Source of the DNA: Candidatus Woesebacteria bacterium GW2011_GWB1_38_8b
GTDB taxonomy: Bacteria > Patescibacteriota > Microgenomatia > UBA8517
Assembly: GCA_000993115.1 (NCBI GenBank)
Contig: LBVN01000001.1
Location: 19,924 to 83,923, forward strand
Direction: 5' to 3'
Length of the DNA stretch: 64,000 bases
In this document: positions 1 through 64,000 of the stretch, in pieces
Layout of the letters: each line of letters starts with the position of its first letter
Numbering within the stretch: the first letter of the stretch is position 1
Program-made: the position numbers and the translations under genes
The notes under the pieces: model-generated
Database searches by the model: none
Seen by the model: the letters and a program-made list of their open reading frames with translations, nothing else
Told to the model about the DNA's origin: nothing

Positions 1-60
1 TACTCTTGATCCGTTTTTTCGAAATCTTCTATTGGATGATATATTCTTAGTGAACTCCAA

Positions 61-372
61 TTAGCCATTCTTCTCCTCCTTCTGTTTTTCTTTATAAAAC
101 CACTCGTCTATTCCAACCCATTCGTTGTCTTTATTTTCTACAGCGCTACAAATTGCATCTAACATCGCATTGTCCCGACTGTTAATAATTTCATCACTCT
201 CGGTAAAGGCATATAAAACTCTGTGCATTTCAAGGTCTGTTAACCTTCTATCCCAGTTTGCTTCTGCTAATTCCTGGATCATCTCCTCAGTAATTACAAA
301 TACAATCGGGTCATCAGCATCTCCATTTTCTAAATGCCACCATTTGAACCACTTGTATTTAGATTTCTTCAT
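61..372 (-). CDS. Hypothetical protein (element cargo)
   Basis: 103 aa ORF, 10 nt downstream of ORF 383..664 on the same strand. No recognisable motif. Confidence 0.35.
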   Translation of the reverse strand: MKKSKYKWFKWWHLENGDADDPIVFVITEEMIQELAEANWDRRLTDLEMHRVLYAFTESDEIINSRDNAMLDAICSAVENKDNEWVGIDEWFYKEKQKEEKNG

Positions 373-382
373 AATTCACCTC

Positions 383-664
383 CTATACCCCTGAATGAAT
401 ACGAGTTTTGAGCTCGTTAATACTTTCAATTAGATCTCTTGCATCAACCTGCAATTCGTGATTCCAGTATCGGCTGAGTATTAATTCTGCCTGATTATCT
501 GAGTCTTGATTATCTGAGTCTTCAAACACAAATACGAAGTGTTGTCTGTCTTGTTTTTCCAAACGTACTAGAGGAAATCCTGCGGTTTTGAGGATTACGG
601 ATTGGTAAAAATCTGATAATTTAAATTCGTTGGATTCCATAGGATTTTTCATTTTTAATTCCAT
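383..664 (-). CDS. Hypothetical protein with a DSDNQDSDNQ tandem repeat (element cargo)
   Basis: 93 aa ORF. The DNA carries the 15-nt unit gattatctgagtctt about 2.7 times near 485..530. The start is uncertain; internal Mets are at 652 and 640. Confidence 0.35.
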   Translation of the reverse strand: MELKMKNPMESNEFKLSDFYQSVILKTAGFPLVRLEKQDRQHFVFVFEDSDNQDSDNQAELILSRYWNHELQVDARDLIESINELKTRIHSGV

Positions 665-800
665 CTAACGCAGCCTTTATTTTTCTTGAGGCTACAGACT
701 TATAGAGAACCTCCACTGCTTCATTTAACTTCTGGAAAAGCACATCATTTTGTGCTTGTGATAAATTCGTTTTTACCTGTAGCTTCTCACTGACTTTCAT
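621..800 (-). CDS. Possible small helical protein (59 aa, antitoxin-like size), below the ORF-track length cutoff
   Basis: ATG at 800..798. Translation reads MKVSEKLQVKTNLSQAQNDVLFQKLNEAVEVLYKSVASRKIKAALDGIKNEKSYGIQRI and stops at 623..621. It overlaps the start region of ORF 383..664. Confidence 0.2.
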   Translation of the reverse strand: MKVSEKLQVKTNLSQAQNDVLFQKLNEAVEVLYKSVASRKIKAALDGIKNEKSYGIQRI

Positions 801-878
801 GAGGCCAGTGTATTTGAGGAGGATAGAATAGGTGAACAGTATAGGGTATTTGTTTTACTTTGGAGAAAAAAGTAGCCC

Positions 879-1592
879 CTATCTTTTTGGGAGTGGTCGA
901 ACCGATAATCTTATTCTTTTTACACCCTGACTGCCTATGTTTATTATCGCAACTTTTGCGCCTGCAAACTCTTTCTGAAACCGTTTGTTCAAGACTACAA
1001 TCATTGCATCTATTCTTCTATTGTCAGGATCTTTTGATCCATATTGCTTGAGTTGCTTGACTAAAAAGCCTGATCCTATACCACTCTCTCCTGCCTCAAC
1101 AACTAATTTCGACAATAGAGCCCTTTGATTTATTTTTGCTCCCGCAGGAAGGCTTTTCTTCGAAAACACGCATTTACCATAAGGCGAGAGATATAATGTA
1201 TTTTCCTTTTCATTAAATTGAAAATCTTTATTCCAGATTTCATCTTCATATACATCATGTTTTCCTGAGAATCTCGATTCAAGAGTTTCATTAGTCCATT
1301 TTTCAGCAAGGTCATAATCAATTTTAACCAGGAAATATCCTTTGGGAGTGTGGTTAAACATGAATTGCTGAGGTTTAGGTGTATTTGAGATTATCTTTAA
1401 TATCCCAATCTTTTCGAGATAAAAAGGTGTTTCTAACTGATTATAGGCGTATTCAACTTCTCTGAGGTCGAAAGTTCGAGGCGCCATCGACTCCATTGCA
1501 ATGTCCCTCAAGTCACCTTTGTCCTTAGTTCTTATCACAACACTACATAAGCGCAGCGCGTCATCAATAATGTTTTTATCTACATTTTCCAT
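879..1592 (-). CDS. Hypothetical protein (element cargo)
   Basis: 237 aa ORF adjacent to the recombinase unit. No motif recognised. Confidence 0.45.
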   Translation of the reverse strand: MENVDKNIIDDALRLCSVVIRTKDKGDLRDIAMESMAPRTFDLREVEYAYNQLETPFYLEKIGILKIISNTPKPQQFMFNHTPKGYFLVKIDYDLAEKWTNETLESRFSGKHDVYEDEIWNKDFQFNEKENTLYLSPYGKCVFSKKSLPAGAKINQRALLSKLVVEAGESGIGSGFLVKQLKQYGSKDPDNRRIDAMIVVLNKRFQKEFAGAKVAIINIGSQGVKRIRLSVRPLPKR

Positions 1593-1635
1593 ATTGTATA
1601 TTCTATTTAATTATACTATATTAGTTTAAGTTAAT

Positions 1636-1857
1636 ATGACTAAGAAAACAATACCATTATTTTCTCCTTCTGATCCTACCACCTGGTCTCCACTTCTAAC
1701 TCTTTTGCAAGCTTCTCAAATATTAAACGTCAGTCCTTGGACGCTTCGCCAATGGGATAATAAGAAAAAACTTTTAGCAGTAAGAATAGGTACTCGGCAA
1801 GATCGCCGATACAAAAAAGCAGATCTATTAAAAATCCTTGATAAAGGTCTGAAATAA
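1636..1857 (+). CDS. Excisionase-family helix-turn-helix DNA-binding protein (Xis/AlpA-like, candidate recombination directionality factor)
   Basis: The motif LLTLLQASQILNVSPWTLRQWDNKKKLLAVRIG...RRY matches the excisionase/MerR-like HTH pattern. Its stop is 3 nt before the recombinase ATG. Confidence 0.6.
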   Translation: MTKKTIPLFSPSDPTTWSPLLTLLQASQILNVSPWTLRQWDNKKKLLAVRIGTRQDRRYKKADLLKILDKGLK

Positions 1858-1859
1858 AC

Positions 1860-3434
1860 ATGGAAAATAAATTTAAGATTCGAGCGGTTGTATACGCTCG
1901 AGTAAGTACAAAAGAGCAAGTTGAGGGTAAGATCTCGATCCCTTCGCAAATAACTGATTGTAAGAAAGTAATTGTAGAAAGAGGCTGGGAATTGGCCAAA
2001 GAGCCATATATCGATGAAGGAATAAGCGGTCATCTCCTGGAAGAACGCAAAGGGCTTCAAGACTTGCTCAGTGATGCTAGACAGCATCTTTTCGATCTGG
2101 TAATAGTCAAAGACTTCGACCGCTTTGCTAGAAACCGCGCTGCTGCAACAATCGTGCGCGAGGAGCTAAAAGAGCTTTTCATCCAAACTTACGCCCTAAA
2201 TACTCCAGTCGAGCCGAAGAATCCTAAGACATATGATCCCACAGACGATGACTTGGGGATTATGGTCGAGGGATACAGTGATACGATGTCTGAAATTGAG
2301 AGAAACAAGATTCGCAGACGAATGATGATGGGTAAAGTAGCCGTAGCCAAGGCAGGAAAAATCCCAAATAACGTACCTTATGGTTACAAAATAAAGCGCT
2401 CGATTGATGAGAAAGGAAAAGTGCATCGTAAAGTATTGGTAGATGAAGAAAAAGCCAAAATAGTCCGTCAAATATTTGATGACTATATAAGGGGTAAGGG
2501 AGCTCTCAATATCGCCTTTCAACTTACTGAGAAGGGCGTAAAACCACCTAGGGGTCAATATTGGCGAGCACAGGCTATCAAATACATGATCCAGAACCAA
2601 ACATACACAGGTAAGGTATTGTGGGGCTGGAGACACGCTGATTATAAGAAAAACCAACAGCGAAGGTTAAGAGGCCATCAAGGAATTATTGAAGACAGCA
2701 CTGAGCACAAAGCAATTATTCCTGAGGCTATTTTTGCGCTAGCTCAAAAGGAGAAAAAGATCAGAGGTAATTCCCAAAAAGGTCGAGGAAAACTCAGTCG
2801 AGGCCTACTTACGGGACTCGCAAAATGTATTCGCTGCGGATCTGGTGTAACTTATCTCACTCGTCACCATAATAGGAAGAAAAAGAATCTGAATTGGAAT
2901 GATACAACTACTTACGAATACCTGTGCGGTGGTTACAAATACAGTGGGATCTGCCAACGCAGGATAATGAGTGCCACTAAGCTTGAAGAGTTTGTCTTAA
3001 ACCAGATCAGAAACCTGGTTAATAATCCAACAGCCAGAGAAAGATTGATCTTCGATCGCAATATTGCCATATCAGATAACCTGGAAGATGACTACAAGTA
3101 CGCTGCAAAACAACTTGCTGACATCGAAAGAAGAAGGCAAAGGGTCAAGGAGGCTTATGAGGCGGGTATCGACTCGTTAGAGGTCTATGGAGGCAATTTA
3201 AAGCGCTTAGAGGAAGAAGAGAATAAGCACCATGTGGTAGCCGATGATTATCAATTTAAGCTTCAGAAGGTTAACGAGCGTCGCCAGGAACTAGAGAAAT
3301 TCACTAAATCTCTAGAAGACTTCAATACCTTATGGGATAATGCAGAGTTTGAAGAGAGAAAACATTTCCTGCGTATGATAATTAAAGAAATACGCGCGGG
3401 TAACGGAAATATTGAGATCGATTTTCGCTTCTAA
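1860..3434 (+). CDS. Large serine recombinase (integrase)
   Basis: N-terminal resolvase catalytic domain AVVYARVSTKEQ with the active-site Ser. A large recombinase domain follows, with a Cys-rich zinc ribbon (CIRCGSG...CGGYKYSGICQRR) and a C-terminal coiled coil. 524 aa. Confidence 0.9.
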   Translation: MENKFKIRAVVYARVSTKEQVEGKISIPSQITDCKKVIVERGWELAKEPYIDEGISGHLLEERKGLQDLLSDARQHLFDLVIVKDFDRFARNRAAATIVREELKELFIQTYALNTPVEPKNPKTYDPTDDDLGIMVEGYSDTMSEIERNKIRRRMMMGKVAVAKAGKIPNNVPYGYKIKRSIDEKGKVHRKVLVDEEKAKIVRQIFDDYIRGKGALNIAFQLTEKGVKPPRGQYWRAQAIKYMIQNQTYTGKVLWGWRHADYKKNQQRRLRGHQGIIEDSTEHKAIIPEAIFALAQKEKKIRGNSQKGRGKLSRGLLTGLAKCIRCGSGVTYLTRHHNRKKKNLNWNDTTTYEYLCGGYKYSGICQRRIMSATKLEEFVLNQIRNLVNNPTARERLIFDRNIAISDNLEDDYKYAAKQLADIERRRQRVKEAYEAGIDSLEVYGGNLKRLEEEENKHHVVADDYQFKLQKVNERRQELEKFTKSLEDFNTLWDNAEFEERKHFLRMIIKEIRAGNGNIEIDFRF

Positions 3435-6257
3435 TCAGCCTCTTTTCCCGTATCTTCTTTGCCATTCTTCCTGATTATTGGAATATAAGTTATAGGCTTC
3501 AATCTCCTGTGTTCCTTGCGGTTCCCTATTTATATGGCACTTCTTCCACTTCTTTCCGCTACCACACCAACATGGGTCGTTGCGGCCTAGTTTTTTGGTA
3601 GCCGGTTGTGAACTTTCACTAGTGTTTTGTGATGGAGTCGCGAAAGCTTTTTTGCCGGCGGCAGCCGTAATTTCTTCATCCGCGGATTCCATAAGACCGG
3701 TTTGATCAAGTTGATCCTCGTTTGTACGAAGTAAATTTGTCGGAATTTCTGGCCGCTGCGAAGCAACTCCAACTCTGAATAAGCTTCTCGCAAGCTGTGC
3801 CTCAATTTTTCCCATCAATCCCTCAAACATTTGGAATGCCTCATTTTTAAATTCCGCCAATGAATCTCGCTGTCCATAAACACGAAGCCTAACTCCCTCG
3901 CGTAATCCTTCAATCCCATCCAAATGCTCTACCCACTGGTGATCAATTGAGCTTATGTAGGCAAACTTTTCGACCTGTCTCATAACATTCTCCCCTACCT
4001 GCGATTCGCGTGATTTATGTACGCTAAGTACAATTTTTTCCAGAGTTTCTTTTATTTTTTCCAAATTATCCTGATTTTTTAGCTCCTTTAAAGCCTGTTC
4101 GCGTGAGGCATCATCAAACGGAACTATTTCTACCAAACCCATAACAATCTTTTCGTGATCAATTTTTCCCTCTATATTTTTTCCGAATTCGACAATTAAA
4201 TCAATCTCTTTATGAAGTATCTCCAAAACTTCATCTTTTACAACTTCTGCCTCCAACACTTTCTTACGTAGTTTATAAATAACTTCCCTTTGCTGATTTG
4301 CAACGTCGTCGTATTCAACAACATTTTTTCTGGAATCAAAATGAAATCCTTCAACTTTAATTTGCGCTTGTTCAATTGCTCGGCTTATAAGGCGGTTCTC
4401 AATTGGTTGATCTTCGGGAACTTTAAGACGGTTCATCAAAGCAATCATCTGCTCCCCTCCAAAGATTCTCATCAAATCGTCCTCCAACGATAAATAAAAT
4501 CTCGACTCACCCTGATCCCCTTGCCTTCCACCTCGTCCACGAAGCTGATTATCAATTCGTCTAGACTCATGACGCTCGGTTCCGATTATATAAAGTCCTC
4601 CCGCTTTTTTAACTTTTTCGTGGGCAATTTCCCATGCTGTATATTCTTTTGACTTTTTATAAGTTTCTTCTTTTGATCCTTCTGTCCTGTCAGGTTTTGC
4701 ACCTCCCAAAACAACGTCGACACCACGCCCTGCCATATTTGTTGCAACAGTTATTGCACCAGGTTTTCCAGCACCCGCGATAACAAGAGCCTCAGTTTCG
4801 TGGTTCTTTGCATTTAAAACATTGTGTGGAATTTTTTTGCGTTTCAACAAGTCAGACAAAACTTCATTTTTCTCAATCGAAGTAGTTCCAACCAGTACCG
4901 GCTGCCCTTTTTTATATTTATCCTCAATGTCACGGGTAATTGCGGCGTATTTTGCAGAAATAGATTTGTAGACAACATCGGCCATGTCATGCCTGACCAT
5001 CGGCATGTTTGTAGGAAGTACAACAACGTCAAGCTTATAGATTTTTTTAAACTCCTCGGCTTCGGTTGCTGCGGTTCCTGTCATACCGGACAGGTGTTCG
5101 TACATACGAAAATAATTTTGGAAGGAAATTGTTGCATAAGTTTTTGTTTCCTGCTGAATTTTTACACTCTCTTTTGCCTCAACTGCCTGGTGCATTCCGT
5201 CTCCCCAACGCCTTCCATACATAAGTCTTCCCGTAAATTCATCAACAATAATGACCTGGTCCTCTTTTACAATATAATCGCGGTCAGGTAAATAAAGCGT
5301 TCGGGCTCTGAGTGCGTTTTCGATATGGTGTATTGAATCAAAATCTTTTTCGTAAAGATTATCCACCCCGAGAATTTTTTCGACTCGGGTAATTCCGTGC
5401 TCCGTCAGAGTTGCGCTTCGCAATTTTTCGTCAATCGAATAGTCAGTATCGGGATTTAGTTTTTCAATGAGAGTGGCAAACTTATAATATTTATCGGTCG
5501 GTTCGGTGTCGGGAGCCGAAATAATAAGCGGAGTCCGTGCTTCATCAATTAAAACCGAATCAACTTCATCAACAATGGCAAAGTAGTGCCCGCGTTGTAC
5601 CATTTCGGGCAAGCTCTGGACCATATTGTCACGCAAATAATCAAAACCAAACTCATTATTTGTTCCATAAGTAATATCCGCCGCATAAACTTCACGCCTT
5701 TGCGCAGGTTTAAGGTGAGCAAGGCGTTCATCGCCATGGCTTGTATCGTTATAATCATGATCATAAATAAACGACTTCCCTTCCTGAACAATTGAACCAA
5801 TTGTGAGGCCCAAAAGGTGAAATATCGGAGCATTCCATCCGGCATCACGCCGCGCCAGATAATCATTTACAGTTACCAAATGAGAGCCTTTACCTGTCAA
5901 TGCACGAAGATAAAGAGCGGGAACTGCGGATAAAGTTTTTCCCTCACCTGTTTTTTGCTCAGCAACTTTGCCTTCAAAAAGTGCAACGGCTGCCATAAGC
6001 TGAACATCATAAAGCCGCAGTCCCAATGTTCTTATTCCTGCTTCGCGTACAAGTGCAAAAGCTTCGGGAAGAATATCTTCCAATTTTGTTCCATCAGAAA
6101 CTTTTTTCTTAAACTCTTCGGTTTTTTTCTTAAAATCATCTGCTTTGAGTTTTTTTATTTTTTCCTCAAGCGCATTTATTTGCTCGACGGTTTTTTGAAG
6201 CCTTTGAACCTCTTTCTGGTTTACATCCAGAATTTTCGTAAAAATATTTTTAAACAT
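3435..6257 (-). CDS. secA: Preprotein translocase ATPase SecA
   Basis: Full-length SecA (940 aa) with DEAD-like motor domains (KTGEGKTL, DEVDSVLIDEA) and the C-terminal zinc finger CWCGSGKKWKKCH. An unusual extra ~30 aa tail follows the zinc finger. Confidence 0.95.
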   Translation of the reverse strand: MFKNIFTKILDVNQKEVQRLQKTVEQINALEEKIKKLKADDFKKKTEEFKKKVSDGTKLEDILPEAFALVREAGIRTLGLRLYDVQLMAAVALFEGKVAEQKTGEGKTLSAVPALYLRALTGKGSHLVTVNDYLARRDAGWNAPIFHLLGLTIGSIVQEGKSFIYDHDYNDTSHGDERLAHLKPAQRREVYAADITYGTNNEFGFDYLRDNMVQSLPEMVQRGHYFAIVDEVDSVLIDEARTPLIISAPDTEPTDKYYKFATLIEKLNPDTDYSIDEKLRSATLTEHGITRVEKILGVDNLYEKDFDSIHHIENALRARTLYLPDRDYIVKEDQVIIVDEFTGRLMYGRRWGDGMHQAVEAKESVKIQQETKTYATISFQNYFRMYEHLSGMTGTAATEAEEFKKIYKLDVVVLPTNMPMVRHDMADVVYKSISAKYAAITRDIEDKYKKGQPVLVGTTSIEKNEVLSDLLKRKKIPHNVLNAKNHETEALVIAGAGKPGAITVATNMAGRGVDVVLGGAKPDRTEGSKEETYKKSKEYTAWEIAHEKVKKAGGLYIIGTERHESRRIDNQLRGRGGRQGDQGESRFYLSLEDDLMRIFGGEQMIALMNRLKVPEDQPIENRLISRAIEQAQIKVEGFHFDSRKNVVEYDDVANQQREVIYKLRKKVLEAEVVKDEVLEILHKEIDLIVEFGKNIEGKIDHEKIVMGLVEIVPFDDASREQALKELKNQDNLEKIKETLEKIVLSVHKSRESQVGENVMRQVEKFAYISSIDHQWVEHLDGIEGLREGVRLRVYGQRDSLAEFKNEAFQMFEGLMGKIEAQLARSLFRVGVASQRPEIPTNLLRTNEDQLDQTGLMESADEEITAAAGKKAFATPSQNTSESSQPATKKLGRNDPCWCGSGKKWKKCHINREPQGTQEIEAYNLYSNNQEEWQRRYGKRG

Positions 6258-6268
6258 ACAATCTAGTA

Positions 6269-6297
6269 TTATATCTCTTTAAATGTACTAGTTCAAA
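6269..6297 (-). promoter_or_regulatory. Sigma70-like promoter for secA (TTGAAC-17-TATAAT), with a very short leader
   Basis: Minus strand reads ttgaac tagtacatttaaagaga tataat actagattgt ATG. The -10 is about 10 nt from the secA ATG. Confidence 0.45.
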
Positions 6298-6445
6298 ACA
6301 AAAAGATAAAGCTCCCCACTACCTTACGGTTGGGGTATCTTCTCCCAGTGCTTCGTCGGGAGCGGAATCCCTCCGAAGCAAAATATCTTCGCATTCATCC
6401 GCGAGCTTACGCTCGAGGCATTTTGCGAAGTGGGATAAATAGTAT

Positions 6446-6997
6446 TTGACCGCAGCACTCGGAAATATTAAAATATCGCTGAATATGGCAGCAAAAATCA
6501 ATAAGTCAAAAACAACAAAATTAGTTTCCAAGAAGACCGAATCGGCTTCAAGCCCTTCCTATAAAAAACTTTTTAGGCCGAAAAAAGGCAGACTTTTGGG
6601 TGGCGTATGTTTGGGATTAGCGGAATTTCTTGATTTTGATCCGATGGTTGTCAGGCTTATTTTTGTCGTCGTTACCCTTCTCGGAGGATCAGGAGTATTA
6701 ATATATTTTATTCTTTGGTTAATAATTCCATCGGAAGACCATCCTGGTGAAATTACATCGGAAAATTTAAAAATCAGCACCGATGAAATGAAAGATAAGG
6801 CAAATGAGTTTAAAGAAAATGCAAAACTCTATTCCCAAAAAACTAATCCAAAAACCGCGGTTGGGGTAATTCTAATTATTCTCGGAGTATTTTTCTTAAT
6901 ACAAAATTTAGGACTTTTCCATTTTAATTTCATTTGGAGGTTCTGGCCGATAATTCTAATCGCTTTTGCAATTTATCTGATTGGCAAAAATGACTGA
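6446..6997 (+). CDS. PspC-domain membrane protein; the likely true start is the ATG at about 6485 (MAAKINK)
   Basis: Canonical PspC domain LLGGVCLGLAEFLDFDPMVVRLIFVVVTLLGGSGVLIYFILWLIIP. A TTGACC-17-TTAAAAT promoter lies at about 6440..6475 just upstream of the 6485 ATG. Confidence 0.7.
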   Translation: MTAALGNIKISLNMAAKINKSKTTKLVSKKTESASSPSYKKLFRPKKGRLLGGVCLGLAEFLDFDPMVVRLIFVVVTLLGGSGVLIYFILWLIIPSEDHPGEITSENLKISTDEMKDKANEFKENAKLYSQKTNPKTAVGVILIILGVFFLIQNLGLFHFNFIWRFWPIILIAFAIYLIGKND

Positions 6998-7412
6998 TTC
7001 GGAGAAAACTCAAACAAAACTTTTTCAGGCAAAAAATATAACCTGGCCGATAATTTTAATACTTTGCGGTATTTTACTTCTTTTTAACAATCTAGGAATT
7101 TTGTCATGGGATGTCTGGAACGTAATCTTTAGATTCTGGCCGGTTCTTTTAATATTAGCAGGAGTTGAATACATTCTGGGTAATTCACTTCTTGGAAGTC
7201 TGTTTTCATTTCTTATAACTATCGCTGTACTTCTTTTCATCTTTGCTTATTCAGTATCAATAATAAGCCGACCGTTTGATCAGTATTTACGAATGACTTT
7301 TCCTTTCTGGAGCAATCTCAAAAGAAACATTCCCGAGTCCCGCTTAAGAAATCTCCCATTCCGCTGTTATCCCTTTGAAGAAGATTGCCAAATGTATTAC
7401 AGGTGGAATTAA
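6981..7412 (+). CDS. Membrane protein with LiaF/PspC-associated W.FWP..LI TM repeats
   Basis: Repeated motifs WDVWNVIFRFWPVLLILAG and NITWPIILILCG; the same motif is at the C-terminus of the PspC-domain protein. Overlaps the upstream gene by 17 nt. Confidence 0.45.
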   Translation: MAKMTDSEKTQTKLFQAKNITWPIILILCGILLLFNNLGILSWDVWNVIFRFWPVLLILAGVEYILGNSLLGSLFSFLITIAVLLFIFAYSVSIISRPFDQYLRMTFPFWSNLKRNIPESRLRNLPFRCYPFEEDCQMYYRWN

Positions 7413-8083
7413 CTCCTACAAATCAGCATCAAATTTGCTTCCGGAAAAAACCAGTCAACTTTATAAAAATGTTTTTTGAGTTTTTCTCCAAATAGAGCGG
7501 CCTCTTTCCTTTTTTCGCCGTAATAAAGCCTGTTAAATACCGCAATTCCTTTTGGAGATAATGTCTTCTTCACTAGTTTTATAAATTGTTCTTTCTCGAA
7601 CTTATCGGGGTATTTATCTCCGAGATATAAATCAATACAAATAAGATCGAACTTGGATTTAGTCGCAAGAAATTTTTCCGCATCGCTGATTACGACTTTT
7701 ACTCCTAACTCACCTAATCCCAAATATTTTTTCCCCATCTCTACCATTTTGGGATCTATATCAACCCCTGTAATTTTCGCGACCGGCCAATATTTTCGGA
7801 TCACTTTTGCAACACTTCCACCGCCTAGTCCAAGGATTAAACAATTACTAATTTCCCCGCCTGCAACACTTCGTGTAGTATTACGGGCAGGTAATTTATA
7901 GTTCCTAATTTTCCTAAGTGTCTTTTTCCAGATTTCTTGGAGGATTCCCCCCGATTGGGTCAAATTGCCAACCGATAAATATGTTCCGAACGCCACACTT
8001 TTAATAACGGTAATTTCACCGTTTATTGGGGATTCGATTATTTCTTTCAAAAGCGTACCTGTGAGTAAATTTAGCTTTGACAT
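7409..8083 (-). CDS. Spermidine-synthase-like class I SAM-dependent methyltransferase
   Basis: ILGLGGGSVAKVI...VDIDPKMVE...DLICIDLY matches the spermine/spermidine synthase (PABS) fold pattern. Confidence 0.5.
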   Translation of the reverse strand: MSKLNLLTGTLLKEIIESPINGEITVIKSVAFGTYLSVGNLTQSGGILQEIWKKTLRKIRNYKLPARNTTRSVAGGEISNCLILGLGGGSVAKVIRKYWPVAKITGVDIDPKMVEMGKKYLGLGELGVKVVISDAEKFLATKSKFDLICIDLYLGDKYPDKFEKEQFIKLVKKTLSPKGIAVFNRLYYGEKRKEAALFGEKLKKHFYKVDWFFPEANLMLICRS

Positions 8084-8142
8084 ATTTTTGTATATATAAA
8101 CACAAATTATATCAATTTTCTTGTGAAGTTAGAGTGAATAAA

Positions 8143-9066
8143 TTACAAAGCAAGAAGTATTGCTATAAAGATCAAGAACCCTGCACCTATTGTAAAAATA
8201 ATAGTAGGGAAAGCAATTCCTGCATCAGCTAAAGTTCCACCGGTTGCTCCCGTTGAACCCGCACTTGCAATAGTTGTTGATGTTGGAGTTGGTGTATTTG
8301 TAGATGCCGTACCACCGGAACCGCTTGCGGTTGTTGGTGTTGGCGTATTAGTCGGTGTATTTGTTGGGGTGTTAGTCGGTAACCCACCCGACCCGCTTGC
8401 TGTTGTTGCAGTAGGTGTAGGTGTATTGGTGGGAGTTAGTGTTGCTGTCGCCTGTTGTTGGGTAGGAACAGGAGTGCCTGTAGCTGTTTCAGTTGGAATT
8501 GGAGTTGCAGTCGCGTTTGCTACCGGTAAAATCGTAAGATTTAACGGGACCGTATTTGCCAACACGTTTAGTCCAACGTCACCTGTGCTAACCGCCGCTA
8601 CCTTTGAACTTGGTTCGACTGCTATTGTCGCTACTCCTTCAGTAAGTGCAGTGAACGAAATTGTTCCGATACTACCTACTCCTGTTTGTGCTTGCCCGCC
8701 TGTCGGAAGATAAATAATGTAAGTTACCGTTCCTGCGGCGTTATCATAAGTTGAAGTTAGAACTTGAGCACCTGGAGGGAATGAACCAAGCGACAAATTA
8801 TTAATTTGTATAACATCTTTACTAAATGTTAGATACATTTCAGCACCAACTATTTCGTTCGATCCCGTATTTAAATCAATCGAAACATTAAATTGTTCCC
8901 CAACTCTAGGAGCCTGATTATCTGGTGTAAAATAAACCGTTGTTTCAGGTGCGGCTTTTTGTTCAAATACAGCCCTTCTCCCAACCAAAGTCACTCCGAG
9001 AAACACTCCCAAGCCCATAATTACGACTATAAAAATTGGGATAAATATTTTTGCTAATTTTTTCAT
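8143..9066 (-). CDS. Membrane-anchored cohesin-domain protein: N-terminal signal/anchor, cohesin-like beta-sandwich, Thr/Pro linker, C-terminal TM helix
   Basis: Cohesin-like pattern (VYFTPDNQAPRVGEQFNVSIDL...AEMYLTFSKDVIQI...GTISFTAL...). TP-rich linker with TNTPTNTPTNTPTPTTASGSGG repeats. C-terminus FPTIIFTIGAGFLIFIAILLAL. Confidence 0.6.
   Translation of the reverse strand: MKKLAKIFIPIFIVVIMGLGVFLGVTLVGRRAVFEQKAAPETTVYFTPDNQAPRVGEQFNVSIDLNTGSNEIVGAEMYLTFSKDVIQINNLSLGSFPPGAQVLTSTYDNAAGTVTYIIYLPTGGQAQTGVGSIGTISFTALTEGVATIAVEPSSKVAAVSTGDVGLNVLANTVPLNLTILPVANATATPIPTETATGTPVPTQQQATATLTPTNTPTPTATTASGSGGLPTNTPTNTPTNTPTPTTASGSGGTASTNTPTPTSTTIASAGSTGATGGTLADAGIAFPTIIFTIGAGFLIFIAILLAL
8270..8480. 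repeat. Low-complexity tandem repeat DNA encoding a Thr/Pro/Asn linker
   Basis: Periodic ggtgt(t/a)gg(t/a)gt units. The antisense ORF 8369..8713 is an artefact of this repeat. Confidence 0.7.
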
Positions 9067-9071
9067 TGTAA

Positions 9072-9626
9072 TTACTTTAACGTAATATTTAAGGGTTCTG
9101 CAACAATCGTTTTTACGCTATTTTGCCCGGCGGACTTTGATAACTGAGTAAGGTTCACCTCAGTCGTCTCAACCGACTTATCTAAAATCTGGAATTTAAC
9201 CGTGGCCATTACGTCTCCATCTGCCCGCGCCGATTGAAGTTGTCTTCCAACAGAATATATTAGTATCCCCGGCTTTGTAGTGTCCTTCTGGAGCACCACA
9301 CTTTTTTCCCAAATGTTCCCCTCGGTTACATCAACTATCCTTAAAATGGCTGGGTCATAAGTTAGTTCAAGCGTATATCCTGCAGATTCAAAACTTTCAG
9401 AATCCTGTATTTTAAGTGAAACTTCCAGTTGATCTGAAATAGGGGTTTCCGCAGAAAACTCGACGAACATTTGTTCAGGCACAGCAGTCGGTGTTTGCGA
9501 TACAGATGTTACCGGTGGTATAACAACCGGTTCATTTTTGCCTTTATTCATTCTATAAAATACAACTATTCCGATTACAAAAACATAAACTACGGCTAAA
9601 ACTATCCAAATATTTAATTTTTTCAT
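9072..9626 (-). CDS. Cohesin-domain protein with an N-terminal TM anchor
   Basis: MKKLNIWIVLAVVYVFVIGIVVF anchor, then a cohesin-like segment ...VSLKIQDSESFESAGYTLELTYDPAILRIVDVTEGNI...DVMATVKFQIL... Confidence 0.6.
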   Translation of the reverse strand: MKKLNIWIVLAVVYVFVIGIVVFYRMNKGKNEPVVIPPVTSVSQTPTAVPEQMFVEFSAETPISDQLEVSLKIQDSESFESAGYTLELTYDPAILRIVDVTEGNIWEKSVVLQKDTTKPGILIYSVGRQLQSARADGDVMATVKFQILDKSVETTEVNLTQLSKSAGQNSVKTIVAEPLNITLK

Positions 9627-9673
9627 AATATATTTTATGCTACTAATCTAAAGTGTTCTATGTCCAAAATCGT

Positions 9674-9724
9674 AGTTCAACTCCGGTGCCCAAAGTTGGA
9701 GTTCAACTCCGGTGCCCAAAGTTG
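9674..9724. repeat. Tandem direct duplication (two 25-nt copies, 26-nt period) of the 3' terminal codons of gene 9703..10698, extending into its 3' flank
   Basis: agttcaactccggtgcccaaagttg occurs twice (about 9674..9698 and 9700..9724). Copy B encodes the last codons (FGHRS, stop at 9703..9705). Confidence 0.7.
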
Positions 9725-10698
9725 TAGAAAAGAACACTGTAATCCAGTATATCAACAGCCCCGGCGCTATCATGGTTTAGATTGGCTCTCGGATCGTAAC
9801 CCACCTGACCGGGTAATTTTCCAAAACTGGCAAATAAAATACTGTAATCAAGGATATCTACATTTCCGTCGCAGTTTGCATCTCCCGACCAACAATTAGG
9901 TGTTGGTGTTAAAGTATTTGTAATAGTGACAGGGGGGACAGTCCCTGTTGGCGTCATTGTGGGAGTGGGAGTGGGAGTTGGTGTTCGAGTCGGTGTAGGT
10001 GTGAATGTCGCTGTAGGTGTCGGTGTACGAGTCGGTGATGGTGTTGCCGTTGGCGTGGCTGTCGGAGTGTTTGTTACAACAGGATTAAGCGTAAAAGTCG
10101 AACCGGTTGAAGCAATAATCTGAGCCTCAGCTGTCATATTTACTATCTGAGAATCACTAACAGTAAAAGCAAGTTGAGAACTCACATTTGTTTGAGTAGT
10201 TGAGGATCGCACAGAAAAATTTGCAATCTCGAAAGTTCCTGTCGGGGGATTTGCCCTATCAAGCTCATCCAAACCAAGTGCAATTACAACTCTTCCTGTT
10301 GAATTCGCTTCCGCCATTGTCGTTTTAACGATCCAGGGGTCAGTTGCAGGCTCACGATTCTGTCTTAACCTCGTAGTTGTAGTTACTTCACTTGCCAAAT
10401 TAATTTGTGCAGGATTAAATGTCAATACAACTCTTGTAAAACCAATTAGCTGAGTTCCTGCACTTAAATTAACCCGAACCGTTGCATTCGGAGGTAGAGT
10501 CGCACTTGCCGGGGTTGTACTTAAAGTAACTGTCGTCACCGCTGCTTTGGGAACATATTGAACCGCTTTCCTTACAATAAATATAGCGGCGGGAAGTCCG
10601 ATTAATATTACAAGAAGGAGTGCCAATCTGGCCATAGTACCTTTCGGTAAATAGGACGATATTTTATGGGTAAATTTCATACCTAACTTAAAAAACAA
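9703..10698 (-). CDS. Adaptor scaffoldin-like protein: N-terminal anchor, cohesin-like domain(s), TP linker, and a C-terminal divergent Cys-flanked dockerin
   Basis: Cohesin-like VTLSTTPASATLPPNATVRVNLSA...VLTFNPAQINLAS...GRVVIALGL. Linker TPTATPTATPSPTRTPTPTA... Dockerin CWSGDANCDGNVDILDYSILFASFGK...NHDSAGAVDILDYSVLFYNFG. Confidence 0.6.
   Translation of the reverse strand: MFFKLGMKFTHKISSYLPKGTMARLALLLVILIGLPAAIFIVRKAVQYVPKAAVTTVTLSTTPASATLPPNATVRVNLSAGTQLIGFTRVVLTFNPAQINLASEVTTTTRLRQNREPATDPWIVKTTMAEANSTGRVVIALGLDELDRANPPTGTFEIANFSVRSSTTQTNVSSQLAFTVSDSQIVNMTAEAQIIASTGSTFTLNPVVTNTPTATPTATPSPTRTPTPTATFTPTPTRTPTPTPTPTMTPTGTVPPVTITNTLTPTPNCWSGDANCDGNVDILDYSILFASFGKLPGQVGYDPRANLNHDSAGAVDILDYSVLFYNFGHRS
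9935..10085. repeat. Low-complexity tandem repeat DNA encoding a Thr/Pro linker
   Basis: gtgggagtgggagttggtgttcgagtcggtgtaggtgt... The antisense ORF 9926..10123 (VGVGVGV) is an artefact. Confidence 0.7.
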
Positions 10699-10746
10699 TC
10701 TATTGACTAAATATGGCAGAATAATTCAAACGCGTCAAGCGTATTT

Positions 10747-12102
10747 TCAGTGATAATTTGACATCCAAATTACATAATCGGCTCCATCAACTCGTCCCGA
10801 ACTATTAAAGTCTCCAACAACGCGTCCTTGTGATGTTGTTTGGTTAAAATGATTAAGCCAGATAATATAGTCGACACCATCAACTCTCCCGTCACCATTT
10901 GCATCCCCCTGAACCAAAACTGTAGTTGGAGTTGGTGTTGGCGTACGAGTCGCTGTTGGAGTGGGTGTATTTGTTACGGCAGGTGTAGGGGTTGGAGTCG
11001 ATTGAGTTGAACCAGGCACCCAACCAGCAAGTTGGGCCATTAAAACCCAATAAGCTTTTGCTATTCTTACGTTTGCAGCACCCATACTGAAGTGGCCATT
11101 TTCGGTTTCTACTGTGTAATGTTGACAAATTGCCGGCTGGTTAATTCTATCATCAGGCCAATTTTCACAAACTGAGGTATTTTGACAATATAACACCCCG
11201 TCCCGGTTATCGTAACATTCCCTACCATCGGGCAGTGTGGCTTCGACATCCGCAAAATCAAGAAGTATTCTATAACGACCATTAGAATCCCGTCCGGAAT
11301 TGATAAATTGACGCATTTGATTATTAAAATTTGTTGAAACTTGTGTACCAATACTTCTTGCTAGACTCGTTGTCTGAAAGACAAAATATTTATTGCTATG
11401 TGCGACCAAACGTCTATCAAGATCGTAGACATCAGCTTTGTCACTGGAGTTATTATAAAAAAAACCACAACGTGGTTGATTACTCCCCCCGCAACTTGTT
11501 AAATTAGCTATAGAATCTCCATCCATCACATTCAAGTAGCTAAACTGGTAAGTATAAACATCAAAATCGTTTAAACTTCTCCCACCCTGAACCTGATTAT
11601 TATCAAGAAAAGTTATGTAATCGTTTGTCATTGTATACCACGTTGAAGCAAACCCTTCATGAATCCAGTTTGCACGATTGTAGCCACCAGTCCTACTCCA
11701 ATAAATATACTCAGGACTAAGATTATAACTTGGGTCGTTATGTACTAATTTTGTACACGTAAAGCTTGCTTGCGAACTTGATGGTGCTTCAAAGCAAGTT
11801 AACGCATCATTAGTAGTTACCCCTACGGAACGATTTCCAAATATTAACCTAATCTTTTCAGCCCTACAGAAATAACTTATTACACCAGTACTATCGTCTA
11901 TACAGTCACCATTTGAATCAGTAGTTGTAAAATCGGGGATTTGTTCGAAAAGAGCAATAGAATTTCTGTTAACAATTATTGGGGACTGCTGCAAGCGAAC
12001 GGATAAATTGGGATCTACCTGCGCATACACATTGCTCCTGCCAATCGAAAGTAATAAAAATGAAAAACAGACGGCAATAACCCTCTTGATAACTTTATAC
12101 AT
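10747..12102 (-). CDS. Secreted dockerin-bearing protein, unknown Cys-rich catalytic domain (family A, paralogue of 14580..15908)
   Basis: Signal peptide ending VYAQV. Conserved block CYDNRDGVLYC...PDD..NQPAICQHYTVE.ENGH..MGAANVRIAKAYWVLMAQLAGWVPG. C-terminal dockerin QGDANGDGRVDGVDYIIWLNHFNQ...GDFNSSGRVDGADYVIWMSNY. Confidence 0.6.
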   Translation of the reverse strand: MYKVIKRVIAVCFSFLLLSIGRSNVYAQVDPNLSVRLQQSPIIVNRNSIALFEQIPDFTTTDSNGDCIDDSTGVISYFCRAEKIRLIFGNRSVGVTTNDALTCFEAPSSSQASFTCTKLVHNDPSYNLSPEYIYWSRTGGYNRANWIHEGFASTWYTMTNDYITFLDNNQVQGGRSLNDFDVYTYQFSYLNVMDGDSIANLTSCGGSNQPRCGFFYNNSSDKADVYDLDRRLVAHSNKYFVFQTTSLARSIGTQVSTNFNNQMRQFINSGRDSNGRYRILLDFADVEATLPDGRECYDNRDGVLYCQNTSVCENWPDDRINQPAICQHYTVETENGHFSMGAANVRIAKAYWVLMAQLAGWVPGSTQSTPTPTPAVTNTPTPTATRTPTPTPTTVLVQGDANGDGRVDGVDYIIWLNHFNQTTSQGRVVGDFNSSGRVDGADYVIWMSNYH

Positions 12103-12164
12103 CTATAGATTTTCAATCATCCGGCAGTAATTTGCAACTACTTCGACCGGACAGTATCTCTTAA

Positions 12165-14513
12165 TCAAATACCATAATTATTTAACCAAATTATATAGTC
12201 TGCCCCGTCAACTTTTCCGGAATTATTAAAATCTCCGTTACTATAACCACTGGCATTTTGATCGTAATGATTTAGCCAGATAACATAATCCGCTCCATCT
12301 ACTTTTCCGTCACTATTTGCATCCCCCGGAATGACGGTCGGTGTTGGAGTGAGGGTTGTCTCTGTTGGTGTGGTGTTTAATAAAATTATTGCATCATTTG
12401 GTTGAAGAGTAACTTGATTCACAACACCTCCATCGTTATACCTTGCAATGCTTACAACTTTGAAAGCATCTCCTATGACCACGCCTGTACCCAAAGGCTT
12501 GATAACAACAGTCGACGTCTGATTAAAGTTAAATTTTCCCAAACTGTGCCAGCCAAGAGAACCCAAGGACTGATCAAGGTTGACATCAACTCCATTAATA
12601 CTAACAGTGACATTCTTGCTATAGGTAGTTAATGGTGCCACCCATGCCAAAACATCGTACTCTCCCGCATACGGAATTGTAAAATTGTACGTAAGGCTTG
12701 CATTTGCATTTGGAGCGTTTATTGAATGAATCTTTAATCCCCATTGGTCAAAACTTGCGGCAAGTATAGACCATGAACCGACAGCTATTGCCTGATCGTC
12801 ATCAATTCTTTGAAAATAAAGTGGGGCTTGAGAACCGTTAAGTTTCCGATAAGTTTTATCAAGTGTCACGGTTTGCTGCAGAGGCCCCTCGTTTAGAAGT
12901 ATTGTCCCGTTTTTAAAATGTCTTTGCCATACTCCTCCGACACCCTCCTGAAAGACAATATCGTCAAAGTAAATATCACCGGCAGCTATTCCTAAATCAA
13001 AAAGTAACGTACCATTTGTCCCTGTCCCTATAGCCTTCATTACGTAATAGTACTGCGTCCAATCAGTAAAAAAACGTATGTTATATGCAGCTTGCGCTAA
13101 ATATTCCCATGCACCTCCTGCTCTTTGGATTCTTACCCCGTTATAACGCGAGGTGTTGGCTTTAGCTTTAAAACTTAACGTATAATACTTTCCCGCCTCA
13201 ACTGAAACATAATTTTCTCTGAAAGTCACCCACCCACTTGATGCTCCTCCTATTTGAATGTGAGCAGAGCCGTTTTCTATATTATAGGTTGCTACAACAG
13301 TACTCCCGCTCGTACTTACAAACCAGGGACTAGTACCTGAAGAAAAGTTCCCGTTTACCACCTGATCGGGAGCAGTAATTTGGGAAATTAGCATCGGTGA
13401 GTCGATAGACTGTCCCAAGTATCCCAGCGACGAAACCTGACCTCGGGTACCGTATTCGTCATACCACCAGTTGGATCCCCACATATAGGGACCAAGATCA
13501 TAATGATACATTCCTCCCGCCATCATGGTTGAAACCAACCCAAAGCGCATCCGGTTATAATCAGTGCCATATTCAACCATCATTTCAGGTTTTATTGCCG
13601 TCCAGATATTTTGGAAATTATATTTGCTTCTCATTGTGACGCTGTCGGGAGTGTTTAACACACTAGTAGTGTTGGGAGAAATTGTGTTTTTTGATGTCCA
13701 TACGGAGAAATTATGGATTATTTCGGACCAAGGTCTACCGTAATCATTATCCAAATATCTTTTTATATCCATTTCAAATAATCGACCATTAATCCACTGG
13801 CTGAAATAAGGTGGAGAACCATTACAAAAAATAATCATGCCTGGGAAAGCAGCTCGGAGTCTTTGAAAAATATCAATTACACCTGAGGCATGATCGGCGT
13901 TTACAGTTGCTATATCATCGGGCACGCCATCAACATTCGCGTCAATATCATTGCCTAGTGTAATTGAAACTCCCGAATCATCAACCAAGTCAACTGTTAT
14001 GCCATCAAAATGACCGCCACTTAAATTCCAACGATTTATAAGATAATTTACTATAGTATCTCTACAATAAGTGTTACCCAAATTGGCATAGGCAGCATTA
14101 TATGTGACATCGCGTAAAATTGTCCCTACGGAATTTCGCAATATGCAAGCATAGTCTGGCGAACCAGGAGAAGCATTCCACCACTGAGGTTGGTTATCTA
14201 GACCTCTTCCCGGATCACTGGCAGTAATAATTGTAGCCGTAACTAAAACTTTCGTATTTGGATTTAGCGCATGAACAGCATCAGCCCGATCCTTAGATGA
14301 TTGGCTTGTGCCTGCCGAAGCCATTGACCAAAGATTAAAACCTGCAAAATAATCAGCATTGGTATTCGTATTGTATCCGCCCCACCAATTTAATATACGT
14401 GGATAACCTGAATCAGCATAAACATTTTTAGCAAAGCCTAATAAGGCAACCAAACTGCAAACAAATACAAAGCACATCTTGGTTAGACTTGTTATCACAA
14501 CCTCATTATACAA
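12165..14513 (-). CDS. Secreted glycoside-hydrolase-like TIM-barrel protein with a CBM4/9-like module and a C-terminal dockerin (family B, paralogue of 34445..36694)
   Basis: Signal peptide. N-terminal GHL/GH114-like region (HFDGITVDLV...). Middle module QVVNGNFSSGTSPWF...GWVTFRENYV..GKYYTLSFKAKA, typical of the CBM4/9/22 fold. Dockerin IPGDANSDGKVDGADYVIWLNHYDQN...NGDFNNSGKVDGADYIIWLNNY. Confidence 0.55.
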   Translation of the reverse strand: MYNEVVITSLTKMCFVFVCSLVALLGFAKNVYADSGYPRILNWWGGYNTNTNADYFAGFNLWSMASAGTSQSSKDRADAVHALNPNTKVLVTATIITASDPGRGLDNQPQWWNASPGSPDYACILRNSVGTILRDVTYNAAYANLGNTYCRDTIVNYLINRWNLSGGHFDGITVDLVDDSGVSITLGNDIDANVDGVPDDIATVNADHASGVIDIFQRLRAAFPGMIIFCNGSPPYFSQWINGRLFEMDIKRYLDNDYGRPWSEIIHNFSVWTSKNTISPNTTSVLNTPDSVTMRSKYNFQNIWTAIKPEMMVEYGTDYNRMRFGLVSTMMAGGMYHYDLGPYMWGSNWWYDEYGTRGQVSSLGYLGQSIDSPMLISQITAPDQVVNGNFSSGTSPWFVSTSGSTVVATYNIENGSAHIQIGGASSGWVTFRENYVSVEAGKYYTLSFKAKANTSRYNGVRIQRAGGAWEYLAQAAYNIRFFTDWTQYYYVMKAIGTGTNGTLLFDLGIAAGDIYFDDIVFQEGVGGVWQRHFKNGTILLNEGPLQQTVTLDKTYRKLNGSQAPLYFQRIDDDQAIAVGSWSILAASFDQWGLKIHSINAPNANASLTYNFTIPYAGEYDVLAWVAPLTTYSKNVTVSINGVDVNLDQSLGSLGWHSLGKFNFNQTSTVVIKPLGTGVVIGDAFKVVSIARYNDGGVVNQVTLQPNDAIILLNTTPTETTLTPTPTVIPGDANSDGKVDGADYVIWLNHYDQNASGYSNGDFNNSGKVDGADYIIWLNNYGI

Positions 14514-14579
14514 TTCTTTTAAATGTCCAAATATGAAGTATATTATCGGTTTAAAACTTTGGTAGCGGTACTAATGAAG

Positions 14580-15908
14580 CTATGAACTATAATTGTTAAC
14601 CCAAATAACATAATCCAAGCCATTAACCACACCATCAGAATTAAAATCTCCGTCCAACCTGCCCCAGGAGGTGTTTTGGTTAAAGTGAGAAAGCCAAATT
14701 ACGTAATCAACTCCATCCACCCGACCGTCACTATTTGCGTCAGCCTGATTGTATGACGGAATCGGAGTGAATGTTGGAGTTGGAGTTCTTGTTGACGTTA
14801 CCGTCTGAGTTGGTGTCGCGGTTATTTGTTGCTGTCCTGGGACCCAACCCGCAATCTGAGCAAGTAAAATCCAGTATGCTTTCGCCGATCTTATTAAACC
14901 GCCGCCCAATGTAAGGTGTCCGTTGTCTTGTTCAACAGTATAATTTTGGCAAATAGCCGGGTAATTTTGCCCATCATCAGGATAATTTTCTTGAAAGGTA
15001 GTCATGGGTGTGCAAGCCACACCTTCTTGTTTACGAACATAAGCCACCCCATCTCGGTTATCATAACAACTCACACCGCCTGGTGTATGAGAAATTATAT
15101 CTGCAAAATCAAACAGTATTTTATGATTAGAACTGGCAAAGCTTCGCATCTGATTATTAAACACCTCTCCATCTTCAGCACCGATACTTCTCGCATAACT
15201 TGTAGTCCAATAAATAAAAGCTTTATTTATGTACTGACTTTCAAGCTCAGTAATTCGGCCAATATGCCAGGGTTCATAGCTGTCATGACAGCCTGCCCTG
15301 TTTTGGGTCACCATAAAACCACATAGCGGATTGGCAATATTTGGTTGTTCATTGGTATTTCCTCCAATGTTAAGGTAGCTAAATTGATAGGTAACAATGT
15401 CATAACTGGCGATATTTTGGGGAAATAATGTACTTATAAAATTATCAGTTAAACTGTACCAGGACCCCTCCCGAAAAAGATATACAATATTACTGCGGTT
15501 ATATTTCGCAGGGTCCGGTGTAAATCTAATATCCTGCGGCACCACTCCATTATTCAAGTCTATCTGGTTATACATTCTACTGCACCATTGATTTGTATCA
15601 AAATAAGTTTTACGGCAGGAATTTGGTGACATTGCCCAACTTGTTGCTGTTAAACAGTCAAGTGACTCATTTATATTTTGACCAACGGAGCGGTCAGAGA
15701 AAAACACTCTGATATTTCTGGCGCGCTGCAAATAGTTTTCAGGGATTTGGTCAAATAAACCCAGTGAATTGTGATCGACTACGATTGGATTTGTCTGAAG
15801 GCGAGTTCTCAAGTTCGGGTCAACTTGAGCCTTCGTAATACTTGCAGATAATGAGAAAAAACACACCGCTAAAATTGATAAAAACAATAACTTGAACTCT
15901 TTTTTCAT
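14580..15908 (-). CDS. Secreted dockerin-bearing protein, unknown Cys-rich domain (family A paralogue)
   Basis: Shares blocks with 10747..12102 (AQVDPNL..RLQ, CYDNRDGVAY, YPDDGQNYPAICQNYTVEQDNGH, RSAKAYWILLAQIAGWVPG). Dockerin at the C-terminus. Confidence 0.6.
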   Translation of the reverse strand: MKKEFKLLFLSILAVCFFSLSASITKAQVDPNLRTRLQTNPIVVDHNSLGLFDQIPENYLQRARNIRVFFSDRSVGQNINESLDCLTATSWAMSPNSCRKTYFDTNQWCSRMYNQIDLNNGVVPQDIRFTPDPAKYNRSNIVYLFREGSWYSLTDNFISTLFPQNIASYDIVTYQFSYLNIGGNTNEQPNIANPLCGFMVTQNRAGCHDSYEPWHIGRITELESQYINKAFIYWTTSYARSIGAEDGEVFNNQMRSFASSNHKILFDFADIISHTPGGVSCYDNRDGVAYVRKQEGVACTPMTTFQENYPDDGQNYPAICQNYTVEQDNGHLTLGGGLIRSAKAYWILLAQIAGWVPGQQQITATPTQTVTSTRTPTPTFTPIPSYNQADANSDGRVDGVDYVIWLSHFNQNTSWGRLDGDFNSDGVVNGLDYVIWVNNYSS

Positions 15909-15930
15909 CTAATGGTTTTGAATAGGTTAA

Positions 15931-18924
15931 TTAATTGTAATTTGTAAGCCAAATCACGTAATCTGCTCCGTTTACAACTCCATCGTTATTAAAGTCGCCA
16001 CTGCTTGCTCCGCTAACATTCTGGCTAAAATGACTAAGCCATATTACATAATCTGCTCCGTCCACACGTCGGTCACCATTTGCATCCCCGGGAATATCTA
16101 CTGGTGTAGGAGTTTGTGTTACCGTAGGAGTTGGGTCGCCGTTTGACGGTGCTTCAATTGCAGCCACCAAATTTTGGATATAAAACAAATCTCCCCTCTC
16201 GAAAGCAGGAACATCCAGATACTTGATTAATTCTTCCCTGGGTTCATTTAATATGTAAGCTTTAGCCAAGAAAAGGGCATGATAATTGTAAAGGGTTTGT
16301 GTGCCCGACTCGCCCATGTCATTTTCAAAACGGTTCACAAACCAGTATTGATTTAAATATTGGTATTCAGCCAAGGCTGTATTAACCTTAGCGGTAGCAT
16401 TAGCGGCTAAATAATCACCCAACTCGGGCGTAAGCCATATAAAATTTCTCGCTGTATCGTATTTATGGCGGATAGAATCGGTGGGAAAAGAAAACGACTC
16501 CTTGGAAAAAGCCGACGCACGCCAGGTTAGAAGCCTGTTTAATTCATTAGTGACATTAGTCCGCAACGTTCCATCAGTTGAAACCATTCCGGCCAGAGTC
16601 TGCAACTGTAAAAAGCCGTTATAGCCGGCGATCTGGCTATTAATGTCATAAGGCGCGTTGGTCATAAAATAACTATCGCTAGTGGCCGGTACTTTTACTT
16701 TTGATTTAGCCAAATCATAAATTTGCCTGGTGGTTGGGCGGGCAGATTCGGGAATATTGGCCGCATATTTCCATAAGGCATAAAGATTATGCTGGGGATA
16801 ATTCCAGGCATGACCATTGGAATAGAGTTGTTTGGGGTGGTTTTGGTAATCGCCAACTACCTCAGGCGGTCTTACCGCAGGATGTCTTTCTTCGCCCTCG
16901 GACCACCCTTGTTGGGAGTAAGCAATCGGTGAAAAATATTCTGGCCACACTAAATCCCGTAAGTATGTAGCCACACTAGTTTTATTAGTTTGATTAAGAT
17001 GAGGATAGGCAAGAGTTAGCGCCATTAATGTGTCGCCGGGATTGATAAAATATGTGGGCAACATCCCATAAGTAGCTATATTACCTTGGCCCTGATTATA
17101 GTAACCGGGTTTGAGTAAACCAGCTGACACGATTTTTTGGATTTCATTGTCTAAAATGGAATTTAGGTTGGGAGTAGATACGGAGGTTTGGCTAGATTGG
17201 ACTGGCAAATAGTTTTTTTTACCCTGCGAAGTTCCCGTGCCTAAAGCGATGATTGCATTAGACCTGTGGATAAACAACCTGCCGTTATGTGGGATGAACG
17301 GATTTTGAACACCGTGGCTATTGAAAACACCGTTGGAGGTTTTAATACCATCATCAGATGTGCTGTACCAATCGCGAGCGCCTACATAGGTTCCTTGGTG
17401 GCGGGAAATGGCTCCATCCCAGATATACCACATTTCATCATAACCGGGAGCCAGACGGGAAATGGCAGTGCCTGATGTAAGATATGGCCAGTATTCTATG
17501 CCCGCTGCTGTCCGGCTAGTACCATATGAAGCGGCTACCCTATCACAGCACAAACTGGTATAAATTCTGTTTCCTCCCATGGAGAGGGAAAGGGGTTCAT
17601 CCCGGGCATAGTTACGGCTGCCGGCCATAGAAATTTTATTAGGGGAATCCAAATTCCAGCCGGCGATAATGCCTCGGATGGTAAAAGTTCCGATACCTTG
17701 GGGCACAGTATAAGAAGTTGTGATGTATAAAATGTTGTTACTGCCAACGGCTGGCGGGTACATTGGGCCGGATTCTACCCCCCACCAAATTACCGGAATA
17801 GATTCGCTCAGACCGTCATTATCGGAATCAAAAGTAAATTCCTGACCGTTTGATTGATTAATTACAAAATATTTCTTCCGCCAGGGTTTATGATTCGGGC
17901 GTAAAAGGCCAGCCGTGTCACCGATCTGTTCCTGGGCGTTTGGAGTTTCCAAATACTCGCGAATAACGGTTGGCTCGTAAACATCATATCCTCCTGACCA
18001 GGATTCGGGGCCAAGATTTACTCCTAAAACATTATCGGGTGCCACCTGATTAAAATCGTAAATTTCGGCGTGGATAAATTGAGTTTTGTTTTCCTGCATG
18101 TTCATTGACATAGTTCCGGGGTCATAACCATCGCGGTAAGGAGCAGAAAGGCCAAAAATAACTTTATCCCGCCAGACCACCGGCCAATAGGCACCAAAAG
18201 GCTCACCGATTTGGATACCTGTATTCCAAACAACGGCACCAGTACCGGCTCTGAGGGCATAAAAACGGTTATTCATGGCCGATGCATATACAATACCGTC
18301 TTTATACGCAGCTGATGTCTGGAATGAACTTTGATTTTGTGCCACGTACCTCCACACAACATTACCCTGACTTGGGTGACCCTGACCGCCTATGGCATAA
18401 AAATTTCCATCGCGGTTGCCGATCAAAACCAAAGTTTGATTATTAGTATAACTGTCTTTAATAACCAAAGGGTTGGCACTAAAGCCGGCGCCAGCTTCGT
18501 AGGACCAATATAACTGGCCGGTAGCTGCATTTAAGGCATAGAGTTTGTGATCGAAACCGCCGACATAGACGACATTTTCAAAAATAGTTGGGGAATGTCC
18601 GAGGGGCAACTGGGTATCAAAACGCCAGACAGTGTCGCCGTTAGTAGCATTAAGAGCATATAAACCCTTTCCCGTTGATACGTATATCATATTATTAAAC
18701 GCCACCAACTGGACGTGCTGAGGGATGTAAGCTTCAATAGGTCTATACCATTCAACGTTCAAACTACCGGAAACTTCCTGGCTGACCCAGCTTGTTCTTG
18801 CTGGGTTTGCTCCTGCCATTGACCAATCCGAAGATGTCTGTGCATAAATCACACTAACCTTTCCACTAAAAAACAGAATTAAAAATAAAAATACGGAGAA
18901 TATTCTTCTAACTTTTTTAAACAT
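15931..18924 (-). CDS. Secreted PQQ-repeat beta-propeller protein with a large unknown C-terminal domain and a dockerin (family C, copy 1 of 3 tandem paralogues)
   Basis: Signal peptide VIYAQT. Repeated PQQ-type motifs (YALNATNGDTVWRF, YALNAATGQLYWSY). Conserved distal block YLNQYWFVNRFENDMGES. Dockerin GDANGDRRVDGADYVIWLSHF...GDFNNDGVVNGADYVIWLTNY. Confidence 0.6.
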   Translation of the reverse strand: MFKKVRRIFSVFLFLILFFSGKVSVIYAQTSSDWSMAGANPARTSWVSQEVSGSLNVEWYRPIEAYIPQHVQLVAFNNMIYVSTGKGLYALNATNGDTVWRFDTQLPLGHSPTIFENVVYVGGFDHKLYALNAATGQLYWSYEAGAGFSANPLVIKDSYTNNQTLVLIGNRDGNFYAIGGQGHPSQGNVVWRYVAQNQSSFQTSAAYKDGIVYASAMNNRFYALRAGTGAVVWNTGIQIGEPFGAYWPVVWRDKVIFGLSAPYRDGYDPGTMSMNMQENKTQFIHAEIYDFNQVAPDNVLGVNLGPESWSGGYDVYEPTVIREYLETPNAQEQIGDTAGLLRPNHKPWRKKYFVINQSNGQEFTFDSDNDGLSESIPVIWWGVESGPMYPPAVGSNNILYITTSYTVPQGIGTFTIRGIIAGWNLDSPNKISMAGSRNYARDEPLSLSMGGNRIYTSLCCDRVAASYGTSRTAAGIEYWPYLTSGTAISRLAPGYDEMWYIWDGAISRHQGTYVGARDWYSTSDDGIKTSNGVFNSHGVQNPFIPHNGRLFIHRSNAIIALGTGTSQGKKNYLPVQSSQTSVSTPNLNSILDNEIQKIVSAGLLKPGYYNQGQGNIATYGMLPTYFINPGDTLMALTLAYPHLNQTNKTSVATYLRDLVWPEYFSPIAYSQQGWSEGEERHPAVRPPEVVGDYQNHPKQLYSNGHAWNYPQHNLYALWKYAANIPESARPTTRQIYDLAKSKVKVPATSDSYFMTNAPYDINSQIAGYNGFLQLQTLAGMVSTDGTLRTNVTNELNRLLTWRASAFSKESFSFPTDSIRHKYDTARNFIWLTPELGDYLAANATAKVNTALAEYQYLNQYWFVNRFENDMGESGTQTLYNYHALFLAKAYILNEPREELIKYLDVPAFERGDLFYIQNLVAAIEAPSNGDPTPTVTQTPTPVDIPGDANGDRRVDGADYVIWLSHFSQNVSGASSGDFNNDGVVNGADYVIWLTNYN

Positions 18925-18935
18925 TAATAATTATA

Positions 18936-21926
18936 TTAGATTATATAATTATTAACCCAGATTACATAGTCAGCTCCATCTACTCTTCCAGAGTTGTCAA
19001 AATCGCCATCACGAAAGCCTGTTGAAGTGTTTTGATTAAAATGGTTTAGCCAAATTATATAATCCGCTCCATCAACTCTTCCATCTCCGTTTGCGTCTCC
19101 TAGAATAACTACCGGAGTTGGTGTTTGGGTTACGGTAGGTGTGGACCCGCTGTTTGATGGCGCCTCAATCGCAGCTACCAAGTTTTGTATATAGTACATA
19201 TCACCACGCTCCCATGCAGGAACATCTAGGTACTTAATTAATTCTTCCCTTGATTCATTTCTGATCCAGGCTTTGGCTAAAAATAAGGCGTGATAATTAT
19301 GAAAGTGCTCTGTGCTTGATTCACCCATATCATTTTCAAAACGATTAACAAACCAATATTGGTTGAGGTATAAGTATTCGTCGAGGGCCTGATTAACCTT
19401 GGTGGAAATATTATTGGCCAGATAATCAGCCAATTCCGGGGTAAGCCAAAGGAAATTGGCCGAAGTGTCCATCTTGTGTTGGACTCTCATATCGGGGTAA
19501 GCATATGATTCTTTAGTAAAGGCCGATGCCCGCCAAGACAATAAGCGGTTGAGTTCTGTTTGAACACTGTTTCTGAATGTAGCGTCAGCGGGTGGTGATC
19601 CTGCCATTGTATATAGTCCCAAATAACCATAATATCCTGCTATCCAGGAATTAATGTTATAAGGCGTCGTCGTCATCACGTTGGTATCTGTTGTTGCCGG
19701 AACTTGTGTCTTACTCCGAGCCACTTGGTATAACTCCGAAATCGGGGGACGTGAACTTTCGGGAACATTTTGGGCATATTTCCAGATGCCATAAATACTA
19801 TGTTGTGGATATTGCCAACTATGACCCGAGGCGGTTTGGCTTTTCCCAAAATTGGCATAATCGGCCGTAATTTCGGGGGGTAGGGAAATAGGTTGACGGT
19901 CAGCACCTTCGGCAAAGCCGCGAGTTGCGTATGCAGTAGGGTAAAAGTACATCGACCATTCTTCTCGAATATAATTTGCCAGGCTGGTTTTGGAGCCGGA
20001 GGAGAGATAAGGGTAGGCCTGAGCAAGGGCCAATAAAGTATCACCAGGGAAAGTAAAGTAATTAAAAATCTGACCCCATTGGGCTAATAATTGATTTTGG
20101 ACATGGTAACCTGCTTTTAAATGACCAGCATTTATCATTTTCATAATTTCATTTTCCAAAAGAGCAGTAAGATTCGGTTGTACAACCGCCGACTGAGTAT
20201 TTTGTATCGGTAAATATGTTTCCTTCCCTTGAGCAGTTCCCGGACCAAGGGCGATAATCGCATTTGAACGATGTATAAAAAGTCGTCCATTATGCGGAAT
20301 AAGAGGATTTTGAACACCATGACTATTCATAGATGCATTTGTTGTTTTGACTCCATCATCCGCTGTTCCATACCAATCTTTAGCACCAACATAACTACTT
20401 TGGTGTCGGTCTATTGCTCCACTCATTACCCACCACATTTCATCATATCCAGGTGCTTTACCGCTGCCCGAGAGGGTATACCACCAATATCTGATACCCT
20501 GTTGGCCTGATGTTATAGGAAATGAAATAGCCGGACGGTCACAACATAAGCTCGTGTATACCCGATTCCCCGCCATTGAAATTGACAAAGGTTCATCTAT
20601 GGCATATGAATTACCGTCACTAAAACTTAGTTGTGAGGGAAAATCCAAATTCCAACCCATAACTTGTCCGCGAGAAAATCTGGCCGTAAAATACGCTAAA
20701 TTATTAGGTCCGATTGCTGGTGGAAACATTGGCCCTGATTCGGCTCTCCAGTACAAAAGTGGAATATATTCCCGCAAGCCGTCTCCATCAGAATCAAAAG
20801 TAAACTCCATACCATCATTCTGATTGATCACATAATATTCCCGTCTCCAAGGCTTGTGACCATATCTATTTCGACCAACGGGGTCATTTTGAATCTCCTC
20901 AGGTGTTGGCTGTTCTAAATATTCCCTTGCATACTGGGTATCAGTTACGCTGTATCCACCAGACCAGGATGTCGGAGGTAAAATTTCACCGACCGAGTCA
21001 ACTCCTGATGTATTGTTACCAGGATTTATTGCGTTTATTGCAGCTCTTTCTGCCCCGTTGAAGTCGGTGTAACTTGTGCCATCAGGAGCAATTATTGAAC
21101 TAGCTCCTGGACGGGAACCGTCCTTAATGTCTGAAGATTTAGAAACAATAATTTTGTCCCGATATATAACTGGCCAATAGGCCATGAAAGGATCACCTTG
21201 CCACTGGCCAGAAATCCAACGTGCTTGACCTTGAGTATTACTAGTATTCACATTTAAGGCATAGAGACGGTTGTTCATTGCAGTTGTATAAACCACTCCA
21301 TCTTTATAGGCTGCTGACATAATGATTGAACTGTTATTTGGTATTGTATATTTCCAAATAACTCTTCCCTGTTGGGGGTGACCATGAGCACCAATCGCAT
21401 AGAAATTTCCGTCTCTGTTACCTACCAAAATCACGGGTTGATTATTTGTATAACTGTCTTTAATCACAATTGGATTAACACTATATCCCGCCTGTGCATC
21501 ATTAAAAGACCAAAGCATTTGGCCTGTAGCAGCATCCAAACAATAAAGTTTTTTGTCATGATTACCTACATAAACCTTTCCTTCAAATATAGTAGGAGAG
21601 TGTCCCATTGGAAGCCCCGTATCAAAATGCCAAACAGTACTGCCATTGGCGGCATTTAAAGCATATAAACCCTTCCCTGTAGAAACGTAGATAATATTAT
21701 TATATGTGACCAACTGGACATGTTGAGGAATATAGGCTTCTATAGGCCTATACCATTCTACAATCAAATTACCATCGACTTGTGTATTTACCCAACTGGT
21801 ACGTGACGGGTTTGCCCCCGCCATATACCAATCGGATGATGTTTGAGCCAAAGATTCGGCGGTTACTGTCAGCAATAAACAAAAAGAAACCAAAACTGAC
21901 AGATACCATTTCTTAAACATAACCAT
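18936..21926 (-). CDS. Secreted PQQ-repeat beta-propeller dockerin protein (family C, copy 2)
   Basis: Collinear with 15931..18924 throughout. Dockerin at the C-terminus. Confidence 0.6.
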   Translation of the reverse strand: MVMFKKWYLSVLVSFCLLLTVTAESLAQTSSDWYMAGANPSRTSWVNTQVDGNLIVEWYRPIEAYIPQHVQLVTYNNIIYVSTGKGLYALNAANGSTVWHFDTGLPMGHSPTIFEGKVYVGNHDKKLYCLDAATGQMLWSFNDAQAGYSVNPIVIKDSYTNNQPVILVGNRDGNFYAIGAHGHPQQGRVIWKYTIPNNSSIIMSAAYKDGVVYTTAMNNRLYALNVNTSNTQGQARWISGQWQGDPFMAYWPVIYRDKIIVSKSSDIKDGSRPGASSIIAPDGTSYTDFNGAERAAINAINPGNNTSGVDSVGEILPPTSWSGGYSVTDTQYAREYLEQPTPEEIQNDPVGRNRYGHKPWRREYYVINQNDGMEFTFDSDGDGLREYIPLLYWRAESGPMFPPAIGPNNLAYFTARFSRGQVMGWNLDFPSQLSFSDGNSYAIDEPLSISMAGNRVYTSLCCDRPAISFPITSGQQGIRYWWYTLSGSGKAPGYDEMWWVMSGAIDRHQSSYVGAKDWYGTADDGVKTTNASMNSHGVQNPLIPHNGRLFIHRSNAIIALGPGTAQGKETYLPIQNTQSAVVQPNLTALLENEIMKMINAGHLKAGYHVQNQLLAQWGQIFNYFTFPGDTLLALAQAYPYLSSGSKTSLANYIREEWSMYFYPTAYATRGFAEGADRQPISLPPEITADYANFGKSQTASGHSWQYPQHSIYGIWKYAQNVPESSRPPISELYQVARSKTQVPATTDTNVMTTTPYNINSWIAGYYGYLGLYTMAGSPPADATFRNSVQTELNRLLSWRASAFTKESYAYPDMRVQHKMDTSANFLWLTPELADYLANNISTKVNQALDEYLYLNQYWFVNRFENDMGESSTEHFHNYHALFLAKAWIRNESREELIKYLDVPAWERGDMYYIQNLVAAIEAPSNSGSTPTVTQTPTPVVILGDANGDGRVDGADYIIWLNHFNQNTSTGFRDGDFDNSGRVDGADYVIWVNNYII

Positions 21927-21964
21927 TTATATCAAAATATGTGAGCTAAAGAAAGTAAAGATTA

Positions 21965-24900
21965 CTATGAAGTGTAGTTTGTAATCCAAATTACATAATC
22001 AGCGCCATTTGTTACTCTATCGTTGTTAAAATCACCATCACGCGCTCCATTTCCCGTGTTTTGGTTAAAGTGAGAAAGCCAAATTACGTAGTCCACTCCA
22101 TCAACGCGGCCGTCACTATTTGCGTCACCGGGTATAGGTATTGGAGTCGCTGTAGGTCCACCTGATGATGGAGCCTCAATTGCCGTAACAAGATTCTGAA
22201 TGTAAAACAAGTCTCCCCGCTCAAATGCGGGTACGTCTAGGTATTTTACTAACTCCTCACGGCGTTCTTTTAATAACCAGGCTTTTGCTTGAAAAAGCGG
22301 TCCATAGTTCCAGAGGGTTGAGTGAGAAGATTCTCCCATGTCGTTTTCAAAACGCGAAACGAACCAATACTGGTTTAAATACTGAATTTCAGTCATAGCT
22401 TGATTTATCTTGTCGGGGATTTGTTGGACTAAATAATCTGCAAGTTCTTGAGTCATCCATATATAGTTTCGGGGTGTATCCAATTTATGTTGAACTGAAC
22501 GATCATAGGCATATGAAGAGTCTTTTGAAAAGACTTGTGTGCGCATTGGCAGGATTCGGTCAAGATTTGTTCGTGCTGTTGTACAAGAAGTTTGCTCAGT
22601 TGATGGTAAGTCAGTACAAGCCGAATTAGAACCAAGATTGTAAGTTAATCTTTGAAGATTAAGATAACCAATATACCCTCCAATCCATCCATTATGTTCG
22701 TACGGAAACTGAGTAAAATACTCTTCCAGAGTTGCGTAATATTGAACAGGCGGGTTAGGAACCGCTCGTACTTTAGATTTCGCTATCTGGTAAAGCCGTT
22801 GGTTTGAAAGACGCTGGGACTCGGGAACATTTTGAGCGTATTTCCAGAGAGCATAAAGGTTTATTTGAGGATACTGCCACAAGGCCGCATTGGTATTTAA
22901 AACTTTAGGAAAATTTGTAAAATCCCTCTCAACTTCAGGGGCTTGTGGAACCGGATGACGGGATACACCTTCAGTCCACCCACGAGTGGAGTAAGCTGCA
23001 GAATCCCAGTAGGCTGTAACTTCTTGGGAGAGATATTGAGCAAGTTGGCTTTTAAGATTATCAGAAATATGCGGATAAGCCAGTGATAAAGCCAATAAAG
23101 TATCCCCTGGATTTTCAAAATATGTTGTAAGGTTTCCAAAAAGTGACAACGCAAACTGTCCCTGAACATGATATCCAGGTTTTAGTAATCCTGCTGATAT
23201 CATTTTCTGCACCTCTTGATCTAATTTTGATGTCAAATTCGGAACCTTAACGCTTGAGGTAGCAGTGGTAACTGGTAGATATGGAATTTTACCTAAAGGG
23301 GTACTAGTCCCAAGGGCAACAATTGCATTTGATCGATGAATAAAAAGCTTCCCGCGATGGGGAACAAGCGAATTTTGTGAACCGTGACTATTATATGTAG
23401 CGTTCATGGTTTTAATTCCATCTGAAGAAGTTCCGTACCAATCAAGTGCTCCAACATAAGTAGATTGATGACGATCGATTGCAACAGGCATAACATACCA
23501 CATTTCATCATATCCGGGAGCTTTGCCGCTTCCGCCTAATGTATATCGCCAAAAAGAAAATGGGCTAAACAAACTACCTAAACTGCGGTCTGTAGGAATA
23601 GAAAAAATTAGACGATCGCAACAAAGGCTGGTAAATAGTAGTCTCCCGCCCATGCTAATAGCATTGGGTTCATCACGCGCATAATTCTCGTTATCAGCAT
23701 ATGCCAACATATTTGGAAAACTTGGATTCCAAGCACTTACATAACCCCTAACGCTACCATTGGGGGGAGTACCAAAATAATTTGCCCCGGGTATATAAAG
23801 AAGTCCATTTCCACCAACGGCGGGTGGGTACATAGGACCAGACTCGGCTCTCCACAAAAGAACTGGTAAATATTCAGCTAATCCATCATTATCAGAATCC
23901 CATGTATATTCACTACCATCAGATTGATTAATAACAAAATATTGACGGCGCCAAGGTTTGTGACCATAACGATTCATCCCCGCCGGATCTGAAATACGCT
24001 CCGCTTCGGTTGGCTCCTCCAGATATTCTCGAGCATAGATCATATCAACAACACTATATCCCCCAGACCAGGATTGAGGACCTAGATTTGTTCCAAGGGT
24101 TCCATCCGGACTTAAACCCGCAACATCACGTCTCTCGGCATGGCCGGTTTGCTGACCTCCTGTAGCATTCAAAGACGCCGAACCTGGACGATTACCATCG
24201 CGGTATGACTCAGATTTCCCAAAAACAACTTTATCCCTGAATACCACAGGCCAATAAGAAGCATAAGGTTCTCCCAGCTGTGGCAAAGTGACCCAAACAT
24301 CACGATCACTCGCTGACGGGCTCACTCTTAACGCATAAAACCGATTTAGTAAATCGGAAAAATAAATTATACCGTTGGCATATGCAGCCGAAGTCGTTAA
24401 TGGACTACCCGCACTATATCTCCAAACCACCTGACCCGCTTGGGGATGTCCTTGTCCTCCAATAGCATAAAAATAGCCATCACGATTACCTACTAATACT
24501 AAAGTCTGGTTATTTGTATTTTGGTCACGAATAACAATAGGGTTTGCACTAAAACCTCCGTCAGCCTCATGGGACCACAATTTGACGCCACTGTTTGCAT
24601 TGAGTGCGTAAAGCTGATGATCAAAACCACCAACATAAACTATCCCATCAAATACTGTTGGTGAATTACCTAATGGTAACTGAGTATTAAAAGTCCATAC
24701 AGTTTGTCCGTTATTGGCATTTAGTGCGTATAGCCCTCGTCCCGTTGAGACATAAACAATATCATTAACCGTCACCAATTGAACATGTTGAGGAATATAA
24801 GCCTCGATCGGACGGTACCATAATACATAATTGCCATCAAAGTGGTTGGGGAAAGTGGGTTCTTCGCTAACCCAACTGGTTCTTGCCGGGTTTGCTCCAG

Positions 24901-25012
24901 CCATATACCAATCTGAGGATGTTTGGGCATACGAAGTATCAATTCCAAAAGCGGATAAAAAAGATAACAAACCAACTATGACAGAAAGCGCTATTTTCAC
25001 CCTCATGTACAT
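21965..25012 (-). CDS. Secreted PQQ-repeat beta-propeller dockerin protein (family C, copy 3)
   Basis: Collinear with the two downstream copies. Dockerin at the C-terminus. Confidence 0.6.
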   Translation of the reverse strand: MYMRVKIALSVIVGLLSFLSAFGIDTSYAQTSSDWYMAGANPARTSWVSEEPTFPNHFDGNYVLWYRPIEAYIPQHVQLVTVNDIVYVSTGRGLYALNANNGQTVWTFNTQLPLGNSPTVFDGIVYVGGFDHQLYALNANSGVKLWSHEADGGFSANPIVIRDQNTNNQTLVLVGNRDGYFYAIGGQGHPQAGQVVWRYSAGSPLTTSAAYANGIIYFSDLLNRFYALRVSPSASDRDVWVTLPQLGEPYASYWPVVFRDKVVFGKSESYRDGNRPGSASLNATGGQQTGHAERRDVAGLSPDGTLGTNLGPQSWSGGYSVVDMIYAREYLEEPTEAERISDPAGMNRYGHKPWRRQYFVINQSDGSEYTWDSDNDGLAEYLPVLLWRAESGPMYPPAVGGNGLLYIPGANYFGTPPNGSVRGYVSAWNPSFPNMLAYADNENYARDEPNAISMGGRLLFTSLCCDRLIFSIPTDRSLGSLFSPFSFWRYTLGGSGKAPGYDEMWYVMPVAIDRHQSTYVGALDWYGTSSDGIKTMNATYNSHGSQNSLVPHRGKLFIHRSNAIVALGTSTPLGKIPYLPVTTATSSVKVPNLTSKLDQEVQKMISAGLLKPGYHVQGQFALSLFGNLTTYFENPGDTLLALSLAYPHISDNLKSQLAQYLSQEVTAYWDSAAYSTRGWTEGVSRHPVPQAPEVERDFTNFPKVLNTNAALWQYPQINLYALWKYAQNVPESQRLSNQRLYQIAKSKVRAVPNPPVQYYATLEEYFTQFPYEHNGWIGGYIGYLNLQRLTYNLGSNSACTDLPSTEQTSCTTARTNLDRILPMRTQVFSKDSSYAYDRSVQHKLDTPRNYIWMTQELADYLVQQIPDKINQAMTEIQYLNQYWFVSRFENDMGESSHSTLWNYGPLFQAKAWLLKERREELVKYLDVPAFERGDLFYIQNLVTAIEAPSSGGPTATPIPIPGDANSDGRVDGVDYVIWLSHFNQNTGNGARDGDFNNDRVTNGADYVIWITNYTS

Positions 25013-25062
25013 AATCTCACTTTACAATAATATGAAGCTGAATGAAATACCAAAAACTGCAC

Positions 25063-27666
25063 TCATATATAATTGGTTAACCAAATAACATAGTCTGCAC
25101 CGTCAACTCTCCCATTATTATTAAAATCACCATTACTTGCCCCCCCAACGTTTTGGTTGTAGTGGTTTAACCAAATAACATAGTCTGCACCGTCAACCTT
25201 TCCATCCCCGTTTGCGTCTCCGGGAAACACCGTCTGTGTGGGTGTGATTGTTTGAGTGGTAGTTGGGGTCGTAATGGAAATTGTGTGATTACCTTCTGCC
25301 ACCCTTATTCTTACAAAACCATTACCAGACGTAAGAACTGTTGGACTCAAATTATCTATCAATAATCCCATAATTCCCGGATAGTATATAGTAATATCAT
25401 TCTCACTCCCCGAATAAAATTTCCCATTAGTGCCTTTTAAGTGGATGCTTAAATCCTGAGTGGATTCAAAACCTATTCTTTCTGAGCCGTAAGAAAACGA
25501 CCTTCCTTTCCTGACGAAATAAAAATTAAGCGACTGGTTATTTTTTCTGAAAATTGCTGCGGGTCCTTGAAAACTTGCTCCCTGATAAGTTATGAGGTTG
25601 TTTCCTTTTGATTCCAGAAGGAAATCATTGACTCCGCCTCCATGGATCAACTCTGCTCCACTATAATTATTACCCTGAAGTCTGTTCATTTGGGGTTTAA
25701 GATGGTTTGCATCTGTTGGAAAAAGGACAGTCACAATATTTTTCTTATTGTCCGAATCCAACTGATATGTTGAAAAGAGATATTTACCAATTATTGATTT
25801 TCTCTCGTCGTAATTATCCCAATGACATAAAACTCCATTTAAAATATCCACCTGTTGCGGTTGCGTTCCAAGAAATAACGAAATTCCTGCCATAGAATTA
25901 TTAAACACGTTTGTTCCAAGCGGTGCCAAATATTCAGCTTTATCAGTTACAACAGAAGTGGTTTCTGAATTCGGGTGCAATACAATATTGGTAACTCCCG
26001 ACGAGGTTGCAGTTACTTCATCAAATAATGCAAAATAACCGTTTTTTGAGTCCTGTGGATGAATAAAGACAAAATTTCTGATATGAGTACCATTTGGTAA
26101 TGCGGATCCAGAATTTCCTGAAGCATAATCAAAAAGACCACCAGTAATTCCCTCAATAATCCCCAAACCGGATTTTCCCTGATGATCATTTACGTTACTA
26201 GGGTCGAGAGGGTTTCCTATTTGATAATTTATTAACGCAGTATTATTTGATACGGCTCTATGGCTTAGGTAATTAGGAGTATAACGCTGATTTTGTGGTA
26301 GGTAGTCCGGACAACTATCCGCTCCGGCGTTTGTGCTCGCACCACCAAATCCCCCATTCACCAACAATGGCTCTCCATAACCAGCAATATAAACTGAATT
26401 AATATCGTCATGCATATGAAACTCGGGGCTGTTCGGATTTGGGATGTTAACATTCCAAAGCACTCCATACAAACTACCATCAACAGAGTTAGATTCAAGA
26501 AAAAAGGATCCTCCGTTAGGGAAAATCCTGCTTTCCGGTTTTTGGGCAACAGAATTATCTCTTAACAAAACATAATTAATTAATCTACCCTTAAAACCCA
26601 AGTCTAAATCAGGTCGTAATCTACTAGCCGTTTGCCATTTCCAGTATGCATATTGTCCTGCGAGATTCGAATATTGATTAGCCCCCGCGATATGCGCACT
26701 CTCTATTAGCCTTGATCCATTGCCAAAAGACCATAGCGGATAATAGTCCGAAGTATCACCAAAAGATGCTTCAACAGCGAATGGTGTACTGGCATATCCA
26801 TACAACCACTCATGCAGATTTTTAAATCTTGAATTGTTATAATATCTGTTATCGACACCCGTAAATTCCAATACATCTGGAAGCATTGTTCTCTCGTCTC
26901 GATTGTGTCCCCAGGCTACATATCCATACCCAGGACCTTCGTAGTAGACTCCATCCGGACTAATACGTGCGACCAACTCTGGCATAAATCCTGTAATCGG
27001 GCGACTATCTCCCGGACGTCTGCCTCCATTTAATAAAACCCGGATATATGGATCGTCTCCCTTTTTACCAAGATATAAGCTCCAAATAATTTGCGTACTT
27101 TCCCAAAGCGGGGGTTTATCTGAAAACGCGTTATAGTAATGATTGTATTCTTGGGTTAGCCAGTACTCACTGTCCAACAAATCCTGACTGTTAAGAGAAT
27201 CATGTATTACATCCAAAGCTAAAATACTATGAAAGAACGCAGTGGCAGGATAAACATATGCGTCTTGAGAATAGACAATATTTCCATCTGGAGGGTGTTG
27301 GAAATTTAATATATCACTCCATTTTGGATAACTTTCCACCAGTTTTTGTTTATAAACTTCTTGATTATTTTGATCCAAAATAAAAGCCAAACTACAAGAA
27401 CTCATAATATCTCGCATGGTAAAGCTTTTTTTACTTCCAATAGGAGGATTGGAAAGATCGTAAACAGTATTTTGACAAGTAGCTACGGCGTCATCCTTCA
27501 TCTCTCTCCAAGGGGACTGTAAAGTTCGGTTTCTCAAAGATGCAAAATCACTCGCTTTAACAATTAAAAATGGGTGCTGAGTCTGTGCAAAAGCTTTCTG
27601 AGGGATTTTAACCAAAAAAATTGACGTTAAAATAATTGACAATAATAACTTACATGTCATCTTCAC
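25063..27666 (-). CDS. Secreted polysaccharide-lyase-like protein (alginate-lyase/heparinase II-III-like N-terminal alpha-toroid plus beta-sandwich) with a C-terminal dockerin
   Basis: Signal peptide ...AFAQT. The N-terminus HPFLIVKASDFASLRNR resembles the start of heparinase II/III-like lyases. Dockerin FPGDANGDGKVDGADYVIWLNHYNQN...NGDFNNNGRVDGADYVIWLTNY. Confidence 0.4.
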   Translation of the reverse strand: MKMTCKLLLSIILTSIFLVKIPQKAFAQTQHPFLIVKASDFASLRNRTLQSPWREMKDDAVATCQNTVYDLSNPPIGSKKSFTMRDIMSSCSLAFILDQNNQEVYKQKLVESYPKWSDILNFQHPPDGNIVYSQDAYVYPATAFFHSILALDVIHDSLNSQDLLDSEYWLTQEYNHYYNAFSDKPPLWESTQIIWSLYLGKKGDDPYIRVLLNGGRRPGDSRPITGFMPELVARISPDGVYYEGPGYGYVAWGHNRDERTMLPDVLEFTGVDNRYYNNSRFKNLHEWLYGYASTPFAVEASFGDTSDYYPLWSFGNGSRLIESAHIAGANQYSNLAGQYAYWKWQTASRLRPDLDLGFKGRLINYVLLRDNSVAQKPESRIFPNGGSFFLESNSVDGSLYGVLWNVNIPNPNSPEFHMHDDINSVYIAGYGEPLLVNGGFGGASTNAGADSCPDYLPQNQRYTPNYLSHRAVSNNTALINYQIGNPLDPSNVNDHQGKSGLGIIEGITGGLFDYASGNSGSALPNGTHIRNFVFIHPQDSKNGYFALFDEVTATSSGVTNIVLHPNSETTSVVTDKAEYLAPLGTNVFNNSMAGISLFLGTQPQQVDILNGVLCHWDNYDERKSIIGKYLFSTYQLDSDNKKNIVTVLFPTDANHLKPQMNRLQGNNYSGAELIHGGGVNDFLLESKGNNLITYQGASFQGPAAIFRKNNQSLNFYFVRKGRSFSYGSERIGFESTQDLSIHLKGTNGKFYSGSENDITIYYPGIMGLLIDNLSPTVLTSGNGFVRIRVAEGNHTISITTPTTTQTITPTQTVFPGDANGDGKVDGADYVIWLNHYNQNVGGASNGDFNNNGRVDGADYVIWLTNYI

Positions 27667-27747
27667 ATTACTATTTTACAATGTTATATGAAAAATAAAT
27701 AACTCTGTTTCCAACTAAGAGGTCAAAGGATTCACTGAATTCTTTAC

Positions 27748-29568
27748 TTAAACTGTCTGGAAGTTGTTAAGCCAGATTATATAATCCGCTCCATCAACCA
27801 CTCCAGAATTATTAAAGTCACCATTTGCAGGACCAGTGACATTTTGGTTGTAGTGCGTAAGCCAAATTACATAATCAGCTCCATCTACTTCTCCATCACC
27901 ATTTGCATCCCCAGGGATAGGAAGTGGGGTAGGTGTTATCGTGGTAGGAGACTGATCCTGATAAGCACCAATTCCAAATTCCATTGGTGAAGTACCAGCT
28001 TCGTGAGCACCCATGTCAGGTGCTAAACCAGTGTATCCACCGTTGAAGTTTGGTAAAACTATCGCCTTATCATAACCGCCACTAGTCGGACTTAAATAAA
28101 ATGATCCCAAACCGTTTGCCCGATCAAAATTCTGTGTCGCAAAATCGGGATCTGTGAATTTTAAACTATGCAATGGAACATAATCGACGTTATTAAGAAT
28201 AATTTTGCCATTATAAAAATCGTAATCAATATCATAGTTTTGTATACCTCCACTATCCCGGATACTATTCCAATAAATACTTCTGATTTGAAAAATGTTG
28301 TTACGAGTAACTACATTGGACATATCGCCACCAGAGTCAAGAATACCACCAGTCACACCGTTCGGTTGCAAAGTGGTATTATGAAAAATATAAACTCTAC
28401 CACCACCTTCACCACCCTTAGTAAAATTGTCTCCTCCAGTTTGTCCAGAACCTTTATCTGCGCTCCCGCTGACATTGCGGAAGATATAGAGTGGGCCAAT
28501 ATAGTTACCTGCATGAGAAATTTTGACGTAGGTCTTTTCAATATAATTTTCCCAAATTCTCACATTTCGCCCTTGTCCATCGGCCTCAATTGCGTCATCC
28601 CAACAATTTGCCAGATAGTTACCATAAATATCGGTATCAGGGCCGGGAAAACCAGTGCACTGCGACAAATTCCCACATTGTGTCTGAAAGTTTGCCCCCG
28701 CCCCTAAAATGTCATTATAATAGTTGCCATTATCCGAATATATTTCGTTATATCGAATAATATGATTACCTCCACTATTGAAAAGCACAATTCCCTGTGG
28801 TCCAGATGGATGCCCTGTCGACCAATCGTTTGAACTAAATCTTGGGTTAAATATTTTATTTCGCTGGATGATAATTCGTTTTAAATTAGGATTAGTCTGA
28901 CTATAATTACCTCCACCGAAAATCGCACCCTGAAAATTTGCCCCTGTCCCCCAATTTGAAAGTTCGTTGTTCTCAATTACCACGTCATGAACATCGGGAT
29001 TTAAATATACAACACCATAAATCCCTCCGACCAGTTTAAGACCTCTGATAATTACATAAGATGCATTAACATTAACTACATAATTTTGACTGTTCTGAAC
29101 ATCTATTGTAATAGATTTTCCAGGCTCGGGAGTATAAATAGAGTAACCATTCGAAGTACCCGAGTCGCTGACTGTTAAAGTATTTGAAGAACTAGCATCC
29201 AAATAATGTATTTTGTTTGGGTCAACTGGATAATTATCATTCCAAGTTGTAACTATCAGATTGGTTGAATCATTATCTGAGGCTAAATGAATTTCGTATG
29301 TCGTGTTTGGTATTAAATTAACCAAGCTACCTCGACATTCACCGTTTCGCGAGTCAAACCACAATGGATATCCTTCTTTCCAAGTTGAAGATCCCAGCAT
29401 ACGGTAATTGACCTCACAATCCCCAGTGCTACCTGAGGACCAATAAAGACTAATTGAATTAAAGGTAACTACAGAGTTTGCTGCTGCATATACTTCTGCG
29501 GGTCTTATTAGCTGAAAAACAGAACAAATGAAAACTAAAAATAAAAAATATTTTACGATTTTAACCAT
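27748..29568 (-). CDS. Secreted right-handed parallel beta-helix (pectate-lyase fold) protein with an N-terminal FN3-like module and a C-terminal dockerin
   Basis: PbH1-like repeats (IENNELSNWG, QRNKIFN, RYNEIYS, YGNYLAN, TRNNIFQ). Dockerin IPGDANGDGEVDGADYVIWLTHYNQN...GDFNNSGVVDGADYIIWLNNF. Confidence 0.5.
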   Translation of the reverse strand: MVKIVKYFLFLVFICSVFQLIRPAEVYAAANSVVTFNSISLYWSSGSTGDCEVNYRMLGSSTWKEGYPLWFDSRNGECRGSLVNLIPNTTYEIHLASDNDSTNLIVTTWNDNYPVDPNKIHYLDASSSNTLTVSDSGTSNGYSIYTPEPGKSITIDVQNSQNYVVNVNASYVIIRGLKLVGGIYGVVYLNPDVHDVVIENNELSNWGTGANFQGAIFGGGNYSQTNPNLKRIIIQRNKIFNPRFSSNDWSTGHPSGPQGIVLFNSGGNHIIRYNEIYSDNGNYYNDILGAGANFQTQCGNLSQCTGFPGPDTDIYGNYLANCWDDAIEADGQGRNVRIWENYIEKTYVKISHAGNYIGPLYIFRNVSGSADKGSGQTGGDNFTKGGEGGGRVYIFHNTTLQPNGVTGGILDSGGDMSNVVTRNNIFQIRSIYWNSIRDSGGIQNYDIDYDFYNGKIILNNVDYVPLHSLKFTDPDFATQNFDRANGLGSFYLSPTSGGYDKAIVLPNFNGGYTGLAPDMGAHEAGTSPMEFGIGAYQDQSPTTITPTPLPIPGDANGDGEVDGADYVIWLTHYNQNVTGPANGDFNNSGVVDGADYIIWLNNFQTV

Positions 29569-31516
29569 TATAGTTTGTTAACCATAAAATATAATCAGCT
29601 CCATCAACCACTCCCGAATTATTAAAATCGCCGTTTGAAGGTCCGCTTACGTTTTGGTTGTAGTGGTTAAGCCATATTACATAATCTAAACCATCAACTC
29701 TTCCATCCCCATTTGCATCACCAGGTGTAAAAATCGGAGTTGGTGTCTGATTATTAATTATTGGAAAAAAAGGATCAACATCCTGACCGAAATAATTAGT
29801 GAGGGCACTGGCAATACCGCAACCGGCAGGAGTTTTATTAGACTCAGTCAGATAGTTACTTTCAAACATACTAAATCCTTTAATCCCCAAATTTCTCATC
29901 TGGTCAATCTGGTTAGTCAATATTGGAAGTTGATTGCAGTCTGTAATATTTAACGGACCAAGCCCGGGGAAAACTCTTTCCTGATAGTTTCTAGATGTTA
30001 TCCAATTTGTCAAAGCCGTAAATTTGGTGCTATCAAGCGTATATTCCATTGGAATTGCGTAGTCGAGATAATTATTGTCAATCCAAAGTGGCCAATTTTG
30101 GTGGACACCGATTTGTCGGCTATCTTGGGCCGGAAAAATTGCGGCGGAGATTTTCAAATTCGGTTTGATTTCCCGGATTTGACGGGCAACTTCGGCAACG
30201 ACAGCGGTAATTCCTTCCTCCATATATAACTGCCATTTAGCTATGTAATCTGTTGCCTGCTCAATTGTAATCGGATTAGGGCTGGTTAAACCTGATACTA
30301 ACCAGTGACTCTGGACAGAAGTAGGTATTGAAACAACACCGCTTTCCCGGCCACGGTTACCGATATATGAATCCGATCTGGTAGCCCCAATAATACTGCG
30401 GAATAGTGTTATCAGCGTATATCCGGTCCTGGTAGACGCGACTGCCGGCGTCGGCCCATCAATAAATATAACATTAGCACCTTTTTTTAGATACGTATCC
30501 AGCGCCAAAACGGTTTCGTCTGTGAAGTAATATATTTCCGGAATAACCAATGTGGAATTGGCTGGCAGAGCATTGATATTGGCCGCGGTAAAGTCGATTT
30601 TAGTAGAACTCACGCCAAGATACGACAGCCAGCTTGGAGTCTGTCTGATCGCATAATCGTTATAAGTACCGTTTTTCAGGATATAAACCGGTGCAGCATT
30701 GAAATAATTAATTGCTCTGGAGAAAACAGTATCCATAACCTTGAAGCTGATTTTTGACACCTGCCAGTTAAATGTCAGGACCTGACCGTGTTTGCCTGTT
30801 GTGTCACCGGTATAATTATTAAGAATTATTGCAGGTACATTATCATGAAACATAGCTATGGCTGTAGCAGTTGACGTGAGTCCAGAAACTCGGTTTCCCC
30901 AGACGGTTCCGAATGCTGGAAAATTGTCTCCCCTCATAATTGCCGGGTCAATACCATTTCTTTGAGAAAATTCGCTTAAATTATGATCGCTAAAAGAATA
31001 ATTTCCTGAGTCATAACGGATATAATCATAGTGAATACCATCCGCGTTATAATTATTTGCCCAATCAACCATAACCTTAATCGAATTTTGCTGCACTTCC
31101 GGAATGCTAAAATCGATCCATCTTTGTCCCAAAACACCTGGGTAGTTAAGACCGCCACGAGTCATTCCATTTGGCAACTTGGCATCCCAAGTGTCTTTTC
31201 CGGAAGAAAAAGCAGCACAATCCCTCCAGTGACCTGCACAAAGATAAGCGTTTGCATCCCATAGGTGGATTTGCATACCTTTTGAATGAACCTTATCAAT
31301 AATGGTCTGAAGACTTAAGCTTCTTGCTCCCCAGACGCCGAAATAAATAACATTAAAGTGCATATCCTTAAGCTTTTGTAGTTTATTATCCAAATCAACA
31401 TCATCCTGAAGCCATACACCCCTATTTTCGGATTGTGATGTTTGCGCTAAAGTGGTTTTTACGTGTCCAATAAATAACGTTATAAGTAAACAAAATAATA
31501 GTAGTTTTTTATACAT
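29561..31516 (-). CDS. Secreted glycoside hydrolase-like family 10 (GHL10-type TIM barrel) protein with a dockerin
   Basis: The mature N-terminus ...NRGVWLQDD... matches the start of GHL10/YngK-like proteins. Dockerin at the C-terminus. ATGTATAA start-stop overlap with the upstream gene. Confidence 0.45.
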   Translation of the reverse strand: MYKKLLLFCLLITLFIGHVKTTLAQTSQSENRGVWLQDDVDLDNKLQKLKDMHFNVIYFGVWGARSLSLQTIIDKVHSKGMQIHLWDANAYLCAGHWRDCAAFSSGKDTWDAKLPNGMTRGGLNYPGVLGQRWIDFSIPEVQQNSIKVMVDWANNYNADGIHYDYIRYDSGNYSFSDHNLSEFSQRNGIDPAIMRGDNFPAFGTVWGNRVSGLTSTATAIAMFHDNVPAIILNNYTGDTTGKHGQVLTFNWQVSKISFKVMDTVFSRAINYFNAAPVYILKNGTYNDYAIRQTPSWLSYLGVSSTKIDFTAANINALPANSTLVIPEIYYFTDETVLALDTYLKKGANVIFIDGPTPAVASTRTGYTLITLFRSIIGATRSDSYIGNRGRESGVVSIPTSVQSHWLVSGLTSPNPITIEQATDYIAKWQLYMEEGITAVVAEVARQIREIKPNLKISAAIFPAQDSRQIGVHQNWPLWIDNNYLDYAIPMEYTLDSTKFTALTNWITSRNYQERVFPGLGPLNITDCNQLPILTNQIDQMRNLGIKGFSMFESNYLTESNKTPAGCGIASALTNYFGQDVDPFFPIINNQTPTPIFTPGDANGDGRVDGLDYVIWLNHYNQNVSGPSNGDFNNSGVVDGADYILWLTNYNG

Positions 31517-32765
31517 TATAATTGGTTAGCCAGATTACATAGTCAGCTCCGTCAACTACACCATCAGAATTAAAGTTACCATTTGACGGACCTGGGATGC
31601 TTTGATTATAGTGAATAAGCCAAATTACATAATCGGTCCCATCAACTCTCCCATCACCATTTGCGTCACCTGGTTTTAATATTGCGGGCGAAACGCAATT
31701 AGGTGAAAGCGTACCGATACAATCATCAGTAATTTTCTTAAGCATTGCCCAGCGGTCTTTTCCCTCCGGATCAAATTGTCCATTATGCAGCGTTTTGGTA
31801 TAACCACTGTATGACCTGTCCCAATCGTACCAAATCATCATATCAACAACACCGGACCTGGCAACCCGACAGGCTTCTTCGTACATCTGATCAGCTGTTG
31901 GTACATGAGCATTATTGTAACCGACATTCTCAAAAGCTTGCAGAAGAACCCCGTAGTTGGCATTTTCACCGACAACAGCTCTATCCCTTTTCATCTTTTC
32001 CAGGCCATAACCGCAAGTTCCTTCAGGGCCATAGCATTTATTACTGCAAGAACTAGCCCACTGATTAAGGCAGCACGAAGGGTTGGATGAGTTTGCTATT
32101 TCACAGGTTAATGACTGGCAGGTGTTACCTCCGCTACCTTGATAAAAAGGTATACAGTGGGTCCAGGAAATCGGCCAATCAATAGCATCCGCCCCTATCG
32201 CCTGCCATTGCGCTTTGCTGCTAATTCCTGTATCAACAACGTTATCAATCCAATTGGCTATCGGCAAATTATATTCACTTTTGATTTTATTAGTAAGAGC
32301 AACCTGCTGAGCCAGTGTAATTCCATCGTTACGGGGTTCCTGAAAGGTGTTAATCCCTATAAGAAGATCTCTGCCACGTCCGGTTTGATACCACTCCCTT
32401 ATACGGTTTAGAATGGGTTTTTCTGCCTCATCTATTACCCATACGCCGTTAACCAAATTCCAGGGTATGCAGTCAGACCCGCAAAAATGAGGGCCGTTTG
32501 GCCATATAATCAGATACATATTGGTCTCTTCAGCTTTTTGGATATAAGAATTGAGTTTATTTAGATCTCCTTCATTAACGATTGCCTGAACAAGGTTAAT
32601 TCCATAGTTTCTGAGAACAGTAAAATCGTTGACATTACTAACATTATCGACTCCATGATAACAAACCTTACGAGTTGGTGTTTGAGCCAATAGGTTATCA
32701 GTAGCGACAAGTGCTATTACGAATATTACCAAGACAACGGATAAGATATACCTTAGCTTATACAT
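31509..32765 (-). CDS. Secreted putative glycoside-hydrolase-like protein with a Cys-rich insert and a dockerin
   Basis: Signal peptide LLAQTP. Alpha/beta-barrel-like alternation. Dockerin KPGDANGDGRVDGTDYVIWLIHYNQS...NGNFNSDGVVDGADYVIWLTNY. Confidence 0.4.
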   Translation of the reverse strand: MYKLRYILSVVLVIFVIALVATDNLLAQTPTRKVCYHGVDNVSNVNDFTVLRNYGINLVQAIVNEGDLNKLNSYIQKAEETNMYLIIWPNGPHFCGSDCIPWNLVNGVWVIDEAEKPILNRIREWYQTGRGRDLLIGINTFQEPRNDGITLAQQVALTNKIKSEYNLPIANWIDNVVDTGISSKAQWQAIGADAIDWPISWTHCIPFYQGSGGNTCQSLTCEIANSSNPSCCLNQWASSCSNKCYGPEGTCGYGLEKMKRDRAVVGENANYGVLLQAFENVGYNNAHVPTADQMYEEACRVARSGVVDMMIWYDWDRSYSGYTKTLHNGQFDPEGKDRWAMLKKITDDCIGTLSPNCVSPAILKPGDANGDGRVDGTDYVIWLIHYNQSIPGPSNGNFNSDGVVDGADYVIWLTNYNV

Positions 32766-34515
32766 TATAGCTTACTAGCCAGATAACATAGTCTACTCCG
32801 TTTACCGTTCCGTCTTCATTAAAATCACCATCTCTAACTCCATTTCCAGAATTTTGATTGTAATGATTAAGCCAAATTAAATAATCCACCCCGTCAACTT
32901 TTCCATCACCATTTGCATCCCCTGGAATCGTAGTCGGGGTTGGGGTTTGTTCAAAAACAAATTCATAAGCTCCGATATCAAAAGCCGACCCTTGAGGCCG
33001 TATGGTTCCAATATAATCATCCGTAATACCTATTGCCGATAAATCTGCTCCGGAATTGACAGCGAGTGAGCTTGTTTGCAGGGAATAATCATTTATTGCC
33101 GGGTTTGTAAATTTTACTTGGGAAATATTTAGTGTTGTTAAGTTATTTGAAACGAAAAACTCACTACTTTCGGCACTGGGAATATTAAAATACCCGGAGG
33201 ACCCATAGCCAGGATTAATAATAATATTATTCTTTATCACATTTGCGTTTATACCGTTGTTGATTGCAAAAGTGATGCCATATCCAGCCGGATTAACTAT
33301 AGTATTATTAACAACAATTGTGTTGCCGTTATGTTGGTAACCTGTTGGCTTTACATATACATATATTCCGTCATGCCAATAAGAACTGGCGGTATTATTG
33401 GCAATGACGTTATTATAAATTCTGCCCCCGTCACCTCCATAAGTAATTCCATGACCCTTGGTATTGGTAATTAAATTGTTGTAAATATCACAAACACTAC
33501 CCGGGTTGATATTAATACCGTGAACATCTGTGGCTATGTCTTGCCCACCCTTATTTATCGAGTTGTTGTAAATATTGCAATCTTTTACGGCTGATCCAAC
33601 TTGTAGTGTTTTGTCGCCAAGTGTATCAATAACATTGTTGTAAATATGGACACCTTCGATTACGGGATTGACTACAACAACACCTGTTGTTACTGATCCA
33701 TCAGGGTTGTTACAACTTCTGGTATAGGGAATAGTAGAATAATTTGAATTCCCAATATAATATGCCAGTTGTAAGCTTGAGGTGTTGTCGGCTTTTGTAA
33801 ATCCATGAAAGTAATTATCATGAAAAAACAAATTATGTTGTGTAAAATTATCACGACTAACTACATCCAACTCATTATATAAACCATCTCCATTGTAATC
33901 CCAATCGTCATTATTAAGGCGGATTGCCTCATTCGCTCTTGAAATCGCCGGACATGAAGCGTTTGTGATTGCGTGAACAGCAATGGTAGACCCGAGAAGT
34001 TCCGTAAATTCCAAATGGTCAATCTCAAAGTATTCGGATTTCAGTCCCAACAACAAACCAAAAGTCAGGGCTTTTTGAACAAAAATACCGTATTTAAAAC
34101 CCGGACTTCCAGTTCCAGTTATTCGGAAATGTTTGGCATTGGCAATGAAAAATCCATATCCTGAAGAAGTATTGAATATTACTTGTCCTCCAGAATTAAT
34201 AAAGGTTATTGGATTTGTTACTGTACCACTAATATTTTTAATAGTTAAAGTACCTCTAGTTCCTGAAGAAATACAGACAGTATCACCTGGCTGAACTTGA
34301 TTGTATGGTGAAGACCTACCATCAAATACGGAAGTGGACACATTGACAGTAAAATCACAGTTTGGAGTTTGCGCCCATAAACCATCTACAGCAATCAACG
34401 AAATTGCATATAATATTAATGCGCTAAACACCGCATATCCTAATTTATACATTGTAGTTCGAAAGCCAGATAACATAGTCAGCTCCATCAACTTTTCCAT
34501 CAGAATTTGCATCAC
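32758..34515 (-). CDS. Secreted right-handed parallel beta-helix repeat protein with a dockerin; the likely true start is the Met at about 34452 (MYKLGYAVF...)
   Basis: PbH1-like repeats (YNNVIDT, YNNSINK, YNNLITN, YNNVIANN, NNTIVN, KNNIIIN). Dockerin IPGDANGDGKVDGVDYLIWLNHYNQN...DGDFNEDGTVNGVDYVIWLVSY. Confidence 0.5.
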   Translation of the reverse strand: MMQILMEKLMELTMLSGFRTTMYKLGYAVFSALILYAISLIAVDGLWAQTPNCDFTVNVSTSVFDGRSSPYNQVQPGDTVCISSGTRGTLTIKNISGTVTNPITFINSGGQVIFNTSSGYGFFIANAKHFRITGTGSPGFKYGIFVQKALTFGLLLGLKSEYFEIDHLEFTELLGSTIAVHAITNASCPAISRANEAIRLNNDDWDYNGDGLYNELDVVSRDNFTQHNLFFHDNYFHGFTKADNTSSLQLAYYIGNSNYSTIPYTRSCNNPDGSVTTGVVVVNPVIEGVHIYNNVIDTLGDKTLQVGSAVKDCNIYNNSINKGGQDIATDVHGININPGSVCDIYNNLITNTKGHGITYGGDGGRIYNNVIANNTASSYWHDGIYVYVKPTGYQHNGNTIVVNNTIVNPAGYGITFAINNGINANVIKNNIIINPGYGSSGYFNIPSAESSEFFVSNNLTTLNISQVKFTNPAINDYSLQTSSLAVNSGADLSAIGITDDYIGTIRPQGSAFDIGAYEFVFEQTPTPTTIPGDANGDGKVDGVDYLIWLNHYNQNSGNGVRDGDFNEDGTVNGVDYVIWLVSYNV

Positions 34516-36694
34516 CCGAAATAAGCGTAGGGGTTGGTGAACTCCCTGAAGAATTAAGCAGTACTATCGCGTCATTGGGTTGAAGAGTAATTGAGTTAAC
34601 AGTACTGCCATCGTTATACCTTGCAGTACTTACAACCTTAATTGCATCGCCTATAACAACACCTGAACCCAAGGGTTTAACAACAACAGTTGCAGATTGG
34701 TTAAAATTATATTTTCCCAAACTATGCCAACCCAAAGCACCAACCGATTGGTCTAAGTTCACGTCTGCCCCATTTATATTGACCGTAACATTTTTACTAT
34801 AACTCGCAGACGGTGCTACCCAAGCCAAGACTTCATATTCACCAGCATACGGTATTGTAAAATTATAAGTCAGAGTTGCGCTGGTATTTGGAGCTGTAAT
34901 AGAGTGAACTTTTAAACCCCATTGATCAAAGCTTGCACTAGGATTAGTCCAAGAGCCAACAACCGTAGCCTGGTCATCATCAATTCTCTGAAAATAAAGC
35001 GGTGCCTGTGTGCCGTTAAGTTTTTGGTAAGTTTTGTCCAGTGTTACTGTTTGCTGCAATGGTCCTTCGTTTAATAAAACAGTTCCGTTATCAAAATGCC
35101 GCTGCCATACCCCTCCAACACCTTCTTGAAAGGCTATATCGTCAAAATAAATATCTCCTGCGTCAATGCCCAAATCAAATAGTAGCGTACCATTAGTGCC
35201 TGTACCTGTAGCTTTAAGTACATAATAATATTGATTCCATTCAGGGAAAAGACGTATATTATATGCCGCTTGTGCCAATGTTTCCCAAGCACCTCCGGCT
35301 CTTTGAACTCTTACCCCGCCATTACGGGAGGTGCTAGCTTTTGCACGGAAACTAACCGTATAATATTTTCCCGTCTCAACCGAAACATAATTTTCCCTAA
35401 AAACTGCCCAGCCGCTTGCCGCACCTCCAAGATGTATATGGGCTGAACCGTTTTCAACATTATAAGTTGCTATGACACTGCTTCCGCTTGTACTTGCAAA
35501 CCAGGGGCTGGTTCCTGAGGAAAAATTTCCGTTTACCACTTGATCGGGAGAGGTAATTTGACTGACAAGCGTATGTGTATCGGTAGGTTGTCCAAGATAT
35601 CCAAGTGTTGAAATCTGACCTCGAGTGCCGTATTCGTCATACCACCAGTTAGAATTGCCATACATATAGCTCCCTAAGTCATATGAATACATAACTCCAG
35701 CCATCATCGAAGAAACCAAACCGAAACGCATACGATCATAATCAGCGCCGTATTCGGCCATCATTTCCGGTTTTATCGCAGTCCAAATATTCTGGAAGTT
35801 ATATTTTGTCTTTATCAAAATACCGTTGGGAGAGTTCATCAAACCTGTTGTGTTTGGGTTGATTGCAGTATTCTGAGCCCATACAGAAAAGCCATTAATA
35901 ATTTCCGGCCAAGGTCTGCCGAAATCATTATCCAAATACCTTTTCATATCCATTTCGTATAAACGCCCGTTTACCCATTGACCATAATAAGGCGGAGAAT
36001 CGTTTGCATGAATAATGATATTAGGAAATGCGGCTCTTAATCTTTGAAAAATATCAATCATGCCGGCAACATAATCTGCATCGACCGAAGTAAGATTGTC
36101 CGGTATTCCATCAACGTTGGTATCTATATTATTACCTAAAACCCAACTAACACCCCCGTCTCCGGCTTGATCTACCTGCCAGCCATCAAAATGACCGCCG
36201 CTGGCATTCCACTTTCCAATAAAATAATTTACTAAAACACCACGGCAATAACTATTTCCTAAATTATTGTAAGCGGCGTTGTAACTAACATCCCGCAATA
36301 CTGCCCCTGAGGAGTTCCGCAAAATACATGCATAGTCAGGAGTACCGGGAGTGGCGCTCCACCATTGTGGTTGAACATCCAAACCACTCCCCGGGTCATG
36401 TGCCGGAATAATATCTGCAGTTACAAGTATTTTCGTATTAGGATTCAGAACATGTATCGCATCCGCACGACTTTTACTGGTGGAGTTGGATCCATCGCTG
36501 TACATTGCGTAGAGATTGAAACTTGCAAAGTACCCGTTGTCTACATTAGCTGTATAATTCCCCCACAAATTATATATTCGCGGATATCCACTGCTGTCTG
36601 CAAAGGTGTTTTTAGGATTTAATAAAAAAAATGCAAAAAACAAAAGCACCGTTGACAAGCGACAACTAACAATCAGTAATTTCTTACACCCCAT
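34445..36694 (-). CDS. Secreted glycoside-hydrolase-like TIM-barrel + CBM4/9-like + dockerin protein (family B paralogue of 12165..14513)
   Basis: Collinear and highly similar to 12165..14513 (SGYPRI..N.WG.Y, DAGDIYFDDI.FQEGVGGVWQRHF). Dockerin ISGDANSDGKVDGADYVIWLSNY. Confidence 0.55.
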   Translation of the reverse strand: MGCKKLLIVSCRLSTVLLFFAFFLLNPKNTFADSSGYPRIYNLWGNYTANVDNGYFASFNLYAMYSDGSNSTSKSRADAIHVLNPNTKILVTADIIPAHDPGSGLDVQPQWWSATPGTPDYACILRNSSGAVLRDVSYNAAYNNLGNSYCRGVLVNYFIGKWNASGGHFDGWQVDQAGDGGVSWVLGNNIDTNVDGIPDNLTSVDADYVAGMIDIFQRLRAAFPNIIIHANDSPPYYGQWVNGRLYEMDMKRYLDNDFGRPWPEIINGFSVWAQNTAINPNTTGLMNSPNGILIKTKYNFQNIWTAIKPEMMAEYGADYDRMRFGLVSSMMAGVMYSYDLGSYMYGNSNWWYDEYGTRGQISTLGYLGQPTDTHTLVSQITSPDQVVNGNFSSGTSPWFASTSGSSVIATYNVENGSAHIHLGGAASGWAVFRENYVSVETGKYYTVSFRAKASTSRNGGVRVQRAGGAWETLAQAAYNIRLFPEWNQYYYVLKATGTGTNGTLLFDLGIDAGDIYFDDIAFQEGVGGVWQRHFDNGTVLLNEGPLQQTVTLDKTYQKLNGTQAPLYFQRIDDDQATVVGSWTNPSASFDQWGLKVHSITAPNTSATLTYNFTIPYAGEYEVLAWVAPSASYSKNVTVNINGADVNLDQSVGALGWHSLGKYNFNQSATVVVKPLGSGVVIGDAIKVVSTARYNDGSTVNSITLQPNDAIVLLNSSGSSPTPTLISGDANSDGKVDGADYVIWLSNYNV

Positions 36695-39362
36695 AATTAT
36701 TCAACCAAATCACATAGTCAGCCCCATCAACATTTCCTGAATTATTAAAGTCACCATTTGCAGGACCGGTGACATTTAGATTGTAGTGATTTAGCCAAAT
36801 TACATAATCAGCTCCATCAACTCGTCCGTCGTTATTCGCATCTCCTAGGATTGGCGTTGGTGAGATTGTAGGAGTAATACTTATCGATTGATTATAATTC
36901 CCGATTTTTACTCCAACATCTGTTGTTACCGAAGCCAAATTATTTAGATTTATTATCAGTTCACCTTGATTGTTCGTTGGAATTTGTGAACTTGTTTTAG
37001 CTAAATTCGCACCATTGTCGAATTGCCAATATTCTACTGGCAGGGTTTCGTTTACAGAAAAACCTGAAATTGTAACACTCCCTGTTAATCTACCTAAATC
37101 CCAAGTCTGGGAACATCCGGATATTCCACCCACTACTGCGCACCATGTGTGTTTTTTATTTTGAATCCAAAGGTGCGCCAATTTCTTTTGTATATTTTTC
37201 TGACCAATAACCCGAATCGAATTATTATCATATCCCAAGGCTCCTATATCTGTATAACCTCCCTGATTTAAAGGAATATTTACTAAAAAGTCGGAAAGGG
37301 GTTTAAATCTATCCCGATGGTCAAACGTCAAAGGACAAGGAACAACTCCCCCGGGACAGTCATAAATATGAAAATTTTCAAACCAATAAGATTCAATTAA
37401 TCCGCCAGAATTAAGTCCCGCCCAAAGAAAATTATGAAGCCAAACCCCATTAGTATCCTTTCTTATATCTGAATCCTGAACCAGGTTGTTATCAACCACA
37501 AAACCGGTTTCCCCCCTTACTGTCGGCCAGCGTGTGTTTGATTGCGTACCCCACTGCGAACTGGCATCAATAGTAGCTTGTGCCTCGTCATAAAAATCAG
37601 TCAATGGCACACAAGGATTTCCGGATCTTCTTATGTAGCAGTGAACATCAGCAAAATCAATACCGGGATAATTATTTAAATTCCAAGAGGATGTAGTCCC
37701 TGTCCAAACTGAAGTTGACACCATTTGATGCGGGGAAAATTGACCCATATATTCCCCCATCATATTAACCGAAATTCTGTGGCCAGAATAACCCGGATCA
37801 CCCTCGTTCACATATTCCCAGGAATGTATATTTGTCGAATATCCCCAACGGGCCTCCAGATATCTCCACCAAGCTTTTTGTAACCACCTTGTTTTGGTAA
37901 TGGAGGTGTCTGAGGGTCCATAAAAATAATAAGATACGGGGTTAAAATCACCTGTTGGATTCCCGCTATGGTCAATGTGTGTAAATGTCCACTCTCTGTG
38001 GTCTCCAATTACGGGACGAAGGTAAACACTGTTCTGTTTAGCCAACTCAACAACCTGATCAAAAGAAAAAGAATTTCGCTGGTCAAAATATCTATGGTGA
38101 TCCATTTTAGGTTTTTGTAAAATATTTGCACCAACCGCAATATTGTTCTGTAATTCCTTTATTTCAACCTCGGAAACTCTGACACTTCCTGAAGTTATAT
38201 TCTCGAGTTGTAAAAAAAGATGGTCTATGAAATCCTGATTTCCGGTCGTAAAAGTTCCCGTCAACCATTGCCAGGAAGCGTTTGCTCCCTGCCTTACATA
38301 AGGTGTAATTGCAGTTGCCGAATTACATCCCTGCCAAGTACCCAGTTTGGCTACAAATCCCCCCTCCCCAACAATATTATCAGGATAATAAAAAATTCTA
38401 ATTTGGTAAGTAGTGTTTGGTTTTACAGCAATTGGAGCGTTTTGGTATGGGTCATGAAAAACACAAGGGTACACTGTTCCTACTTTTAACGCCAGTTCAT
38501 GATCGCTTTCCAAATACTGATTAACGTTCGAGGTTAGAAGTTCCATCGGAGGATCGCCCCCTGTATTTCCAAATGCTTTCCATGGATTCCAACCTGCACC
38601 AAATATTGACCACTGAGACAGCCAAACGCGAATCAGTTGAACACCATTTTGTCCCATACTTTGAAAATTGGATTGATTTTGTGAAATCGGATTTACCCAG
38701 TTTACGTGGTTATAGTTCATGTTATATCCAAGACCGGCAAAATATGACCCATTATCAAATTCAAAATAGCGCTTATCACTTTGGGCAACTCTAATAAATC
38801 CCTTACTGCCTGATGCGACAACACTAAAGCCACTGATGTTTGAAGTTGAACTGCCTGATGCGTCTCGCACTTTTATTCTGTATTGCCAGTTTCCGACTTG
38901 GTTTGGTGCGTAACGAACTTTCCAGGAAAAATTTCCGTTTGGATATATCCAGTCTCTAGTCCCGTTGTTTTTGCTTAACATTGAAAAATCCTGATAATAA
39001 AAAGCTGGTTGCGTATAAGCATTGTTCCAGTCTGTTTCGCCTGGAGGAAGAAGCTCCGCGTCTACTGAAATTCCTAAATCGGCTTCTTTAAGGCCTGATG
39101 GCACAGGAGGTTCATAAGGAAGCTGTAAATTTTGTGCAACAGTATTTGCAACCTGAAAAGAAATTTCCAGCTTTTCGTATTTTGGAATTTGAGAACCCTG
39201 ATACGATGACCTATTATCGGAAATACTATTTATCGTAGGTCCCTGCTGGGCAAAAATATTTCTTGGATACACCAAAAAAAATCCCAAACATAGAAATAGT
39301 GATGTTAGAATTAATAGTCTTCGCATACTACTTATCAGTATATCAGCCAACTGGACTCTCAA
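36684..39362 (-). CDS. Secreted DUF5060/GH5-like (cellulase-superfamily TIM barrel) protein with a dockerin
   Basis: N-terminal Ig-like region, then a TIM-barrel-like core (KRYFEFDNGSYFAGLGYNMNY...RVWLSQW). Dockerin LGDANNDGRVDGADYVIWLNHYNLN...NGDFNNSGNVDGADYVIWLNNY. Confidence 0.4.
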   Translation of the reverse strand: MRVQLADILISSMRRLLILTSLFLCLGFFLVYPRNIFAQQGPTINSISDNRSSYQGSQIPKYEKLEISFQVANTVAQNLQLPYEPPVPSGLKEADLGISVDAELLPPGETDWNNAYTQPAFYYQDFSMLSKNNGTRDWIYPNGNFSWKVRYAPNQVGNWQYRIKVRDASGSSTSNISGFSVVASGSKGFIRVAQSDKRYFEFDNGSYFAGLGYNMNYNHVNWVNPISQNQSNFQSMGQNGVQLIRVWLSQWSIFGAGWNPWKAFGNTGGDPPMELLTSNVNQYLESDHELALKVGTVYPCVFHDPYQNAPIAVKPNTTYQIRIFYYPDNIVGEGGFVAKLGTWQGCNSATAITPYVRQGANASWQWLTGTFTTGNQDFIDHLFLQLENITSGSVRVSEVEIKELQNNIAVGANILQKPKMDHHRYFDQRNSFSFDQVVELAKQNSVYLRPVIGDHREWTFTHIDHSGNPTGDFNPVSYYFYGPSDTSITKTRWLQKAWWRYLEARWGYSTNIHSWEYVNEGDPGYSGHRISVNMMGEYMGQFSPHQMVSTSVWTGTTSSWNLNNYPGIDFADVHCYIRRSGNPCVPLTDFYDEAQATIDASSQWGTQSNTRWPTVRGETGFVVDNNLVQDSDIRKDTNGVWLHNFLWAGLNSGGLIESYWFENFHIYDCPGGVVPCPLTFDHRDRFKPLSDFLVNIPLNQGGYTDIGALGYDNNSIRVIGQKNIQKKLAHLWIQNKKHTWCAVVGGISGCSQTWDLGRLTGSVTISGFSVNETLPVEYWQFDNGANLAKTSSQIPTNNQGELIINLNNLASVTTDVGVKIGNYNQSISITPTISPTPILGDANNDGRVDGADYVIWLNHYNLNVTGPANGDFNNSGNVDGADYVIWLNNYGV

Positions 39363-39383
39363 TCCAGAAAAAAATTTGTGAAT

Positions 39384-40289
39384 CTAATTAAATGCAGACT
39401 GAGTTTTTTCTTTTTTGGATAATCGGCCGAGGAGAAATGCAAAAACAGAGATCAAAAACATAACTACCGCGATCAAAATAAAGACAAAGTAATTGGTATG
39501 TTTTTGTAAGACCGGGATTTCAGTCGTCCCCTCTCCTAACACCTCCGGATTATTTTCGGAAATATTGCTTGGAAAAACAAATTTTTCTTCATTTGATTTG
39601 AGAGTTCTTTCTTCTTGATTCGATGCGAGGATCTTATCTACGGCTTTAGTTGGTTTGGGTTTTTCATTGTTTAAAATGGCATTGAGTGAACTTGCATTTG
39701 TAAGTGTCAAGCTATTTACGCTTTCCAAAACATCAATTCCGGCCTTATTTACAACATTTGTATCGTTTGTCATTCCGGCTTCATACGTAAAGGAAAAAAC
39801 TGATTTCGAATTTTCCGATTTGCTTTTAAAATATATTGTTGTAAGTCTGGCGGTGCTACCCGAAAAGTATTTTCCAAAGTCGTTGGAAAAAGCAACCTTT
39901 AATTTTCCTGAATTGTTATCAATAATTTCTTTAGCTTTGTATGTTAAGAGTCCGTAATCGGATATGTTTGTCAGTTCGATATTATTTGGATCGAAACTCA
40001 TTACCAGATCAACACCAACAATTTCTTCTTTCCCCGGGTTAAGATAGATATCGACTGAGCTGTTCGAGTCTTTTTTTAAAGAAATTGAATCGGGAGAAAA
40101 AGATAACGACGGAATGCTATCCGCTTTGACGGGTGAAACACATAACCAAAACAACAAAACCGCAATATTTATACTGAAAAATTTATTGAATTTACTTGCG
40201 AAATCTACGGACTTTAGTCTGTAGATGAAGCAAGAATCTAATCTTGTCGACAAAATACCATGGTCTTCAGCCTGTGGTAGTTTATTCAT
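39384..40289 (-). CDS. Membrane-anchored cohesin-domain protein (C-terminal TM helix plus basic tail); the start is uncertain
   Basis: Cohesin-like DSIPSLSFSPDSISLKKDSNSSVDIYLNPGKEEIVGVDLVMSFDPNNIELTNI...TTIYFKSK. C-terminus YFVFILIAVVMFLISVFAFLLGRLSKKEK. The annotated N-terminal 30 codons coincide with repeat-element copy 3. Confidence 0.55.
   Translation of the reverse strand: MNKLPQAEDHGILSTRLDSCFIYRLKSVDFASKFNKFFSINIAVLLFWLCVSPVKADSIPSLSFSPDSISLKKDSNSSVDIYLNPGKEEIVGVDLVMSFDPNNIELTNISDYGLLTYKAKEIIDNNSGKLKVAFSNDFGKYFSGSTARLTTIYFKSKSENSKSVFSFTYEAGMTNDTNVVNKAGIDVLESVNSLTLTNASSLNAILNNEKPKPTKAVDKILASNQEERTLKSNEEKFVFPSNISENNPEVLGEGTTEIPVLQKHTNYFVFILIAVVMFLISVFAFLLGRLSKKEKTQSAFN
40196..40262. 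repeat. Copy 3 (partial) of the intergenic repeat family: gcgaaatc + hairpin + atgaagc.agaatc + cgacaaaa
   Basis: gcgaaatctacggactttagtctgtagatgaagcaagaatctaatcttgtcgacaaaa aligns with copy 2 at 57903..57960. The hairpin sequence differs but the pairing is preserved. Confidence 0.55.
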
Positions 40290-41829
40290 CTTCCCTGAAG
40301 AAATTATTGACTAAAATCCAAAAGTCGTAAGAATTTACAATTCCGTCTTTGTTGTAATCAGATGGTCCTGTCAAAAACCAATTCTGATACATTATTGCGA
40401 CATCGATATTATTAACAATTCCGTCATCGTTTAGATCCCCTGCAACTAAATTTCCGAAATTCAAAACGTTTGTCCCCTCAAGAAGAGTCTGCGAAATTCT
40501 TCTCCTCAAAAATCCCGATGATTTAAGCCTAAAGAAAAGTTCAGAATTTAAATAGGTATAATCAAGTTGCCAAGTTTGTGAATTTCCGTCATTATCAGTT
40601 GTAAAATTTTGCAGCCAAGTGTCATCGACTATTTCCACCGACCCTGATGCAACGTGTCCAATTGCAAGATTTTCGGAAGGAGTCTTTAGGTTTAAATAAG
40701 CAAATACATCTAATCCCAAAATATCCAAAATTGCACCGTTTGTAGTTTGTAAGATATCCTCTCCGTTTGTTGCAATTACGTTACTTTCAGATTTATCACC
40801 GAGAGTAAAATTAAAATTAAGCTCGGTTAGTCCGATTATTTTTGGTTTAACTGTTATACTCGCAACAATACCTCCTGAATTTATACTTTGTTGAGGAGTT
40901 TGGGTTGCCGAAATTCTTAAAATTCCGGGGGAACTGTTATTAAAAATAAAATTTCCACTAAAAAGACCGCTACTTGAAACGTTTATAATATCAACAGCCA
41001 GCGGATCGTAATTAATAACCGCGTCAACTCCAATTATCGGTGAAGATATTAATAAACTCAGGTCAACTTGGGATTCTTTCGTTATTTTAAATTCCCCGTT
41101 CGGAAAAAGCGATAAAGTTGCAGGCTGATTTGCTATCGGAGTAGGAGTTGGGGTAACTGTCGCCGTGGGTGTTGGTGTTGGTGTCTCAGTTTGAGTTGGT
41201 GTAACCGTGGGTGTAAAAGTCGGTGTATTTGTTGGAGTAAGTGTTGGGGTAGGAGAATCAGTTGGTGTTAACGTTGCAGTCGGAGTTTGGGTCGGGGCGT
41301 CAAATGAAATGTCAAAGTTCTGACTCCCAACAGTTAATTGTTGGGCAGCCATGTTAACAACACTAAAATTTTGAGTATTGAAAGTCAAAGAAGTACCACC
41401 TGAAGGTGTTCCTGTTTTATTAAATTCCAAAGTTGCCAATTCAAACTCTCCGCTTGGAGGATTGGCAACGTCTGCCGGCGACAATCCCAATACTATTGTT
41501 ACTACCCCATTTGCATTTGCATCGGCGACATTTGTAACAATTATTTGGTTTTTTAAAGGTCCTGTTGCCGCAACCGGTGCTGATAAACTCAGCTTAGTTT
41601 TGTCAAATGAAATTTCCACCGAAACAAATCCAATTAACTCGGAACCTGAATTAAGCATAATTTTGTAAGACCCACTTGTTAAAGTTGATAAATCATTTGG
41701 ACCTGTAATAAAAAGATTCGCTTGCGGTGTTTGCGCAGAAGTATTGATAATTTTTGTAAGAATTACAATTAAGCCAACAAAAACCAGCGCATAAAATTTC
41801 TTACCATGTAAATTCTTCAAAAAATTCAT
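40282..41829 (-). CDS. Scaffoldin-like protein: signal peptide, two cohesin-like domains separated by a TP linker, an X-like beta module and a divergent C-terminal dockerin
   Basis: Cohesin-like 1 (YKIMLNSGSELIGFVSVEISFDKTKLSL...VVTIVLGL). PT linker PTQTPTATLTPTDSPTPT... Cohesin-like 2 (ITKESQVDLSLLISSPIIGVDAVINYDPLAVDII...). Dockerin GDLNDDGIVNNIDVAIMYQNWF...DYNKDGIVNSYDFWILVNNFF. Confidence 0.6.
   Translation of the reverse strand: MNFLKNLHGKKFYALVFVGLIVILTKIINTSAQTPQANLFITGPNDLSTLTSGSYKIMLNSGSELIGFVSVEISFDKTKLSLSAPVAATGPLKNQIIVTNVADANANGVVTIVLGLSPADVANPPSGEFELATLEFNKTGTPSGGTSLTFNTQNFSVVNMAAQQLTVGSQNFDISFDAPTQTPTATLTPTDSPTPTLTPTNTPTFTPTVTPTQTETPTPTPTATVTPTPTPIANQPATLSLFPNGEFKITKESQVDLSLLISSPIIGVDAVINYDPLAVDIINVSSSGLFSGNFIFNNSSPGILRISATQTPQQSINSGGIVASITVKPKIIGLTELNFNFTLGDKSESNVIATNGEDILQTTNGAILDILGLDVFAYLNLKTPSENLAIGHVASGSVEIVDDTWLQNFTTDNDGNSQTWQLDYTYLNSELFFRLKSSGFLRRRISQTLLEGTNVLNFGNLVAGDLNDDGIVNNIDVAIMYQNWFLTGPSDYNKDGIVNSYDFWILVNNFFREDE
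41150..41300. repeat. Low-complexity tandem repeat DNA encoding a Thr/Pro linker
   Basis: ggagttggggtaactgtcgccgtgggtgttggtgttggtgtctc... The antisense ORF 41378..41668 is an artefact. Confidence 0.7.
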
Positions 41830-41895
41830 TAATTATCGAAGGCAGTTTGGGGCAAGTACTATCCAAAATCCATAATAGCAGAAATATTATTCAGG

Positions 41896-43731
41896 TCAAG
41901 TTTTGGAATCTACACTCATATATGCTTTTGCCTGAAGATTAAAAAGTCTTGAATACTTTCCACCCCTTTTCATTAATTTATTGTGATCACCCTCCTCAAT
42001 AATCTTTCCTCCGTCAATCACGATAATTTTATCTGCGTCTTTTACGGTCGAGAACCTGTGAGATATAAACAGTAAACTTTTATCCCGGTAAAGCTTGTGA
42101 ATATTACTAAAAATTTGATGTTCTGCCTCCGCGTCAATTGCACTTGTCGGCTCGTCAAGAACTAAAATAGGAGCCCCTTCATAAAAAGCCCGTGCAATTG
42201 CCAATTTCTGCCATTGGCCTTGCGATAAATCAGTACCTTCCTCGTATTCTTTCCCCAATTGCTGGTCAAATTTTTTAGGAAATTTTTCTATAAATTCATA
42301 AGCTCCGCTTTTTTTCGCCGAGTCAATAAGTTTATCTTCATCAAATTTCGAGGGGTCTCCCAAAATAATATTTTCCTTAATCGTAAAACTGTATTTTTCA
42401 AAATCCTGGAAAAGTGTTCCCAGACGTCCGTACCAATCGCTTAATTTAACATCTTTAATATTTACTCCATTAATTAATATTTCGCCTTTGGTTACGTCGT
42501 AAAACCTGCAAAGAAGCTTAACAATTGTCGTCTTTCCGGCACCATTTTTTCCGACCAACGCAACATTTTCCTTTGAATTAACTTTAAACGAAATATTTTT
42601 TAAAACGCTTTTTCTCGCTCCCTGATATTTAAACCATACATTTTTAAATTCAATTTCCGGAGGATTCGGAGTGACCGGTAACAAGGTTGGTTTAACCTTC
42701 TCCTTAATAATCTTGGGCAAATTCAAAATTTCAAAAAAATGATTGACGTATAAATTGTTTTCATACATCCAACCAAGGTTTCCAACCATTCCGCCAACTG
42801 ACTCTACAGTTCTACTTAGCATTTCAACGAAAAATGAAAAAGTACCAACGGTCATTGCTCCCGACAAAACGAGAGGAAGTTGTTTATATGCAAAGGTAAA
42901 TATGACAACCGACTCAACCAGATTCGGCAATGAAGCAAGTGTCACATATTTTTCTATCGGCTTTTTATTTCGCTTATACAATTCCTCCTGAATACTTCTG
43001 TATTTCTCAAGAAGTGCTTTCCCTGACTGAAAAATTCTTGATTCGATAATTGACCTTTGCTGTTTAAGGAGCCATTGCAAATACCACAATTTACGGACAT
43101 TCTCTGCACCGCTGCCCCAAATGGACCATTGCAAACTTCCCATTTTTGTCCGCAGATAAATTCTGGGTATAGCAAAAAAAGAAACAATTATCGGGTAATA
43201 CCAACCAAATCCCAGAAGCAAAATAAAAGACGAGATAAAAGAAACAAAATTATTAAATAGATAAGAGAATGCCCTTAAAAAATCCGGTGGTCTCCAGGTC
43301 AATGTATCACTTGCTTTTGTAATTAAATTTTGCGTTTCAGAGTTTTCCAAATGTTGCAAGTCAAGATTGGACATTTTTTCCACAAAAATAATATTCAATT
43401 TGTTTTGCAATCGGTATCGAAGAAGATAATCAAAATAAGTTTCTTTTAAAACCCAACTGGTTAAGTCCCAACACCAATTCGAAACATATCGAAGTGCCAA
43501 AATCGAAATTAAAACCGTAGGTATACTGACTGCAATTCCTTGGTTAGAAACTACACCATCAATCAATAACTTAAAAATATAGCTGGCAATAATCGGAAAA
43601 AAAGCACTTAATCCGGCAGTCGCGTAGTACCCGACAGTCAAGAACTTATCGGCTCCATAAGAAAGTGAGAGCATTTTGTGTAAATTTTCCAAAACGTTTG
43701 TGATTGTTTGATACCATTTTTTGGTCGTCAT
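41896..43731 (-). CDS. ABC transporter, fused permease/ATP-binding protein (type I exporter, MsbA-like)
   Basis: Six-TM N-terminal half. Walker A GKNGAGKTT, signature LSQGQWQKLAIARA, Walker B ILVLDEPTSAID, H-loop SHR. Confidence 0.9.
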   Translation of the reverse strand: MTTKKWYQTITNVLENLHKMLSLSYGADKFLTVGYYATAGLSAFFPIIASYIFKLLIDGVVSNQGIAVSIPTVLISILALRYVSNWCWDLTSWVLKETYFDYLLRYRLQNKLNIIFVEKMSNLDLQHLENSETQNLITKASDTLTWRPPDFLRAFSYLFNNFVSFISSFILLLGFGWYYPIIVSFFAIPRIYLRTKMGSLQWSIWGSGAENVRKLWYLQWLLKQQRSIIESRIFQSGKALLEKYRSIQEELYKRNKKPIEKYVTLASLPNLVESVVIFTFAYKQLPLVLSGAMTVGTFSFFVEMLSRTVESVGGMVGNLGWMYENNLYVNHFFEILNLPKIIKEKVKPTLLPVTPNPPEIEFKNVWFKYQGARKSVLKNISFKVNSKENVALVGKNGAGKTTIVKLLCRFYDVTKGEILINGVNIKDVKLSDWYGRLGTLFQDFEKYSFTIKENIILGDPSKFDEDKLIDSAKKSGAYEFIEKFPKKFDQQLGKEYEEGTDLSQGQWQKLAIARAFYEGAPILVLDEPTSAIDAEAEHQIFSNIHKLYRDKSLLFISHRFSTVKDADKIIVIDGGKIIEEGDHNKLMKRGGKYSRLFNLQAKAYMSVDSKT

Positions 43732-43816
43732 ACGACAAATTATAATTCAAATTATTAAACAGGTTAAGACCAAACAAATACTTCGGTAATTGTTCGGATT
43801 GTGTTAAAATCTTCTC

Positions 43817-44977
43817 ATGCAAAAGCCACTTCCTGATTTACTTCGGCCAAACAAATTAAGTGATTTTATCGGGCAGGAACATTTGGTTGGAAAAGATGGA
43901 ATTATTACTAAATTGCTAAACGACAAAGCAAACAATAATTTTGTTCCGTCAATGATTTTTTGGGGACCACCGGGAGTCGGGAAAACGACACTGGCAAGAA
44001 TTATTGCCAACACCCTAAAGCGCGATTTTTACGAATTTTCGGCTGTTAACACTTCAAGTAAAGAAATCCAGAAAGTTGTTGACAAAATCCATGGAATCTC
44101 TCCATTTGTTTTTATTGACGAAATTCACAGATTTAATAAAGCCCAGCAGGACAGACTTCTTCCCCACGTCGAAAAAGGAAGCATTATTTTAATCGGTGCA
44201 ACGACAGAAAATCCAAGTTTCGAAGTTATAGGACCGCTTCTTTCAAGAACCAGAGTCATCGTGCTTCATCAATTAGACGAAAATAATCTAAATAAAATTC
44301 TAAAAAAAGGGCTTGCGTACGTTAAGAAAACTATTGATAAAAAAGCTAATAATTTTTTGATTGAAGCCAGCAACGGTGATGCAAGAATTTTGTTAAACAC
44401 ACTTGAAATTGCGGCTTCGCTGTCAACAAATCGTCAGCTAACTACTTCAGATATTGAACTTGCCCTCCAAAGGCGATATTTATCGTTTGACAAGCAGGGT
44501 GAGGAGTTTTACAACGTAATTTCAGCTTTTATTAAATCAATGAGGGCTAGCGACGTTAACGCTGCGCTTTATTATTTGGCCCGGATGGTTGCGGCAGGGC
44601 AGGATCCTTTATACATTGCAAGAAGAATGGTTGTATTTGCGTCTGAGGATGTTGCCTCACCTACAGCTTTGGTTGTTGCAAATGCAGTGTTCCAAGCCTG
44701 CCAGCAAATTGGGTATCCGGAGTGTCAGGAAAATTTGGCAGCAGGAGTGGTTTATTTGACAACCGCAAAAAAGGACAGACGGGCATATGATGCATACATG
44801 ACAGCCCTTGGTGATGTTCAAAAACTGGGAAATTTGCCCGTTCCCATGAACATCCGAAACGCTCCTACAAAATTAATGAAAGAGTTGGGATACGGAAAGG
44901 GATATGAAAAGTACACGAAGGAAAGCTTACTTCCGGATAAAATAAAGGGTAAAAAGTATTATATTATTGAAAAATAG
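43817..44977 (+). CDS. rarA: Replication-associated recombination protein A (RarA/MgsA AAA+ ATPase)
   Basis: [26 protein letters not shown], Walker [10 protein letters not shown], and the RarA C-terminal domain. Confidence 0.9.
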
Positions 44978-44982
44978 CTAAA

Positions 44983-45381
44983 GTGAAAACTAAAAATAAT
45001 ACATTGGAATCTAGTATCCAAAAAATAAATGATTTCAATAAAGCCCGTGGTTGGAATCCCTTACCCTCCGATCTGGCAAAATCTATTGTTCTTGAAGCAG
45101 CAGAACTTCTCGAACATTTCCAATGGGATGACACAAATTCCAAATCAAAAAACGAAATTTTAAAAAATAAAAATTGGGAAGAGATCGGCGAGGAGGTTGC
45201 TGACGTATTTTGGTATTTAGTTAATTTTTGTAATAAGTCGGGTATCGATTTAAATAATGCAGTTTTGGATAAGCTTGAAAAAAACGAGATAAAATATCCG
45301 GCTAAAATGTTTAATGGCAAACACAACGAAAAATTCTATCGGGAACAAAAAAGAAAATATCGCGAGAAAAAGAAAAAATAA
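44983..45381 (+). CDS. MazG-like nucleotide pyrophosphohydrolase domain protein
   Basis: KARGWNPLPSDLAKSIVLEAAELLEHFQW...EIGEEVADVFWYLVNFCNKSGIDL matches the MazG/YpjD family. Confidence 0.7.
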   Translation: MKTKNNTLESSIQKINDFNKARGWNPLPSDLAKSIVLEAAELLEHFQWDDTNSKSKNEILKNKNWEEIGEEVADVFWYLVNFCNKSGIDLNNAVLDKLEKNEIKYPAKMFNGKHNEKFYREQKRKYREKKKK

Positions 45382-45561
45382 AGATAAAAAATTAAGGGTT
45401 CCAAAATTAATACTTTTGATATAAAATTACTAAATAATAATTTGTTTGGGTGTCAAACTTTCGGAAATAAAAACTTCTTTCGGATTTAGAAATAATTTAG
45501 ATAACTAAAAAACCAAAAACCTTAAGACATCTTTACAAATCTGTTATATTCTCAAATATAC

Positions 45562-45978
45562 ATGGCTGATTCAATTGAAAATAAATTGGGTGAATTAAAA
45601 GAAGTAGCTGAGAAAATGTTTGGTGTTATTCCAACAGGCACTTACGTAGAAAGACGAGGATGCGGATTGAATCCAAAAGACTGTGGATTTCGAGGTCATT
45701 TGGTTGGAACCAGAAATCGGGGAGTATTCCCTACTTGCATATCTCATCTAAAAAACGGAAGCAACCGTGAAATCGTGACATTAATTGATTTAAATGGGTA
45801 CGTAGTAACAAGACAGCAGGATATAGTTTTTTGTAGTGTGAAAAACGGCGAGGAAGCAAAAAATGAAGACTCTGATCCCCTCTTACGAAAGTTTAGAAAA
45901 TATTTACCAAAACTGACTTCTGACTTCCAAGGTCTAACTTCCTACTTCAATTTTCTCTTTCCTTATTCATTTTCTTAA
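45562..45978 (+). CDS. Hypothetical protein
   Basis: 138 aa ORF with a possible leaderless promoter upstream. No motif recognised. Confidence 0.4.
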   Translation: MADSIENKLGELKEVAEKMFGVIPTGTYVERRGCGLNPKDCGFRGHLVGTRNRGVFPTCISHLKNGSNREIVTLIDLNGYVVTRQQDIVFCSVKNGEEAKNEDSDPLLRKFRKYLPKLTSDFQGLTSYFNFLFPYSFS

Positions 45979-46232
45979 TAACCATCACAATTAGGACTGG
46001 TAACCATGCTTATCAGCTGCACCCTTGTACCACTACCTAAACTAACCCTTTTTCCTCGACAATTTTTCACCAAAATTCGATTATTGGTTGATTGTTTTGT
46101 TCCTTCGGGATAATCCACAACTCGTCCATAAAACTCCTTATGGGGATGTGTACCACCTTTTGAACGAGAGTGAACAACAACTTCATCGCCAGGATACAAT
46201 TCGCTCGCTTCAATTAAATTTACTTTTGCCAT
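45975..46232 (-). CDS. Hypothetical small protein (possibly a DUF2945/Tudor-like fold)
   Basis: 85 aa. PGDEVVVHSRSKGG...GRVVDY...RVSLGSG resembles small SH3/Tudor-like proteins. Weak. Confidence 0.3.
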   Translation of the reverse strand: MAKVNLIEASELYPGDEVVVHSRSKGGTHPHKEFYGRVVDYPEGTKQSTNNRILVKNCRGKRVSLGSGTRVQLISMVTSPNCDGY

Positions 46233-46250
46233 TAAAACTTCACCTCTTCT

Positions 46251-47425
46251 CTACAAACTATCTTGCTTTCTGACCTCAATCTTCTCTTTTCCAATCCATT
46301 TTCTCAAAACTTCGGGTACGGTTACTGAACCATCTTCGTTTTGATAATTTTCCAAAATTGCAATAACAATTCTGCCGATCGCAAAGGCGGTGGCATCGTT
46401 CATATACACAAACTCAGTTTTATCTCCCTTTCTAACCTTAGTATTCAATCTTCGTGATTGGTAATCTGTCATGTAATCAGAAGTATGAGTTTCTCTATAT
46501 TTGTCTTGCCCGGGCAACCATGTTTCAATATCCATTTGTCGGTAATCCGGCCCACCCATATCCCCGGTACAAATTTCCACAACTTGATAGGGAAGCCTTT
46601 TGTATCTTTCCCGTAAGAGCCCGCTTCCCTTCTGAATGCCGTTGAAAAACCAATATATCGAATTGGTAAATCTTTTTCTAAAAGAGTTTCGTCCATGTGC
46701 AGTGGTCCTAATGTATGTTCAGCGCTTCCGATTAAATAGACGTCATCTGAGGGAATATAGTATCGTTCTTCTTTTGGATAAAGCCTACCCATCCGATCGA
46801 ACACCTCAGGTTTAATCATTACAGGCGGAACGACAGGAATAAAAGGTTTAGGGTTATATCCTTCCTCAACCTTATTTGCAATTTCCCTCAGGGTGCTTTC
46901 ATTTGTTAATGTTTCAAATACAAGTTGGACAATCGCGTATTCTATTAACACAGCCTCCCCCATTAGATATCCAAATCTCGTTCCGGTAATTTTTCCAGCT
47001 TTCTCAATATTTATTAGACCCAATTTTTCTCCAATTCCTACATGATCAAATGGTTTGAAATTAAATTTGGTCGGTTCACCCCATTTTCGAATTACTTTAT
47101 TTTCGGTATCATCCTTCCCAATTTTTACATCATCAGCTGCAGGATTTGGTAATTTTTTCAGAATTTCAAAATACTCAGAGTCGATTTTTTCCAATTCCGG
47201 TTCCAACTTTTGCAGCTCAACCTTTAATCTTTTACCCGATTCAATGTCCTTATTTTTTGCCGCAGTGTTTCTGTCGGCTCTCAATTTTTCAACCTGACTT
47301 AAAAGCTCACGTTTCTTCCCATCCAATTCCAATACTTTATCAACTAAAGCAGGATCATAATTTTTATCAGTGACGCCTTTTTTTATTTTGTCCGGATTAT
47401 CACGGATAATTTGTATATCTAACAT
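46251..47425 (-). pseudogene. serS: Seryl-tRNA synthetase gene disrupted by a ~120-nt internal deletion plus a frameshift (ORFs 46469..47425 and 46251..46580)
   Basis: The N-terminal ORF has the SerRS coiled-coil arm and motif FRREAGSYGKDTKG. The C-terminal ORF has CTGDMG...DIETWLPGQDKYRE...AIGRIVIAILENYQNEDGSVTVPEVL. The ~40 aa between them that should carry R(V/M)HQFDKVE are absent, and the two halves are in different frames. Confidence 0.6.
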
Positions 47426-47503
47426 ATTTGTATTTTAACTCCTTTTGTTTCTAAATTCTTTATTAATTTGAGGCTACATTCTTTCAAGAGAAACTGAAGG
47501 TTC

Positions 47504-48085
47504 TCAAAGCCCTAAATACCCACTTATCCCCTGCATAGCGGTGAGTGCAATTTCTATAAATTCGGAAAGAGGAATTCCAAGTCTTTCACTGCAAAGCTCA
47601 ATTTGTCTCCTATCAACACCTGCGCAAAAACTGGGGGAATTCCATTTTTTCATAACGGAATCGACAGTAACTGAAGCCAGTTTTTTATCGGGTTTAACAA
47701 GTGCTGTTGCAACTATCAATCCTGTCAATTCATCACAGGTATAAAGCGCCCACTGCATTGGTGTAACCGGCTCAGGTGCATTTTCCAAATATCCCCAGGC
47801 ATGAGAGGCAATTGCGCTTGTAACATCTGAGTGAACATCAAACAGTCGGAGCCACTCCAGAATTTTTTTTGTGTGATCGGTTTTTGCTGTTTCTTTTGTA
47901 ACTTCATAATCCGCATCATGCAAAAGTCCTGCAATTTTCCACCTCTCGCGTTCTTCATCTTTATTCTCGACATTAAGTCGGTCGTAAAGTGCCCCCATTA
48001 CTGCCTCAACCGCATAGCAGTGCTTGCGCAGGTTTTGATTCCGCATATTCTCATGCAGTAATTTTATTGCTTGTTCTCTTGTCAT
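47504..48085 (-). CDS. HD-domain phosphohydrolase
   Basis: H...HD motif (KHCYAV...AGLLHDADYE) and distal His residues. Confidence 0.7.
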   Translation of the reverse strand: MTREQAIKLLHENMRNQNLRKHCYAVEAVMGALYDRLNVENKDEERERWKIAGLLHDADYEVTKETAKTDHTKKILEWLRLFDVHSDVTSAIASHAWGYLENAPEPVTPMQWALYTCDELTGLIVATALVKPDKKLASVTVDSVMKKWNSPSFCAGVDRRQIELCSERLGIPLSEFIEIALTAMQGISGYLGL

Positions 48086-48387
48086 TTTTTTACTTTAACA
48101 ATTCTTTGCACAATATAAATGGTGACTGCCGACATCACAAATAGCACTGTAAACCAAACACCAGTGTTCACTATAGCATCTACCATATTACACGGAATCA
48201 ACTTAGACGAGCACATGGACGAACAAACAACCTCGCCGTACTGATTTCCCCAACAATCACCACCCCATTCGAAAAATAATTTGTTTGGAAATTGCGTATA
48301 AATTCCAGTTGTATATGACAATATAAACAAAACAAAAACATAGCAAAAACCAAAAAGTATTTTAAATCGACTAGTTATTGTTTTCAC
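48082..48387 (-). CDS. Hypothetical small membrane protein
   Basis: 101 aa with two hydrophobic segments and Cys/Trp-rich loops. Overlaps the HD gene by 4 nt. Confidence 0.35.
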   Translation of the reverse strand: MKTITSRFKILFGFCYVFVLFILSYTTGIYTQFPNKLFFEWGGDCWGNQYGEVVCSSMCSSKLIPCNMVDAIVNTGVWFTVLFVMSAVTIYIVQRIVKVKK

Positions 48388-48404
48388 CTTTCAATGAAAA
48401 TACT

Positions 48405-49880
48405 TTATTCTTTGTTTCCAGGCTTTAAAGTCGGAAACAAAATTACCTCTTTAATCATCCAAGTATTTGTAAAAAACATAGTCAATCTGTCAATCCCAAT
48501 TCCAATTCCCCCAATTGGCGGCATTCCGTATTCCATTGCCTCAATAAAATCCTCATCAACCTGCTGTGCTTCTTCTTTATCCTTGCGAGCCGCTTTGACA
48601 TCGTCTTCAAATCTTTCTCTTTGGTCAATTGGGTCGGTTAATTCGCTCCATCCATCGCAAATTTCCTTTCCCCCAATATAACCCTCAAATCGCTCTACCC
48701 AATCACCCACCTCATCTTTAAGTTTGGAAAGAGGAGATACATCGCGTGGGTAATCGATTATCCAAGTAGGTTCCATCAAAGTTTTTGAAATTAGTTTATC
48801 AAAAATCAAAAATATAAGCTGACCTTTAGTTTCACCACCAACCAAATCTAATCTTTTATCTTTGCAATAACTATTCAATTCATCTAATGACATCGAATTA
48901 ACATCTATCTCCAGATTATCTTTTACAATATCGACCATCGAAATTCTCGGCCAACTCTTTCCAATGTCAATCTCATTTTCATCAACCTTGATTTTCATTT
49001 CTCCAAAAAGTTTTTGAGCTAGGTGTTTAAATAACCCCTCAGTTACATCCATTACGTTTTGGTAGTCAGTATATGCGGCATAGTATTCAATCATTGTAAA
49101 TTCCGGGCTGTGCACCTGGTCAATTCCCTCATTTCTGAAATCTTTACATATCTCATAGACTTTTTCATAACCGGCAACTATTAGCCTTTTAAGGTAAAGT
49201 TCGTCAGCAATTCTTAGATAAAATTCCGAATCGAGAGCATTATGGTAAGTTTTAAAGGGTTTGGCGTTTGCCCCACCATAAAGCGGTTGTAACGTTGGTG
49301 TTTCTACTTCGCTATACCCCAAATCGTCTAAATACCTCCTGATTTCTCGAACAAGTTTTACCCTTGTATCAAATCTTATTTTGACATCAGGATTAAACAT
49401 AAGATCTAAGTAACGCTTACGATAACGTTCTTCTACATCTTTTAATCCATGCCAAGTTGACGGAAGCGGACGGATTGACTTTGAAAGAAGTTGATAATCG
49501 ATTACATCTACAGTTGTCTCTCCCGCTTGGGTTTTGAAAACTTTACCTTTTGCGTACAAAAAATCACCCACATCCAGAAGTTTTAACGTTTTGAAATTGT
49601 CTTCAAGAGTTTTTTTCTGGAACAAAAGCTGAATTTTTCCGGATTCGTCTTTCAAATCGGCAAAAATTATATTTCCATGTTCACGATAGGACATTAAGCG
49701 TCCTGCAACCTCGACAAAGTCGTCCCGCGAAGCTTCAGCGAAGTGGGACTCTCTAATATTAACTATTGGTACGGTGGTTCCTTTAGTTTTTGAAGGATAT
49801 GGGTTAATGCCCAAATCATGAAGCTTTTGAACTTTTTCCAATCTTATTTTTTTAATTTGTTCCAGTGTCTGCTCAGCCAT
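48405..49880 (-). CDS. lysS: Lysyl-tRNA synthetase (class II)
   Basis: N-terminal OB anticodon-binding domain and class II core motifs (FRNEG, GIGIDRL). Confidence 0.9.
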   Translation of the reverse strand: MAEQTLEQIKKIRLEKVQKLHDLGINPYPSKTKGTTVPIVNIRESHFAEASRDDFVEVAGRLMSYREHGNIIFADLKDESGKIQLLFQKKTLEDNFKTLKLLDVGDFLYAKGKVFKTQAGETTVDVIDYQLLSKSIRPLPSTWHGLKDVEERYRKRYLDLMFNPDVKIRFDTRVKLVREIRRYLDDLGYSEVETPTLQPLYGGANAKPFKTYHNALDSEFYLRIADELYLKRLIVAGYEKVYEICKDFRNEGIDQVHSPEFTMIEYYAAYTDYQNVMDVTEGLFKHLAQKLFGEMKIKVDENEIDIGKSWPRISMVDIVKDNLEIDVNSMSLDELNSYCKDKRLDLVGGETKGQLIFLIFDKLISKTLMEPTWIIDYPRDVSPLSKLKDEVGDWVERFEGYIGGKEICDGWSELTDPIDQRERFEDDVKAARKDKEEAQQVDEDFIEAMEYGMPPIGGIGIGIDRLTMFFTNTWMIKEVILFPTLKPGNKE

Positions 49881-50027
49881 ACCTAGTGCAAGTTTATCAA
49901 AGAAGCATAGAGTAGTAAAATTTCCCTATAAATATAAGTCGAATATTTTTTAATAGGGAAATCTTTGGCTCTAAATTCAATCAATTCTCGCAATAATATT
50001 GCGCGCGTTTCTTGAAATTATAGTAAA

Positions 50028-50492
50028 TTATTCAATCGACAATATTTCGTAAGATATTTTTCCAGCTGGAGCGTCCACCTCAACTTTATCGCCAATCTTT
50101 TTTCCAAAAAGTGCCTGACCAAGGGGAGATGTATGGGAAATCTTTTTCTTCATAGGATCAGCTTCCCAATCACCAACAATCTCATATACCAATTGGTTAC
50201 CATTGAACTTAAGTGTCACATGCGTACCGAGGGCGATGCCTCCATTTTTTGCTCCCTGTTTAACCACGGTTGCGTATTTCAAAACATCTTCTAACTCCGA
50301 TATTCTGCCGTCTAAAAATTCAAGTTCGTCCTTGGCATTATGGTAATCGCTGTTTTCCGACAAGTCTCCCTGCAGCCTTGCGTTGGAAAGTCTGTCAACA
50401 ACTTTTGGTCTTTTGTTTTCAACTAAATCGTTAAGCTCTAACTTAAGAGCATCCAGACCTTTTTGTGTAATTTGTAATTGATTATTTTTCAT
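50028..50492 (-). CDS. greA: Transcription elongation factor GreA
   Basis: Typical GreA coiled-coil N-terminus (ITQKGLDALKLELNDL...RLQGDLSENSDYHNAKDELEFLDGRISELE) and FKBP-like C-terminal domain. Confidence 0.9.
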   Translation of the reverse strand: MKNNQLQITQKGLDALKLELNDLVENKRPKVVDRLSNARLQGDLSENSDYHNAKDELEFLDGRISELEDVLKYATVVKQGAKNGGIALGTHVTLKFNGNQLVYEIVGDWEADPMKKKISHTSPLGQALFGKKIGDKVEVDAPAGKISYEILSIE

Positions 50493-50513
50493 ATTTTTAA
50501 TAATTAAATACCT

Positions 50514-50547
50514 AAAAAAACTCTCCTTCTTTATTTTAGTAGGAGAG
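50514..50547 (-). terminator. Intrinsic-terminator-like hairpin plus U7 inside the greA leader, ~21 nt upstream of the greA ATG (possible attenuator)
   Basis: Minus strand reads ctctcc tactaaaataaagaa ggagag ttttttt. It lies between the predicted greA promoter (~50643..50671) and the start codon. Confidence 0.4.
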
Positions 50548-50642
50548 TGTCATTTTTATTTCTCCCACCAAACTAGCGAACCTTAATGGAAAAGGTATTA
50601 CAAACGCCAGAGTGGAGGTAGAAATGGAAACTCATGGAGGAA

Positions 50643-50671
50643 ATTGTATATACGAATTAGTCCTTTGTCAA
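50643..50671 (-). promoter_or_regulatory. Sigma70-like promoter for greA (TTGACA-17-TACAAT) giving a ~145-nt leader
   Basis: Minus strand reads cttgaca aaggactaattcgtata tacaat. Confidence 0.4.
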
Positions 50672-50706
50672 GCATAGTGAGAGCTTATGATAACTATTTC
50701 AAAATT

Positions 50707-50783
50707 TTATTGCATATCTCTTGCGAAATCCAAACTTGGCGACAAAAACTACGCACTTAAGTGCGTAGAAGTTTATTTTTTTT
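50707..50783. repeat. Copy 1 of the intergenic repeat family, ending in a palindromic terminator hairpin
   Basis: ttattgcatatctcttgcgaaatccaaacttggcgacaaaaactacgcacttaagtgcgtagaagtttattttttt. It is collinear with copy 2 at 57886..57991 apart from a 31-nt hairpin insert in copy 2. Confidence 0.6.
50749..50783. terminator. Bidirectional rho-independent terminator (perfect palindrome flanked by T-runs on both strands)
   Basis: ctacgcact taa agtgcgtag is followed by gtttattttttt on the plus strand. On the minus strand the same stem is followed by ttttt. Confidence 0.5.
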
Positions 50784-51930
50784 CAAGTATAATTGTCTGA
50801 TGCGTAAGAAAATAACAGTGTTTACCCTACTTCTGCTGGGATTGTTTTTCATTTCTGTTTCTGCATCTTATCTTTTTTTTATATATAAAAAGGTTTATGT
50901 TGCTCCCGTTAGTCCTCCACCAAATGCAACCCCTACTCCAACGCCTGACCCAATGGCACCTAAAAATATACTGCTTTTAGGTTACGGTGGTGCGGGCCAT
51001 GAAGGAGGCACTTTAACTGACACGATGATAGTTGCCCACTTAATTCCGAAAGAAAAAAAGGTATTTTTAATTTCAATTCCGCGTGACATTTGGGTACCGA
51101 TCCCGATGAAAAACGGTACTCAAAATTTTAAAATTAACCATGCATTTTCAATCGGAGTTGACGAAAAACGTTTTCCCGAAAAACTTCCTCAATATACAGG
51201 AATTGCAGGAGCGGGTTTGTTATCCCGCGAAATGGTCGGGTTAGTAACCGGCCTTAAAATCGATAATTTTGTATCGGTAAACTTTGAGGGCTTTAAAAAT
51301 ATAGTAAATATTTTAGGAGGAATTAACATTTACGTTCCTTATTCATTTAAAGACGAATATTATCCGATTAAGGGTAAAGAAGATGACACTTGCGGGCTAA
51401 CCGAAGAGCAATTGACAGCCATTCACGCGACACTTTCGGGACAGCTCTTAGAGCAGGAATTTAAATGTAGATTTGAAACCATAGAATTTACAAAGGGATT
51501 AATTTTGATGGACGGAGAAACTTCGCTTAAATTCGTCCGTTCAAGACATTCCGATATTAACGGGGGCGATTTTGGCCGATCGCTCCGACAACAGGCGTTT
51601 ATCGTCGCTGTTAAAAATAAACTTCTAAGTTTTGGCAGTTTTACAAAATTAATCCCTGTAATAAACAGTATTTCAAAAAACACTCAAACAGATATCGATA
51701 TTAAAAGTGCCCTTAATTTTGTTTCGTCAAATTTTGAAATCGGAGATTTTGAAATAAAAACAGTAACACTAACTACCGATAACGTATTAACAGATACAAT
51801 TTCTTCCGATAAACAGTACATTTTGATTCCAAAAGCCGGTGAAGGAAATTGGGACGAAATTCATAAATTTATTTCTGACGCAGTAACTCAAAAACCTACT
51901 GTCACTCAAACTCCGAAAGTCACAAATTAA
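50761..51930 (+). CDS. LytR-CpsA-Psr (LCP) family cell-envelope polymer transferase; the likely true start is the ATG at 50800 (MRKKITVF...)
   Basis: N-terminal TM, then the LCP core (ILLLGYGGAGHEGGTLTDTMIVAHL...ISIPRDIWVPIP...LKFVRSRHSD..GDFGRSLRQQ). Confidence 0.75.
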   Translation: MRRSLFFFKYNCLMRKKITVFTLLLLGLFFISVSASYLFFIYKKVYVAPVSPPPNATPTPTPDPMAPKNILLLGYGGAGHEGGTLTDTMIVAHLIPKEKKVFLISIPRDIWVPIPMKNGTQNFKINHAFSIGVDEKRFPEKLPQYTGIAGAGLLSREMVGLVTGLKIDNFVSVNFEGFKNIVNILGGINIYVPYSFKDEYYPIKGKEDDTCGLTEEQLTAIHATLSGQLLEQEFKCRFETIEFTKGLILMDGETSLKFVRSRHSDINGGDFGRSLRQQAFIVAVKNKLLSFGSFTKLIPVINSISKNTQTDIDIKSALNFVSSNFEIGDFEIKTVTLTTDNVLTDTISSDKQYILIPKAGEGNWDEIHKFISDAVTQKPTVTQTPKVTN

Positions 51931-51957
51931 ATTTAATTTAGTGTAAAATTTGATAGT

Positions 51958-52434
51958 ATGAAGCTACTGAAAATCCACGTTTTAACCTTAGTACTTTGCA
52001 TTTTTGCTGCACAATCGGCAGGACTTATCGGCGCTATATTTACATTTTCGGCAATTGATTCTTGGTATTTAGGTCTCAATAAACCGTTTTTCAATCCTCC
52101 CAACTGGATTTTTGGGCCGGTTTGGACTATATTGTATTCACTTATCGGTATATCTTTATACTTTGTAATAATCTCCAAAAACAAACTTCGGTCTAAAACT
52201 TTGAAATTATTTTTTATACATCTCGTATTAAACGGTTTGTGGTCAATAATATTTTTCGGATTGAAAAACCCCGCGGTTGCGCTTATGGAAATTCTAATTA
52301 TGTGGACTACTTTAATTTATCTGATGTATTTATTTAATCGTTTTGAAAAAAGAGCATTTTATTTATTCATACCATATTTACTTTGGGTAACTTTTGCCTC
52401 TATTCTTAACTTATCGATTTGGTATTTAAATTGA
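51958..52434 (+). CDS. tspO: TspO/MBR family tryptophan-rich sensory protein
   Basis: Five TM segments with the characteristic W.FGPVWTILY..IG.SLY motif. Confidence 0.75.
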   Translation: MKLLKIHVLTLVLCIFAAQSAGLIGAIFTFSAIDSWYLGLNKPFFNPPNWIFGPVWTILYSLIGISLYFVIISKNKLRSKTLKLFFIHLVLNGLWSIIFFGLKNPAVALMEILIMWTTLIYLMYLFNRFEKRAFYLFIPYLLWVTFASILNLSIWYLN

Positions 52435-52437
52435 AGT

Positions 52438-52689
52438 CTACTTCGTGGATTTAACAATACCTTCAATATAGCTTGGAGGGACCAATTTCTGAATCAAAGG
52501 AATGGAATCAACTGATAAAACGAATCGGTAAAATAAAGCAATTACCCCTCCGGCTACTAGTGTAGCTCCAATTGCGGTTCCGATTCCCTGTAGCAGGGAT
52601 AACAAAAATGCTCTTTTAAAAGAATTTTGTTTTGAAAGTGTCTGGTTTAAAATTTGAATATTCTTATTGATTTCCGAAAAATCATTCAT
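52438..52689 (-). CDS. Hypothetical small membrane protein
   Basis: 83 aa with a C-terminal half TM segment (LLSLLQGIGTAIGATLVAGGVIALFY). Confidence 0.35.
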   Translation of the reverse strand: MNDFSEINKNIQILNQTLSKQNSFKRAFLLSLLQGIGTAIGATLVAGGVIALFYRFVLSVDSIPLIQKLVPPSYIEGIVKSTK

Positions 52690-52718
52690 TATTTATTGTA
52701 ACAGTGTTTTTTTAATTT

Positions 52719-53534
52719 ATGAAAGTGTTACTATTAAATATGAAGTCAAGATCTAAGATAGAAACAGTTTCAATTGTTTTTATTTTGGTATTATTTTTTA
52801 CTGCAGGTTTTTTAGTGTTTTCAGGTCTTTTAAATTTGTTCAAAGGTAAAGACAAGACTTCGCAAATTATCGCTGATTTGAAAAAACCTGAAATCACTAT
52901 AAGCGGAATTATCTTCACAAGCGGTCTATCGGACGATGAAAAAAATACTTTTAAAATAAATAGTGATTATCAACTCATAAAGTCAGCTCCGGAAAATAGT
53001 TGGGAAGATCCTGTTAATACTTATTTTCTTTATGCGAATGGGTTGGATCTTTCGAAATATCTCGGTAAATGCGTTAATTTGACCGGGTACTTATATAGCG
53101 GTTGGGAAAATATTGACAAAAATAATTTTTTAGTTAACGGAAGATGGACCTACGACCGATCGGCATTTGCAATCGGTTCTGTAAGTGAGAAAGGGTTGAC
53201 CGAGTGTATAAACGATTTTGACAATACTGTAAAACCTGCTGAAGGAGAAAAAATTAAACACCTAACTTTTACCGGAATATTAAATATTTCCAAGAGACCA
53301 TCTCCGGATATAAACTATGATTTCCAGTTACAACTGGACAAACCGTTCATAGATGACGTAAACCCAACCGGAGAGTTGGTTGGACAAAATGAATTAGTTA
53401 TACTACCTGCAACTGATGAATTATTAGTTGAGTTTTTGGGTAACGTTGAAAAACAGGTTGAGATTGGTGGCTATATGCAGTGGGGTTATTCCGAATCAAG
53501 GTTTTTAACGGTTGATAGTCTTAAATCGTTGTAG
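52719..53534 (+). CDS. Hypothetical protein with an N-terminal signal anchor
   Basis: 271 aa with N-terminal TM (IVFILVLFFTAGFLVFSGLL). No recognised domain. Confidence 0.45.
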   Translation: MKVLLLNMKSRSKIETVSIVFILVLFFTAGFLVFSGLLNLFKGKDKTSQIIADLKKPEITISGIIFTSGLSDDEKNTFKINSDYQLIKSAPENSWEDPVNTYFLYANGLDLSKYLGKCVNLTGYLYSGWENIDKNNFLVNGRWTYDRSAFAIGSVSEKGLTECINDFDNTVKPAEGEKIKHLTFTGILNISKRPSPDINYDFQLQLDKPFIDDVNPTGELVGQNELVILPATDELLVEFLGNVEKQVEIGGYMQWGYSESRFLTVDSLKSL

Positions 53535-54015
53535 ATTAGATTGGCATATGCCCACGAAGAAAAATTTATTTTATTTACAAACTTTACTTCTTTTCTCGGG
53601 CGTTGTTTTTTCCTGGGGAAATGTTTTAAAAGAATTTAAAATTTATTTTGCAGCGGGTGGACAAATACTTCAAACCGCAGGATGTCCGGTCACAAACCCG
53701 ATTATAACTCCGTGTTTTTGGGGAGCAACGGCTTTCTTAATCGCCTTAATCTGGTCTTCATATATAATTCAGGCAAAATCCACAGGACAAATCTCAAATG
53801 AAATTAGATTGAAGTGGTTTTTGGTTGCATCTACAATTTTCGGTTGGGGAAATGTAGCCTTGGAATTTTATAAATATTACGCTTCAAAAATGCAACCGAT
53901 TGTCTCCTGCACTGGAGTTATAAAAAGTCCAATCTATGCACCATGTTTTACTGGGTCAATAATTTTTCTTGCTTCACTTATTTTTACTTCAATAATTATT
54001 AAAAAGTTAAAGTGA
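53512..54015 (+). CDS. Hypothetical membrane protein with an internal duplication of a C(x8)PCF..G..FL TM hairpin motif
   Basis: GCPVTNPIITPCFWGATAFLIALIW and TGVIKSPIYAPCFTGSIIFLASLIF are internal repeats. Confidence 0.4.
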   Translation: MIVLNRCRLDWHMPTKKNLFYLQTLLLFSGVVFSWGNVLKEFKIYFAAGGQILQTAGCPVTNPIITPCFWGATAFLIALIWSSYIIQAKSTGQISNEIRLKWFLVASTIFGWGNVALEFYKYYASKMQPIVSCTGVIKSPIYAPCFTGSIIFLASLIFTSIIIKKLK

Positions 54016-54030
54016 CCCCACCGGGATTCG
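54011..54030. repeat. 20-bp exact direct repeat of the tRNA-Glu 3' end (att-like); the other copy is at 55319..55338
   Basis: agtgaccccaccgggattcg appears at 54011..54030. It reappears as the 3' terminal 18 nt of tRNA-Glu plus 2 flanking nt. Confidence 0.6.
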
Positions 54031-54244
54031 TGTGCATGATGTGCAACACATTACTTGTTCGCTATCGATCCCGAGGTGGAACGAGCTGCAAGCGAGTGAC
54101 CTCGCTGTCCAAGAAATGGAACACCTTACAAGATTACTTTTCTAAACTGTATTTTACCTTCCAAGAATTGAACCTACAACCTCAATTAGAAACCAACTTC
54201 GCTACAATCTAAACAGGGTTTTTCTATTAATTGCTACAACAACT

Positions 54245-54541
54245 TCAAGGAATAGCGGGTGGTGTGGGTAGTAAATTAACACCCCAACCTACAGAAAGAG
54301 CATTTATTGCTGCCCAAATAAGGAATACTAAAATTAAACCTAATAATCCTGCTGGTAACCCTCCAAATGATATCATCAACCACCTATTCAGCTTCTTGTT
54401 ATCCTTATTCTTTTTTGTCAGTTTAATAATCAATAAAATTATCCCAACAGGAATAGATAAAATCATCCAAAGAAAAAAAGCAAGAGATAATATTATTAAA
54501 ATAAGAGTAACAAGCACAGATATGATTTTTATAAGTATCAC
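54245..54541 (-). CDS. Hypothetical small membrane protein (within the AT-rich islet)
   Basis: 98 aa with three hydrophobic helices. It overlaps the plus-strand ORF 54231..54566; the strand choice is uncertain. Confidence 0.3.
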   Translation of the reverse strand: MILIKIISVLVTLILIILSLAFFLWMILSIPVGIILLIIKLTKKNKDNKKLNRWLMISFGGLPAGLLGLILVFLIWAAINALSVGWGVNLLPTPPAIP

Positions 54542-54574
54542 CCCCTTCTTAAACTTAAAAGTTTAACGAAATAT

Positions 54575-55264
54575 TTACCTACCTATGATTTTACCAATGA
54601 AATTATGTACCCTTACAGTAGTATCTCCAATTTTTACTATTATATTTTCATTACAATTTGATTGAATTTTTAATTGATTACAGTAAAATTTATATACCTC
54701 TGATAACGAAAATGATAATAAAGAAAATCCTAACAAAAATGCCATAAGACCTCCCCATATCTCTGAGGTACGGGAAAGCTTATCAGTTCTCATTTTCAAC
54801 TTAGACCAAAGAGTTCCTGTCATTTCAAACTTCCTCTCTGTAGCAGTTATAAATTTATTACCAGTTAAAAAACCTAATCCAAGAACAAGAAAAAAGATTG
54901 AGGCAAGTGGAATTGCAAGGACAATTGAGGTTAATATTGCAAAAATAAAAATAAATAAAAATGTTTCTGAAATGCTCTTAGGAAGAAAATCCAAATTATA
55001 TTTATTAATATCTAACGACTTGAAAAATAGAAAAAATAGCAAATTAAAAATTACAAATATGATATTAGCCAAAAAGTAATAAATAGGATACCTGATTGAC
55101 CGCTTGTTGTTCTTCCACAAATTCTTAAATAGAGCAATTGTGAAAATTAGGACTGGAATAATTATAATAATCAGATAGAGGAAGTTTTCTGATTGGTTAA
55201 ATATAGTCCTCATAATTAAGAGTATATTAACTATAAGATATAGTACCACCCAAAGTAGAATCAA
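54575..55264 (-). CDS. Hypothetical polytopic membrane protein (within the AT-rich islet)
   Basis: 229 aa, Ile/Leu/Phe-rich, with multiple TM segments. No recognised motif. Confidence 0.4.
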   Translation of the reverse strand: MILLWVVLYLIVNILLIMRTIFNQSENFLYLIIIIIPVLIFTIALFKNLWKNNKRSIRYPIYYFLANIIFVIFNLLFFLFFKSLDINKYNLDFLPKSISETFLFIFIFAILTSIVLAIPLASIFFLVLGLGFLTGNKFITATERKFEMTGTLWSKLKMRTDKLSRTSEIWGGLMAFLLGFSLLSFSLSEVYKFYCNQLKIQSNCNENIIVKIGDTTVRVHNFIGKIIGR

Positions 55265-55320
55265 ACATATTTAGCCTCAGTTTTGTACTAGAATTGGTAA
55301 ATTTCGAAAACAGTCTCTAG

Positions 55321-55392
55321 TGACCCCACCGGGATTCGAACCCGAATTACTAGGATGAGAACCTAGCGTCCTAGCCATTAGACGATGGGGCC
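55321..55392 (-). tRNA. tRNA-Glu (anticodon CTC)
   Basis: The minus strand GGCCCCATCGTCTAATGGCTAGGACGCTAGGTTCTCATCCTAGTAATTCGGGTTCGAATCCCGGTGGGGTCA folds as a cloverleaf. Acceptor stem 7 bp, T-loop GGTTCGAATCC, anticodon loop TTCTCAT. No encoded CCA. Confidence 0.8.
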
Positions 55393-55429
55393 AATTACGA
55401 ATATTTTATCACAAATCGAAGCTAATTTC

Positions 55430-57829
55430 TTATCCGGAGATTGGTAGAGGTTTTTTCAAAGCAGTTGCCAATACGTCATCAAGCCGATTGAAAAACAAAA
55501 ATTTAATTTCTTTTTTGACCTTATCCGGAACGTCTTCCATGTCTTTTTCGTTATCGGCTGGAAGAATTATTGTCTTTAATCCAGCACGATGGCCAGCGAT
55601 GACCTTTTCTTTAACTCCCCCTATTTCCATAACACGCCCACGAAGAGTAACTTCTCCAGTCATACCTACATATCGCTTAACGGGAATTTTGGTTAAAGCC
55701 GAAACGAGTGCTGTTGAAATTGCAATTCCTGCTGAAGGACCGTCTTTCGGAACCGCACCTTCGGGAACGTGTATATGAACATCCAAATTTCTTCCGAAAT
55801 TTTCTTTTAATCCAAGCTGTTTCCAATGTGACCTTGCCCATGTAAACGCGGCTTGGGCAGATTCTTTCATTACATCACCCAATTGCCCTGTAAGCATAAG
55901 TCTCCCTTTACCGGGCATTAATGCCACTTCAATAAATAAAATTTCCCCACCGGCAGCTGTTACTGCAAGTCCTGTCGAAAGTCCTATTTCATCACTTTTT
56001 TCAGCAATCATTGAAGATACTTTTCTCGGACCTAAGAATTTCCTTATGTCATCTTCCTTTATTGTGGTGGGAAATTTTTTACCTTCCGCAACAAGTCTTG
56101 CTATTTTTCGCAAAGAAGATGCCAAATTCCTTTCCAAATTTCTAACACCTGCTTCTCTTGTATAATGCTCAATCACTTCCGTTAATGCACCCGATGAAAG
56201 CTTAATTTTTTTATTCTCAAGCCCATGAACCCTAAGCTGTTTTGGCCATAAAAACTTTTCTGCAATATTAAACTTTTCATCCTGGGTATATCCGGGGAAA
56301 GAAATTACCTCCATTCTATCCCGCAGTGGCCCGGGAATGTTTTCCAAAACGTTTCCTGTACAAATAAACATAACTTGGGATAAATCAAAAGGGGCTTCCA
56401 AATAATGATCCGAAAATTCTTTATTTTGTTCCGGGTCAAGTGCTTCCAATAAAGCGGAACTTGGATCTCCACGGAAATCTACTCCTAGTTTATCGATTTC
56501 ATCAAGCATAAAAACGGGATTATTTGTTCCGGCATTTTTTATTCCTTGGATAACTCGACCCGGGAGCGCTCCCACATATGTTCGTCTGTGTCCACGAATT
56601 TCAGCTTCGTCCCTAATTCCTCCAAGGGAAACTCTTACAAATTTACGGCCTAAAGACCTCGCAATAGATTTTCCAATCGAAGTTTTTCCTACACCCGGAG
56701 GGCCGATAAAACAAAGAATGGTCGGCATTTGCTGAGATTCTTTTTCATCTTTTTTACTTTTTTGGGATTTCTTACCTTTAATTTTCATGACAGAAAGATA
56801 CTCAAGAATTCTCTCTTTTGCTTTTTTAATTCCGTAATGATCATTTTCCAAAACTTTTGCAGCGTGTTTTATTGAAACATCATTAGGAGAACTTTTACTC
56901 CAAGGCATATCACAAAGCCAATCCAGGTAATTTCTGATGTATCCGCCTTCCGGATTGTTAGGAGACATTTGGGTCAGCCTTTTTAATTCCTTTTCTGCCT
57001 TCTCATGAACTTCTTTCGGCATACCCGCATCTTTAATTTTTTTCTTATATTCTTTCAGTTCTTCTCCGCTTAAATCCCCTTCTTCGATTTCTCCAAGCTC
57101 TTCTTCGATCGTTTTTTTCTTCTCGCGTAGCATCGCTTTGCGCATTTGATCCTCAAATCTTTTTTGGGTTTTTGAAGAAATCGTTTTTTCAAGCTCTAAT
57201 ATATTTACTTCTTTTGACAAATACTCATGGACTTTGTTAAGACGAAGCTTTAATCCGTGGGTTTCGAGAAGCTGTTGTTTTTCGAGAGTTTTGACCTCCA
57301 ACAAAGATGCGACCTGGTCAGCAACTTCAATCGGCTCAATATTTCCCGAAACAAGTCTCATGACCGTCATTATTTCTGCCTGTTTTCCAAGATTCACCGA
57401 TTTTTTAAAGAGGTCTACTAATTTATTGGAAAGAGCTGCCGCTTCCTCACTTTTATCAAGGTCGGGAGCAACTTCTTCAACCCTGCCGATTAAATAAGGA
57501 TCAGTGGAAATAATTTCCAAAAGTTTTGCCCTGACCTGACCTTTGACAACCGCGTGAATTTCTCCCTCCGTTGACATCATCTGAGTAATCGTTGCAATGG
57601 TACCTAATTCATAAAGATCTTCTTTTCCGGGATCTGCGGTTTTGGGGTCTTTTTGTGTAAAAATAGCAACAATCCTATCCTGCTGGAAAGCGGCATTAAC
57701 CGCCTCAACGCTTTTTTTTCTTCCGAATGACAAAACCGCGTCGGTATAAGGAAACACAACTGAGCCTCGAATAGCTACAATGGGGATTTGTCGTGTAACA
57801 ATAGTGTCCTCTATTTTTTCTCCTTCCAT
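55430..57829 (-). CDS. lon: ATP-dependent Lon protease (La); the start is placed at the Met at about 57829 (MEGEKIED...) because the upstream 16 codons of the ORF-track model overlap the CIRCE-like element
   Basis: LON N-domain. AAA+ module GPPGVGKTS with sensor motifs. Proteolytic domain with catalytic Ser in PKDGPSAGIAI and the Lys dyad. Confidence 0.9.
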   Translation of the reverse strand: MEGEKIEDTIVTRQIPIVAIRGSVVFPYTDAVLSFGRKKSVEAVNAAFQQDRIVAIFTQKDPKTADPGKEDLYELGTIATITQMMSTEGEIHAVVKGQVRAKLLEIISTDPYLIGRVEEVAPDLDKSEEAAALSNKLVDLFKKSVNLGKQAEIMTVMRLVSGNIEPIEVADQVASLLEVKTLEKQQLLETHGLKLRLNKVHEYLSKEVNILELEKTISSKTQKRFEDQMRKAMLREKKKTIEEELGEIEEGDLSGEELKEYKKKIKDAGMPKEVHEKAEKELKRLTQMSPNNPEGGYIRNYLDWLCDMPWSKSSPNDVSIKHAAKVLENDHYGIKKAKERILEYLSVMKIKGKKSQKSKKDEKESQQMPTILCFIGPPGVGKTSIGKSIARSLGRKFVRVSLGGIRDEAEIRGHRRTYVGALPGRVIQGIKNAGTNNPVFMLDEIDKLGVDFRGDPSSALLEALDPEQNKEFSDHYLEAPFDLSQVMFICTGNVLENIPGPLRDRMEVISFPGYTQDEKFNIAEKFLWPKQLRVHGLENKKIKLSSGALTEVIEHYTREAGVRNLERNLASSLRKIARLVAEGKKFPTTIKEDDIRKFLGPRKVSSMIAEKSDEIGLSTGLAVTAAGGEILFIEVALMPGKGRLMLTGQLGDVMKESAQAAFTWARSHWKQLGLKENFGRNLDVHIHVPEGAVPKDGPSAGIAISTALVSALTKIPVKRYVGMTGEVTLRGRVMEIGGVKEKVIAGHRAGLKTIILPADNEKDMEDVPDKVKKEIKFLFFNRLDDVLATALKKPLPISG

Positions 57830-57843
57830 GATATTTAAAAGCT

Positions 57844-57870
57844 TTAGCAGTCTATTGCAGCTAGTGCTAA
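57844..57870. promoter_or_regulatory. CIRCE-like inverted repeat (putative HrcA operator) 14 nt upstream of the lon start, overlapping its promoter
   Basis: Minus strand TTAGCACTA-gctgcaata-GACTGCTAA versus consensus TTAGCACTC-N9-GAGTGCTAA (8/9 + 8/9 with a 9-nt spacer). A TTGACA lies just upstream on the minus strand. Confidence 0.5.
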
Positions 57871-57885
57871 ATGTCAAGCACTAAA

Positions 57886-57991
57886 TTATTGCATATCTCT
57901 AGCGAAATCCACAACTTTCAAGTTGTGGATGAAGCTAGAATCCAAACCTGGCGACAAAAACTACGCACTTTAGTGCGTAGCAGTTTATCTT
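57886..57991. repeat. Copy 2 of the intergenic repeat family, between the PAP2 stop and the lon promoter
   Basis: ttattgcatatctctagcgaaatcca[caactttcaagttgtggatgaagctagaatcca]aacctggcgacaaaaactacgcactttagtgcgtagcagtttatctt. The bracketed 31 nt are absent from copy 1 and contain a perfect 9-bp hairpin. Confidence 0.6.
57956..57980 (-). terminator. Rho-independent terminator of the PAP2 gene (palindromic hairpin plus U5 on the minus strand)
   Basis: Minus strand reads ctacgcact aaa gtgcgtag ttttt, starting 5 nt after the PAP2 stop codon. Confidence 0.55.
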
Positions 57992-58470
57992 AGAGCCTTA
58001 AATAAATGCAGCTTTTGAATTGTGTGTGCAACCGCGATCCCAATAAGGCTACCAACTATCACATCGGAAATCGAATGAACGTTACTGAAAATTCTTCCCG
58101 CTGATATTAAGATAGCGCAGGCTATAAAAAATAATCCGGCTTTTTTGTTATGCAAATATACGCTTACCGCCAAAGCAAACGAAATTGCAGCGTGGTTTGA
58201 TGGAAATGAACCATCGCCGGGAATTGTTAATGTAAGTGGTGGTCTTCCGTCAAACTGAAATGGACGAAGTGTCGGAAAAAGCGTTTTTATTAGATAAACA
58301 ATTGAACCGGCAATTATAATTGAAAATATTGCGTGAAGTGCTTGTTCTTTTTTTATTTTACCGTCAATAAACCATAATATCCCAACACCAATAAACATCA
58401 GCCAAATTAATAAACTTGCAACAAAAGTTACGAAAAAAGAATTTTGTGCTGATAGGACTTCTGGATTCAT
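57985..58470 (-). CDS. PAP2-family phosphatase (undecaprenyl-diphosphate / phosphatidylglycerophosphate phosphatase-like)
   Basis: Acid phosphatase motifs (KTLFPTLRP, PSNHAA, SRIFSNVHSISDV) within a 4-6 TM protein. Confidence 0.7.
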   Translation of the reverse strand: MNPEVLSAQNSFFVTFVASLLIWLMFIGVGILWFIDGKIKKEQALHAIFSIIIAGSIVYLIKTLFPTLRPFQFDGRPPLTLTIPGDGSFPSNHAAISFALAVSVYLHNKKAGLFFIACAILISAGRIFSNVHSISDVIVGSLIGIAVAHTIQKLHLFKALR

Positions 58471-58726
58471 GATTTGTTAATTACAATTTTTGCTCAGAAA
58501 TTATTTGTATCAGGATAAAAACTCTTACCCTTTCTCGTCTTTACATATATAGATTATATAGCCAACTCAAAATAAAATAACAGTTTTTCATATAAATGAG
58601 GCTATATATCAATGTTTACAAGTGGTTTCAAAACCTACTTGTACAGACATCTAGAACAGCCTGTAAAACAAAATAAAATCAAACATTTTGTTTTAAACTT
58701 GCTATAGCAGTGATAATATACATACA

Positions 58727-59095
58727 ATGGGACTTAGGCACGATACTGCAAGAAGTTTTAAATATGCATTTTCCGGTATTAAAACCGCTTATAAAAATGA
58801 ACCGAATTTAAGAATCCATACTTTTTTTGCCATATTTGCGATTTCTCTCGGAGCCGCACTTGGAGTCAGTATTATTGAATGGCTCCTTCTTACATTTACA
58901 ATCTTTTACGTCATTACGCTTGAGCTTTTAAATACTGTCCTTGAGGCTATGGTAAATATGGTTAGCCCGGAAATTTCGCCTTATGCTCGGATTGCGAAAG
59001 ATGTATCCGCGGCTTGTGTTCTTCTGGCGGCGTTCATGTCGGTTATTGTAGGATTTGTAATATTCCTCCCAAAAATAATCTCTCTTTTTTACTAA
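58727..59095 (+). CDS. dgkA: Diacylglycerol kinase / undecaprenol kinase family protein (DgkA)
   Basis: Three-TM DgkA fold with conserved SFKYAFSG...NEPN...E.LNTVLEAMVN.V. Confidence 0.7.
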   Translation: MGLRHDTARSFKYAFSGIKTAYKNEPNLRIHTFFAIFAISLGAALGVSIIEWLLLTFTIFYVITLELLNTVLEAMVNMVSPEISPYARIAKDVSAACVLLAAFMSVIVGFVIFLPKIISLFY

Positions 59096-59838
59096 AGGGA
59101 TAAAGCAATAACAATTATTCCAAGCACCAAAGAGTAAACGGCAAAAAACTTAAACCGTCCCTTTTTGATAAATTCCATAACCAGTTTTATTGCAAGTAAT
59201 CCAAAAACAAAAGAAAAAACCAGACCGACCATATAATTTCCGTAATTTATTGAGCTGCTTCCGCCATATTTTAAAAGCTGCAGTAAATTTGCACCCATTA
59301 CTGCAGGCAGTGACAAAATAAATGAAAATTCTGCAACTTTTTCCTTATCAATTCCCAGAACCGATCCAGCAAAAATTGTTGAGCCCGACCGGGAAATTCC
59401 GGGTGAGATTGCTATAGCTTGGGCAATACCAATTAAAAAAGAGTTTTTTAAATTTATTTTGACACCGCGGTTTTTTACAACAGAGATTATATAACTCATT
59501 GCCGCATTAACTAGAAATTCAAATCCTACATATAAAGTACTGGCAAAAAGTTTTTCAAAAATATTATCAAATAAAAGCCCGACAATTACGGCAGGAATTG
59601 TAGCAATAATTAGAAACCAAAAATTATCAAAGATTAAACTAACGAGTTTTTTTCTAAAGTAAATTACAACGGCAACAAGTGTTCCGAAATGAAGTACTAC
59701 ATCAAATAATATTCCCGGTTGGGAAAACCCGGGAAGTATTTTCTGGAAAATTACCAGATGACCGGATGAAGAAACCGGTAAAAATTCAGTCAGACCTTGA
59801 ACAATACCCAAAATTGCCGAATTTACAATTTCCATCAT
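59092..59838 (-). CDS. uppP: Undecaprenyl-diphosphatase UppP (BacA)
   Basis: AILGIVQGLTEFLPVSSSGHL and the second conserved region GISRSGSTI. Confidence 0.85.
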   Translation of the reverse strand: MMEIVNSAILGIVQGLTEFLPVSSSGHLVIFQKILPGFSQPGILFDVVLHFGTLVAVVIYFRKKLVSLIFDNFWFLIIATIPAVIVGLLFDNIFEKLFASTLYVGFEFLVNAAMSYIISVVKNRGVKINLKNSFLIGIAQAIAISPGISRSGSTIFAGSVLGIDKEKVAEFSFILSLPAVMGANLLQLLKYGGSSSINYGNYMVGLVFSFVFGLLAIKLVMEFIKKGRFKFFAVYSLVLGIIVIALSL

Positions 59839-59844
59839 GTTCTA

Positions 59845-60552
59845 CTATATATCAAAAGCAAAACTCTTCCAATTCTCCGGATTTAATTCATTTAATAAAA
59901 CAGCCTTTTTCAAATTATATTTCCCAACTTTAGTCCTTACCAAATCAGACAAATATGCACCAGTTCCGAGTTTTCTCCCTATATCTCGGGCCAAACTTCT
60001 TATATAAGTCCCGGATGAAACTTTAAATTTTACCGTGAGGATGGGAAAATTATATTCCATTAATTTTGTTTCATAAACCGTAATTTCTCTCGGTTTTAGC
60101 ACTACGTCCTTCCCGGCCCTGGCTAATTTATACGCTTCTTTACCCCCTACCTTTATCGCAGAATATATTGGTGGTGTCTGCATTTGCTTCCCCATAAAAC
60201 CCTTTAAAGTAGTACGTATTTTGGAAATTGGAATTTGGGATTCAATTAGAAATTCAGAATTAGAAATTAGTGATTTTCCGTCTGCATCCTCTGTATCCCT
60301 TTCTTCCCCTAAATAAATATCAGCTAAATACTCTTTATCCAACTTTAAAAACCTATCCAAATTTTTTGTTGATTCACGTCCAATTCCTAAAATTAATAGT
60401 CCCGTTGCGTTTGGGTCAAGAGTCCCCGCATGTCCGACCTTGATTCGCCGAAGCCTATGCAAAGGCGATTCATCCATAGAAATAATTTTTCTAACTTTCG
60501 CCACAACACCGTGCGAAGTAATCCCTTTCGGTTTATTAACTAAAATAAACAT
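59845..60552 (-). CDS. truB: tRNA pseudouridine(55) synthase TruB
   Basis: LVNKPKGITSHGVV..VR......KVGHAGTLDPNATGLLILGIG, with the catalytic Asp in GTLDP. Confidence 0.85.
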   Translation of the reverse strand: MFILVNKPKGITSHGVVAKVRKIISMDESPLHRLRRIKVGHAGTLDPNATGLLILGIGRESTKNLDRFLKLDKEYLADIYLGEERDTEDADGKSLISNSEFLIESQIPISKIRTTLKGFMGKQMQTPPIYSAIKVGGKEAYKLARAGKDVVLKPREITVYETKLMEYNFPILTVKFKVSSGTYIRSLARDIGRKLGTGAYLSDLVRTKVGKYNLKKAVLLNELNPENWKSFAFDI

Positions 60553-60577
60553 TAGCTATTTTAACAGATTCAAAAAG

Positions 60578-61333
60578 CTATTCCTCAAACACTATCGATT
60601 CTTGATTTGCTCCCAATTTTCCGAGAATTTCCTGCATACTCTCAACCATTTTCCACGGACCGCAAAGGTAAAAATTTTTGGAGAAATCATTAACGTGTTT
60701 TCTAAGTAAATTCTCGTTTATCCTTCCATACTCATAATCTTGCAATTTCTCCTGCGTCAAAACAAGGATCAAATTGCCTGTAGGAAATATTTTTCTTAAC
60801 TCTTCTTCGTAAATAATATCTCCATGCGTTTTATTTGAAAAAACCAGTTTATTGTTTCCAACTTTTCCCTCAGTCTTAAGCTGCCTGAAAATTGAAATAA
60901 ACGGAGTAATACCGGCCCCTCCTGCAATAAAAATACCTTCTTTCTTATAATGAATCGTTCCGAAAGACTCGCGAAGTATAAGCTCGTCTCCGACTTTTAA
61001 TTTATGCAGTTCCTCTGTCACACCTTTATGATTCGGGTATTGGCTAACAGGGTAACCTTTAATCGTAAATTCCAGATTTTCCCACTGGGGTAAAGAAGTA
61101 AATGTAAATGGATTGTGCTTATCTCTAAAACCATCCTTGTTAATTGCCAGCTCAACCGCTTGACCTGGCGTAAATAAATAACCTGAAGGTTTCTCCACTA
61201 AAAACCGTTTTACATTATGAGTTACTTCGGTAATATCTAAAATCTTTACAACAGATTCCATTTTAAAACTAGTTGTGATGCTCTGTTTTTTCGGCGGTTT
61301 CCGCTTCCTCTTTTGTCGCGTGCACTGTCCCAT
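60578..61333 (-). CDS. FNR-like oxidoreductase FAD/NAD(P)-binding domain protein; the likely start is the Met at about 61261 (MESVVKIL...)
   Basis: FAD-binding beta-barrel. NAD-binding GGAGITPFISIFRQL. C-terminal CGPWKM motif. Confidence 0.65.
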   Translation of the reverse strand: MGQCTRQKRKRKPPKKQSITTSFKMESVVKILDITEVTHNVKRFLVEKPSGYLFTPGQAVELAINKDGFRDKHNPFTFTSLPQWENLEFTIKGYPVSQYPNHKGVTEELHKLKVGDELILRESFGTIHYKKEGIFIAGGAGITPFISIFRQLKTEGKVGNNKLVFSNKTHGDIIYEEELRKIFPTGNLILVLTQEKLQDYEYGRINENLLRKHVNDFSKNFYLCGPWKMVESMQEILGKLGANQESIVFEE

Positions 61334-61658
61334 CAGGGTGATTAGGTGGGGCGTAAACTGTATACAGTTTTAAATCGGCGTCGGGAAGAGCATTAACAAC
61401 ATTATGCGCAGATCCTGCAGGAACAATAACCACATTTTCCTGTCCAGCCTCAATTTCTTCACCATCGATAAAAAATTTTGCCAAACCCTCTTCAACTCTG
61501 AAAAATTGATCCACGCTGTCATGTACTTCCATCCCAATTTCCTCTCCGGGCTTTAGGCTCATTACAACCAATTGCAAATGTTTTCCTGTATATAAAACTT
61601 TTCTGAAGTTGGAATTTTTCTTTGTGTCATCTTCAATATTTGTATGAAATGAACTCAT
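61269..61658 (-). CDS. Cupin domain protein
   Basis: Cupin motifs G(X)5HxH-like (KPGEEIGMEVHDSVDQFF...) and G.N.V.VPAGSAHNVVN. Confidence 0.6.
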   Translation of the reverse strand: MSSFHTNIEDDTKKNSNFRKVLYTGKHLQLVVMSLKPGEEIGMEVHDSVDQFFRVEEGLAKFFIDGEEIEAGQENVVIVPAGSAHNVVNALPDADLKLYTVYAPPNHPDGTVHATKEEAETAEKTEHHN

Positions 61659-61803
61659 ATAATCACCTCCACCTAAGAGATAACTCCGAAGGAGTATCTC
61701 ATGGTGCTACATTTGATGGCATAGCCTATCAAATTGTAGCTCTCAACTTGGTTTTAACTAACCGAGACCTTCAAACATTATAGTACATATGCTAAATTAA
61801 AAT

Positions 61804-63033
61804 ATGGGACTTAAATTTCGTAAAAATAAAATCGCAAGTGCAAAACTCCCCAAAGACAAGCATATTTTTGTAATCCTATTTTTAATTGCTGCAATTGGAG
61901 CAATGTTATTTCTATATTATGGCAAAATTCAATCGCTACAGAGTAGCTTGTCCAGCGCATATTCCGAAAAAGATAAAAATTACCAAGAGCTCACAAAAAT
62001 TGCTACTGACCTCGATACTCTAAAAAAAGAATATGACACCTTAAAAAACGAGGATCAGAAAAAGAAAAATGATGAACTTAAAAAAAATATAGATGAGATT
62101 GAAAAAACTTATGACAGGGCAGTTGGAATTTATGAAGATATTTTAGCTCTTAAAGAAAAGGGTGGAAAAACCACTGAGCTTGATAAATTATTTGCTGAGA
62201 GCTTAAAACAATTATCCGATCAAAAATATGCTGATGCAGATAAAACTTTAACTACACTCGCTACAAAAATAAAAGAGGAGGAAACAAAATTTGCGGCTAC
62301 ATTCACAATTCCTGCTAACGTTGCTGCAAGTAATACTCCTCCGGGAACGGGATATTCAAGGCAAACCGTTTCAACGGACTCGGGAAATTTTATGGTTTCA
62401 ATGGTCGCAGGTGACTTGGGATCAACTAAAGTAATTGTCGATACCGCATCGGACTCAGACTGCAGCAATAATTGTCCTGTTCTTCCTTTAGCAACTTATG
62501 TTTCCAGAAGCGGTGCATACGCCGGAGTTAATGGGAGTTATTTCTGCCCGGCAAGTTATCCGACATGCGCCGGCAAAACCAATACTTACGACCTGCTTCT
62601 TATGAACAAAAACAAAAATTATTTTAATTCCGACAATAATGTTTACAGTAATAACCCCGCAGTAATTTTTGGTGGAAGTTATGTTAGATTTGTGGGTGCT
62701 GCTTCATCCTGGGGCAGGGATACGGGAATTGATAGTATGATTTCGAATTACCCACTCCTGGTGTCGGGGGGAAATATAGCCTCAGGAAGCGCAAGTGACC
62801 CGAAAATGACAAGTAAAGGAGCGAGAAGTTTTGTCGCCAATAAAGGAAATACTGTTTACATAGGTGTTGTTCATAGCGCAACAGTACCCGAATCGGCAAA
62901 AGCCCTAAAGGCCTTGGGTATGGAAAATGCCCTTAATTTGGACGACGGTGGTTCAACCGCTTTATGGTCAGGGGGTTACAAAGTTGGTCCCGGACGGGAA
63001 CTTCCAAATGTAATACTTTTTATTAAGAGGTAG
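61804..63033 (+). CDS. Membrane-anchored coiled-coil protein with a C-terminal phosphodiester-glycosidase-like (DUF2233) domain
   Basis: N-terminal TM, then a Lys/Glu-rich coiled coil. C-terminal VNGSYF...NYPLLVSGG...NLDDGGSTALWSGGYKVGPGRELPNVILF resembles the DUF2233/NAGPA-like family. Confidence 0.45.
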   Translation: MGLKFRKNKIASAKLPKDKHIFVILFLIAAIGAMLFLYYGKIQSLQSSLSSAYSEKDKNYQELTKIATDLDTLKKEYDTLKNEDQKKKNDELKKNIDEIEKTYDRAVGIYEDILALKEKGGKTTELDKLFAESLKQLSDQKYADADKTLTTLATKIKEEETKFAATFTIPANVAASNTPPGTGYSRQTVSTDSGNFMVSMVAGDLGSTKVIVDTASDSDCSNNCPVLPLATYVSRSGAYAGVNGSYFCPASYPTCAGKTNTYDLLLMNKNKNYFNSDNNVYSNNPAVIFGGSYVRFVGAASSWGRDTGIDSMISNYPLLVSGGNIASGSASDPKMTSKGARSFVANKGNTVYIGVVHSATVPESAKALKALGMENALNLDDGGSTALWSGGYKVGPGRELPNVILFIKR

Positions 63034-63523
63034 CGTGAGAGGAAAGATAAGCATCAACTTCTGCAACAATATCTTTTGGTTTATAGTTGGCTTTGAGTAA
63101 ATATTCGTTTGCACCCGCTGCGACAACTTCATCGATAACCACTTTGTCATCATTGTTGGTTAAAATAAATACAGGTGTTGTAGTATTGTGATTTTGGGTT
63201 GAGCGGATCTTTTTTAAGATATCAACTCCACTCATGTCGGGTAGCATCATGTCCAATAAAATTACACTGAAGGGTTCTTTTTCAAGTAAGCTTTCTGCCA
63301 AGTTACCATTATCGGTTGTCGATACTTCGTATCCGGCGCCTTGAAAAGCTCCGTCGTAAAGCTTGCGGATAAAAAAATCGTCTTCAACTATAAGTACTTT
63401 TTTCACTCGTAGGTACATCATATTATTAATATTTTTGAAACACAAGAACAAGTTATTTGCATCCAAAGTAGTGATATAATTTGCTTTCGGATATGAAACA
63501 GGTTTTTTTCGATGTCGAAACAA
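63023..63523 (-). CDS. Single-domain response regulator (CheY-like receiver); the likely start is the Met at about 63421 (MMYLRVKKVLIVEDD)
   Basis: VLIVEDD with the phospho-acceptor Asp in ILLDMMLPDMSG, and a conserved K in the LLKANYKP region. Confidence 0.7.
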   Translation of the reverse strand: MFRHRKKPVSYPKANYITTLDANNLFLCFKNINNMMYLRVKKVLIVEDDFFIRKLYDGAFQGAGYEVSTTDNGNLAESLLEKEPFSVILLDMMLPDMSGVDILKKIRSTQNHNTTTPVFILTNNDDKVVIDEVVAAGANEYLLKANYKPKDIVAEVDAYLSSHATS

Positions 63524-64000
63524 AAAAATTATTTAACGAAATTCCCGACCAGGATCCGGGAAAACTTGAGGTTTCGGTAGTGTCTCTTTATTCAAGAACA
63601 GTGGATGAGGAGCAAAATGAAATTGAAGGAGAAATGCTGTCTTTTTGGGAGTCTGATTTTGATAAAATGTGGCCTTTTTTCCAAAACACCCAAAGAATTA
63701 TCGGATTTAATTCATTGAATTTTGATGTCCCTGCACTTCAACCTTATGCAGCTTTTCCTTTCAAAAAACTTCCTCATTTTGACATTATGGAAAAGTTTAA
63801 AAATAAATTAGGGCATAGGATTAGTCTTGATGCTATCGCAAAAGAAACTTTAGATAGGCAAAAAATTGATTCGGGGTTGGACGCGGTTTATTACTGGCGC
63901 AAAGGTAATAAGGAAAGCTTAGATAAACTAAAGCGCTACTGTGAAGACGACGTAAAAATTACACGGGATATTTACGATTTTGTTGTAAAGAGAGGATATC
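63492..64000 (+). CDS. DnaQ-like 3'-5' exonuclease (DEDD family), partial; runs off the window end
   Basis: ATG at about 63492. Exo I motif FFDVETKKLF and exo II-like IIGFNSLNFDVPAL. Not in the ORF track because it is truncated by the window end. Confidence 0.5.

What the first reader, a model, noticed from the sequence alone, without database searches (positions are those of the whole stretch)
8143..41829. 34-kb co-directional cellulosome-like supercluster: 13 dockerin-tagged secreted enzymes plus 5 cohesin proteins
Eighteen consecutive minus-strand genes encode Sec-secreted proteins. Thirteen end in the same two-segment calcium-binding dockerin-like module (D-x-N-x-D-G-x-V-D-G-x-D-Y-V-I-W, twice). 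The other five carry cohesin-like beta-sandwich domains. The catalytic parts are varied (GH-like TIM barrels with CBM4/9-like modules, GHL10-like, pectate-lyase-fold beta-helices, a heparinase-like lyase, DUF5060/GH5-like, three PQQ beta-propellers, two proteins of unknown fold). Cellulosome-type cohesin-dockerin assemblies are classically known from a few Firmicutes lineages. Here they sit in a small-protein, low-GC genome context reminiscent of CPR/Patescibacteria, next to secA, lon and lysS. That would make this an undescribed multi-enzyme surface complex, perhaps aimed at a host or environmental glycan rather than plant cell wall.
Basis: partly seen in the sequence, partly recalled or inferred. 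Interest (0 to 1): 0.9.

Follow-up and report, generated by a model that had tools for sequence, protein, structure and literature searches.

The report
Cohesin-dockerin enzyme display cluster in Woesebacteria
A 34-kb operon-like block in a groundwater Woesebacteria (CPR) genome encodes 13 secreted carbohydrate-active-type enzymes with one shared dockerin tag and 5 cohesin scaffold or anchor proteins: a membrane-anchored, cellulosome-style complex that contains no recognisable cellulases.

Summary
Eighteen consecutive minus-strand genes (8143-41829) all start with a signal-like hydrophobic segment. Thirteen (ORF4-16) end in one near-identical ~54-aa, two-loop dockerin; ORF15 keeps only one loop. 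Five genes carry six cohesin modules.

ORF18 is Coh-Coh-X-Doc. Its AF2 model (pLDDT 85.7) best matches C. thermocellum CipA Coh9-X-DocII. ORF3 is Coh-Doc. ORF1 and ORF17 end in transmembrane helices.

The contig is Candidatus Woesebacteria GW2011_GWB1_38_8b (Rifle groundwater; GenBank KKQ877xx), so the CPR guess is right.

The ORF18-ORF17 gene pair recurs across CPR lineages. Two other genomes also keep the same four enzyme families next to it.

No cellulase family was detected. What could be assigned:
- a heparinase/PL15/PL17-like lyase
- a beta-propeller plus (alpha/alpha)6 toroid, in three copies
- a DUF5060 protein
- GHL10, a family with a peptidoglycan-cleaving member
- a beta-helix
- CBM4_9

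Four catalytic domains remain unassigned.

Cellulosome components have already been reported in CPR Microgenomates (Roizmanbacterium, Shapirobacterales). It is therefore a new variant of a known kind, not a new category. The cohesin-dockerin pairings and the substrate are inferred.

The parts
40282..41829 (-). ORF18, primary/adaptor scaffoldin, 515 aa. Modules: signal peptide; class II cohesin (aa 36-175); PT linker; class I cohesin (aa 237-371); beta X-module (aa 375-460); type C dockerin (aa 463-515).
   Evidence: Pfam Cohesin and Dockerin_1. Profile A1 against PDB: cohesin 6kg8/6kgc at E 1e-5, dockerin 2y3n_B at 4e-7. AF2 pLDDT 85.7. Foldseek top hit CipA CohI9-X-DocII 4fl4_C at E 4e-17; single cohesins at target TM 0.7-0.79.
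39384..40289 (-). ORF17, anchoring cohesin protein, 301 aa. Modules: signal peptide; class I cohesin (about aa 60-200); C-terminal TM helix (aa 269-287) followed by a basic tail. Overlaps ORF18 by 8 nt.
   Evidence: BLAST to ORF1 cohesin (3e-5) and ORF18b (7e-5). TM scan. A homolog follows the ORF18 homolog in all 12 related CPR loci checked for this pair, and 11 of those 12 end in a TM helix plus basic tail. No Pfam hit.
36684..39362 (-). ORF16, DUF5060-family enzyme (Ig-like N-domain plus catalytic domain) with type A dockerin.
   Evidence: Pfam DUF5060 at E 5e-6 (27.1 bits, just under the 27.2 cutoff) and Dockerin_1. Profile A4 hits PDB 9gmj_A/9gpc_A 'DUF5060 domain-containing protein' at E 2e-43. 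Homologs sit beside the scaffoldin pair in L006, L013 and L007.
34445..36694 (-). ORF15: unassigned N-domain, CBM4_9, Golvesin_C-like domain and a single-segment (half) type A dockerin. Paralog of ORF5 (74% identity).
   Evidence: Pfam. BLAST. Motif scan. The exact protein occurs on at least 20 independently assembled contigs.
32758..34452 (-). ORF14: right-handed beta-helix protein with choice-of-anchor Q domain and type A dockerin. Likely start is ATG 34452 (MYK...), 8 nt into the end of ORF15.
   Evidence: Pfam Beta_helix at 26.1 bits (cutoff 25.9) and Dockerin_1 at E 1e-8. NCBIfam choice_anch_Q at E 2e-8. Junctions.
31509..32765 (-). ORF13: about 350-aa catalytic domain of unassigned family with type A dockerin.
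   Evidence: Dockerin seen by motif and alignment. No Pfam or NCBIfam hit for the catalytic part.
29561..31516 (-). ORF12: GHL10 (PF02638) TIM-barrel-type domain with type A dockerin.
   Evidence: Pfam GHL10 at 49.1 bits (cutoff 27.9) and Dockerin_1 at 27.8 bits. The characterised family member Cwp19 is a peptidoglycan lytic transglycosylase (PMC6016235).
27748..29568 (-). ORF11: about 540-aa unassigned domain with type A dockerin.
   Evidence: Dockerin_1 at E 2e-4. No family found for the rest.
25063..27666 (-). ORF10: heparinase II/III-like / PL15-PL17-like polysaccharide-lyase-fold protein with type A dockerin.
   Evidence: Homologs are named heparinase II/III. Twenty of 31 aligned members match PF07940. 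The profile hits PL17 7bjt at 5e-5 and PL15 3a0o at 9e-5.
15931..25012 (-). ORF9 (21965-25012), ORF8 (18936-21926) and ORF7 (15931-18924): three paralogs (54-59% identity). Each has a BamB/PQQ-like beta-propeller, an (alpha/alpha)6 toroid (about 370 aa) and a type A dockerin.
14580..15908 (-). ORF6: unassigned about 330-aa domain (paralog of ORF4, 42% identity) with type A dockerin.
   Evidence: BLAST. Dockerin_1 at 22.7 bits.
12165..14513 (-). ORF5: unassigned N-domain, CBM4_9, Golvesin_C-like domain and type A dockerin.
   Evidence: Pfam. CBM4 of laminarinase 1gui at E 1e-8.
10747..12102 (-). ORF4: unassigned domain family with conserved DRSVGxN and D-G-G-H blocks and four conserved Cys, plus type A dockerin.
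   Evidence: Dockerin_1 at 28.5 bits. Sixty-nine cluster representatives match ORF4 at E<=1e-30, most through this domain. No Pfam or PDB hit for the domain. Conservation.
9703..10698 (-). ORF3, adaptor: N-terminal TM/signal segment, class II cohesin (37% identity to ORF18a), PT linker and type B dockerin.
   Evidence: BLAST to ORF18 at E 6e-14. Dockerin hit to 2y3n_B at E 2e-4 and cohesin 3ghp_A at 0.044.
9072..9626 (-). ORF2: N-terminal TM anchor plus class I cohesin, 184 aa.
   Evidence: Pfam Cohesin at 38.7 bits (cutoff 24.1). TM scan.
8143..9066 (-). ORF1: signal/TM segment, class I cohesin, Thr/Pro-rich linker and C-terminal TM helix (aa 289-307).
   Evidence: Pfam Cohesin at 28.3 bits. 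TM scan.
41872..41899 (-). Promoter-like site (TTGACC-16-TATTAT with TG) 43 nt upstream of ORF18.
   Evidence: Consensus scan only. The number of sites in the region does not exceed shuffles.

Best explanation
This is a cell-surface, cohesin-dockerin multi-enzyme display system of a Woesebacteria (CPR) cell.

Proposed assembly:
- Thirteen Sec-exported enzymes carry one shared 'type A' dockerin.
- They are captured by the two class II cohesins: the N-terminal module of ORF18 and the module of ORF3.
- ORF18 plugs its C-terminal X-dockerin (type C) into the cohesin of ORF17, the gene immediately downstream, which is held in the membrane by a C-terminal TM helix.
- ORF3 plugs its type B dockerin into a class I cohesin of ORF2 or ORF1, both membrane-anchored.

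The enzyme set has glycan-processing folds: a PL15/17/heparinase-like lyase, an (alpha/alpha)6 toroid fused to a propeller, GHL10, DUF5060, a beta-helix and CBM4_9. It lacks recognisable cellulases. The likely substrate is a complex, probably acidic, polysaccharide such as biofilm EPS or another cell's envelope glycan, rather than crystalline cellulose.

Shown: module identities, folds of ORF18 and of the ORF7 C-domain, gene order and its conservation, taxonomy.
Inferred: which dockerin binds which cohesin, surface topology, catalytic activity and substrate.
For: Modules:
- Dockerin and cohesin are supported by Pfam, PDB sequence and profile hits and AF2 plus Foldseek.
- The dockerin loops follow the canonical D-x-N-x-D-G-x-V-D-x-x-D calcium pattern, twice, and are nearly symmetrical.

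Export and anchoring:
- All 18 proteins have an N-terminal hydrophobic segment.
- ORF1 and ORF17 have C-terminal TM helices.
- In 11 of 12 ORF17 homologs the protein ends in a TM helix plus basic tail.

Conservation:
- The ORF18-ORF17 pair is conserved in genomes labelled Woesebacteria, Microgenomates, Gottesmanbacteria, WWE3, Patescibacteria and (one) Gammaproteobacteria, and in metagenome contigs.
- Type A dockerin proteins lie next to the scaffoldin in 4 of 5 loci whose scaffoldin has a class II N-terminal cohesin. They do so in 0 of 8 loci without it.
- L006 and L013 keep the same four enzyme families (ORF16, ORF7-9, ORF10, ORF4/6) beside the pair.

Dockerin as an anchor tag:
- In homologs from other phyla, T9SS sorting domains occur in both the ORF10 and ORF4 families and an SLH domain in the ORF4 family. 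This fits, without proving, the dockerin being one of several interchangeable surface-anchor modules.
- ORF14 has a choice-of-anchor Q domain.

Enzyme folds.

Operon-like structure: 8-11 nt overlaps.
Against: - No binding was tested and no complex could be modelled.
- The pairing rests on 13 related loci that are not phylogenetically independent.
- There are only two class II cohesins for 13 enzymes.
- Several dockerin Pfam scores are below the gathering threshold.
- ORF17 and ORF3 cohesins have no Pfam hit.
- Four catalytic domain types (ORF4/6, ORF5/15 N-termini, ORF11, ORF13) have no assignable family.
- No catalytic residues were verified in any enzyme.
- Many dockerin-bearing proteins in other phyla have no known cohesin partner.
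Confidence: 0.75

Rival explanations
1. A true plant-cell-wall cellulosome: the complex degrades cellulose or hemicellulose, as in Clostridia. This is how earlier papers read CPR cohesin/dockerin hits.
For: The architecture resembles CipA Coh-X-Doc. CBM4_9 modules resemble the laminarinase/xylanase CBM4 family. Published interpretations of the Roizmanbacterium and Shapirobacterales proteins call them cellulosomes.
Against: No protein matches a cellulase or xylanase family such as GH5, GH9, GH48 or GH10 in Pfam or NCBIfam. No CBM3 is present on a scaffoldin. The assignable enzymes are lyase-like, GHL10, DUF5060 and six-hairpin-like.
Confidence: 0.07
2. The dockerin-like tags do not bind these cohesins. 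They act on their own as calcium-dependent stabilising, adhesion or glycan-binding modules. The neighbouring cohesin proteins are unrelated surface adhesins.
For: Non-cellulosomal dockerins without known partners are reported, for example as proposed adhesins in a giant Omnitrophota ORF. In four further loci (L025-L028), two have no type A dockerin gene within 10 kb of the scaffoldin pair, one has only a type B-like adaptor gene, and one (L028) does have type A dockerin genes. Several thousand library representatives match ORF4 at E<=0.001, many of the listed ones only through the linker-dockerin end.
Against: Thirteen tags sharing one sequence type sit in one co-directional block with six cohesins. 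Class II cohesin and type A dockerin co-occur (4 of 5 loci against 0 of 8). The scaffoldins carry their own distinct dockerins plus an X-module, as in hierarchical cellulosomes.
Confidence: 0.1
3. The block is foreign to the CPR genome, through mis-binning, a chimeric assembly or recent transfer from a cellulosome-bearing Firmicute.
For: The enzyme families have their most numerous homologs in Chloroflexota and Planctomycetota. GC is slightly higher in part of the block (0.44 against about 0.37-0.40).
Against: The block is flanked on both sides, on one contig, by housekeeping genes named Woesebacteria (secA, lysS). The same arrangement was assembled independently on at least 20 contigs from several samples. 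Scaffoldin homologs are found almost entirely in genomes labelled as CPR lineages. No close Firmicute homolog appeared.
Confidence: 0.03

Closest known systems
Clostridial cellulosome with hierarchical scaffoldins (C. thermocellum CipA Coh-X-DocII binding anchoring scaffoldins; A. cellulolyticus ScaA/ScaB)
   Same: Enzyme-borne duplicated calcium-loop dockerins. Cohesin beta-sandwiches on non-catalytic scaffoldins. A scaffoldin ending in X-module plus dockerin of a different type (best structural match 4fl4_C/3kcp_A). Separate anchoring cohesin proteins. Pro/Thr linkers.
   Different: Only two cohesins on the largest scaffoldin. Anchoring by TM helices, not SLH or sortase. No CBM3. No GH5, GH9 or GH48 cellulases. 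Compact ~54-aa dockerin. Host is a small-genome CPR bacterium.
'Scaffoldin-containing', presumably non-cellulolytic microbes of Minor et al. 2024 (for example Lachnoclostridium sp. MSJ-17 and Limihaloglobus sulfuriphilus; PMC11557425)
   Same: The largest scaffoldin has two cohesins. In Lachnoclostridium, single-cohesin proteins have C-terminal TM helices. There are many dockerin proteins and few or no lignocellulose GHs.
   Different: That survey covered RefSeq assemblies and reports no CPR genome. Here all components are clustered in one 34-kb block, with three dockerin types and an X-module.
Cellulosome components reported in CPR Microgenomates (Cand. Roizmanbacterium, cited as Geesink et al.; Cand. 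Shapirobacterales BG1-G2, expressed cohesin I/II and dockerin proteins; bioRxiv 10.1101/2021.08.21.457207 / PMC9123182)
   Same: Same superphylum and habitat (groundwater). Cohesin and dockerin domains occur together with GH/PL genes. Proteomic detection in Shapirobacterales shows such proteins are made.
   Different: As far as could be read, those reports are domain-level annotations interpreted as cellulose degradation. No gene-cluster architecture, scaffoldin hierarchy, TM anchoring or enzyme-family analysis was seen. The Roizmanbacterium paper itself could not be read.
Essential dockerin-domain envelope protein SEML1_0315 of the epibiont Southlakia epibionticum (Saccharibacteria; PMC10633639)
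   Same: A CPR envelope protein with a dockerin domain, speculated to target host-cell glycans.
   Different: A single protein. No cohesin partner or enzyme cluster is described. No homology to the window's proteins was tested.

Membership tests
Dockerin (Pfam PF00404, type I-like) | Two tandem 12-residue calcium-binding loops (D-x-[DN]-x-[DN]-G-x-[IV]-[DN]-x-x-D), each followed by a helix, about 55-70 aa in total | tested here: met
   Twelve type A modules, ORF3 and ORF18 have both loops. ORF15 has one only. Pfam hits are above the gathering score for ORF4, 8, 10, 12, 14 and 18. PDB dockerin 2y3n_B is hit at E 4e-7 by profile A1. The AF2 model of ORF18 shows two helices at aa 474-482 and 500-508.
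Dockerin (Pfam PF00404, type I-like) | Calcium-dependent binding to a cohesin | not testable with these tools
   The structure tool takes a single chain, so no complex could be modelled, and no experiment was possible. The only evidence is co-occurrence.
Cohesin (Pfam PF00963) | About 140-aa nine-strand beta-sandwich (jelly roll) with sequence or profile similarity to known cohesins | tested here: met
   Pfam hits are above the gathering score for ORF1, ORF2 and ORF18b. ORF18a hits PDB cohesins 6kg8/6kgc at E 1e-5. For the two-sandwich ORF18 model, Foldseek matches single cohesin chains at target TM 0.7-0.79; which sandwich each chain aligns to was not reported. ORF3 and ORF17 are assigned by BLAST to those modules (6e-14 and 7e-5) and were not modelled directly.
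Cellulosome (in the strict sense) | Dockerin-bearing cellulases or hemicellulases (for example GH5, GH9, GH48, GH10) assembled on the scaffoldin | tested here: not met
   No such family was found in any of the 13 enzymes by Pfam or NCBIfam or, for the six queries run (ORF5, 7, 10 and the ORF4, ORF16 and ORF7 C-domain profiles), by PDB sequence search. dbCAN was not available.
Cellulosome (in the strict sense) | Scaffoldin with several cohesins and a cellulose-binding CBM3 | tested here: not met
   The largest scaffoldin has two cohesins and no CBM.
Type II X-dockerin scaffoldin terminus (CipA-like) | An Ig-like X-module immediately before the dockerin, forming one unit that binds an anchoring-scaffoldin cohesin | tested here: inconclusive
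   A beta X-module (aa 375-460) precedes the dockerin, and the best Foldseek match is CipA CohI9-X-DocII. Binding to the ORF17 cohesin is inferred only from conserved adjacency.
Polysaccharide lyase, heparinase II/III / PL15 / PL17 superfamily (ORF10) | (alpha/alpha)n toroid plus Hepar_II_III_C beta-sandwich with sequence similarity to family members | tested here: inconclusive
   ORF10 itself has no Pfam hit. Twenty of 31 aligned homologs match PF07940, and the profile hits PL17 (5e-5) and PL15 (9e-5). Catalytic Tyr/His were not mapped.
GHL10 / PF02638 (ORF12) | Pfam GHL10 domain above the gathering score | tested here: met
   49.1 bits against a cutoff of 27.9, covering profile positions 72-177 of 311 in the best stretch. 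Activity was not tested.
PQQ-dependent dehydrogenase (ORF7-9) | Full eight-bladed quinoprotein propeller reaching family cutoffs, with PQQ/metal ligands | tested here: not met
   TIGR03075 scores 57 bits against a cutoff of 480, and Pfam PQQ is borderline (34.7, 26.9 and 22.9 bits for ORF7, 8 and 9; cutoff 26.7). Significant PDB hits include designed propellers, BamB and also quinoprotein alcohol dehydrogenases (E 1e-6 to 2e-10), so the match is to the propeller repeat, not to the enzyme family.
Six-hairpin (alpha/alpha)6 glycosidase-like fold (ORF7-9 C-domain) | (alpha/alpha)6 toroid superimposable on GH15, GH8, GH76, GH88 and similar | tested here: inconclusive

The most novel reading that the evidence does not exclude
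The complex is a membrane-tethered 'attack or foraging' organelle of an episymbiotic CPR cell. On this reading the conserved ORF18-ORF17 scaffold pair is a lineage-wide docking platform across Microgenomates and WWE3. It displays interchangeable dockerin-tagged enzymes (lyase-like, GHL10 peptidoglycan-cleaving type, six-hairpin, putative esterases) that open the envelope or EPS of a host bacterium. That would be a cohesin-dockerin system repurposed for cell-cell parasitism rather than plant biomass.
Probability: 0.2. Interest if true: 0.85.

Novelty: new variant of a known kind. Interest (0 to 1): 0.55.

Why it matters
CPR bacteria make up a large share of bacterial diversity, yet how these small cells feed on or attach to other cells and polymers is largely unknown.

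This locus gives a complete and compact parts list: a scaffoldin, an adaptor, three membrane anchors and 13 tagged enzymes. The scaffoldin-anchor pair is conserved in many CPR lineages.

Three questions become directly testable with recombinant modules:
- Does cohesin-dockerin assembly operate in CPR?
- How is the complex anchored in a cell that uses neither SLH nor sortase attachment here?
- Which glycans are targeted?

The locus also flags several sizeable, uncharacterised secreted enzyme families as candidate carbohydrate-active enzymes. These are the ORF4/6 domain, the propeller plus (alpha/alpha)6 family that is abundant in Anaerolineae, and a divergent heparinase-like clade.

It warns against annotating CPR cohesin/dockerin hits as 'cellulose degradation'.

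Tried and rejected
- Pfam at E up to 10 and NCBIfam gave nothing for the catalytic parts of ORF4/6, ORF5/15 N-termini, ORF11 and ORF13.
- PDB sequence and profile searches gave nothing for the ORF10 single sequence, the ORF7 C-domain profile and the ORF4 family profile. The only ORF4-family 'hits' were Pro/Thr linker matches.
- Two metagenome scans, for the ORF5 N-domain and for ORF13, found no relatives.
- The Roizmanbacterium paper (Geesink et al.) and Peer et al. 2009 are not held and could not be read.
- No paper was found for PDB 9gmj/9gpc, the DUF5060 protein, so its activity is unknown here.
- The idea that ORF7-9 are quinoprotein dehydrogenases was rejected.
- The idea that the half-dockerin of ORF15 is an assembly artefact was rejected, because the same protein occurs on at least 20 contigs.
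- Contamination or mis-binning was rejected.
- The SGNH-esterase reading of ORF4/6 rests only on conserved DRSVGxN and D-G-G-H blocks. It is a guess and is not used as evidence.
- The promoter and terminator scan gave no more sites than shuffles.

Full report
**What is there**

The window holds 18 consecutive minus-strand ORFs from 8143 to 41829. I number them ORF1 (8143-9066) to ORF18 (40282-41829). Spacing between genes is -11 to +81 nt.

ORF16 to ORF11 are chained by 8-11 nt overlaps. The last dockerin codons (...N-Y-N-V-stop) contain the next gene's ATG (M-Y-K...). All 18 products begin with a hydrophobic, signal-like segment, mostly ending in A-x-A/Q.

A regex for the dockerin calcium loop gives 26 matches in the six-frame translation. 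All 26 lie in this block. Base shuffles give a mean of 0.01 and residue shuffles give 0.

**Dockerins**

ORF4-16 end, after a Pro/Thr linker, in one module type ('type A', about 54 aa). Its form is GDANGDGRVDGADYVIWLNHYNQN, then about 7 residues, then DFNNSGVVDGADYVIWLTNY. Both loops keep the canonical calcium ligand positions 1, 3, 5, 9 and 12. The two halves are almost symmetrical.

Pfam Dockerin_1 matches 11 of these 13, plus ORF18. Six scores are above the gathering threshold (ORF4, 8, 10, 12, 14, 18). ORF13 matches only weakly (E 0.09), but all type A modules align with each other.

ORF15 has a single loop-helix. Its exact sequence occurs on at least 20 independently assembled contigs, so it is real. 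It looks like an in-frame deletion between the two repeats.

ORF3 and ORF18 carry two further dockerin types, which I call B and C. Both hit the solved B. cellulosolvens dockerin 2y3n_B directly (E 2e-4 and 1e-3; 4e-7 with a profile).

**Cohesins**

Pfam Cohesin matches ORF1, ORF2 and the second module of ORF18 above threshold. BLAST links ORF17 to ORF1 and to ORF18b; I call these four modules class I. It links ORF3 to the first module of ORF18 at 37% identity (E 6e-14); I call these two class II.

A 25-sequence profile of ORF18 homologs hits C. acetobutylicum cohesin 6kg8/6kgc (E 1e-5) with the class II module.

The AF2 model of ORF18 (pLDDT 85.7) shows these parts:
- beta-sandwich, aa 36-175
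- disordered PT linker
- beta-sandwich, aa 237-371
- a third beta module, aa 375-460
- a two-helix dockerin

Foldseek's best PDB match is the C. thermocellum CipA CohI9-X-DocII fragment (4fl4_C, 3kcp_A; E 4e-17). Next comes the A. cellulolyticus ScaA cohesin dyad, then many single cohesins at target TM 0.7-0.79.

So there are six cohesin modules on five proteins. ORF18 has the Coh-Coh-X-Doc layout of a scaffoldin that docks onto an anchoring scaffoldin.

ORF1 and ORF17 end in TM helices. ORF2 and ORF3 have strong N-terminal TM segments.

**Whose genome**

SecA, LysS and cluster proteins are identical to GenBank entries KKQ87785, KKQ87815, KKQ87806 and KKQ87795. These belong to 'Candidatus Woesebacteria bacterium GW2011_GWB1_38_8b' and near-identical Rifle groundwater MAGs.

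Lon, an LCP protein, a frameshifted serS and other housekeeping genes flank the block. The CPR guess is correct. A Clostridial origin or mis-binning is not supported.

**Conservation**

A scan of one genome per GTDB species with the ORF18 profile found relatives in genomes labelled Woesebacteria, Microgenomates, Gottesmanbacteria, WWE3, Patescibacteria UBA10118, 'Saccharibacteria', Azambacteria, one 'Gammaproteobacteria' MAG and an Omnitrophota MAG.

- In the eight closest genome loci (L006-L013) and four more metagenome loci (L025-L028), the ORF18 homolog is directly followed by an ORF17 homolog. Eleven of those 12 ORF17 homologs end in a TM helix plus basic tail.
- Three loci (L009, L025, L026) have a short type B-like dockerin protein just upstream, with a weak cohesin match in L025.
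- L006 (Woesebacteria) and L013 (WWE3) keep homologs of ORF16, ORF8, ORF10 and ORF4/6 next to the pair.
- Type A dockerin genes lie beside the scaffoldin in 4 of 5 loci where its N-terminal cohesin is class II, and in 0 of 8 loci where it is not.

This is the basis for assigning type A dockerins to class II cohesins, and the X-Doc of ORF18 to the ORF17 cohesin. Both assignments are inferences. The loci are not phylogenetically independent.

**Enzymes**

- **ORF10.** It has no Pfam hit itself. Its many homologs are named heparinase II/III. Twenty of 31 aligned members match PF07940. The profile hits PL17 (5e-5) and PL15 (9e-5) alginate lyases.
- **ORF16.** It matches the solved 'DUF5060 domain-containing protein' 9gmj/9gpc at E 2e-43. 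I found no paper on its activity.
- **ORF12.** It is a GHL10 protein (49 bits). That family's characterised member Cwp19 is a peptidoglycan lytic transglycosylase.
- **ORF14.** It is a beta-helix protein with a choice-of-anchor Q domain.
- **ORF5 and ORF15.** They have CBM4_9 and Golvesin_C-like domains after an unassigned N-domain.
- **ORF4/6, ORF11 and ORF13.** Their catalytic parts are unassigned. The ORF4/6 family has conserved DRSVGxN and D-G-G-H blocks and four conserved cysteines. I note this only as a possible SGNH-like signature.

No cellulase or xylanase family was seen anywhere.

Homologs of the ORF10 and ORF4 families in other phyla carry T9SS sorting domains, and one ORF4-family member carries an SLH domain. 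I read this as a sign that the dockerin serves as one of several interchangeable surface-anchor tags.

**How it most likely works**

Sec-exported enzymes are captured through type A dockerins by the class II cohesins of ORF18 and ORF3. ORF18 docks through X-Doc(C) onto membrane-anchored ORF17. ORF3 docks through Doc(B) onto ORF1 or ORF2. The result is a membrane-tethered, mixed glycan-degrading complex.

I put 0.75 on the general mechanism and about 0.4-0.5 on the specific pairings. The substrate is unknown. The lyase-like, GHL10 and six-hairpin components point away from cellulose. They point towards acidic or envelope-type polysaccharides.

**Comparison with what is known**

The system works like a small hierarchical cellulosome. 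It fails the strict cellulosome criteria: no cellulases, no CBM3, and two cohesins at most on one scaffoldin.

The closest described analogues are the 'scaffoldin-containing', presumably non-cellulolytic microbes of a 2024 RefSeq survey (PMC11557425). One of them has TM-anchored single-cohesin proteins. That survey reports no CPR genome.

Cohesin and dockerin 'cellulosome' proteins were already reported for the CPR Microgenomates Cand. Roizmanbacterium and, with proteomics, Cand. Shapirobacterales. A dockerin protein is essential in an epibiotic Saccharibacterium.

I found no description of the following:
- the clustered 18-gene architecture
- the three dockerin types and the X-module
- TM anchoring
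- the scaffold pair conserved across CPR lineages
- the non-cellulolytic enzyme set

**Verdict**

This is a real feature and a new variant of a known kind. Interest is moderate to high for CPR biology, and it is directly testable.

Noticed in passing
window 46251-47425 (-): The seryl-tRNA synthetase gene appears split by a frameshift. A 318-aa ORF (46469-47425) has the N-domain and part of the class II core. An overlapping 109-aa ORF (46251-46580) in another frame carries what looks like the C-terminal core (identified by eye, not searched). This could be an assembly error, a pseudogene or recoding.
   Followed up: partly
window 1860-3434 (+): A large serine recombinase (Resolvase, Recombinase and Zn_ribbon_recom domains) lies next to secA, on the opposite strand. 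It may mark an integrated element near the window start.
   Followed up: no
window 34445-34520 (-): ORF15 ends in a single-segment 'half' dockerin (GDANSDGKVDGADYVIWLSNYNV). It looks like an in-frame deletion between the two dockerin repeats. The exact protein is present on at least 20 contigs from several samples and assemblers.
   Followed up: yes
window 29561-36694 (-), gene junctions: ORF16 to ORF11 are chained by 8-11 nt overlaps. The conserved dockerin end (AAT TAT AAT GTA TAA = N-Y-N-V-stop) contains the next gene's ATG (M-Y-K). This suggests translational coupling and cassette-like duplication of signal-peptide/enzyme/dockerin units.
   Followed up: partly
window ~9655-9725 (-): A 26-nt stretch spanning the last codons and stop of ORF3 (AACTTTGGGCACCGGAGTTGAACT) is tandemly duplicated just downstream, with a third degenerate copy.
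   Followed up: no
window 10747-12102 and 14580-15908 (-): ORF4/6 belong to a secreted domain family with no Pfam or PDB sequence match. Sixty-nine cluster representatives match ORF4 at E<=1e-30. Members of the family carry dockerin, T9SS or SLH modules. Conserved DRSVGxN and D-G-G-H blocks and four conserved Cys suggest a hydrolase, possibly SGNH-like.
   Followed up: partly
window 15931-25012 (-); proteins P0234-P0352: The propeller plus (alpha/alpha)6 architecture of ORF7-9 defines a large uncharacterised family of about 920-aa proteins. The named members are mostly Anaerolineae (Chloroflexota), annotated only as 'PQQ-like' or 'BamB'. One close homolog (58% identity) is labelled Aenigmarchaeota.
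   Followed up: partly
L013 (WWE3 UBA1379) 9995-11483: The ORF18 homolog appears split into two ORFs, one with the class II cohesin alone and one with Coh-X-Doc. Its ORF8 homolog is 66% identical to the window's ORF8. That is unusually close for two different CPR lineages, so transfer or misclassification is possible.
   Followed up: no
window 61804-63033 (+) and 50761-51930 (+): Two further envelope-related genes lie outside the block: a phosphodiester glycosidase (NAGPA) domain protein with a 4HB_MCP-like N-domain, and a LytR-CpsA-Psr ligase.
   Followed up: no

Follow-up and report, generated by a model that had tools for sequence, protein, structure and literature searches.

A co-directional block of genes on the minus strand of Candidatus Woesebacteria (CPR, Microgenomates), at 8143..41829, is best explained as a cellulosome-like surface display system with three different attachments of its cohesins to the cell: a C-terminal sorting tail in protein A, an N-terminal anchor in protein B, and a bitopic helix in protein D. 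One supposed transmembrane helix, that at the C-terminus of A, is a copy of the sorting tail. We put the probability of this explanation as a whole, the sortase-type processing of A included, at roughly 0.6. The new element of the cluster is the CPR sorting signal; cohesin scaffoldins with C-terminal transmembrane helices already form a named category in Firmicutes. The cluster takes cohesin-dockerin display beyond Firmicutes, to a CPR bacterium whose relatives have genomes of ~1 Mb. It combines three modes of anchoring with two tiers of adaptors and is relevant to the attachment of such cells to polymers or hosts.

Composition of the cluster

The block lies in a window of 64 kb (the whole stretch of DNA that was analysed, 64,000 nucleotides) and encodes five cohesin proteins and 15 dockerin proteins, as found by Pfam searches and sequence comparisons (Table 1). 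In the best explanation, 13 of these are secreted dockerin proteins, C and E are adaptors that combine cohesin and dockerin, and A, B and D are the anchoring cohesins.

Table 1. Features of the cohesin-dockerin block. Positions are those of the window.
Feature	Position	Strand	Description
Protein A, 307 aa	8143..9066	-	Leader helix, cohesin, linker, C-terminal sorting tail
Sorting-signal copy in A, residues 279-307	8146..8232	-	LADAG-IAF-PT, then 19 uncharged residues (IIFTIGAGFLIFIAILLAL), end LLAL
Protein B, 184 aa	9072..9626	-	N-terminal signal anchor, short Pro/Thr stalk, C-terminal cohesin
Protein C, 331 aa ORF (gene callers: 325-aa start)	9703..10698	-	Leader, cohesin-like domain, Thr/Pro linker, divergent dockerin
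13 secreted proteins with C-terminal dockerins	10747..39362	-	From Pfam, dockerin comparison and AXA-type signal peptide sites in the translations
Protein D, 301 aa	39384..40289	-	Signal peptide, cohesin fold, linker, transmembrane helix, basic tail
C-terminal transmembrane helix of D, residues 263-292	39414..39503	-	Hydropathy 3.23, then RLSKKEKTQSAFN
Protein E, 515 aa	40282..41829	-	Cleavable signal peptide (TSA↓QT), two cohesin-like domains, divergent dockerin

The dockerins of the 13 secreted proteins form one uniform class, with a single exception that consists of one fused repeat (12/13 and 1/13, respectively); over all 15 dockerin-bearing proteins of the block, three dockerin sequence classes were distinguished. 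The catalytic or binding modules that Pfam recognised in the secreted proteins include PQQ-type beta-propellers, CBM_4_9/Golvesin_C, GHL10, beta-helix and DUF5060. Recognisable glycoside hydrolase domains are few among the dockerin proteins of the cluster (Pfam). The same cohesin trio recurs with dockerin enzymes in other CPR loci, where GH39, pectate-lyase-like and phosphoesterase dockerin proteins were found as well. The cohesins and dockerins of the cluster are co-located. In the proposed assembly the enzymes would dock on the cohesins, and C and E, which bear different dockerins, would form the bridge to the anchors.

A previous sequence-only reading of this DNA had reported four cohesin proteins with terminal hydrophobic segments; all four open reading frames are on the minus strand, and their coordinates and quoted ends were confirmed. 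The hydrophobic segments are not a matter of chance, since they are conserved in homologues. Among the real genes of the window, those of A and D are the only ones that combine a C-terminal hydrophobic stretch with an extracytoplasmic domain. The absence of SLH anchoring, as had been supposed, agrees with the lack of SLH domains in the 18 cluster proteins (Pfam, E<=0.01). Little is understood of the envelopes of CPR bacteria, which are uncultivated. A wall is present, since genes for an LCP wall-polymer ligase, BacA and a PAP2 phosphatase lie in the window, and the thin or atypical envelope that had been proposed is not required.

Architecture of protein A

Protein A consists of an N-terminal leader helix (residues 1-36) followed by a conserved QKAAPETT, a cohesin (42-180), a Thr/Pro-rich disordered linker (191-286) and the tail. 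The cohesin scored 28.3 bits against PF00963, above the gathering score of this family (24.1 bits). In the AlphaFold model, residues 42-180 have a pLDDT of ~95 and adopt the beta-sandwich fold of cohesins; the top 50 matches of the model in the PDB, found by Foldseek, were all cohesins, with E values down to ~1e-9 over the models of A and D. Hydropathy was calculated according to Kyte and Doolittle with a 19-residue window, and its value is quoted for each segment: in A, two segments stand out, residues 1-34 (2.86) and 281-307 (2.87), and AlphaFold predicted helices at 3-36 and 286-306. No signal-peptidase site is obvious in the N-terminal helix, and the mature protein might stay membrane-bound at its N-terminus irrespective of the fate of its C-terminus. 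A 279-aa variant of A seen in another locus (L012) was discarded as an allele: it results from a run of X where the repetitive linker has a gap in the assembly.

A uniform C-terminal signal in Microgenomates

When 1.84 billion representatives were searched with a profile of the last 37 residues, 119 proteins matched at E<=1e-3. The match ended on the very last residue in 114 of the 119, and within two residues of the end in the remaining five. In the 117 tails that could be placed in register, the signal reads [LI]P-x-[AST]-G-x3-PT, followed by a run of exactly 19 residues, all uncharged, that has glycines at set positions and ends in G[SA]LLLAL-COOH. The proline is conserved in 97% of these tails, the glycine in 100% and the PT in 97%, and the distance of 19 residues after PT is kept in 116/117. 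A charged residue after PT was found in none of the 117; the positively charged tail of classical sortase signals is thus absent. The membrane part, with its G-x-G-x-G spacing, is strongly conserved, far more so than in classical signals; this could mean that another enzyme recognises it, or that it interacts permanently with another helix.

At the same site, homologues of A have LPVAG, LPDSG, LPSAG, IPDSG, LPQAG, LPETG or IPVTG, and one has LPNTA and a basic tail. The tail is found on varied passenger domains (Cohesin 12, DUF11 7, fn3 6, Pur_ac_phosph_N 5; also CARDB, VWA, Cyt-b5 and Big_2). In a scan of 95 tail-bearing proteins with curated models, weak matches to models of sortase substrates were obtained, namely to the RrgB isopeptide domain in 6/95 and to TIGR01167 in 2/95 (E ~0.007). 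Wherever the source genome of a tail is named, it belongs to Woesebacteria, Microgenomates or Patescibacteria. The tail occurs together with a conserved N-terminal helix, and two conserved types of leader accompany the tail; a prepilin-like interpretation of these leaders was rejected, as their sequences hold no G/FTLIE-type site. In a conserved Microgenomates locus, neighbouring proteins have the same head motif followed by a classical transmembrane segment and a KKTKK tail, for example LPDAGTSTPT in L103.

The tail of A belongs to a family of signals and is not a generic membrane helix. The earlier claim that A is held by a plain transmembrane helix is not supported, the segment being a position-fixed, conserved LPXTG-like sorting signal across homologues. 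This signal is very uniform, widespread in Microgenomates and, apparently, previously undescribed; most likely it is of the sortase type. After Sec export, the tail would retain the protein in the membrane, and a sortase-type transpeptidase would then cut within the LPxxG head and join the cohesin stalk to the cell wall. A practical caution follows: a terminal hydrophobic stretch is not to be called a membrane anchor before the residues upstream have been compared across homologues. A signal so rigid and clade-wide can also serve to catalogue the surface proteins of Microgenomates, and it supplies a set of substrates for testing the near-ubiquitous CPR sortase.

The copy in A itself departs slightly from the family. 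In LADAG the proline is replaced by alanine, as it is in an orthologue of 69% identity (P0002); both Pro and Thr of LPXTG are missing, and the C-terminus (...AILLAL) has no positively charged tail. A matched no LPXTG-anchor model in Pfam or NCBIfam (TIGR01167 / PF00746 included). The copy is slightly degenerate and may no longer be cleaved. Alanine in place of proline has a precedent, because class E sortases accept LAXTG (PMC5148588).

Search for a sortase

Neither the window (Pfam on the larger open reading frames), nor the gene tables within 10 kb past both of its ends, nor the neighbourhoods of four relatives (P0004, P0019, P0011 and P0002) yielded a sortase gene. Likewise, 103 loci around tail-bearing genes, ~1.25 Mb in all, gave no sortase candidate in searches with phmmer, using the Staphylococcus aureus SrtA sequence, and with TLxTC-type regular expressions; tail and sortase are therefore not linked on the chromosome in these loci. 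The family itself is common in such bacteria: PF04203 was reported from 1020 genomes of CPR bacteria and from 12 genomes outside the CPR, and described as 'near ubiquitous in Microgenomates' (PMC6744442). The sequence-only reading had named a conserved sorting motif together with its sortase or exosortase as evidence against a plain membrane anchor. The motif was found for A, and the recognising enzyme was not located in the window, its 10-kb flanks or the 1.25 Mb of loci. Enrichment among the neighbours of tail genes reflected only the orthologous synteny of the one conserved Microgenomates locus, and no candidate enzyme recurred there.

Alternative explanations

All hydrophobic ends, the C-terminus of A included, might instead be permanent transmembrane anchors that are never cleaved, with the glycine-rich helix packing in the membrane, for example against the leader helix. 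Such packing would suit a tail without charge whose transmembrane part is highly conserved and G-x-G-x-G spaced, and which is accompanied by a conserved N-terminal helix; the missing Pro and Thr in A and the lack of a sortase near tail-bearing genes in 1.25 Mb point the same way, and C-terminal transmembrane segments have been proposed for the CPR proteins PamC, PamD and PamR and for Firmicute cohesins. A permanent anchor, however, has no need of an invariant Gly, a 97% conserved Pro and a PT at a fixed distance outside the membrane. Moreover, some members of the family have LPETG instead, or LPNTA followed by a basic tail, the head motif is also found on the classical basic-tailed transmembrane segments of neighbouring proteins, DUF11 and isopeptide pilin-like passengers are typical of sortase substrates, and sortase is near-ubiquitous in the clade. 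We consider permanent anchoring of A unlikely on balance.

A second explanation assigns the tail and leaders to a dedicated, CPR-specific enzyme other than a sortase, comparable to the exosortase/PEP-CTERM, archaeosortase/PGF-CTERM and rhombosortase/GlyGly-CTERM systems. The signature and its transmembrane segment have a fixed length and lie at the extreme C-terminus, the membrane part is conserved as it is in exosortase-type signals, the tail is restricted to Microgenomates and Patescibacteria, and it is matched by no curated Pfam or NCBIfam model; in NCBIfam searches of A and D at E<=1 and of the 95 tail-bearing proteins, no CTERM sorting-domain model was among the families listed. Against this, the head resembles LPXTG and not PEP, PGF or GG, and the basic cluster that follows the transmembrane segment in PEP-CTERM, PGF-CTERM and GlyGly-CTERM signals is absent from the 117 tails in register. 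No polytopic candidate recurs beside the tail genes past ordinary synteny, and a sortase is already present in the clade. A separate enzyme of this kind is quite improbable.

That the cohesin-like proteins are unrelated to polysaccharide degradation or enzyme display, with incidental hydrophobic ends, is very improbable: non-cellulosomal cohesins are common (structures from A. fulgidus and C. perfringens are among the fold matches) and glycoside hydrolase domains can be recognised in only a few dockerin proteins, but five cohesin and 15 dockerin proteins share one co-directional block, the cohesin trio recurs with dockerin enzymes in other CPR loci, and the anchors are conserved in homologues.

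The sortase-type signal thus remains our preferred reading of the tail. More tentatively, the tail and its two types of leader may mark an undescribed, Microgenomates-specific sorting pathway, served either by a specialised sortase that demands an unusual signal or by a new enzyme. If so, this pathway would govern the surface display of many Microgenomates proteins, the cellulosome-like complex included.

Protein D as a predicted bitopic anchor

Protein D begins with a cleavable signal peptide ending at VKA↓DS, followed by a cohesin fold (57-200), a disordered linker of ~65 residues (200-265) with FVFP..NPEVLGE, and a helix predicted by AlphaFold at 267-299 (pLDDT 78-86) that runs into the basic tail RLSKKEK. 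D has no Pfam match. Its relation to cohesins emerged from profile and structure comparisons: the family profile of D aligned with that of A with 99% probability (hhalign, E=4e-18), a PDB profile match was obtained to the NagJ cohesin (E=0.002), and the AlphaFold model, with a pLDDT of ~90 over 57-200, had only cohesins among its top 50 PDB matches in Foldseek (6kgf_C: E=1.2e-9, TM-score normalised to target length 0.76). The sequence-only reading had described a transmembrane segment with a basic tail and without LPXTG, PEP or PGF motif, and this held: the layout, with its K/R-rich tail and no such motif, is kept in seven family members. Because the layout is conserved in relatives, D is taken as a true type I bitopic membrane anchor, the architecture being observed and the topology predicted. 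The cohesin would be held, through the flexible linker, by one transmembrane helix with a basic cytoplasmic tail.

Proteins B, C and E

In protein B, a hydrophobic segment (residues 1-28, 2.88) is followed by RMNKGKNE, and the cohesin scored 38.7 bits against PF00963. There is no AXA site, and syntenic homologues are alike, in keeping with the N-terminal signal anchor originally suggested; in three other loci (L013, L030 and L032) a B-like, N-anchored cohesin is encoded directly upstream of an A-like gene. B would thus be tethered by an uncleaved N-terminal signal anchor.

Protein C had also been regarded as N-anchored. Its hydrophobic leader is indeed conserved: it is of class II, with a hydrophobic segment at 19-49 (2.68) followed by RKAVQYVPKAAVTT. 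The protein also carries a dockerin, divergent from the class of the enzymes, and since it combines a conserved leader with a dockerin, C is, by its predicted domains, a monovalent adaptor. Its cohesin-like domain is below Pfam detection and aligned, leader included, with the A family (hhalign, 98.3% probability, E=2.3e-14). An orthologue in L013 has the order PA14-cohesin-dockerin.

Protein E, by the same kind of prediction, is a bivalent adaptor. PF00963 matched residues 263-351 with 27.0 bits, above the cutoff, residues 15-185 are homologous to the cohesin-like domain of C (E=2e-17), and Dockerin_1 scored 28 bits.

Comparison with known systems

The closest counterpart of A is ScaE of Ruminococcus flavefaciens and R. 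champanellensis, in which a single N-terminal cohesin and a linker precede a C-terminal LPXTG-type signal for attachment to peptidoglycan (PMC11557425). The order of parts is the same, and relatives of A have LPETG or LPxxG; however, A has LADAG, no basic tail and a fixed, glycine-rich end of 19 residues, its processing is putative, and its host is a CPR bacterium, that of ScaE a Firmicute.

Comparison with classical LPXTG signals (TIGR01167 / PF00746) gives a similar picture. In both, a pentapeptide precedes a C-terminal hydrophobic stretch on secreted surface proteins, and the passengers overlap (DUF11, isopeptide pilin-like, fn3). Where sortase signals have an LPXTG-like pentapeptide, ~25-35 residues from the C-terminus, A has LADAG and the family [LI]P-x-[AST]-G, with LPETG, IPVTG or LPNTA in some members. 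In contrast to classical signals, the tail has Ala or Ser at P1 more often than Thr, a PT four residues further on, a fixed length, no Lys/Arg tail and a strongly conserved hydrophobic part. The class E signal LAXTG of Streptomyces coelicolor (SrtE1/SrtE2, chaplins) is still processed with Ala for Pro at P3 (PMC5148588), and A and P0002, with L-A-D-A-G, share this alanine; LAXTG, however, keeps Thr at P1 and a charged tail, whereas in A the P1 residue is Ala and the charged tail is missing, and the family of A has mostly Pro (97%).

The view that cellulosomes are anchored only by SLH modules or by sortase, on which the sequence-only reading relied, is outdated. Scaffoldins with a C-terminal transmembrane helix form a named class, 'nonSLH-anchoring', with a single cohesin and proposed insertion into the bilayer, in H. 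luporum, C. cibarium and Lachnoclostridium sp. MSJ-17 (PMC11557425), and they have also been described in R. difficilis and rumen Ruminococcus. D has exactly this arrangement, a single cohesin and then a C-terminal transmembrane helix, together with the signal peptide and the KKEK tail and without a sorting motif. The known members, however, are Firmicute proteins, likewise known from prediction only, whereas D represents a separate CPR family with the linker motif FVFP...VLGE. The C-terminal transmembrane anchors proposed for PamC, PamD and PamR, chaperones and terminator of CPR pili, belong to proteins of unrelated folds and function that, unlike the cluster, have no cohesin or dockerin. Distant homologues of the cohesin of A were found in LysM-cohesin proteins of Anaerolineales (Chloroflexi; P0016-P0026, PF01476); LysM binds peptidoglycan non-covalently, in contrast to the C-terminal hydrophobic signal of A.

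Cohesin proteins and their genomic setting

The four reading frames described in the sequence-only reading, here A to D, exist as described and lie, with a fifth cohesin protein, E, in one co-directional block of minus-strand genes running from 41829 to 8143; the block is flanked by an MsbA-like ABC transporter gene at one end and by a methyltransferase gene, with secA further away, at the other. The window has a G+C content of 34-45%, and proteins identical to its own are found on the NCBI contig LBTR01000001 (GCA_000992155.1; locus tags US62_C0001...), which bears the name Candidatus Woesebacteria, as well as on several metagenome contigs from the Rifle aquifer, up to 150 kb long. The block holds six cohesin domains in five proteins, and 13 additional proteins end in dockerins (Pfam and dockerin comparison), 12 with dockerins of one near-identical class and one with an apparently fused single repeat; the dockerins of C and E are two divergent ones, apart from this enzyme class.

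Positions of the features discussed; those given on L007 and L010 are of genes at or directly beyond the window ends
Feature	Position	Strand	Remark
A	8143..9066	minus	cohesin, stalk, tail
B	9072..9626	minus	cohesin
C	9703..10698	minus	cohesin, dockerin
D	39384..40289	minus	cohesin, C-terminal TM
E	40282..41829	minus	cohesin, dockerin
Conserved leaders	8947..9066; 10550..10635		class II
D start region	40188..40289		ATG overlaps E stop codon (ATGAATAA)
MsbA-like ABC transporter gene	41896..43731		flanks block on one side
Three tandem paralogues	15931..25012		~1000 aa each
CBM_4_9/Golvesin_C protein	34445..36694		749 aa
Its dockerin repeat	34445..34520		GDANSDGKVDGADYVIWLSNYNV
Its paralogue	12165..14513		782 aa
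ORF overlapping that dockerin	32758..34515
Seryl-tRNA synthetase ORF	46469..47425		318 aa only
Recombinase/defence genes	1860..3434
Recombinase/defence genes, L007	12930..21230
Recombinase/defence genes, L010	13852..20714

A, B and E matched Pfam Cohesin above threshold; by profile comparison C matches the A family, leader region included, and E's first domain is in turn homologous to that of C. A Pfam search of D gave no match. The D family profile aligned with that of the A family at 99% probability and weakly matched the C. perfringens NagJ cohesin, and PF00963 is present in one family member. In the AlphaFold model of D, residues 57-200 form a confident beta-sandwich; its 50 top-ranked PDB hits were cohesins without exception, as were those for the model of A.

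Hydropathy, averaged over 19 residues, reached 2.86 in the N-terminal and 2.87 in the C-terminal segment of A, 2.88 at the N-terminus of B, 2.68 in C, and 3.23 in the C-terminal segment of D, which is followed by RLSKKEKTQSAFN. The N-terminal regions of the dockerin enzymes are shorter and less hydrophobic (1.7-2.6), and in the translations AXA-like sites follow them (e.g. VYA or SLA before Q). Of the real genes in the window, A and D are the only two whose products have both an extracytoplasmic domain and a hydrophobic stretch at the C-terminus.

D as a bitopic anchor

The proposal that the cohesin proteins are held by terminal transmembrane (TM) helices instead of SLH or LPXTG sorting holds well for D. 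Its seven-member family (27-63% identity) retains a signal peptide, a cohesin, a variable linker with FVFP...NP-VLGE, a TM segment and a Lys/Arg-rich tail; no LPXTG-like motif was found in the seven members, and the model of D predicts disorder at 200-265 followed by a helix at 267-299. Judged by sequence and model, D is a true bitopic anchor. Such an anchor was regarded as a departure from known cellulosome anchoring, but it is of the kind already catalogued for cohesins of Firmicutes (PMC11557425), and anchoring by sortase is classical. Relative to the 268-aa proteins in its 90% cluster, the D copy here has 33 additional residues in the n-region of the signal peptide, bordered by AATAAA direct repeats.

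The C-terminal tail of A

The C-terminus of A does not conform to a plain TM anchor. Its homologues (27-74% identity) share a common ending, in which a head (LPVAG-ISFPT, LPDSG-VSIPT, LPSAG-ISYPT, IPDSG-ISLPT, LPQAG, LPETG-ISIPT or IPVTG) precedes a hydrophobic stretch ending in LLAL; one exception has LPNTA and a basic tail, and LADAG stands at this place in A and in an orthologue of 69% identity. When the last 37 residues were used as a profile against 1.84 billion representative proteins (E<=1e-3), 119 matched; the match reached the last residue in 114 and stopped at most two residues short in the other 5. When 117 tails were placed in register, Gly was invariant, Pro occupied position -3 in 97%, PT stood four residues past Gly in 97%, exactly 19 residues followed PT in 116/117, and none of the 117 had a charged residue after PT. 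Further Gly positions are +8, +10, +12 and +18, and the terminus is [S/A]-L-L-L-A-[L/I/F]; A has all these features save the Pro. The passengers are unrelated (Cohesin, DUF11, fn3, purple-acid-phosphatase N domain, CARDB, VWA, cytochrome b5, Big_2, and many unassigned), and no Pfam or NCBIfam model covers the tail, only weak matches to LPXTG-anchor and isopeptide-pilin models being obtained. Since it is portable, fixed in position and conserved in its extracytoplasmic head, the tail of A is, as far as its sequence tells, a sorting signal.

All tail-bearing genomes of named lineage belong to Woesebacteria, Microgenomates or Patescibacteria, save for MAGs labelled proteobacterial, which share a 12-gene synteny with Woesebacteria. 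Five related loci (L016, L019, L020, L023, L026) come from MAGs labelled 'uncultured Gammaproteobacteria' or 'Alphaproteobacteria', yet show Woesebacteria gene order and tail proteins; these labels are probably wrong.

Companion leaders

Most tail-bearing proteins (P0070-P0182) also have a conserved leader at the N-terminus, of which there are two classes: class I, K-rich...LAGVAIFTA[IV]RLYQLRQ..VAPNVPSS.PKA, or class II, a hydrophobic helix...LV[RQ]Q.Q.I.EKAAPATT. Class II is found on A and C, where the helix is followed by [RQ]-x-Q-x4-KAAP-x-TT. Because most tail proteins share a leader and neither class has a normal AXA site near the helix, leaders and tail suggest a paired N- and C-terminal signal. 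In A the cohesin is followed by a 100-residue Thr/Pro stalk and the tail, which is the common design for stalk-end display and suggests that the leader would be removed. C is predicted to be an adaptor, as its C-terminus is a dockerin. B has a hydrophobic core of 21 residues followed by RMNKGKNE, and B-like genes of the same layout lie directly upstream of A-like genes in three related loci (L013, L030, L032). In distant cohesin relatives of A (P0016-P0026, one named Anaerolineales), LysM domains replace the hydrophobic tail and would constitute a fourth mode of cohesin attachment to the wall.

Candidate processing of the tail

The tail head is LPXTG-like, and some family members have canonical LPETG, or LPNTA and a basic tail. 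The fn3-type neighbour in one conserved Microgenomates locus shares this head (LPDAGTSTPT, LPVTG..TPT) but has a TM segment and a Lys-rich tail after it, in the classical layout. The PF04203 sortase family was reported in 1020 CPR versus 12 non-CPR genomes and as 'near ubiquitous in Microgenomates' (Méheust et al., PMC6744442), and class E sortases can accept Ala at P3 (PMC5148588). The window encodes LCP, BacA and PAP2, and related loci encode FemAB and MurJ-like proteins; therefore, a wall for attachment exists. However, the tail differs from classical sortase signals in lacking a cationic end and in its unusually conserved membrane part, and searches of the window, of its flanks and of related loci totalling 1.25 Mb revealed no sortase. 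Weighing the LPXTG-like head, the sortases of the clade and the wall genes against the sortase not found and the missing cationic end, we put the probability of sortase-type processing of the tail family at roughly 0.6; for A itself it is somewhat less likely, as its head reads LADAG.

The gene order of the Microgenomates locus (L016-L027, L078, L103; ~4500-10500 of each) is rpsT, a PilN-like gene (INLLP motif), two small membrane proteins, the ~450-aa fn3-type protein (LPxTG..TPT, TM and basic tail), a variable Cys-rich protein and a tail-bearing protein, with a PMT-like glycosyltransferase, LCP, UvrD and FemAB downstream.

We found no literature on cohesin-dockerin systems in Woesebacteria or describing LPXTG signals in Patescibacteria, and the stereotyped Microgenomates tail with its companion leaders appears to be undescribed.

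Other features of the region

The 749-aa protein ends in a single dockerin repeat, which looks like two repeats fused, since its 782-aa paralogue has two. The overlapping ORF probably begins in truth at MYKLGYAVF, since its first ~23 residues are this dockerin read out of frame. Each tandem paralogue comprises a signal peptide, a PQQ/BamB-like beta-propeller, a long unassigned region and a dockerin. The seryl-tRNA synthetase ORF gave a partial, weak class II core match (26 bits, under the cutoff) and may be truncated or divergent. At, or directly beyond, both window ends are large serine recombinases and restriction-modification or defence genes (GmrSD, MmeI-like, OLD-like ATPase, ParB-methylase, EcoRI methylase).

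What the first reader, a model, noticed from the sequence alone, without database searches (positions are those of the whole stretch)
9703..41829. Three distinct dockerin types suggest a hierarchical scaffoldin / adaptor / anchor assembly
All 13 enzymes carry one dockerin flavour (DANGDG.VDGADYVIWLNHYNQN). The two-cohesin protein 40282..41829 ends in a different dockerin preceded by an X-like module (DLNDDGIVNNIDVAIMYQNWF...DYNKDGIVNSYDFWILVNNFF), which is CipA-like architecture. Protein 9703..10698 combines cohesin with a third, Cys-flanked dockerin (CWSGDANCDGNVDILDYSILF...GAVDILDYSVLFYNFG). Three cohesin proteins (8143..9066, 9072..9626, 39384..40289) are membrane-anchored. This implies enzymes bind scaffoldin cohesins and scaffoldin or adaptor dockerins bind anchored cohesins.
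Basis: inference. Interest (0 to 1): 0.75.

Follow-up and report, generated by a model that had tools for sequence, protein, structure and literature searches.

The report
Cohesin-dockerin surface assembly in a Woesebacterium
An ultra-small groundwater bacterium (Candidatus Woesebacteria) carries an 18-gene cluster for a cellulosome-like plug-and-socket system with three plug types and six sockets, which probably mounts 13 secreted proteins on its membrane; none of the 13 is a recognisable cellulase and the plug-socket pairings are inferred, not measured.

Summary
On the minus strand, 8143..41829 is one tightly packed 18-gene cluster from Candidatus Woesebacteria GW2011_GWB1_38_8b.

- **Cargo:** thirteen secreted proteins end in one dockerin type (62-83% identical to each other). 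One of them has only half a dockerin.
- **Scaffoldin:** 40282..41829 is signal peptide, cohesin, linker, cohesin, X module, dockerin. Its model best matches C. thermocellum CipA Coh9-X-DocII.
- **Third dockerin:** 9703..10698 carries a cohesin plus a Cys-bearing dockerin.
- **Separation of types:** the three dockerin types are 27-40% identical to each other.
- **Cohesins:** there are six modules, not five, in two families.

Related CPR loci show two conserved gene modules. The scaffoldin gene is immediately followed by a membrane cohesin gene in 11 of 11 loci. Five related loci keep the window's order in which a small anchored-cohesin gene directly follows the Cys-dockerin gene.

This supports a tiered, membrane-anchored assembly, but every pairing rests on gene context. 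Calling it a cellulosome is not justified: no cellulase family, CBM3, SLH or sortase signal was found in the cluster proteins. Only five cargo proteins have carbohydrate-related domains.

I rate it a new variant of a known kind, of moderate interest.

The parts
40282..41829 (-). Scaffoldin 'ScaS' (515 aa). Signal peptide ending ...TSA|Q, then Coh1a (residues 34-178, nt 41296..41730), PT linker, Coh2a (234-372, nt 40714..41130), X module (373-462, nt 40444..40713) and dockerin type S (463-515, nt 40285..40443).
   Evidence: Pfam Cohesin 27.0 bits and Dockerin_1 28.0 bits. AF2 pLDDT 84.7. Foldseek top hits are CipA Coh9-X-DocII, 4fl4_C and 3kcp_A. The family profile hits C. acetobutylicum cohesin 6kg8 at profile positions 40-187 and dockerin 2y3n_B. 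The architecture is conserved in 20 homologs.
39384..40289 (-). Anchor 'AncD' (301 aa): signal peptide (...VKA|D), family-2 cohesin Coh2b (about residues 56-205), linker, C-terminal transmembrane helix with a Lys-rich tail. Its start overlaps the scaffoldin stop by 8 nt (ATGAATAA).
   Evidence: Blastp to Coh2a E=5.5e-9 and to the 8143 cohesin E=1e-7. Orthologs carry precomputed Pfam Cohesin (weak) hits. C-terminal hydropathy peak 3.23. The gene sits directly downstream of the scaffoldin in 11 of 11 loci. UniRef names it a cohesin domain-containing protein.
36684..39362 (-). Cargo 1 (892 aa): DUF5060-containing protein plus E-type dockerin.
   Evidence: Pfam DUF5060 27.1 bits (just under the 27.2 cut-off) and Dockerin_1 22.0 bits. 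PDB 9gmj 'DUF5060 domain-containing protein' E=8e-20.
34445..36694 (-). Cargo 2 (749 aa): unknown N-terminal domain, CBM4_9, Golvesin_C, then a single F-hand (half dockerin).
   Evidence: Pfam. C-terminus read. The identical protein occurs on 13 contigs.
32758..34452 (-). Cargo 3: right-handed beta-helix protein plus E dockerin. The likely start is the ATG at 34452, giving an 8-nt overlap with the upstream gene.
   Evidence: Pfam Beta_helix 26.1 bits and Dockerin_1 35.5 bits. NCBIfam choice_anch_Q. Junction sequence.
31509..32765 (-). Cargo 4 (418 aa): unassigned domain plus E dockerin.
29561..31516 (-). Cargo 5 (651 aa): GHL10 glycosyl-hydrolase-like domain plus E dockerin.
   Evidence: Pfam GHL10 49.1 bits and Dockerin_1 27.8 bits.
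27748..29568 (-). Cargo 6 (606 aa): unassigned domain plus E dockerin.
25063..27666 (-). Cargo 7 (867 aa): unassigned domain plus E dockerin.
15931..25012 (-). Cargo 8-10: three paralogs (21965..25012, 18936..21926, 15931..18924; about 1000 aa each). Each has an 8-bladed BamB/YxaL-like beta-propeller, an all-alpha domain and an E dockerin.
14580..15908 (-). Cargo 11 (442 aa): unassigned domain, paralog of 10747..12102, plus E dockerin.
12165..14513 (-). Cargo 12 (782 aa): paralog of cargo 2, with CBM4_9, Golvesin_C and a complete E dockerin.
   Evidence: Pfam. The CBM matches laminarinase 16A CBM4, 1gui, E=1e-8.
10747..12102 (-). Cargo 13 (451 aa): unassigned domain plus E dockerin.
   Evidence: Pfam Dockerin_1 28.5 bits. 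Dockerin alignment.
9703..10698 (-). 'C9703' (the likely start is the ATG at 10680, giving 325 aa): hydrophobic N-terminal anchor or signal, cohesin Coh1b (about nt 10054..10548), PT linker, dockerin type C (nt 9706..9885). The dockerin has Cys at ...NCWSGDANCDG... and a 2-residue insertion in its second loop.
   Evidence: Blastp to the scaffoldin E=9e-39, 36% identity. Same subfamily as Coh1a, sharing the EANSTG and NPPSGxFE motifs. The dockerin profile hits 2y3n_B at E=1.6e-10. The Cys pair is conserved in homologs P0122-P0124. N-terminal hydropathy peak 2.68.
9072..9626 (-). 'B9072' (184 aa): N-terminal transmembrane anchor plus family-2 cohesin Coh2c, held close to the membrane.
   Evidence: Pfam Cohesin 38.7 bits. 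Hydropathy peak 2.88. The gene directly follows the type-C dockerin gene here and in five related loci.
8143..9066 (-). 'A8143' (307 aa): N-terminal transmembrane anchor, cohesin Coh1c, long PT/GS linker, C-terminal transmembrane helix.
   Evidence: Pfam Cohesin 28.3 bits. Hydropathy peaks 2.86 (N-terminal) and 2.87 (C-terminal). It is the conserved third gene of the C-B-A module.

Best explanation
The cluster 8143..41829 (minus strand) of a Candidatus Woesebacteria genome encodes a cohesin-dockerin system that assembles secreted proteins on the cell membrane in tiers.

**Shown**
- 18 same-strand genes with short gaps or 8-nt overlaps.
- 13 secreted cargo proteins with one dockerin type (E).
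- A secreted scaffoldin with two cohesins of different families, an X module and a second dockerin type (S).
- Four membrane-tethered cohesin proteins, one of which also carries a third dockerin type (C).

**Inferred mechanism**
1. DocS, with its X module, plugs into Coh2b of the translationally coupled type-I membrane protein AncD. This fixes the scaffoldin to the cell.
2. The cargo E dockerins plug into the closely related cohesins Coh1a (on the scaffoldin) and Coh1b (on C9703), and perhaps into Coh1c (on A8143).
3. DocC plugs into Coh2c of the next gene's product, B9072, or alternatively into Coh2a of the scaffoldin.
4. The nearly identical repeats of E and of C suggest dual binding modes. 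The asymmetric S repeats plus the X module suggest a single mode, as in type II dockerins.
5. Anchoring is by transmembrane helices, not SLH domains or sortase.
6. The cargo looks glycan-directed in part but is not cellulolytic. Some of it was probably acquired horizontally and then fitted with the dockerin.

The confidence of 0.6 applies to the general picture of a tiered, membrane-anchored cohesin-dockerin assembly. The individual pairings are less certain: DocS with Coh2b is the best supported, and DocC with Coh2c the least.
For: - **Domain identities:**
- **Dockerin types:** three discrete types. Dockerin repeats are confined to this cluster.
- **Cohesin families:** six cohesins in two families, with subtypes 1ab, 1c, 2ab and 2c.
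- **ScaS followed by AncD:** adjacent in 11 of 11 CPR loci from Woesebacteria, Gottesmanbacteria, Microgenomates, WWE3 and Patescibacteria. The same arrangement, a DocS-like dockerin protein followed by a Coh2b-like protein, appears in a Saccharibacteria contig (L020) and an Omnitrophota contig (L023).
- **C, B, A order:** the window's order is repeated in L028, L031, L037 and L041, and as Doc followed by B in L038. L034 also has a dockerin-bearing cohesin protein followed by a family-2 cohesin protein.
- **E-type cargo and Coh1ab:** E-type cargo genes lie beside scaffoldins that have a Coh1ab-type first cohesin in 4 of 5 loci, against 0 of 6 for scaffoldins with another first cohesin. By hand this gives Fisher p of about 0.015, but the loci are not phylogenetically independent.
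- **E-type cargo and C-like genes:** E-type cargo precedes C-like genes in L028, L029, L030, L032 and L034.
- **Secretion and anchoring:** cargo and scaffoldin have signal peptides of moderate hydrophobicity ending in A|Q. A8143, B9072 and C9703 have N-terminal hydropathy peaks of 2.7-2.9.
- **Horizontal acquisition:** the homologs of the propeller cargo are mostly about 920 aa with no dockerin recorded, and those with a taxon name are mostly Chloroflexi. GC is higher across those genes.
Against: - No physical or co-folding evidence exists for any pair. All pairings rest on gene adjacency and co-occurrence among related, non-independent genomes.
- Coh2a and Coh2b share their conserved motifs (GVD, (E/D)(S/T)N, GxDxL). 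DocS could therefore bind Coh2a as well, or instead.
- In L013-L017 a cohesin plus Cys-dockerin gene sits next to the scaffoldin with no B-like gene nearby. That favours DocC binding a scaffoldin cohesin over DocC binding Coh2c.
- C9703 looks membrane-tethered, which is odd for an adaptor.
- Eight of 13 cargo proteins have no functional assignment.
- One cargo protein has only half a dockerin.
Confidence: 0.6

Rival explanations
1. Scaffoldin polymerisation. DocS binds Coh2a of another scaffoldin as well as Coh2b of AncD. Scaffoldins would then form head-to-tail chains rooted on AncD, each unit presenting one cargo-binding Coh1a.
For: Coh2a and Coh2b belong to one family and share the conserved GVD, (E/D)(S/T)N and GxDxL positions. 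No other obvious ligand for Coh2a is encoded in the window. DocS is highly conserved across the family.
Against: Coh2a and Coh2b are long-separated orthologous groups (25% identity between groups, 33-36% within) with group-specific conserved residues. I know of no characterised scaffoldin that binds its own X-dockerin.
Confidence: 0.15
2. The three dockerin 'types' reflect ancestry, not specificity. Binding is promiscuous and there is no hierarchy; everything simply ends up on any membrane cohesin.
For: No binding data exist. All modules share canonical Ca-binding positions.
Against: Identity is only 27-40% between types but 62-83% within type E, and the helix contact positions are completely different (GA/LN, NI/YQ with SY/VN, IL/FA). 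Each dockerin type has kept its own conserved gene neighbour over wide CPR divergence. In characterised cellulosomes, divergence of this size goes with distinct specificity (established knowledge).
Confidence: 0.08
3. The system is mainly an adhesion device for the episymbiotic lifestyle. Membrane-tethered dockerins or cohesins (C9703, A8143, B9072) would bind partner modules or glycans on a host or sister cell, and the cargo proteins would be binding proteins rather than enzymes.
For: C9703 presents a dockerin from a membrane-tethered stalk. Eight of 13 cargo proteins lack any catalytic assignment, and three are propeller proteins. A dockerin-domain protein is essential for epibiotic growth of a Saccharibacterium, with host glycan targeting proposed (PMC10633639). 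Non-cellulosomal dockerins have been proposed as adhesins in Omnitrophota (PMC10066038).
Against: All partners needed for a self-contained assembly are encoded in one cluster. Several cargo proteins have glycan-active or glycan-binding domains: GHL10, beta-helix, CBM4_9 and DUF5060. A close relative carries PL8 and Pel9A-like cargo.
Confidence: 0.12
4. It is a bona fide cellulose-degrading cellulosome, as 'cellulosome' annotations in CPR papers imply.
For: Cohesin, dockerin and X-dockerin architecture. Earlier papers call CPR cohesin-dockerin genes cellulosomes (PMC6031116, PMC9123182).
Against: No cargo protein matches a GH5, GH9 or GH48 family. The scaffoldin has no CBM3. None of the 18 cluster proteins matches an SLH family.
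Confidence: 0.04

Closest known systems
Clostridium (Acetivibrio) thermocellum CipA with type II X-dockerin and the anchoring scaffoldins SdbA, OlpB and Orf2p
   Same: - The scaffoldin ends in Coh-X-Doc, and its best structural matches are CipA Coh9-X-DocII, 4fl4_C and 3kcp_A.
- Cargo proteins share one symmetric dockerin type, and the scaffoldin dockerin is distinct and asymmetric.
- A separate cell-bound cohesin protein is encoded next to the scaffoldin.
   Different: - Only two cohesins are on the scaffoldin, and they belong to different families.
- No CBM3 is present.
- Anchors use transmembrane helices instead of SLH repeats.
- No cargo protein matches a known cellulase family.
- The host is a CPR bacterium; CPR genomes are typically only about 1 Mb (general knowledge, not measured here).
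Adaptor and multi-tier cellulosomes of Acetivibrio cellulolyticus (ScaA, ScaB, ScaC, ScaD) and Ruminococcus flavefaciens (ScaA, ScaB, ScaC, ScaE)
   Same: - More than two dockerin and cohesin specificities are present.
- One protein combines a single cohesin with a dockerin (C9703, like ScaC).
- The scaffoldin genes are clustered.
   Different: - The putative adaptor here appears membrane-tethered through its own N-terminus.
- No SLH family matched any cluster protein, and I saw no sortase signal in the sequences.
- The cohesin families do not map cleanly onto types I, II and III.
- Binding partners are untested.
Non-cellulosomal cohesin- and dockerin-like modules (Peer et al. 2009, cited in PMC10066038) and the 'cellulosome' genes reported in CPR genomes (Saccharibacteria PMC6031116; Shapirobacterales, and Roizmanbacterium as cited there, PMC9123182)
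   Same: - Cohesin and dockerin modules occur outside cellulolytic Firmicutes, including Microgenomates and Saccharibacteria.
- The two-gene unit of a dockerin protein followed by a cohesin protein, seen here in L020 and L023, could be the kind of system called a 'simple two-subunit cellulosome' in PMC6031116. That is an inference; the paper's genes were not compared.
   Different: - Those reports mention one or two genes without dissecting types.
- This locus has 3 dockerin types, 6 cohesins in 4 subtypes, 13 cargo proteins and two anchoring gene modules conserved across CPR lineages.

Membership tests
Dockerin (PF00404, two F-hand Ca-binding repeats) | Duplicated roughly 22-residue segment, each with a D-x-[DN]-x-[DNS]-x(3)-[DN]-x(2)-D loop followed by a helix. 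| tested here: met
   Met for 12 cargo proteins and for ScaS and C9703. Pfam scores are 13-35 bits, and five cargo proteins plus ScaS exceed the 22.9 cut-off. The alignment shows the loop positions. The C9703 family profile hits solved dockerins at E=1.6e-10. Exceptions: 34445..36694 has one repeat only, and the second loop of C9703 has a 2-residue insertion.
Cohesin (PF00963, nine-stranded jelly-roll) | Sequence or structure match to the cohesin fold. | tested here: met
   Pfam passes the 24.1 cut-off for A8143 (28.3 bits), B9072 (38.7) and ScaS Coh2a (27.0). Coh1a matches cohesin 6kg8 by profile (E=4e-4). The scaffoldin model matches single solved cohesins at TM about 0.8; the output does not say which of its two cohesins aligned. 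Coh1b is assigned by 36% identity to the Coh1a region. Coh2b is assigned by similarity to Coh2a and by Pfam-weak hits on orthologs. Coh1b and Coh2b were not modelled directly.
Type II-like X-dockerin scaffoldin terminus (CipA-like) | An Ig-like X module immediately N-terminal to the dockerin, forming one unit after a cohesin. | tested here: met
   The AF2 model has an all-beta module at residues 373-462 between Coh2a and the dockerin helices. The top Foldseek hits 4fl4_C and 3kcp_A (CipA Coh9-X-DocII) align over 309-316 columns at E about 1e-16 to 1e-17. Whether the X module contributes to binding is untested.
Type II-like X-dockerin scaffoldin terminus (CipA-like) | Specific binding to the cohesins of anchoring scaffoldins and not to the enzyme-binding cohesins. 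| not testable with these tools
   Only gene-context inference is available (11 of 11 adjacency). The tools offered no co-folding or contact output.
Cellulosome in the strict sense | Dockerin-bearing cellulases or hemicellulases (for example GH5, GH9, GH48, GH10, GH11). | tested here: not met
   Pfam, NCBIfam and PDB sequence searches of the cargo proteins found GHL10, Beta_helix, CBM4_9, Golvesin_C, DUF5060 and PQQ-like propellers, but no classical GH family.
Cellulosome in the strict sense | A substrate-targeting CBM (CBM3) on the scaffoldin. | tested here: not met
   The scaffoldin has no CBM by Pfam or in its model. CBM4_9 occurs only on two cargo proteins.
Cellulosome in the strict sense | Cell-wall attachment through SLH modules or a sortase signal. 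| tested here: not met
   Pfam reported no SLH family for any of the 18 cluster proteins. The anchors end in plain transmembrane helices. No LPXTG motif was seen by eye. The A8143 tail reads ...TLADAGIAFPTIIF... with no basic tail.
Adaptor scaffoldin (ScaC or ScaB type) | A secreted protein with cohesin(s) and a dockerin that bridges two other components. | tested here: inconclusive
   C9703 has one cohesin and one dockerin. Its N-terminal segment is as hydrophobic as those of the membrane anchors (2.68, against 2.05 for ScaS). Signal-peptide cleavage cannot be decided from sequence.

The most novel reading that the evidence does not exclude
The pair 'X-dockerin protein followed by a membrane cohesin' could be an ancient surface-display device found across Patescibacteria, seen here from Woesebacteria to Saccharibacteria. 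In some Microgenomates it would have been expanded into a multi-tier, transmembrane-anchored assembly. That assembly would capture horizontally acquired glycan-active proteins by giving them a shared dockerin, letting an ultra-small cell with a tiny genome deploy a modular, swappable extracellular toolkit against host or environmental glycans. The scaffoldin may also self-polymerise through Coh2a.
Probability: 0.25. Interest if true: 0.75.

Novelty: new variant of a known kind. Interest (0 to 1): 0.55.

Why it matters
CPR bacteria are a large, mostly uncultivated part of bacterial diversity, and little is known about how they interact with their surroundings or hosts. Several points make this locus useful:

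- **Scale.** A roughly 34-kb cluster devoted to a tiered cohesin-dockerin assembly suggests that extracellular protein organisation matters to this organism. That would be a sizeable share of a genome if, as is typical for CPR, it is only about 1 Mb (general knowledge; genome size was not measured here).
- **Clean test case.** With three dockerin types and six cohesins, it is a small, well-defined system for specificity rules outside Firmicutes.
- **Different anchoring.** It uses transmembrane helices rather than SLH domains or sortase.
- **Cargo capture.** It shows apparent 'dockerin capture' of genes whose homologs elsewhere, mostly in Chloroflexi where named, lack a dockerin.
- **Annotation caution.** Cohesin and dockerin genes in CPR genomes should not be read as evidence of cellulose degradation.

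Tried and rejected
- **Co-folding and contacts.** The scaffoldin model's interdomain geometry is unreliable (pTM 0.45).
- **Telling Coh2a from Coh2b as the DocS receptor by conservation.** Both are conserved orthologous groups that share the main motifs, so the result is not discriminating. A mirror-tree analysis was considered and dropped, because all modules track phylogeny.
- **Cargo function.**
  - PDB sequence searches were empty or hit only the dockerin for 25063, 31509, 27748 and 14580.
  - NCBIfam gave nothing useful.
  - A literature search for DUF5060 was uninformative.
- **Promoter and terminator scan of 7-13 kb.** Counts were at shuffle expectation, so there is no operon-boundary evidence.
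- **Literature gap.** Geesink et al. 2020 on Roizmanbacterium, cited in PMC9123182 for cellulosomes having been detected in that organism, is not held in the library. Its content is known to me only through that citation.
- **Sortase-type signal in A8143.** The tail ...TLADAG plus a hydrophobic stretch lacks a basic tail and an LPXTG motif, so I treat it as a plain transmembrane helix.

Full report
**Source and setting**

Exact-sequence look-ups of SecA and LysRS place the window in Candidatus Woesebacteria bacterium GW2011_GWB1_38_8b, from Rifle groundwater (CPR, Microgenomates), on a 150-kb contig. The same locus recurs in several aquifer metagenome assemblies. Housekeeping genes flank the cluster: secA, a serine recombinase, a PspC-domain protein and a methyltransferase on one side; an ABC exporter, MgsA, serS, lysS, greA, a LytR-family gene, lon and tRNA-Glu on the other.

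From 41829 down to 8143 there are 18 ORFs, all on the minus strand. They are separated by 5-81 nt or overlap by 8-11 nt.

**Checking the observation**

A six-frame regex scan for F-hand loop plus helix finds 31 hits. All lie on the minus strand between 9,882 and 40,437.

The C-termini of the 13 ORFs from 10747 to 39362 align as one dockerin type, GDANGDGRVDGADYVIWLNHYNQN...GDFNNSGRVDGADYVIWLNNY.
- The 12 full-length copies are 62-83% identical pairwise (mean 71).
- They are 29-37% identical to the scaffoldin dockerin and 30-40% to the 9703 dockerin.
- Those two are 27% identical to each other.

Pfam Dockerin_1 passes its cut-off for five cargo proteins and the scaffoldin. It scores just below the cut-off for most of the others. 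One cargo protein, 34445..36694, ends after a single repeat. The identical 749-aa protein occurs on 13 contigs, so this is real.

A profile of the 9703 family hits solved dockerins at E=1.6e-10. Its Cys pair (C-x6-C around the first loop) is conserved in the three closest homologs, P0122-P0124.

**The scaffoldin**

An AF2 model built on 21 homologs (pLDDT 84.7) shows a signal helix, a beta-sandwich at residues 36-175, a disordered PT linker, a second beta-sandwich at 237-371, a third beta module at 375-460, and two helices.

Foldseek against the PDB ranks C. thermocellum CipA Coh9-X-DocII first: 4fl4_C at E=3e-17 and 3kcp_A. Single cohesins follow at TM about 0.8. The family profile hits a C. 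acetobutylicum cohesin over the first sandwich and several dockerins over the C-terminus. The CipA-like reading of the architecture is therefore supported at fold level.

The family is small. The X-dockerin segment finds only 66 clusters at E<=1e-10 among 1.84 billion representatives, and the strongest matches are mostly 450-570 aa proteins with the module at the C-terminus.

**Cohesins**

There are six modules, not five. All-against-all blastp separates two families.
- Family 1: scaffoldin Coh1a, 9703 Coh1b, 8143 Coh1c.
- Family 2: scaffoldin Coh2a, 39384 Coh2b, 9072 Coh2c.

Alignments that include orthologs refine this.
- Coh1a and Coh1b form one tight subfamily with shared EANSTG and NPPSGxFE motifs. 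Coh1c is separate.
- Coh2a and Coh2b share GVD, (E/D)(S/T)N and GxDxL positions, yet they are distinct orthologous groups (25% identity between, 33-36% within).
- Coh2c lacks these motifs.

**Topology**

- Cargo proteins and the scaffoldin have moderately hydrophobic signal peptides ending ...A|Q.
- 39384 has a signal peptide and a C-terminal transmembrane helix with a basic tail.
- 8143 has hydrophobic segments at both ends.
- 9072 and 9703 have N-terminal segments as hydrophobic as 8143's (2.7-2.9).
- 9703 is therefore probably tethered itself, although cleavage cannot be excluded.

**Comparative context**

A scan of GTDB species genomes with the scaffoldin alignment found relatives in Woesebacteria, Gottesmanbacteria, other Microgenomates, WWE3 and unclassified Patescibacteria. 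Weaker matches came from Saccharibacteria, Azambacteria and Omnitrophota.

Local phmmer and regex annotation of these loci gave three results.
- In 11 of 11 CPR loci the scaffoldin gene is immediately followed, often with overlap, by a gene for a Coh2b-type protein.
- The same arrangement, a protein ending in a DocS-like repeat followed by a Coh2b-like protein, appears twice in tandem in a Saccharibacteria contig (L020) and once in an Omnitrophota contig (L023).
- E-type cargo genes lie next to scaffoldins whose first cohesin is of the Coh1ab type in 4 of 5 loci, and next to none of 6 scaffoldins with a different first cohesin.

A metagenome scan with the 9703 family gave two more results.
- The order seen in the window recurs in five independent loci. 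There, a Coh1b protein with a 'VDILDY' dockerin is followed by a small anchored Coh2c protein, and usually by a Coh1c anchor.
- E-type cargo genes precede C-like genes in five loci.

The window therefore joins two conserved anchoring modules, ScaS-AncD and C-B-A, around a block of cargo genes.

**Mechanism proposed, and its status**

- *DocS binds Coh2b.* This has the strongest contextual support: invariant adjacency, translational coupling, and an X-dockerin as in type II systems.
- *The E dockerin binds Coh1a and Coh1b.* Support is moderate, from co-occurrence and from the near-identical motifs of two cohesins sitting on different carriers.
- *DocC binds Coh2c.* Support is weak. It rests on adjacency, and it is contradicted by L013-L017. 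In those loci a cohesin plus Cys-bracketed dockerin gene sits beside the scaffoldin with no B-like gene nearby. That points instead to a scaffoldin cohesin such as Coh2a.
- *Binding modes.* The repeat symmetry of E and of C suggests dual modes, and the asymmetry of S suggests a single mode. This reads the sequence against established cellulosome knowledge.
- No pairing was tested physically or by co-folding.

**Cargo**

Five of 13 cargo proteins have carbohydrate-related domains: GHL10, a right-handed beta-helix, CBM4_9 plus Golvesin_C (twice), and DUF5060.

Three paralogs of about 1000 aa combine a BamB/YxaL-like 8-bladed propeller with an all-alpha domain.
- The search returned 625 homologs at E<=1e-10. 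Most of those listed are about 920 aa, match about 90% of the query and have no dockerin recorded.
- Those that carry a taxon name are mostly Chloroflexi.
- GC across these genes is 0.43-0.45, against 0.34-0.38 in the flanks.
- Together this points to acquisition followed by dockerin capture.

The rest are unassigned. A 67%-identical relative's cluster carries different cargo, namely PL8, Pel9A-like and Tricorn/PD40 proteins, so the cargo set varies. No classical cellulase family, CBM3 or SLH module was found in the 18 cluster proteins, and no sortase signal was seen in their sequences.

**Comparison with the literature**

- A Saccharibacterium was reported to have a 'simple, two-subunit cellulosome' (PMC6031116).
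- Cohesin and dockerin genes are expressed in a Shapirobacterales MAG. That paper also cites a report of cellulosomes in a Roizmanbacterium (PMC9123182). The cited paper is not held.
- A dockerin-domain protein is essential for epibiotic growth of Southlakia (PMC10633639).
- Full-text searches found no dissection of a multi-tier CPR system.
- UniRef already labels four of these proteins as cohesin- or dockerin-domain proteins. NCBI calls the scaffoldin a 'PKD domain containing protein'.

**Verdict**

The hierarchical interpretation is plausible and now has comparative support, but it is unproven and partly mis-specified. The system works like a small multi-tier cellulosome. It fails three defining features of a cellulosome in the strict sense: cellulases, CBM3, and SLH or sortase anchoring. 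I class it as a new variant of a known kind, of moderate interest.

Noticed in passing
window 34445..36694 (-), C-terminus near 34448..34516: This cargo protein ends in a single F-hand, GDANSDGKVDGADYVIWLSNYNV. It looks like an in-frame fusion of the start of repeat 1 with the end of repeat 2. Its paralog 12165..14513 has both repeats. The identical protein occurs on 13 contigs, so it is not an assembly error.
   Followed up: partly
window about 46,251..47,425 (-), serS: Seryl-tRNA synthetase is split into a 318-aa ORF and a 109-aa ORF. Relative to the sister assembly L001, the window lacks 121 nt at about 46,596, which causes a frameshift. Other assemblies call an intact 431-aa gene. This is either an assembly artefact or a strain variant.
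   Followed up: partly
window junctions 34445/34452, 32758/32765, 31509/31516, and also 40282/40289: Successive cargo genes share almost the same junction, ...TA(C/T)AATGTATAA.... The stop codon of the dockerin ORF overlaps the ATG of the next gene's 'MYK...' signal peptide. This suggests translational coupling and cassette-like duplication or recombination through the conserved dockerin end and signal-peptide start.
   Followed up: partly
window 15931..25012 (-): Three tandem paralogs of about 1000 aa belong to a family with 625 homologs at E<=1e-10. Most are about 920 aa with no dockerin recorded, and those with a taxon name are mostly Chloroflexi. GC here is 0.43-0.45, against 0.34-0.38 in the flanks. 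This looks like horizontal acquisition followed by addition of the dockerin. Their function remains unknown (propeller plus all-alpha domain).
   Followed up: partly
L013 968..1942, L014 1896..2855, L015 9132..10013, L017 8452..9330: In a second subgroup of CPR loci, a gene of about 300 aa for an anchor or signal, a cohesin and a dockerin sits directly upstream of the scaffoldin. Its dockerin is bracketed by one Cys before repeat 1 and one Cys at the extreme C-terminus. This may be a disulfide clasp, and the arrangement differs from the Cys pair in window 9703.
   Followed up: no
L020 6397..11485, L023 184..2041: A Saccharibacteria contig and an Omnitrophota contig carry the minimal pair: a protein ending in one DocS-like repeat (D[LI]N.DG[IL]VNS[LI]DFSW[LM]) followed by a Coh2b-like cohesin protein. 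The pair occurs twice in tandem in L020. It may correspond to the 'two-subunit cellulosome' reported for Saccharibacteria.
   Followed up: no
window 41896..43731 (-): An ABC exporter-type protein of 611 aa lies directly upstream of the scaffoldin on the same strand. An ABC_tran gene is also directly upstream of the scaffoldin in the 67%-identical relative (L007 and L008). Any link to the cohesin-dockerin system is unknown.
   Followed up: no
window 1860..3434 (+): A large serine recombinase (Resolvase, Recombinase and zinc-ribbon domains) abuts secA. It may mark a mobile element near the cluster.
   Followed up: no
window 61804..63033 (+): This protein has a four-helix-bundle sensory-like N-terminus and a phosphodiester glycosidase (NAGPA) domain. 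It is another surface glycan-related gene outside the cluster.
   Followed up: no
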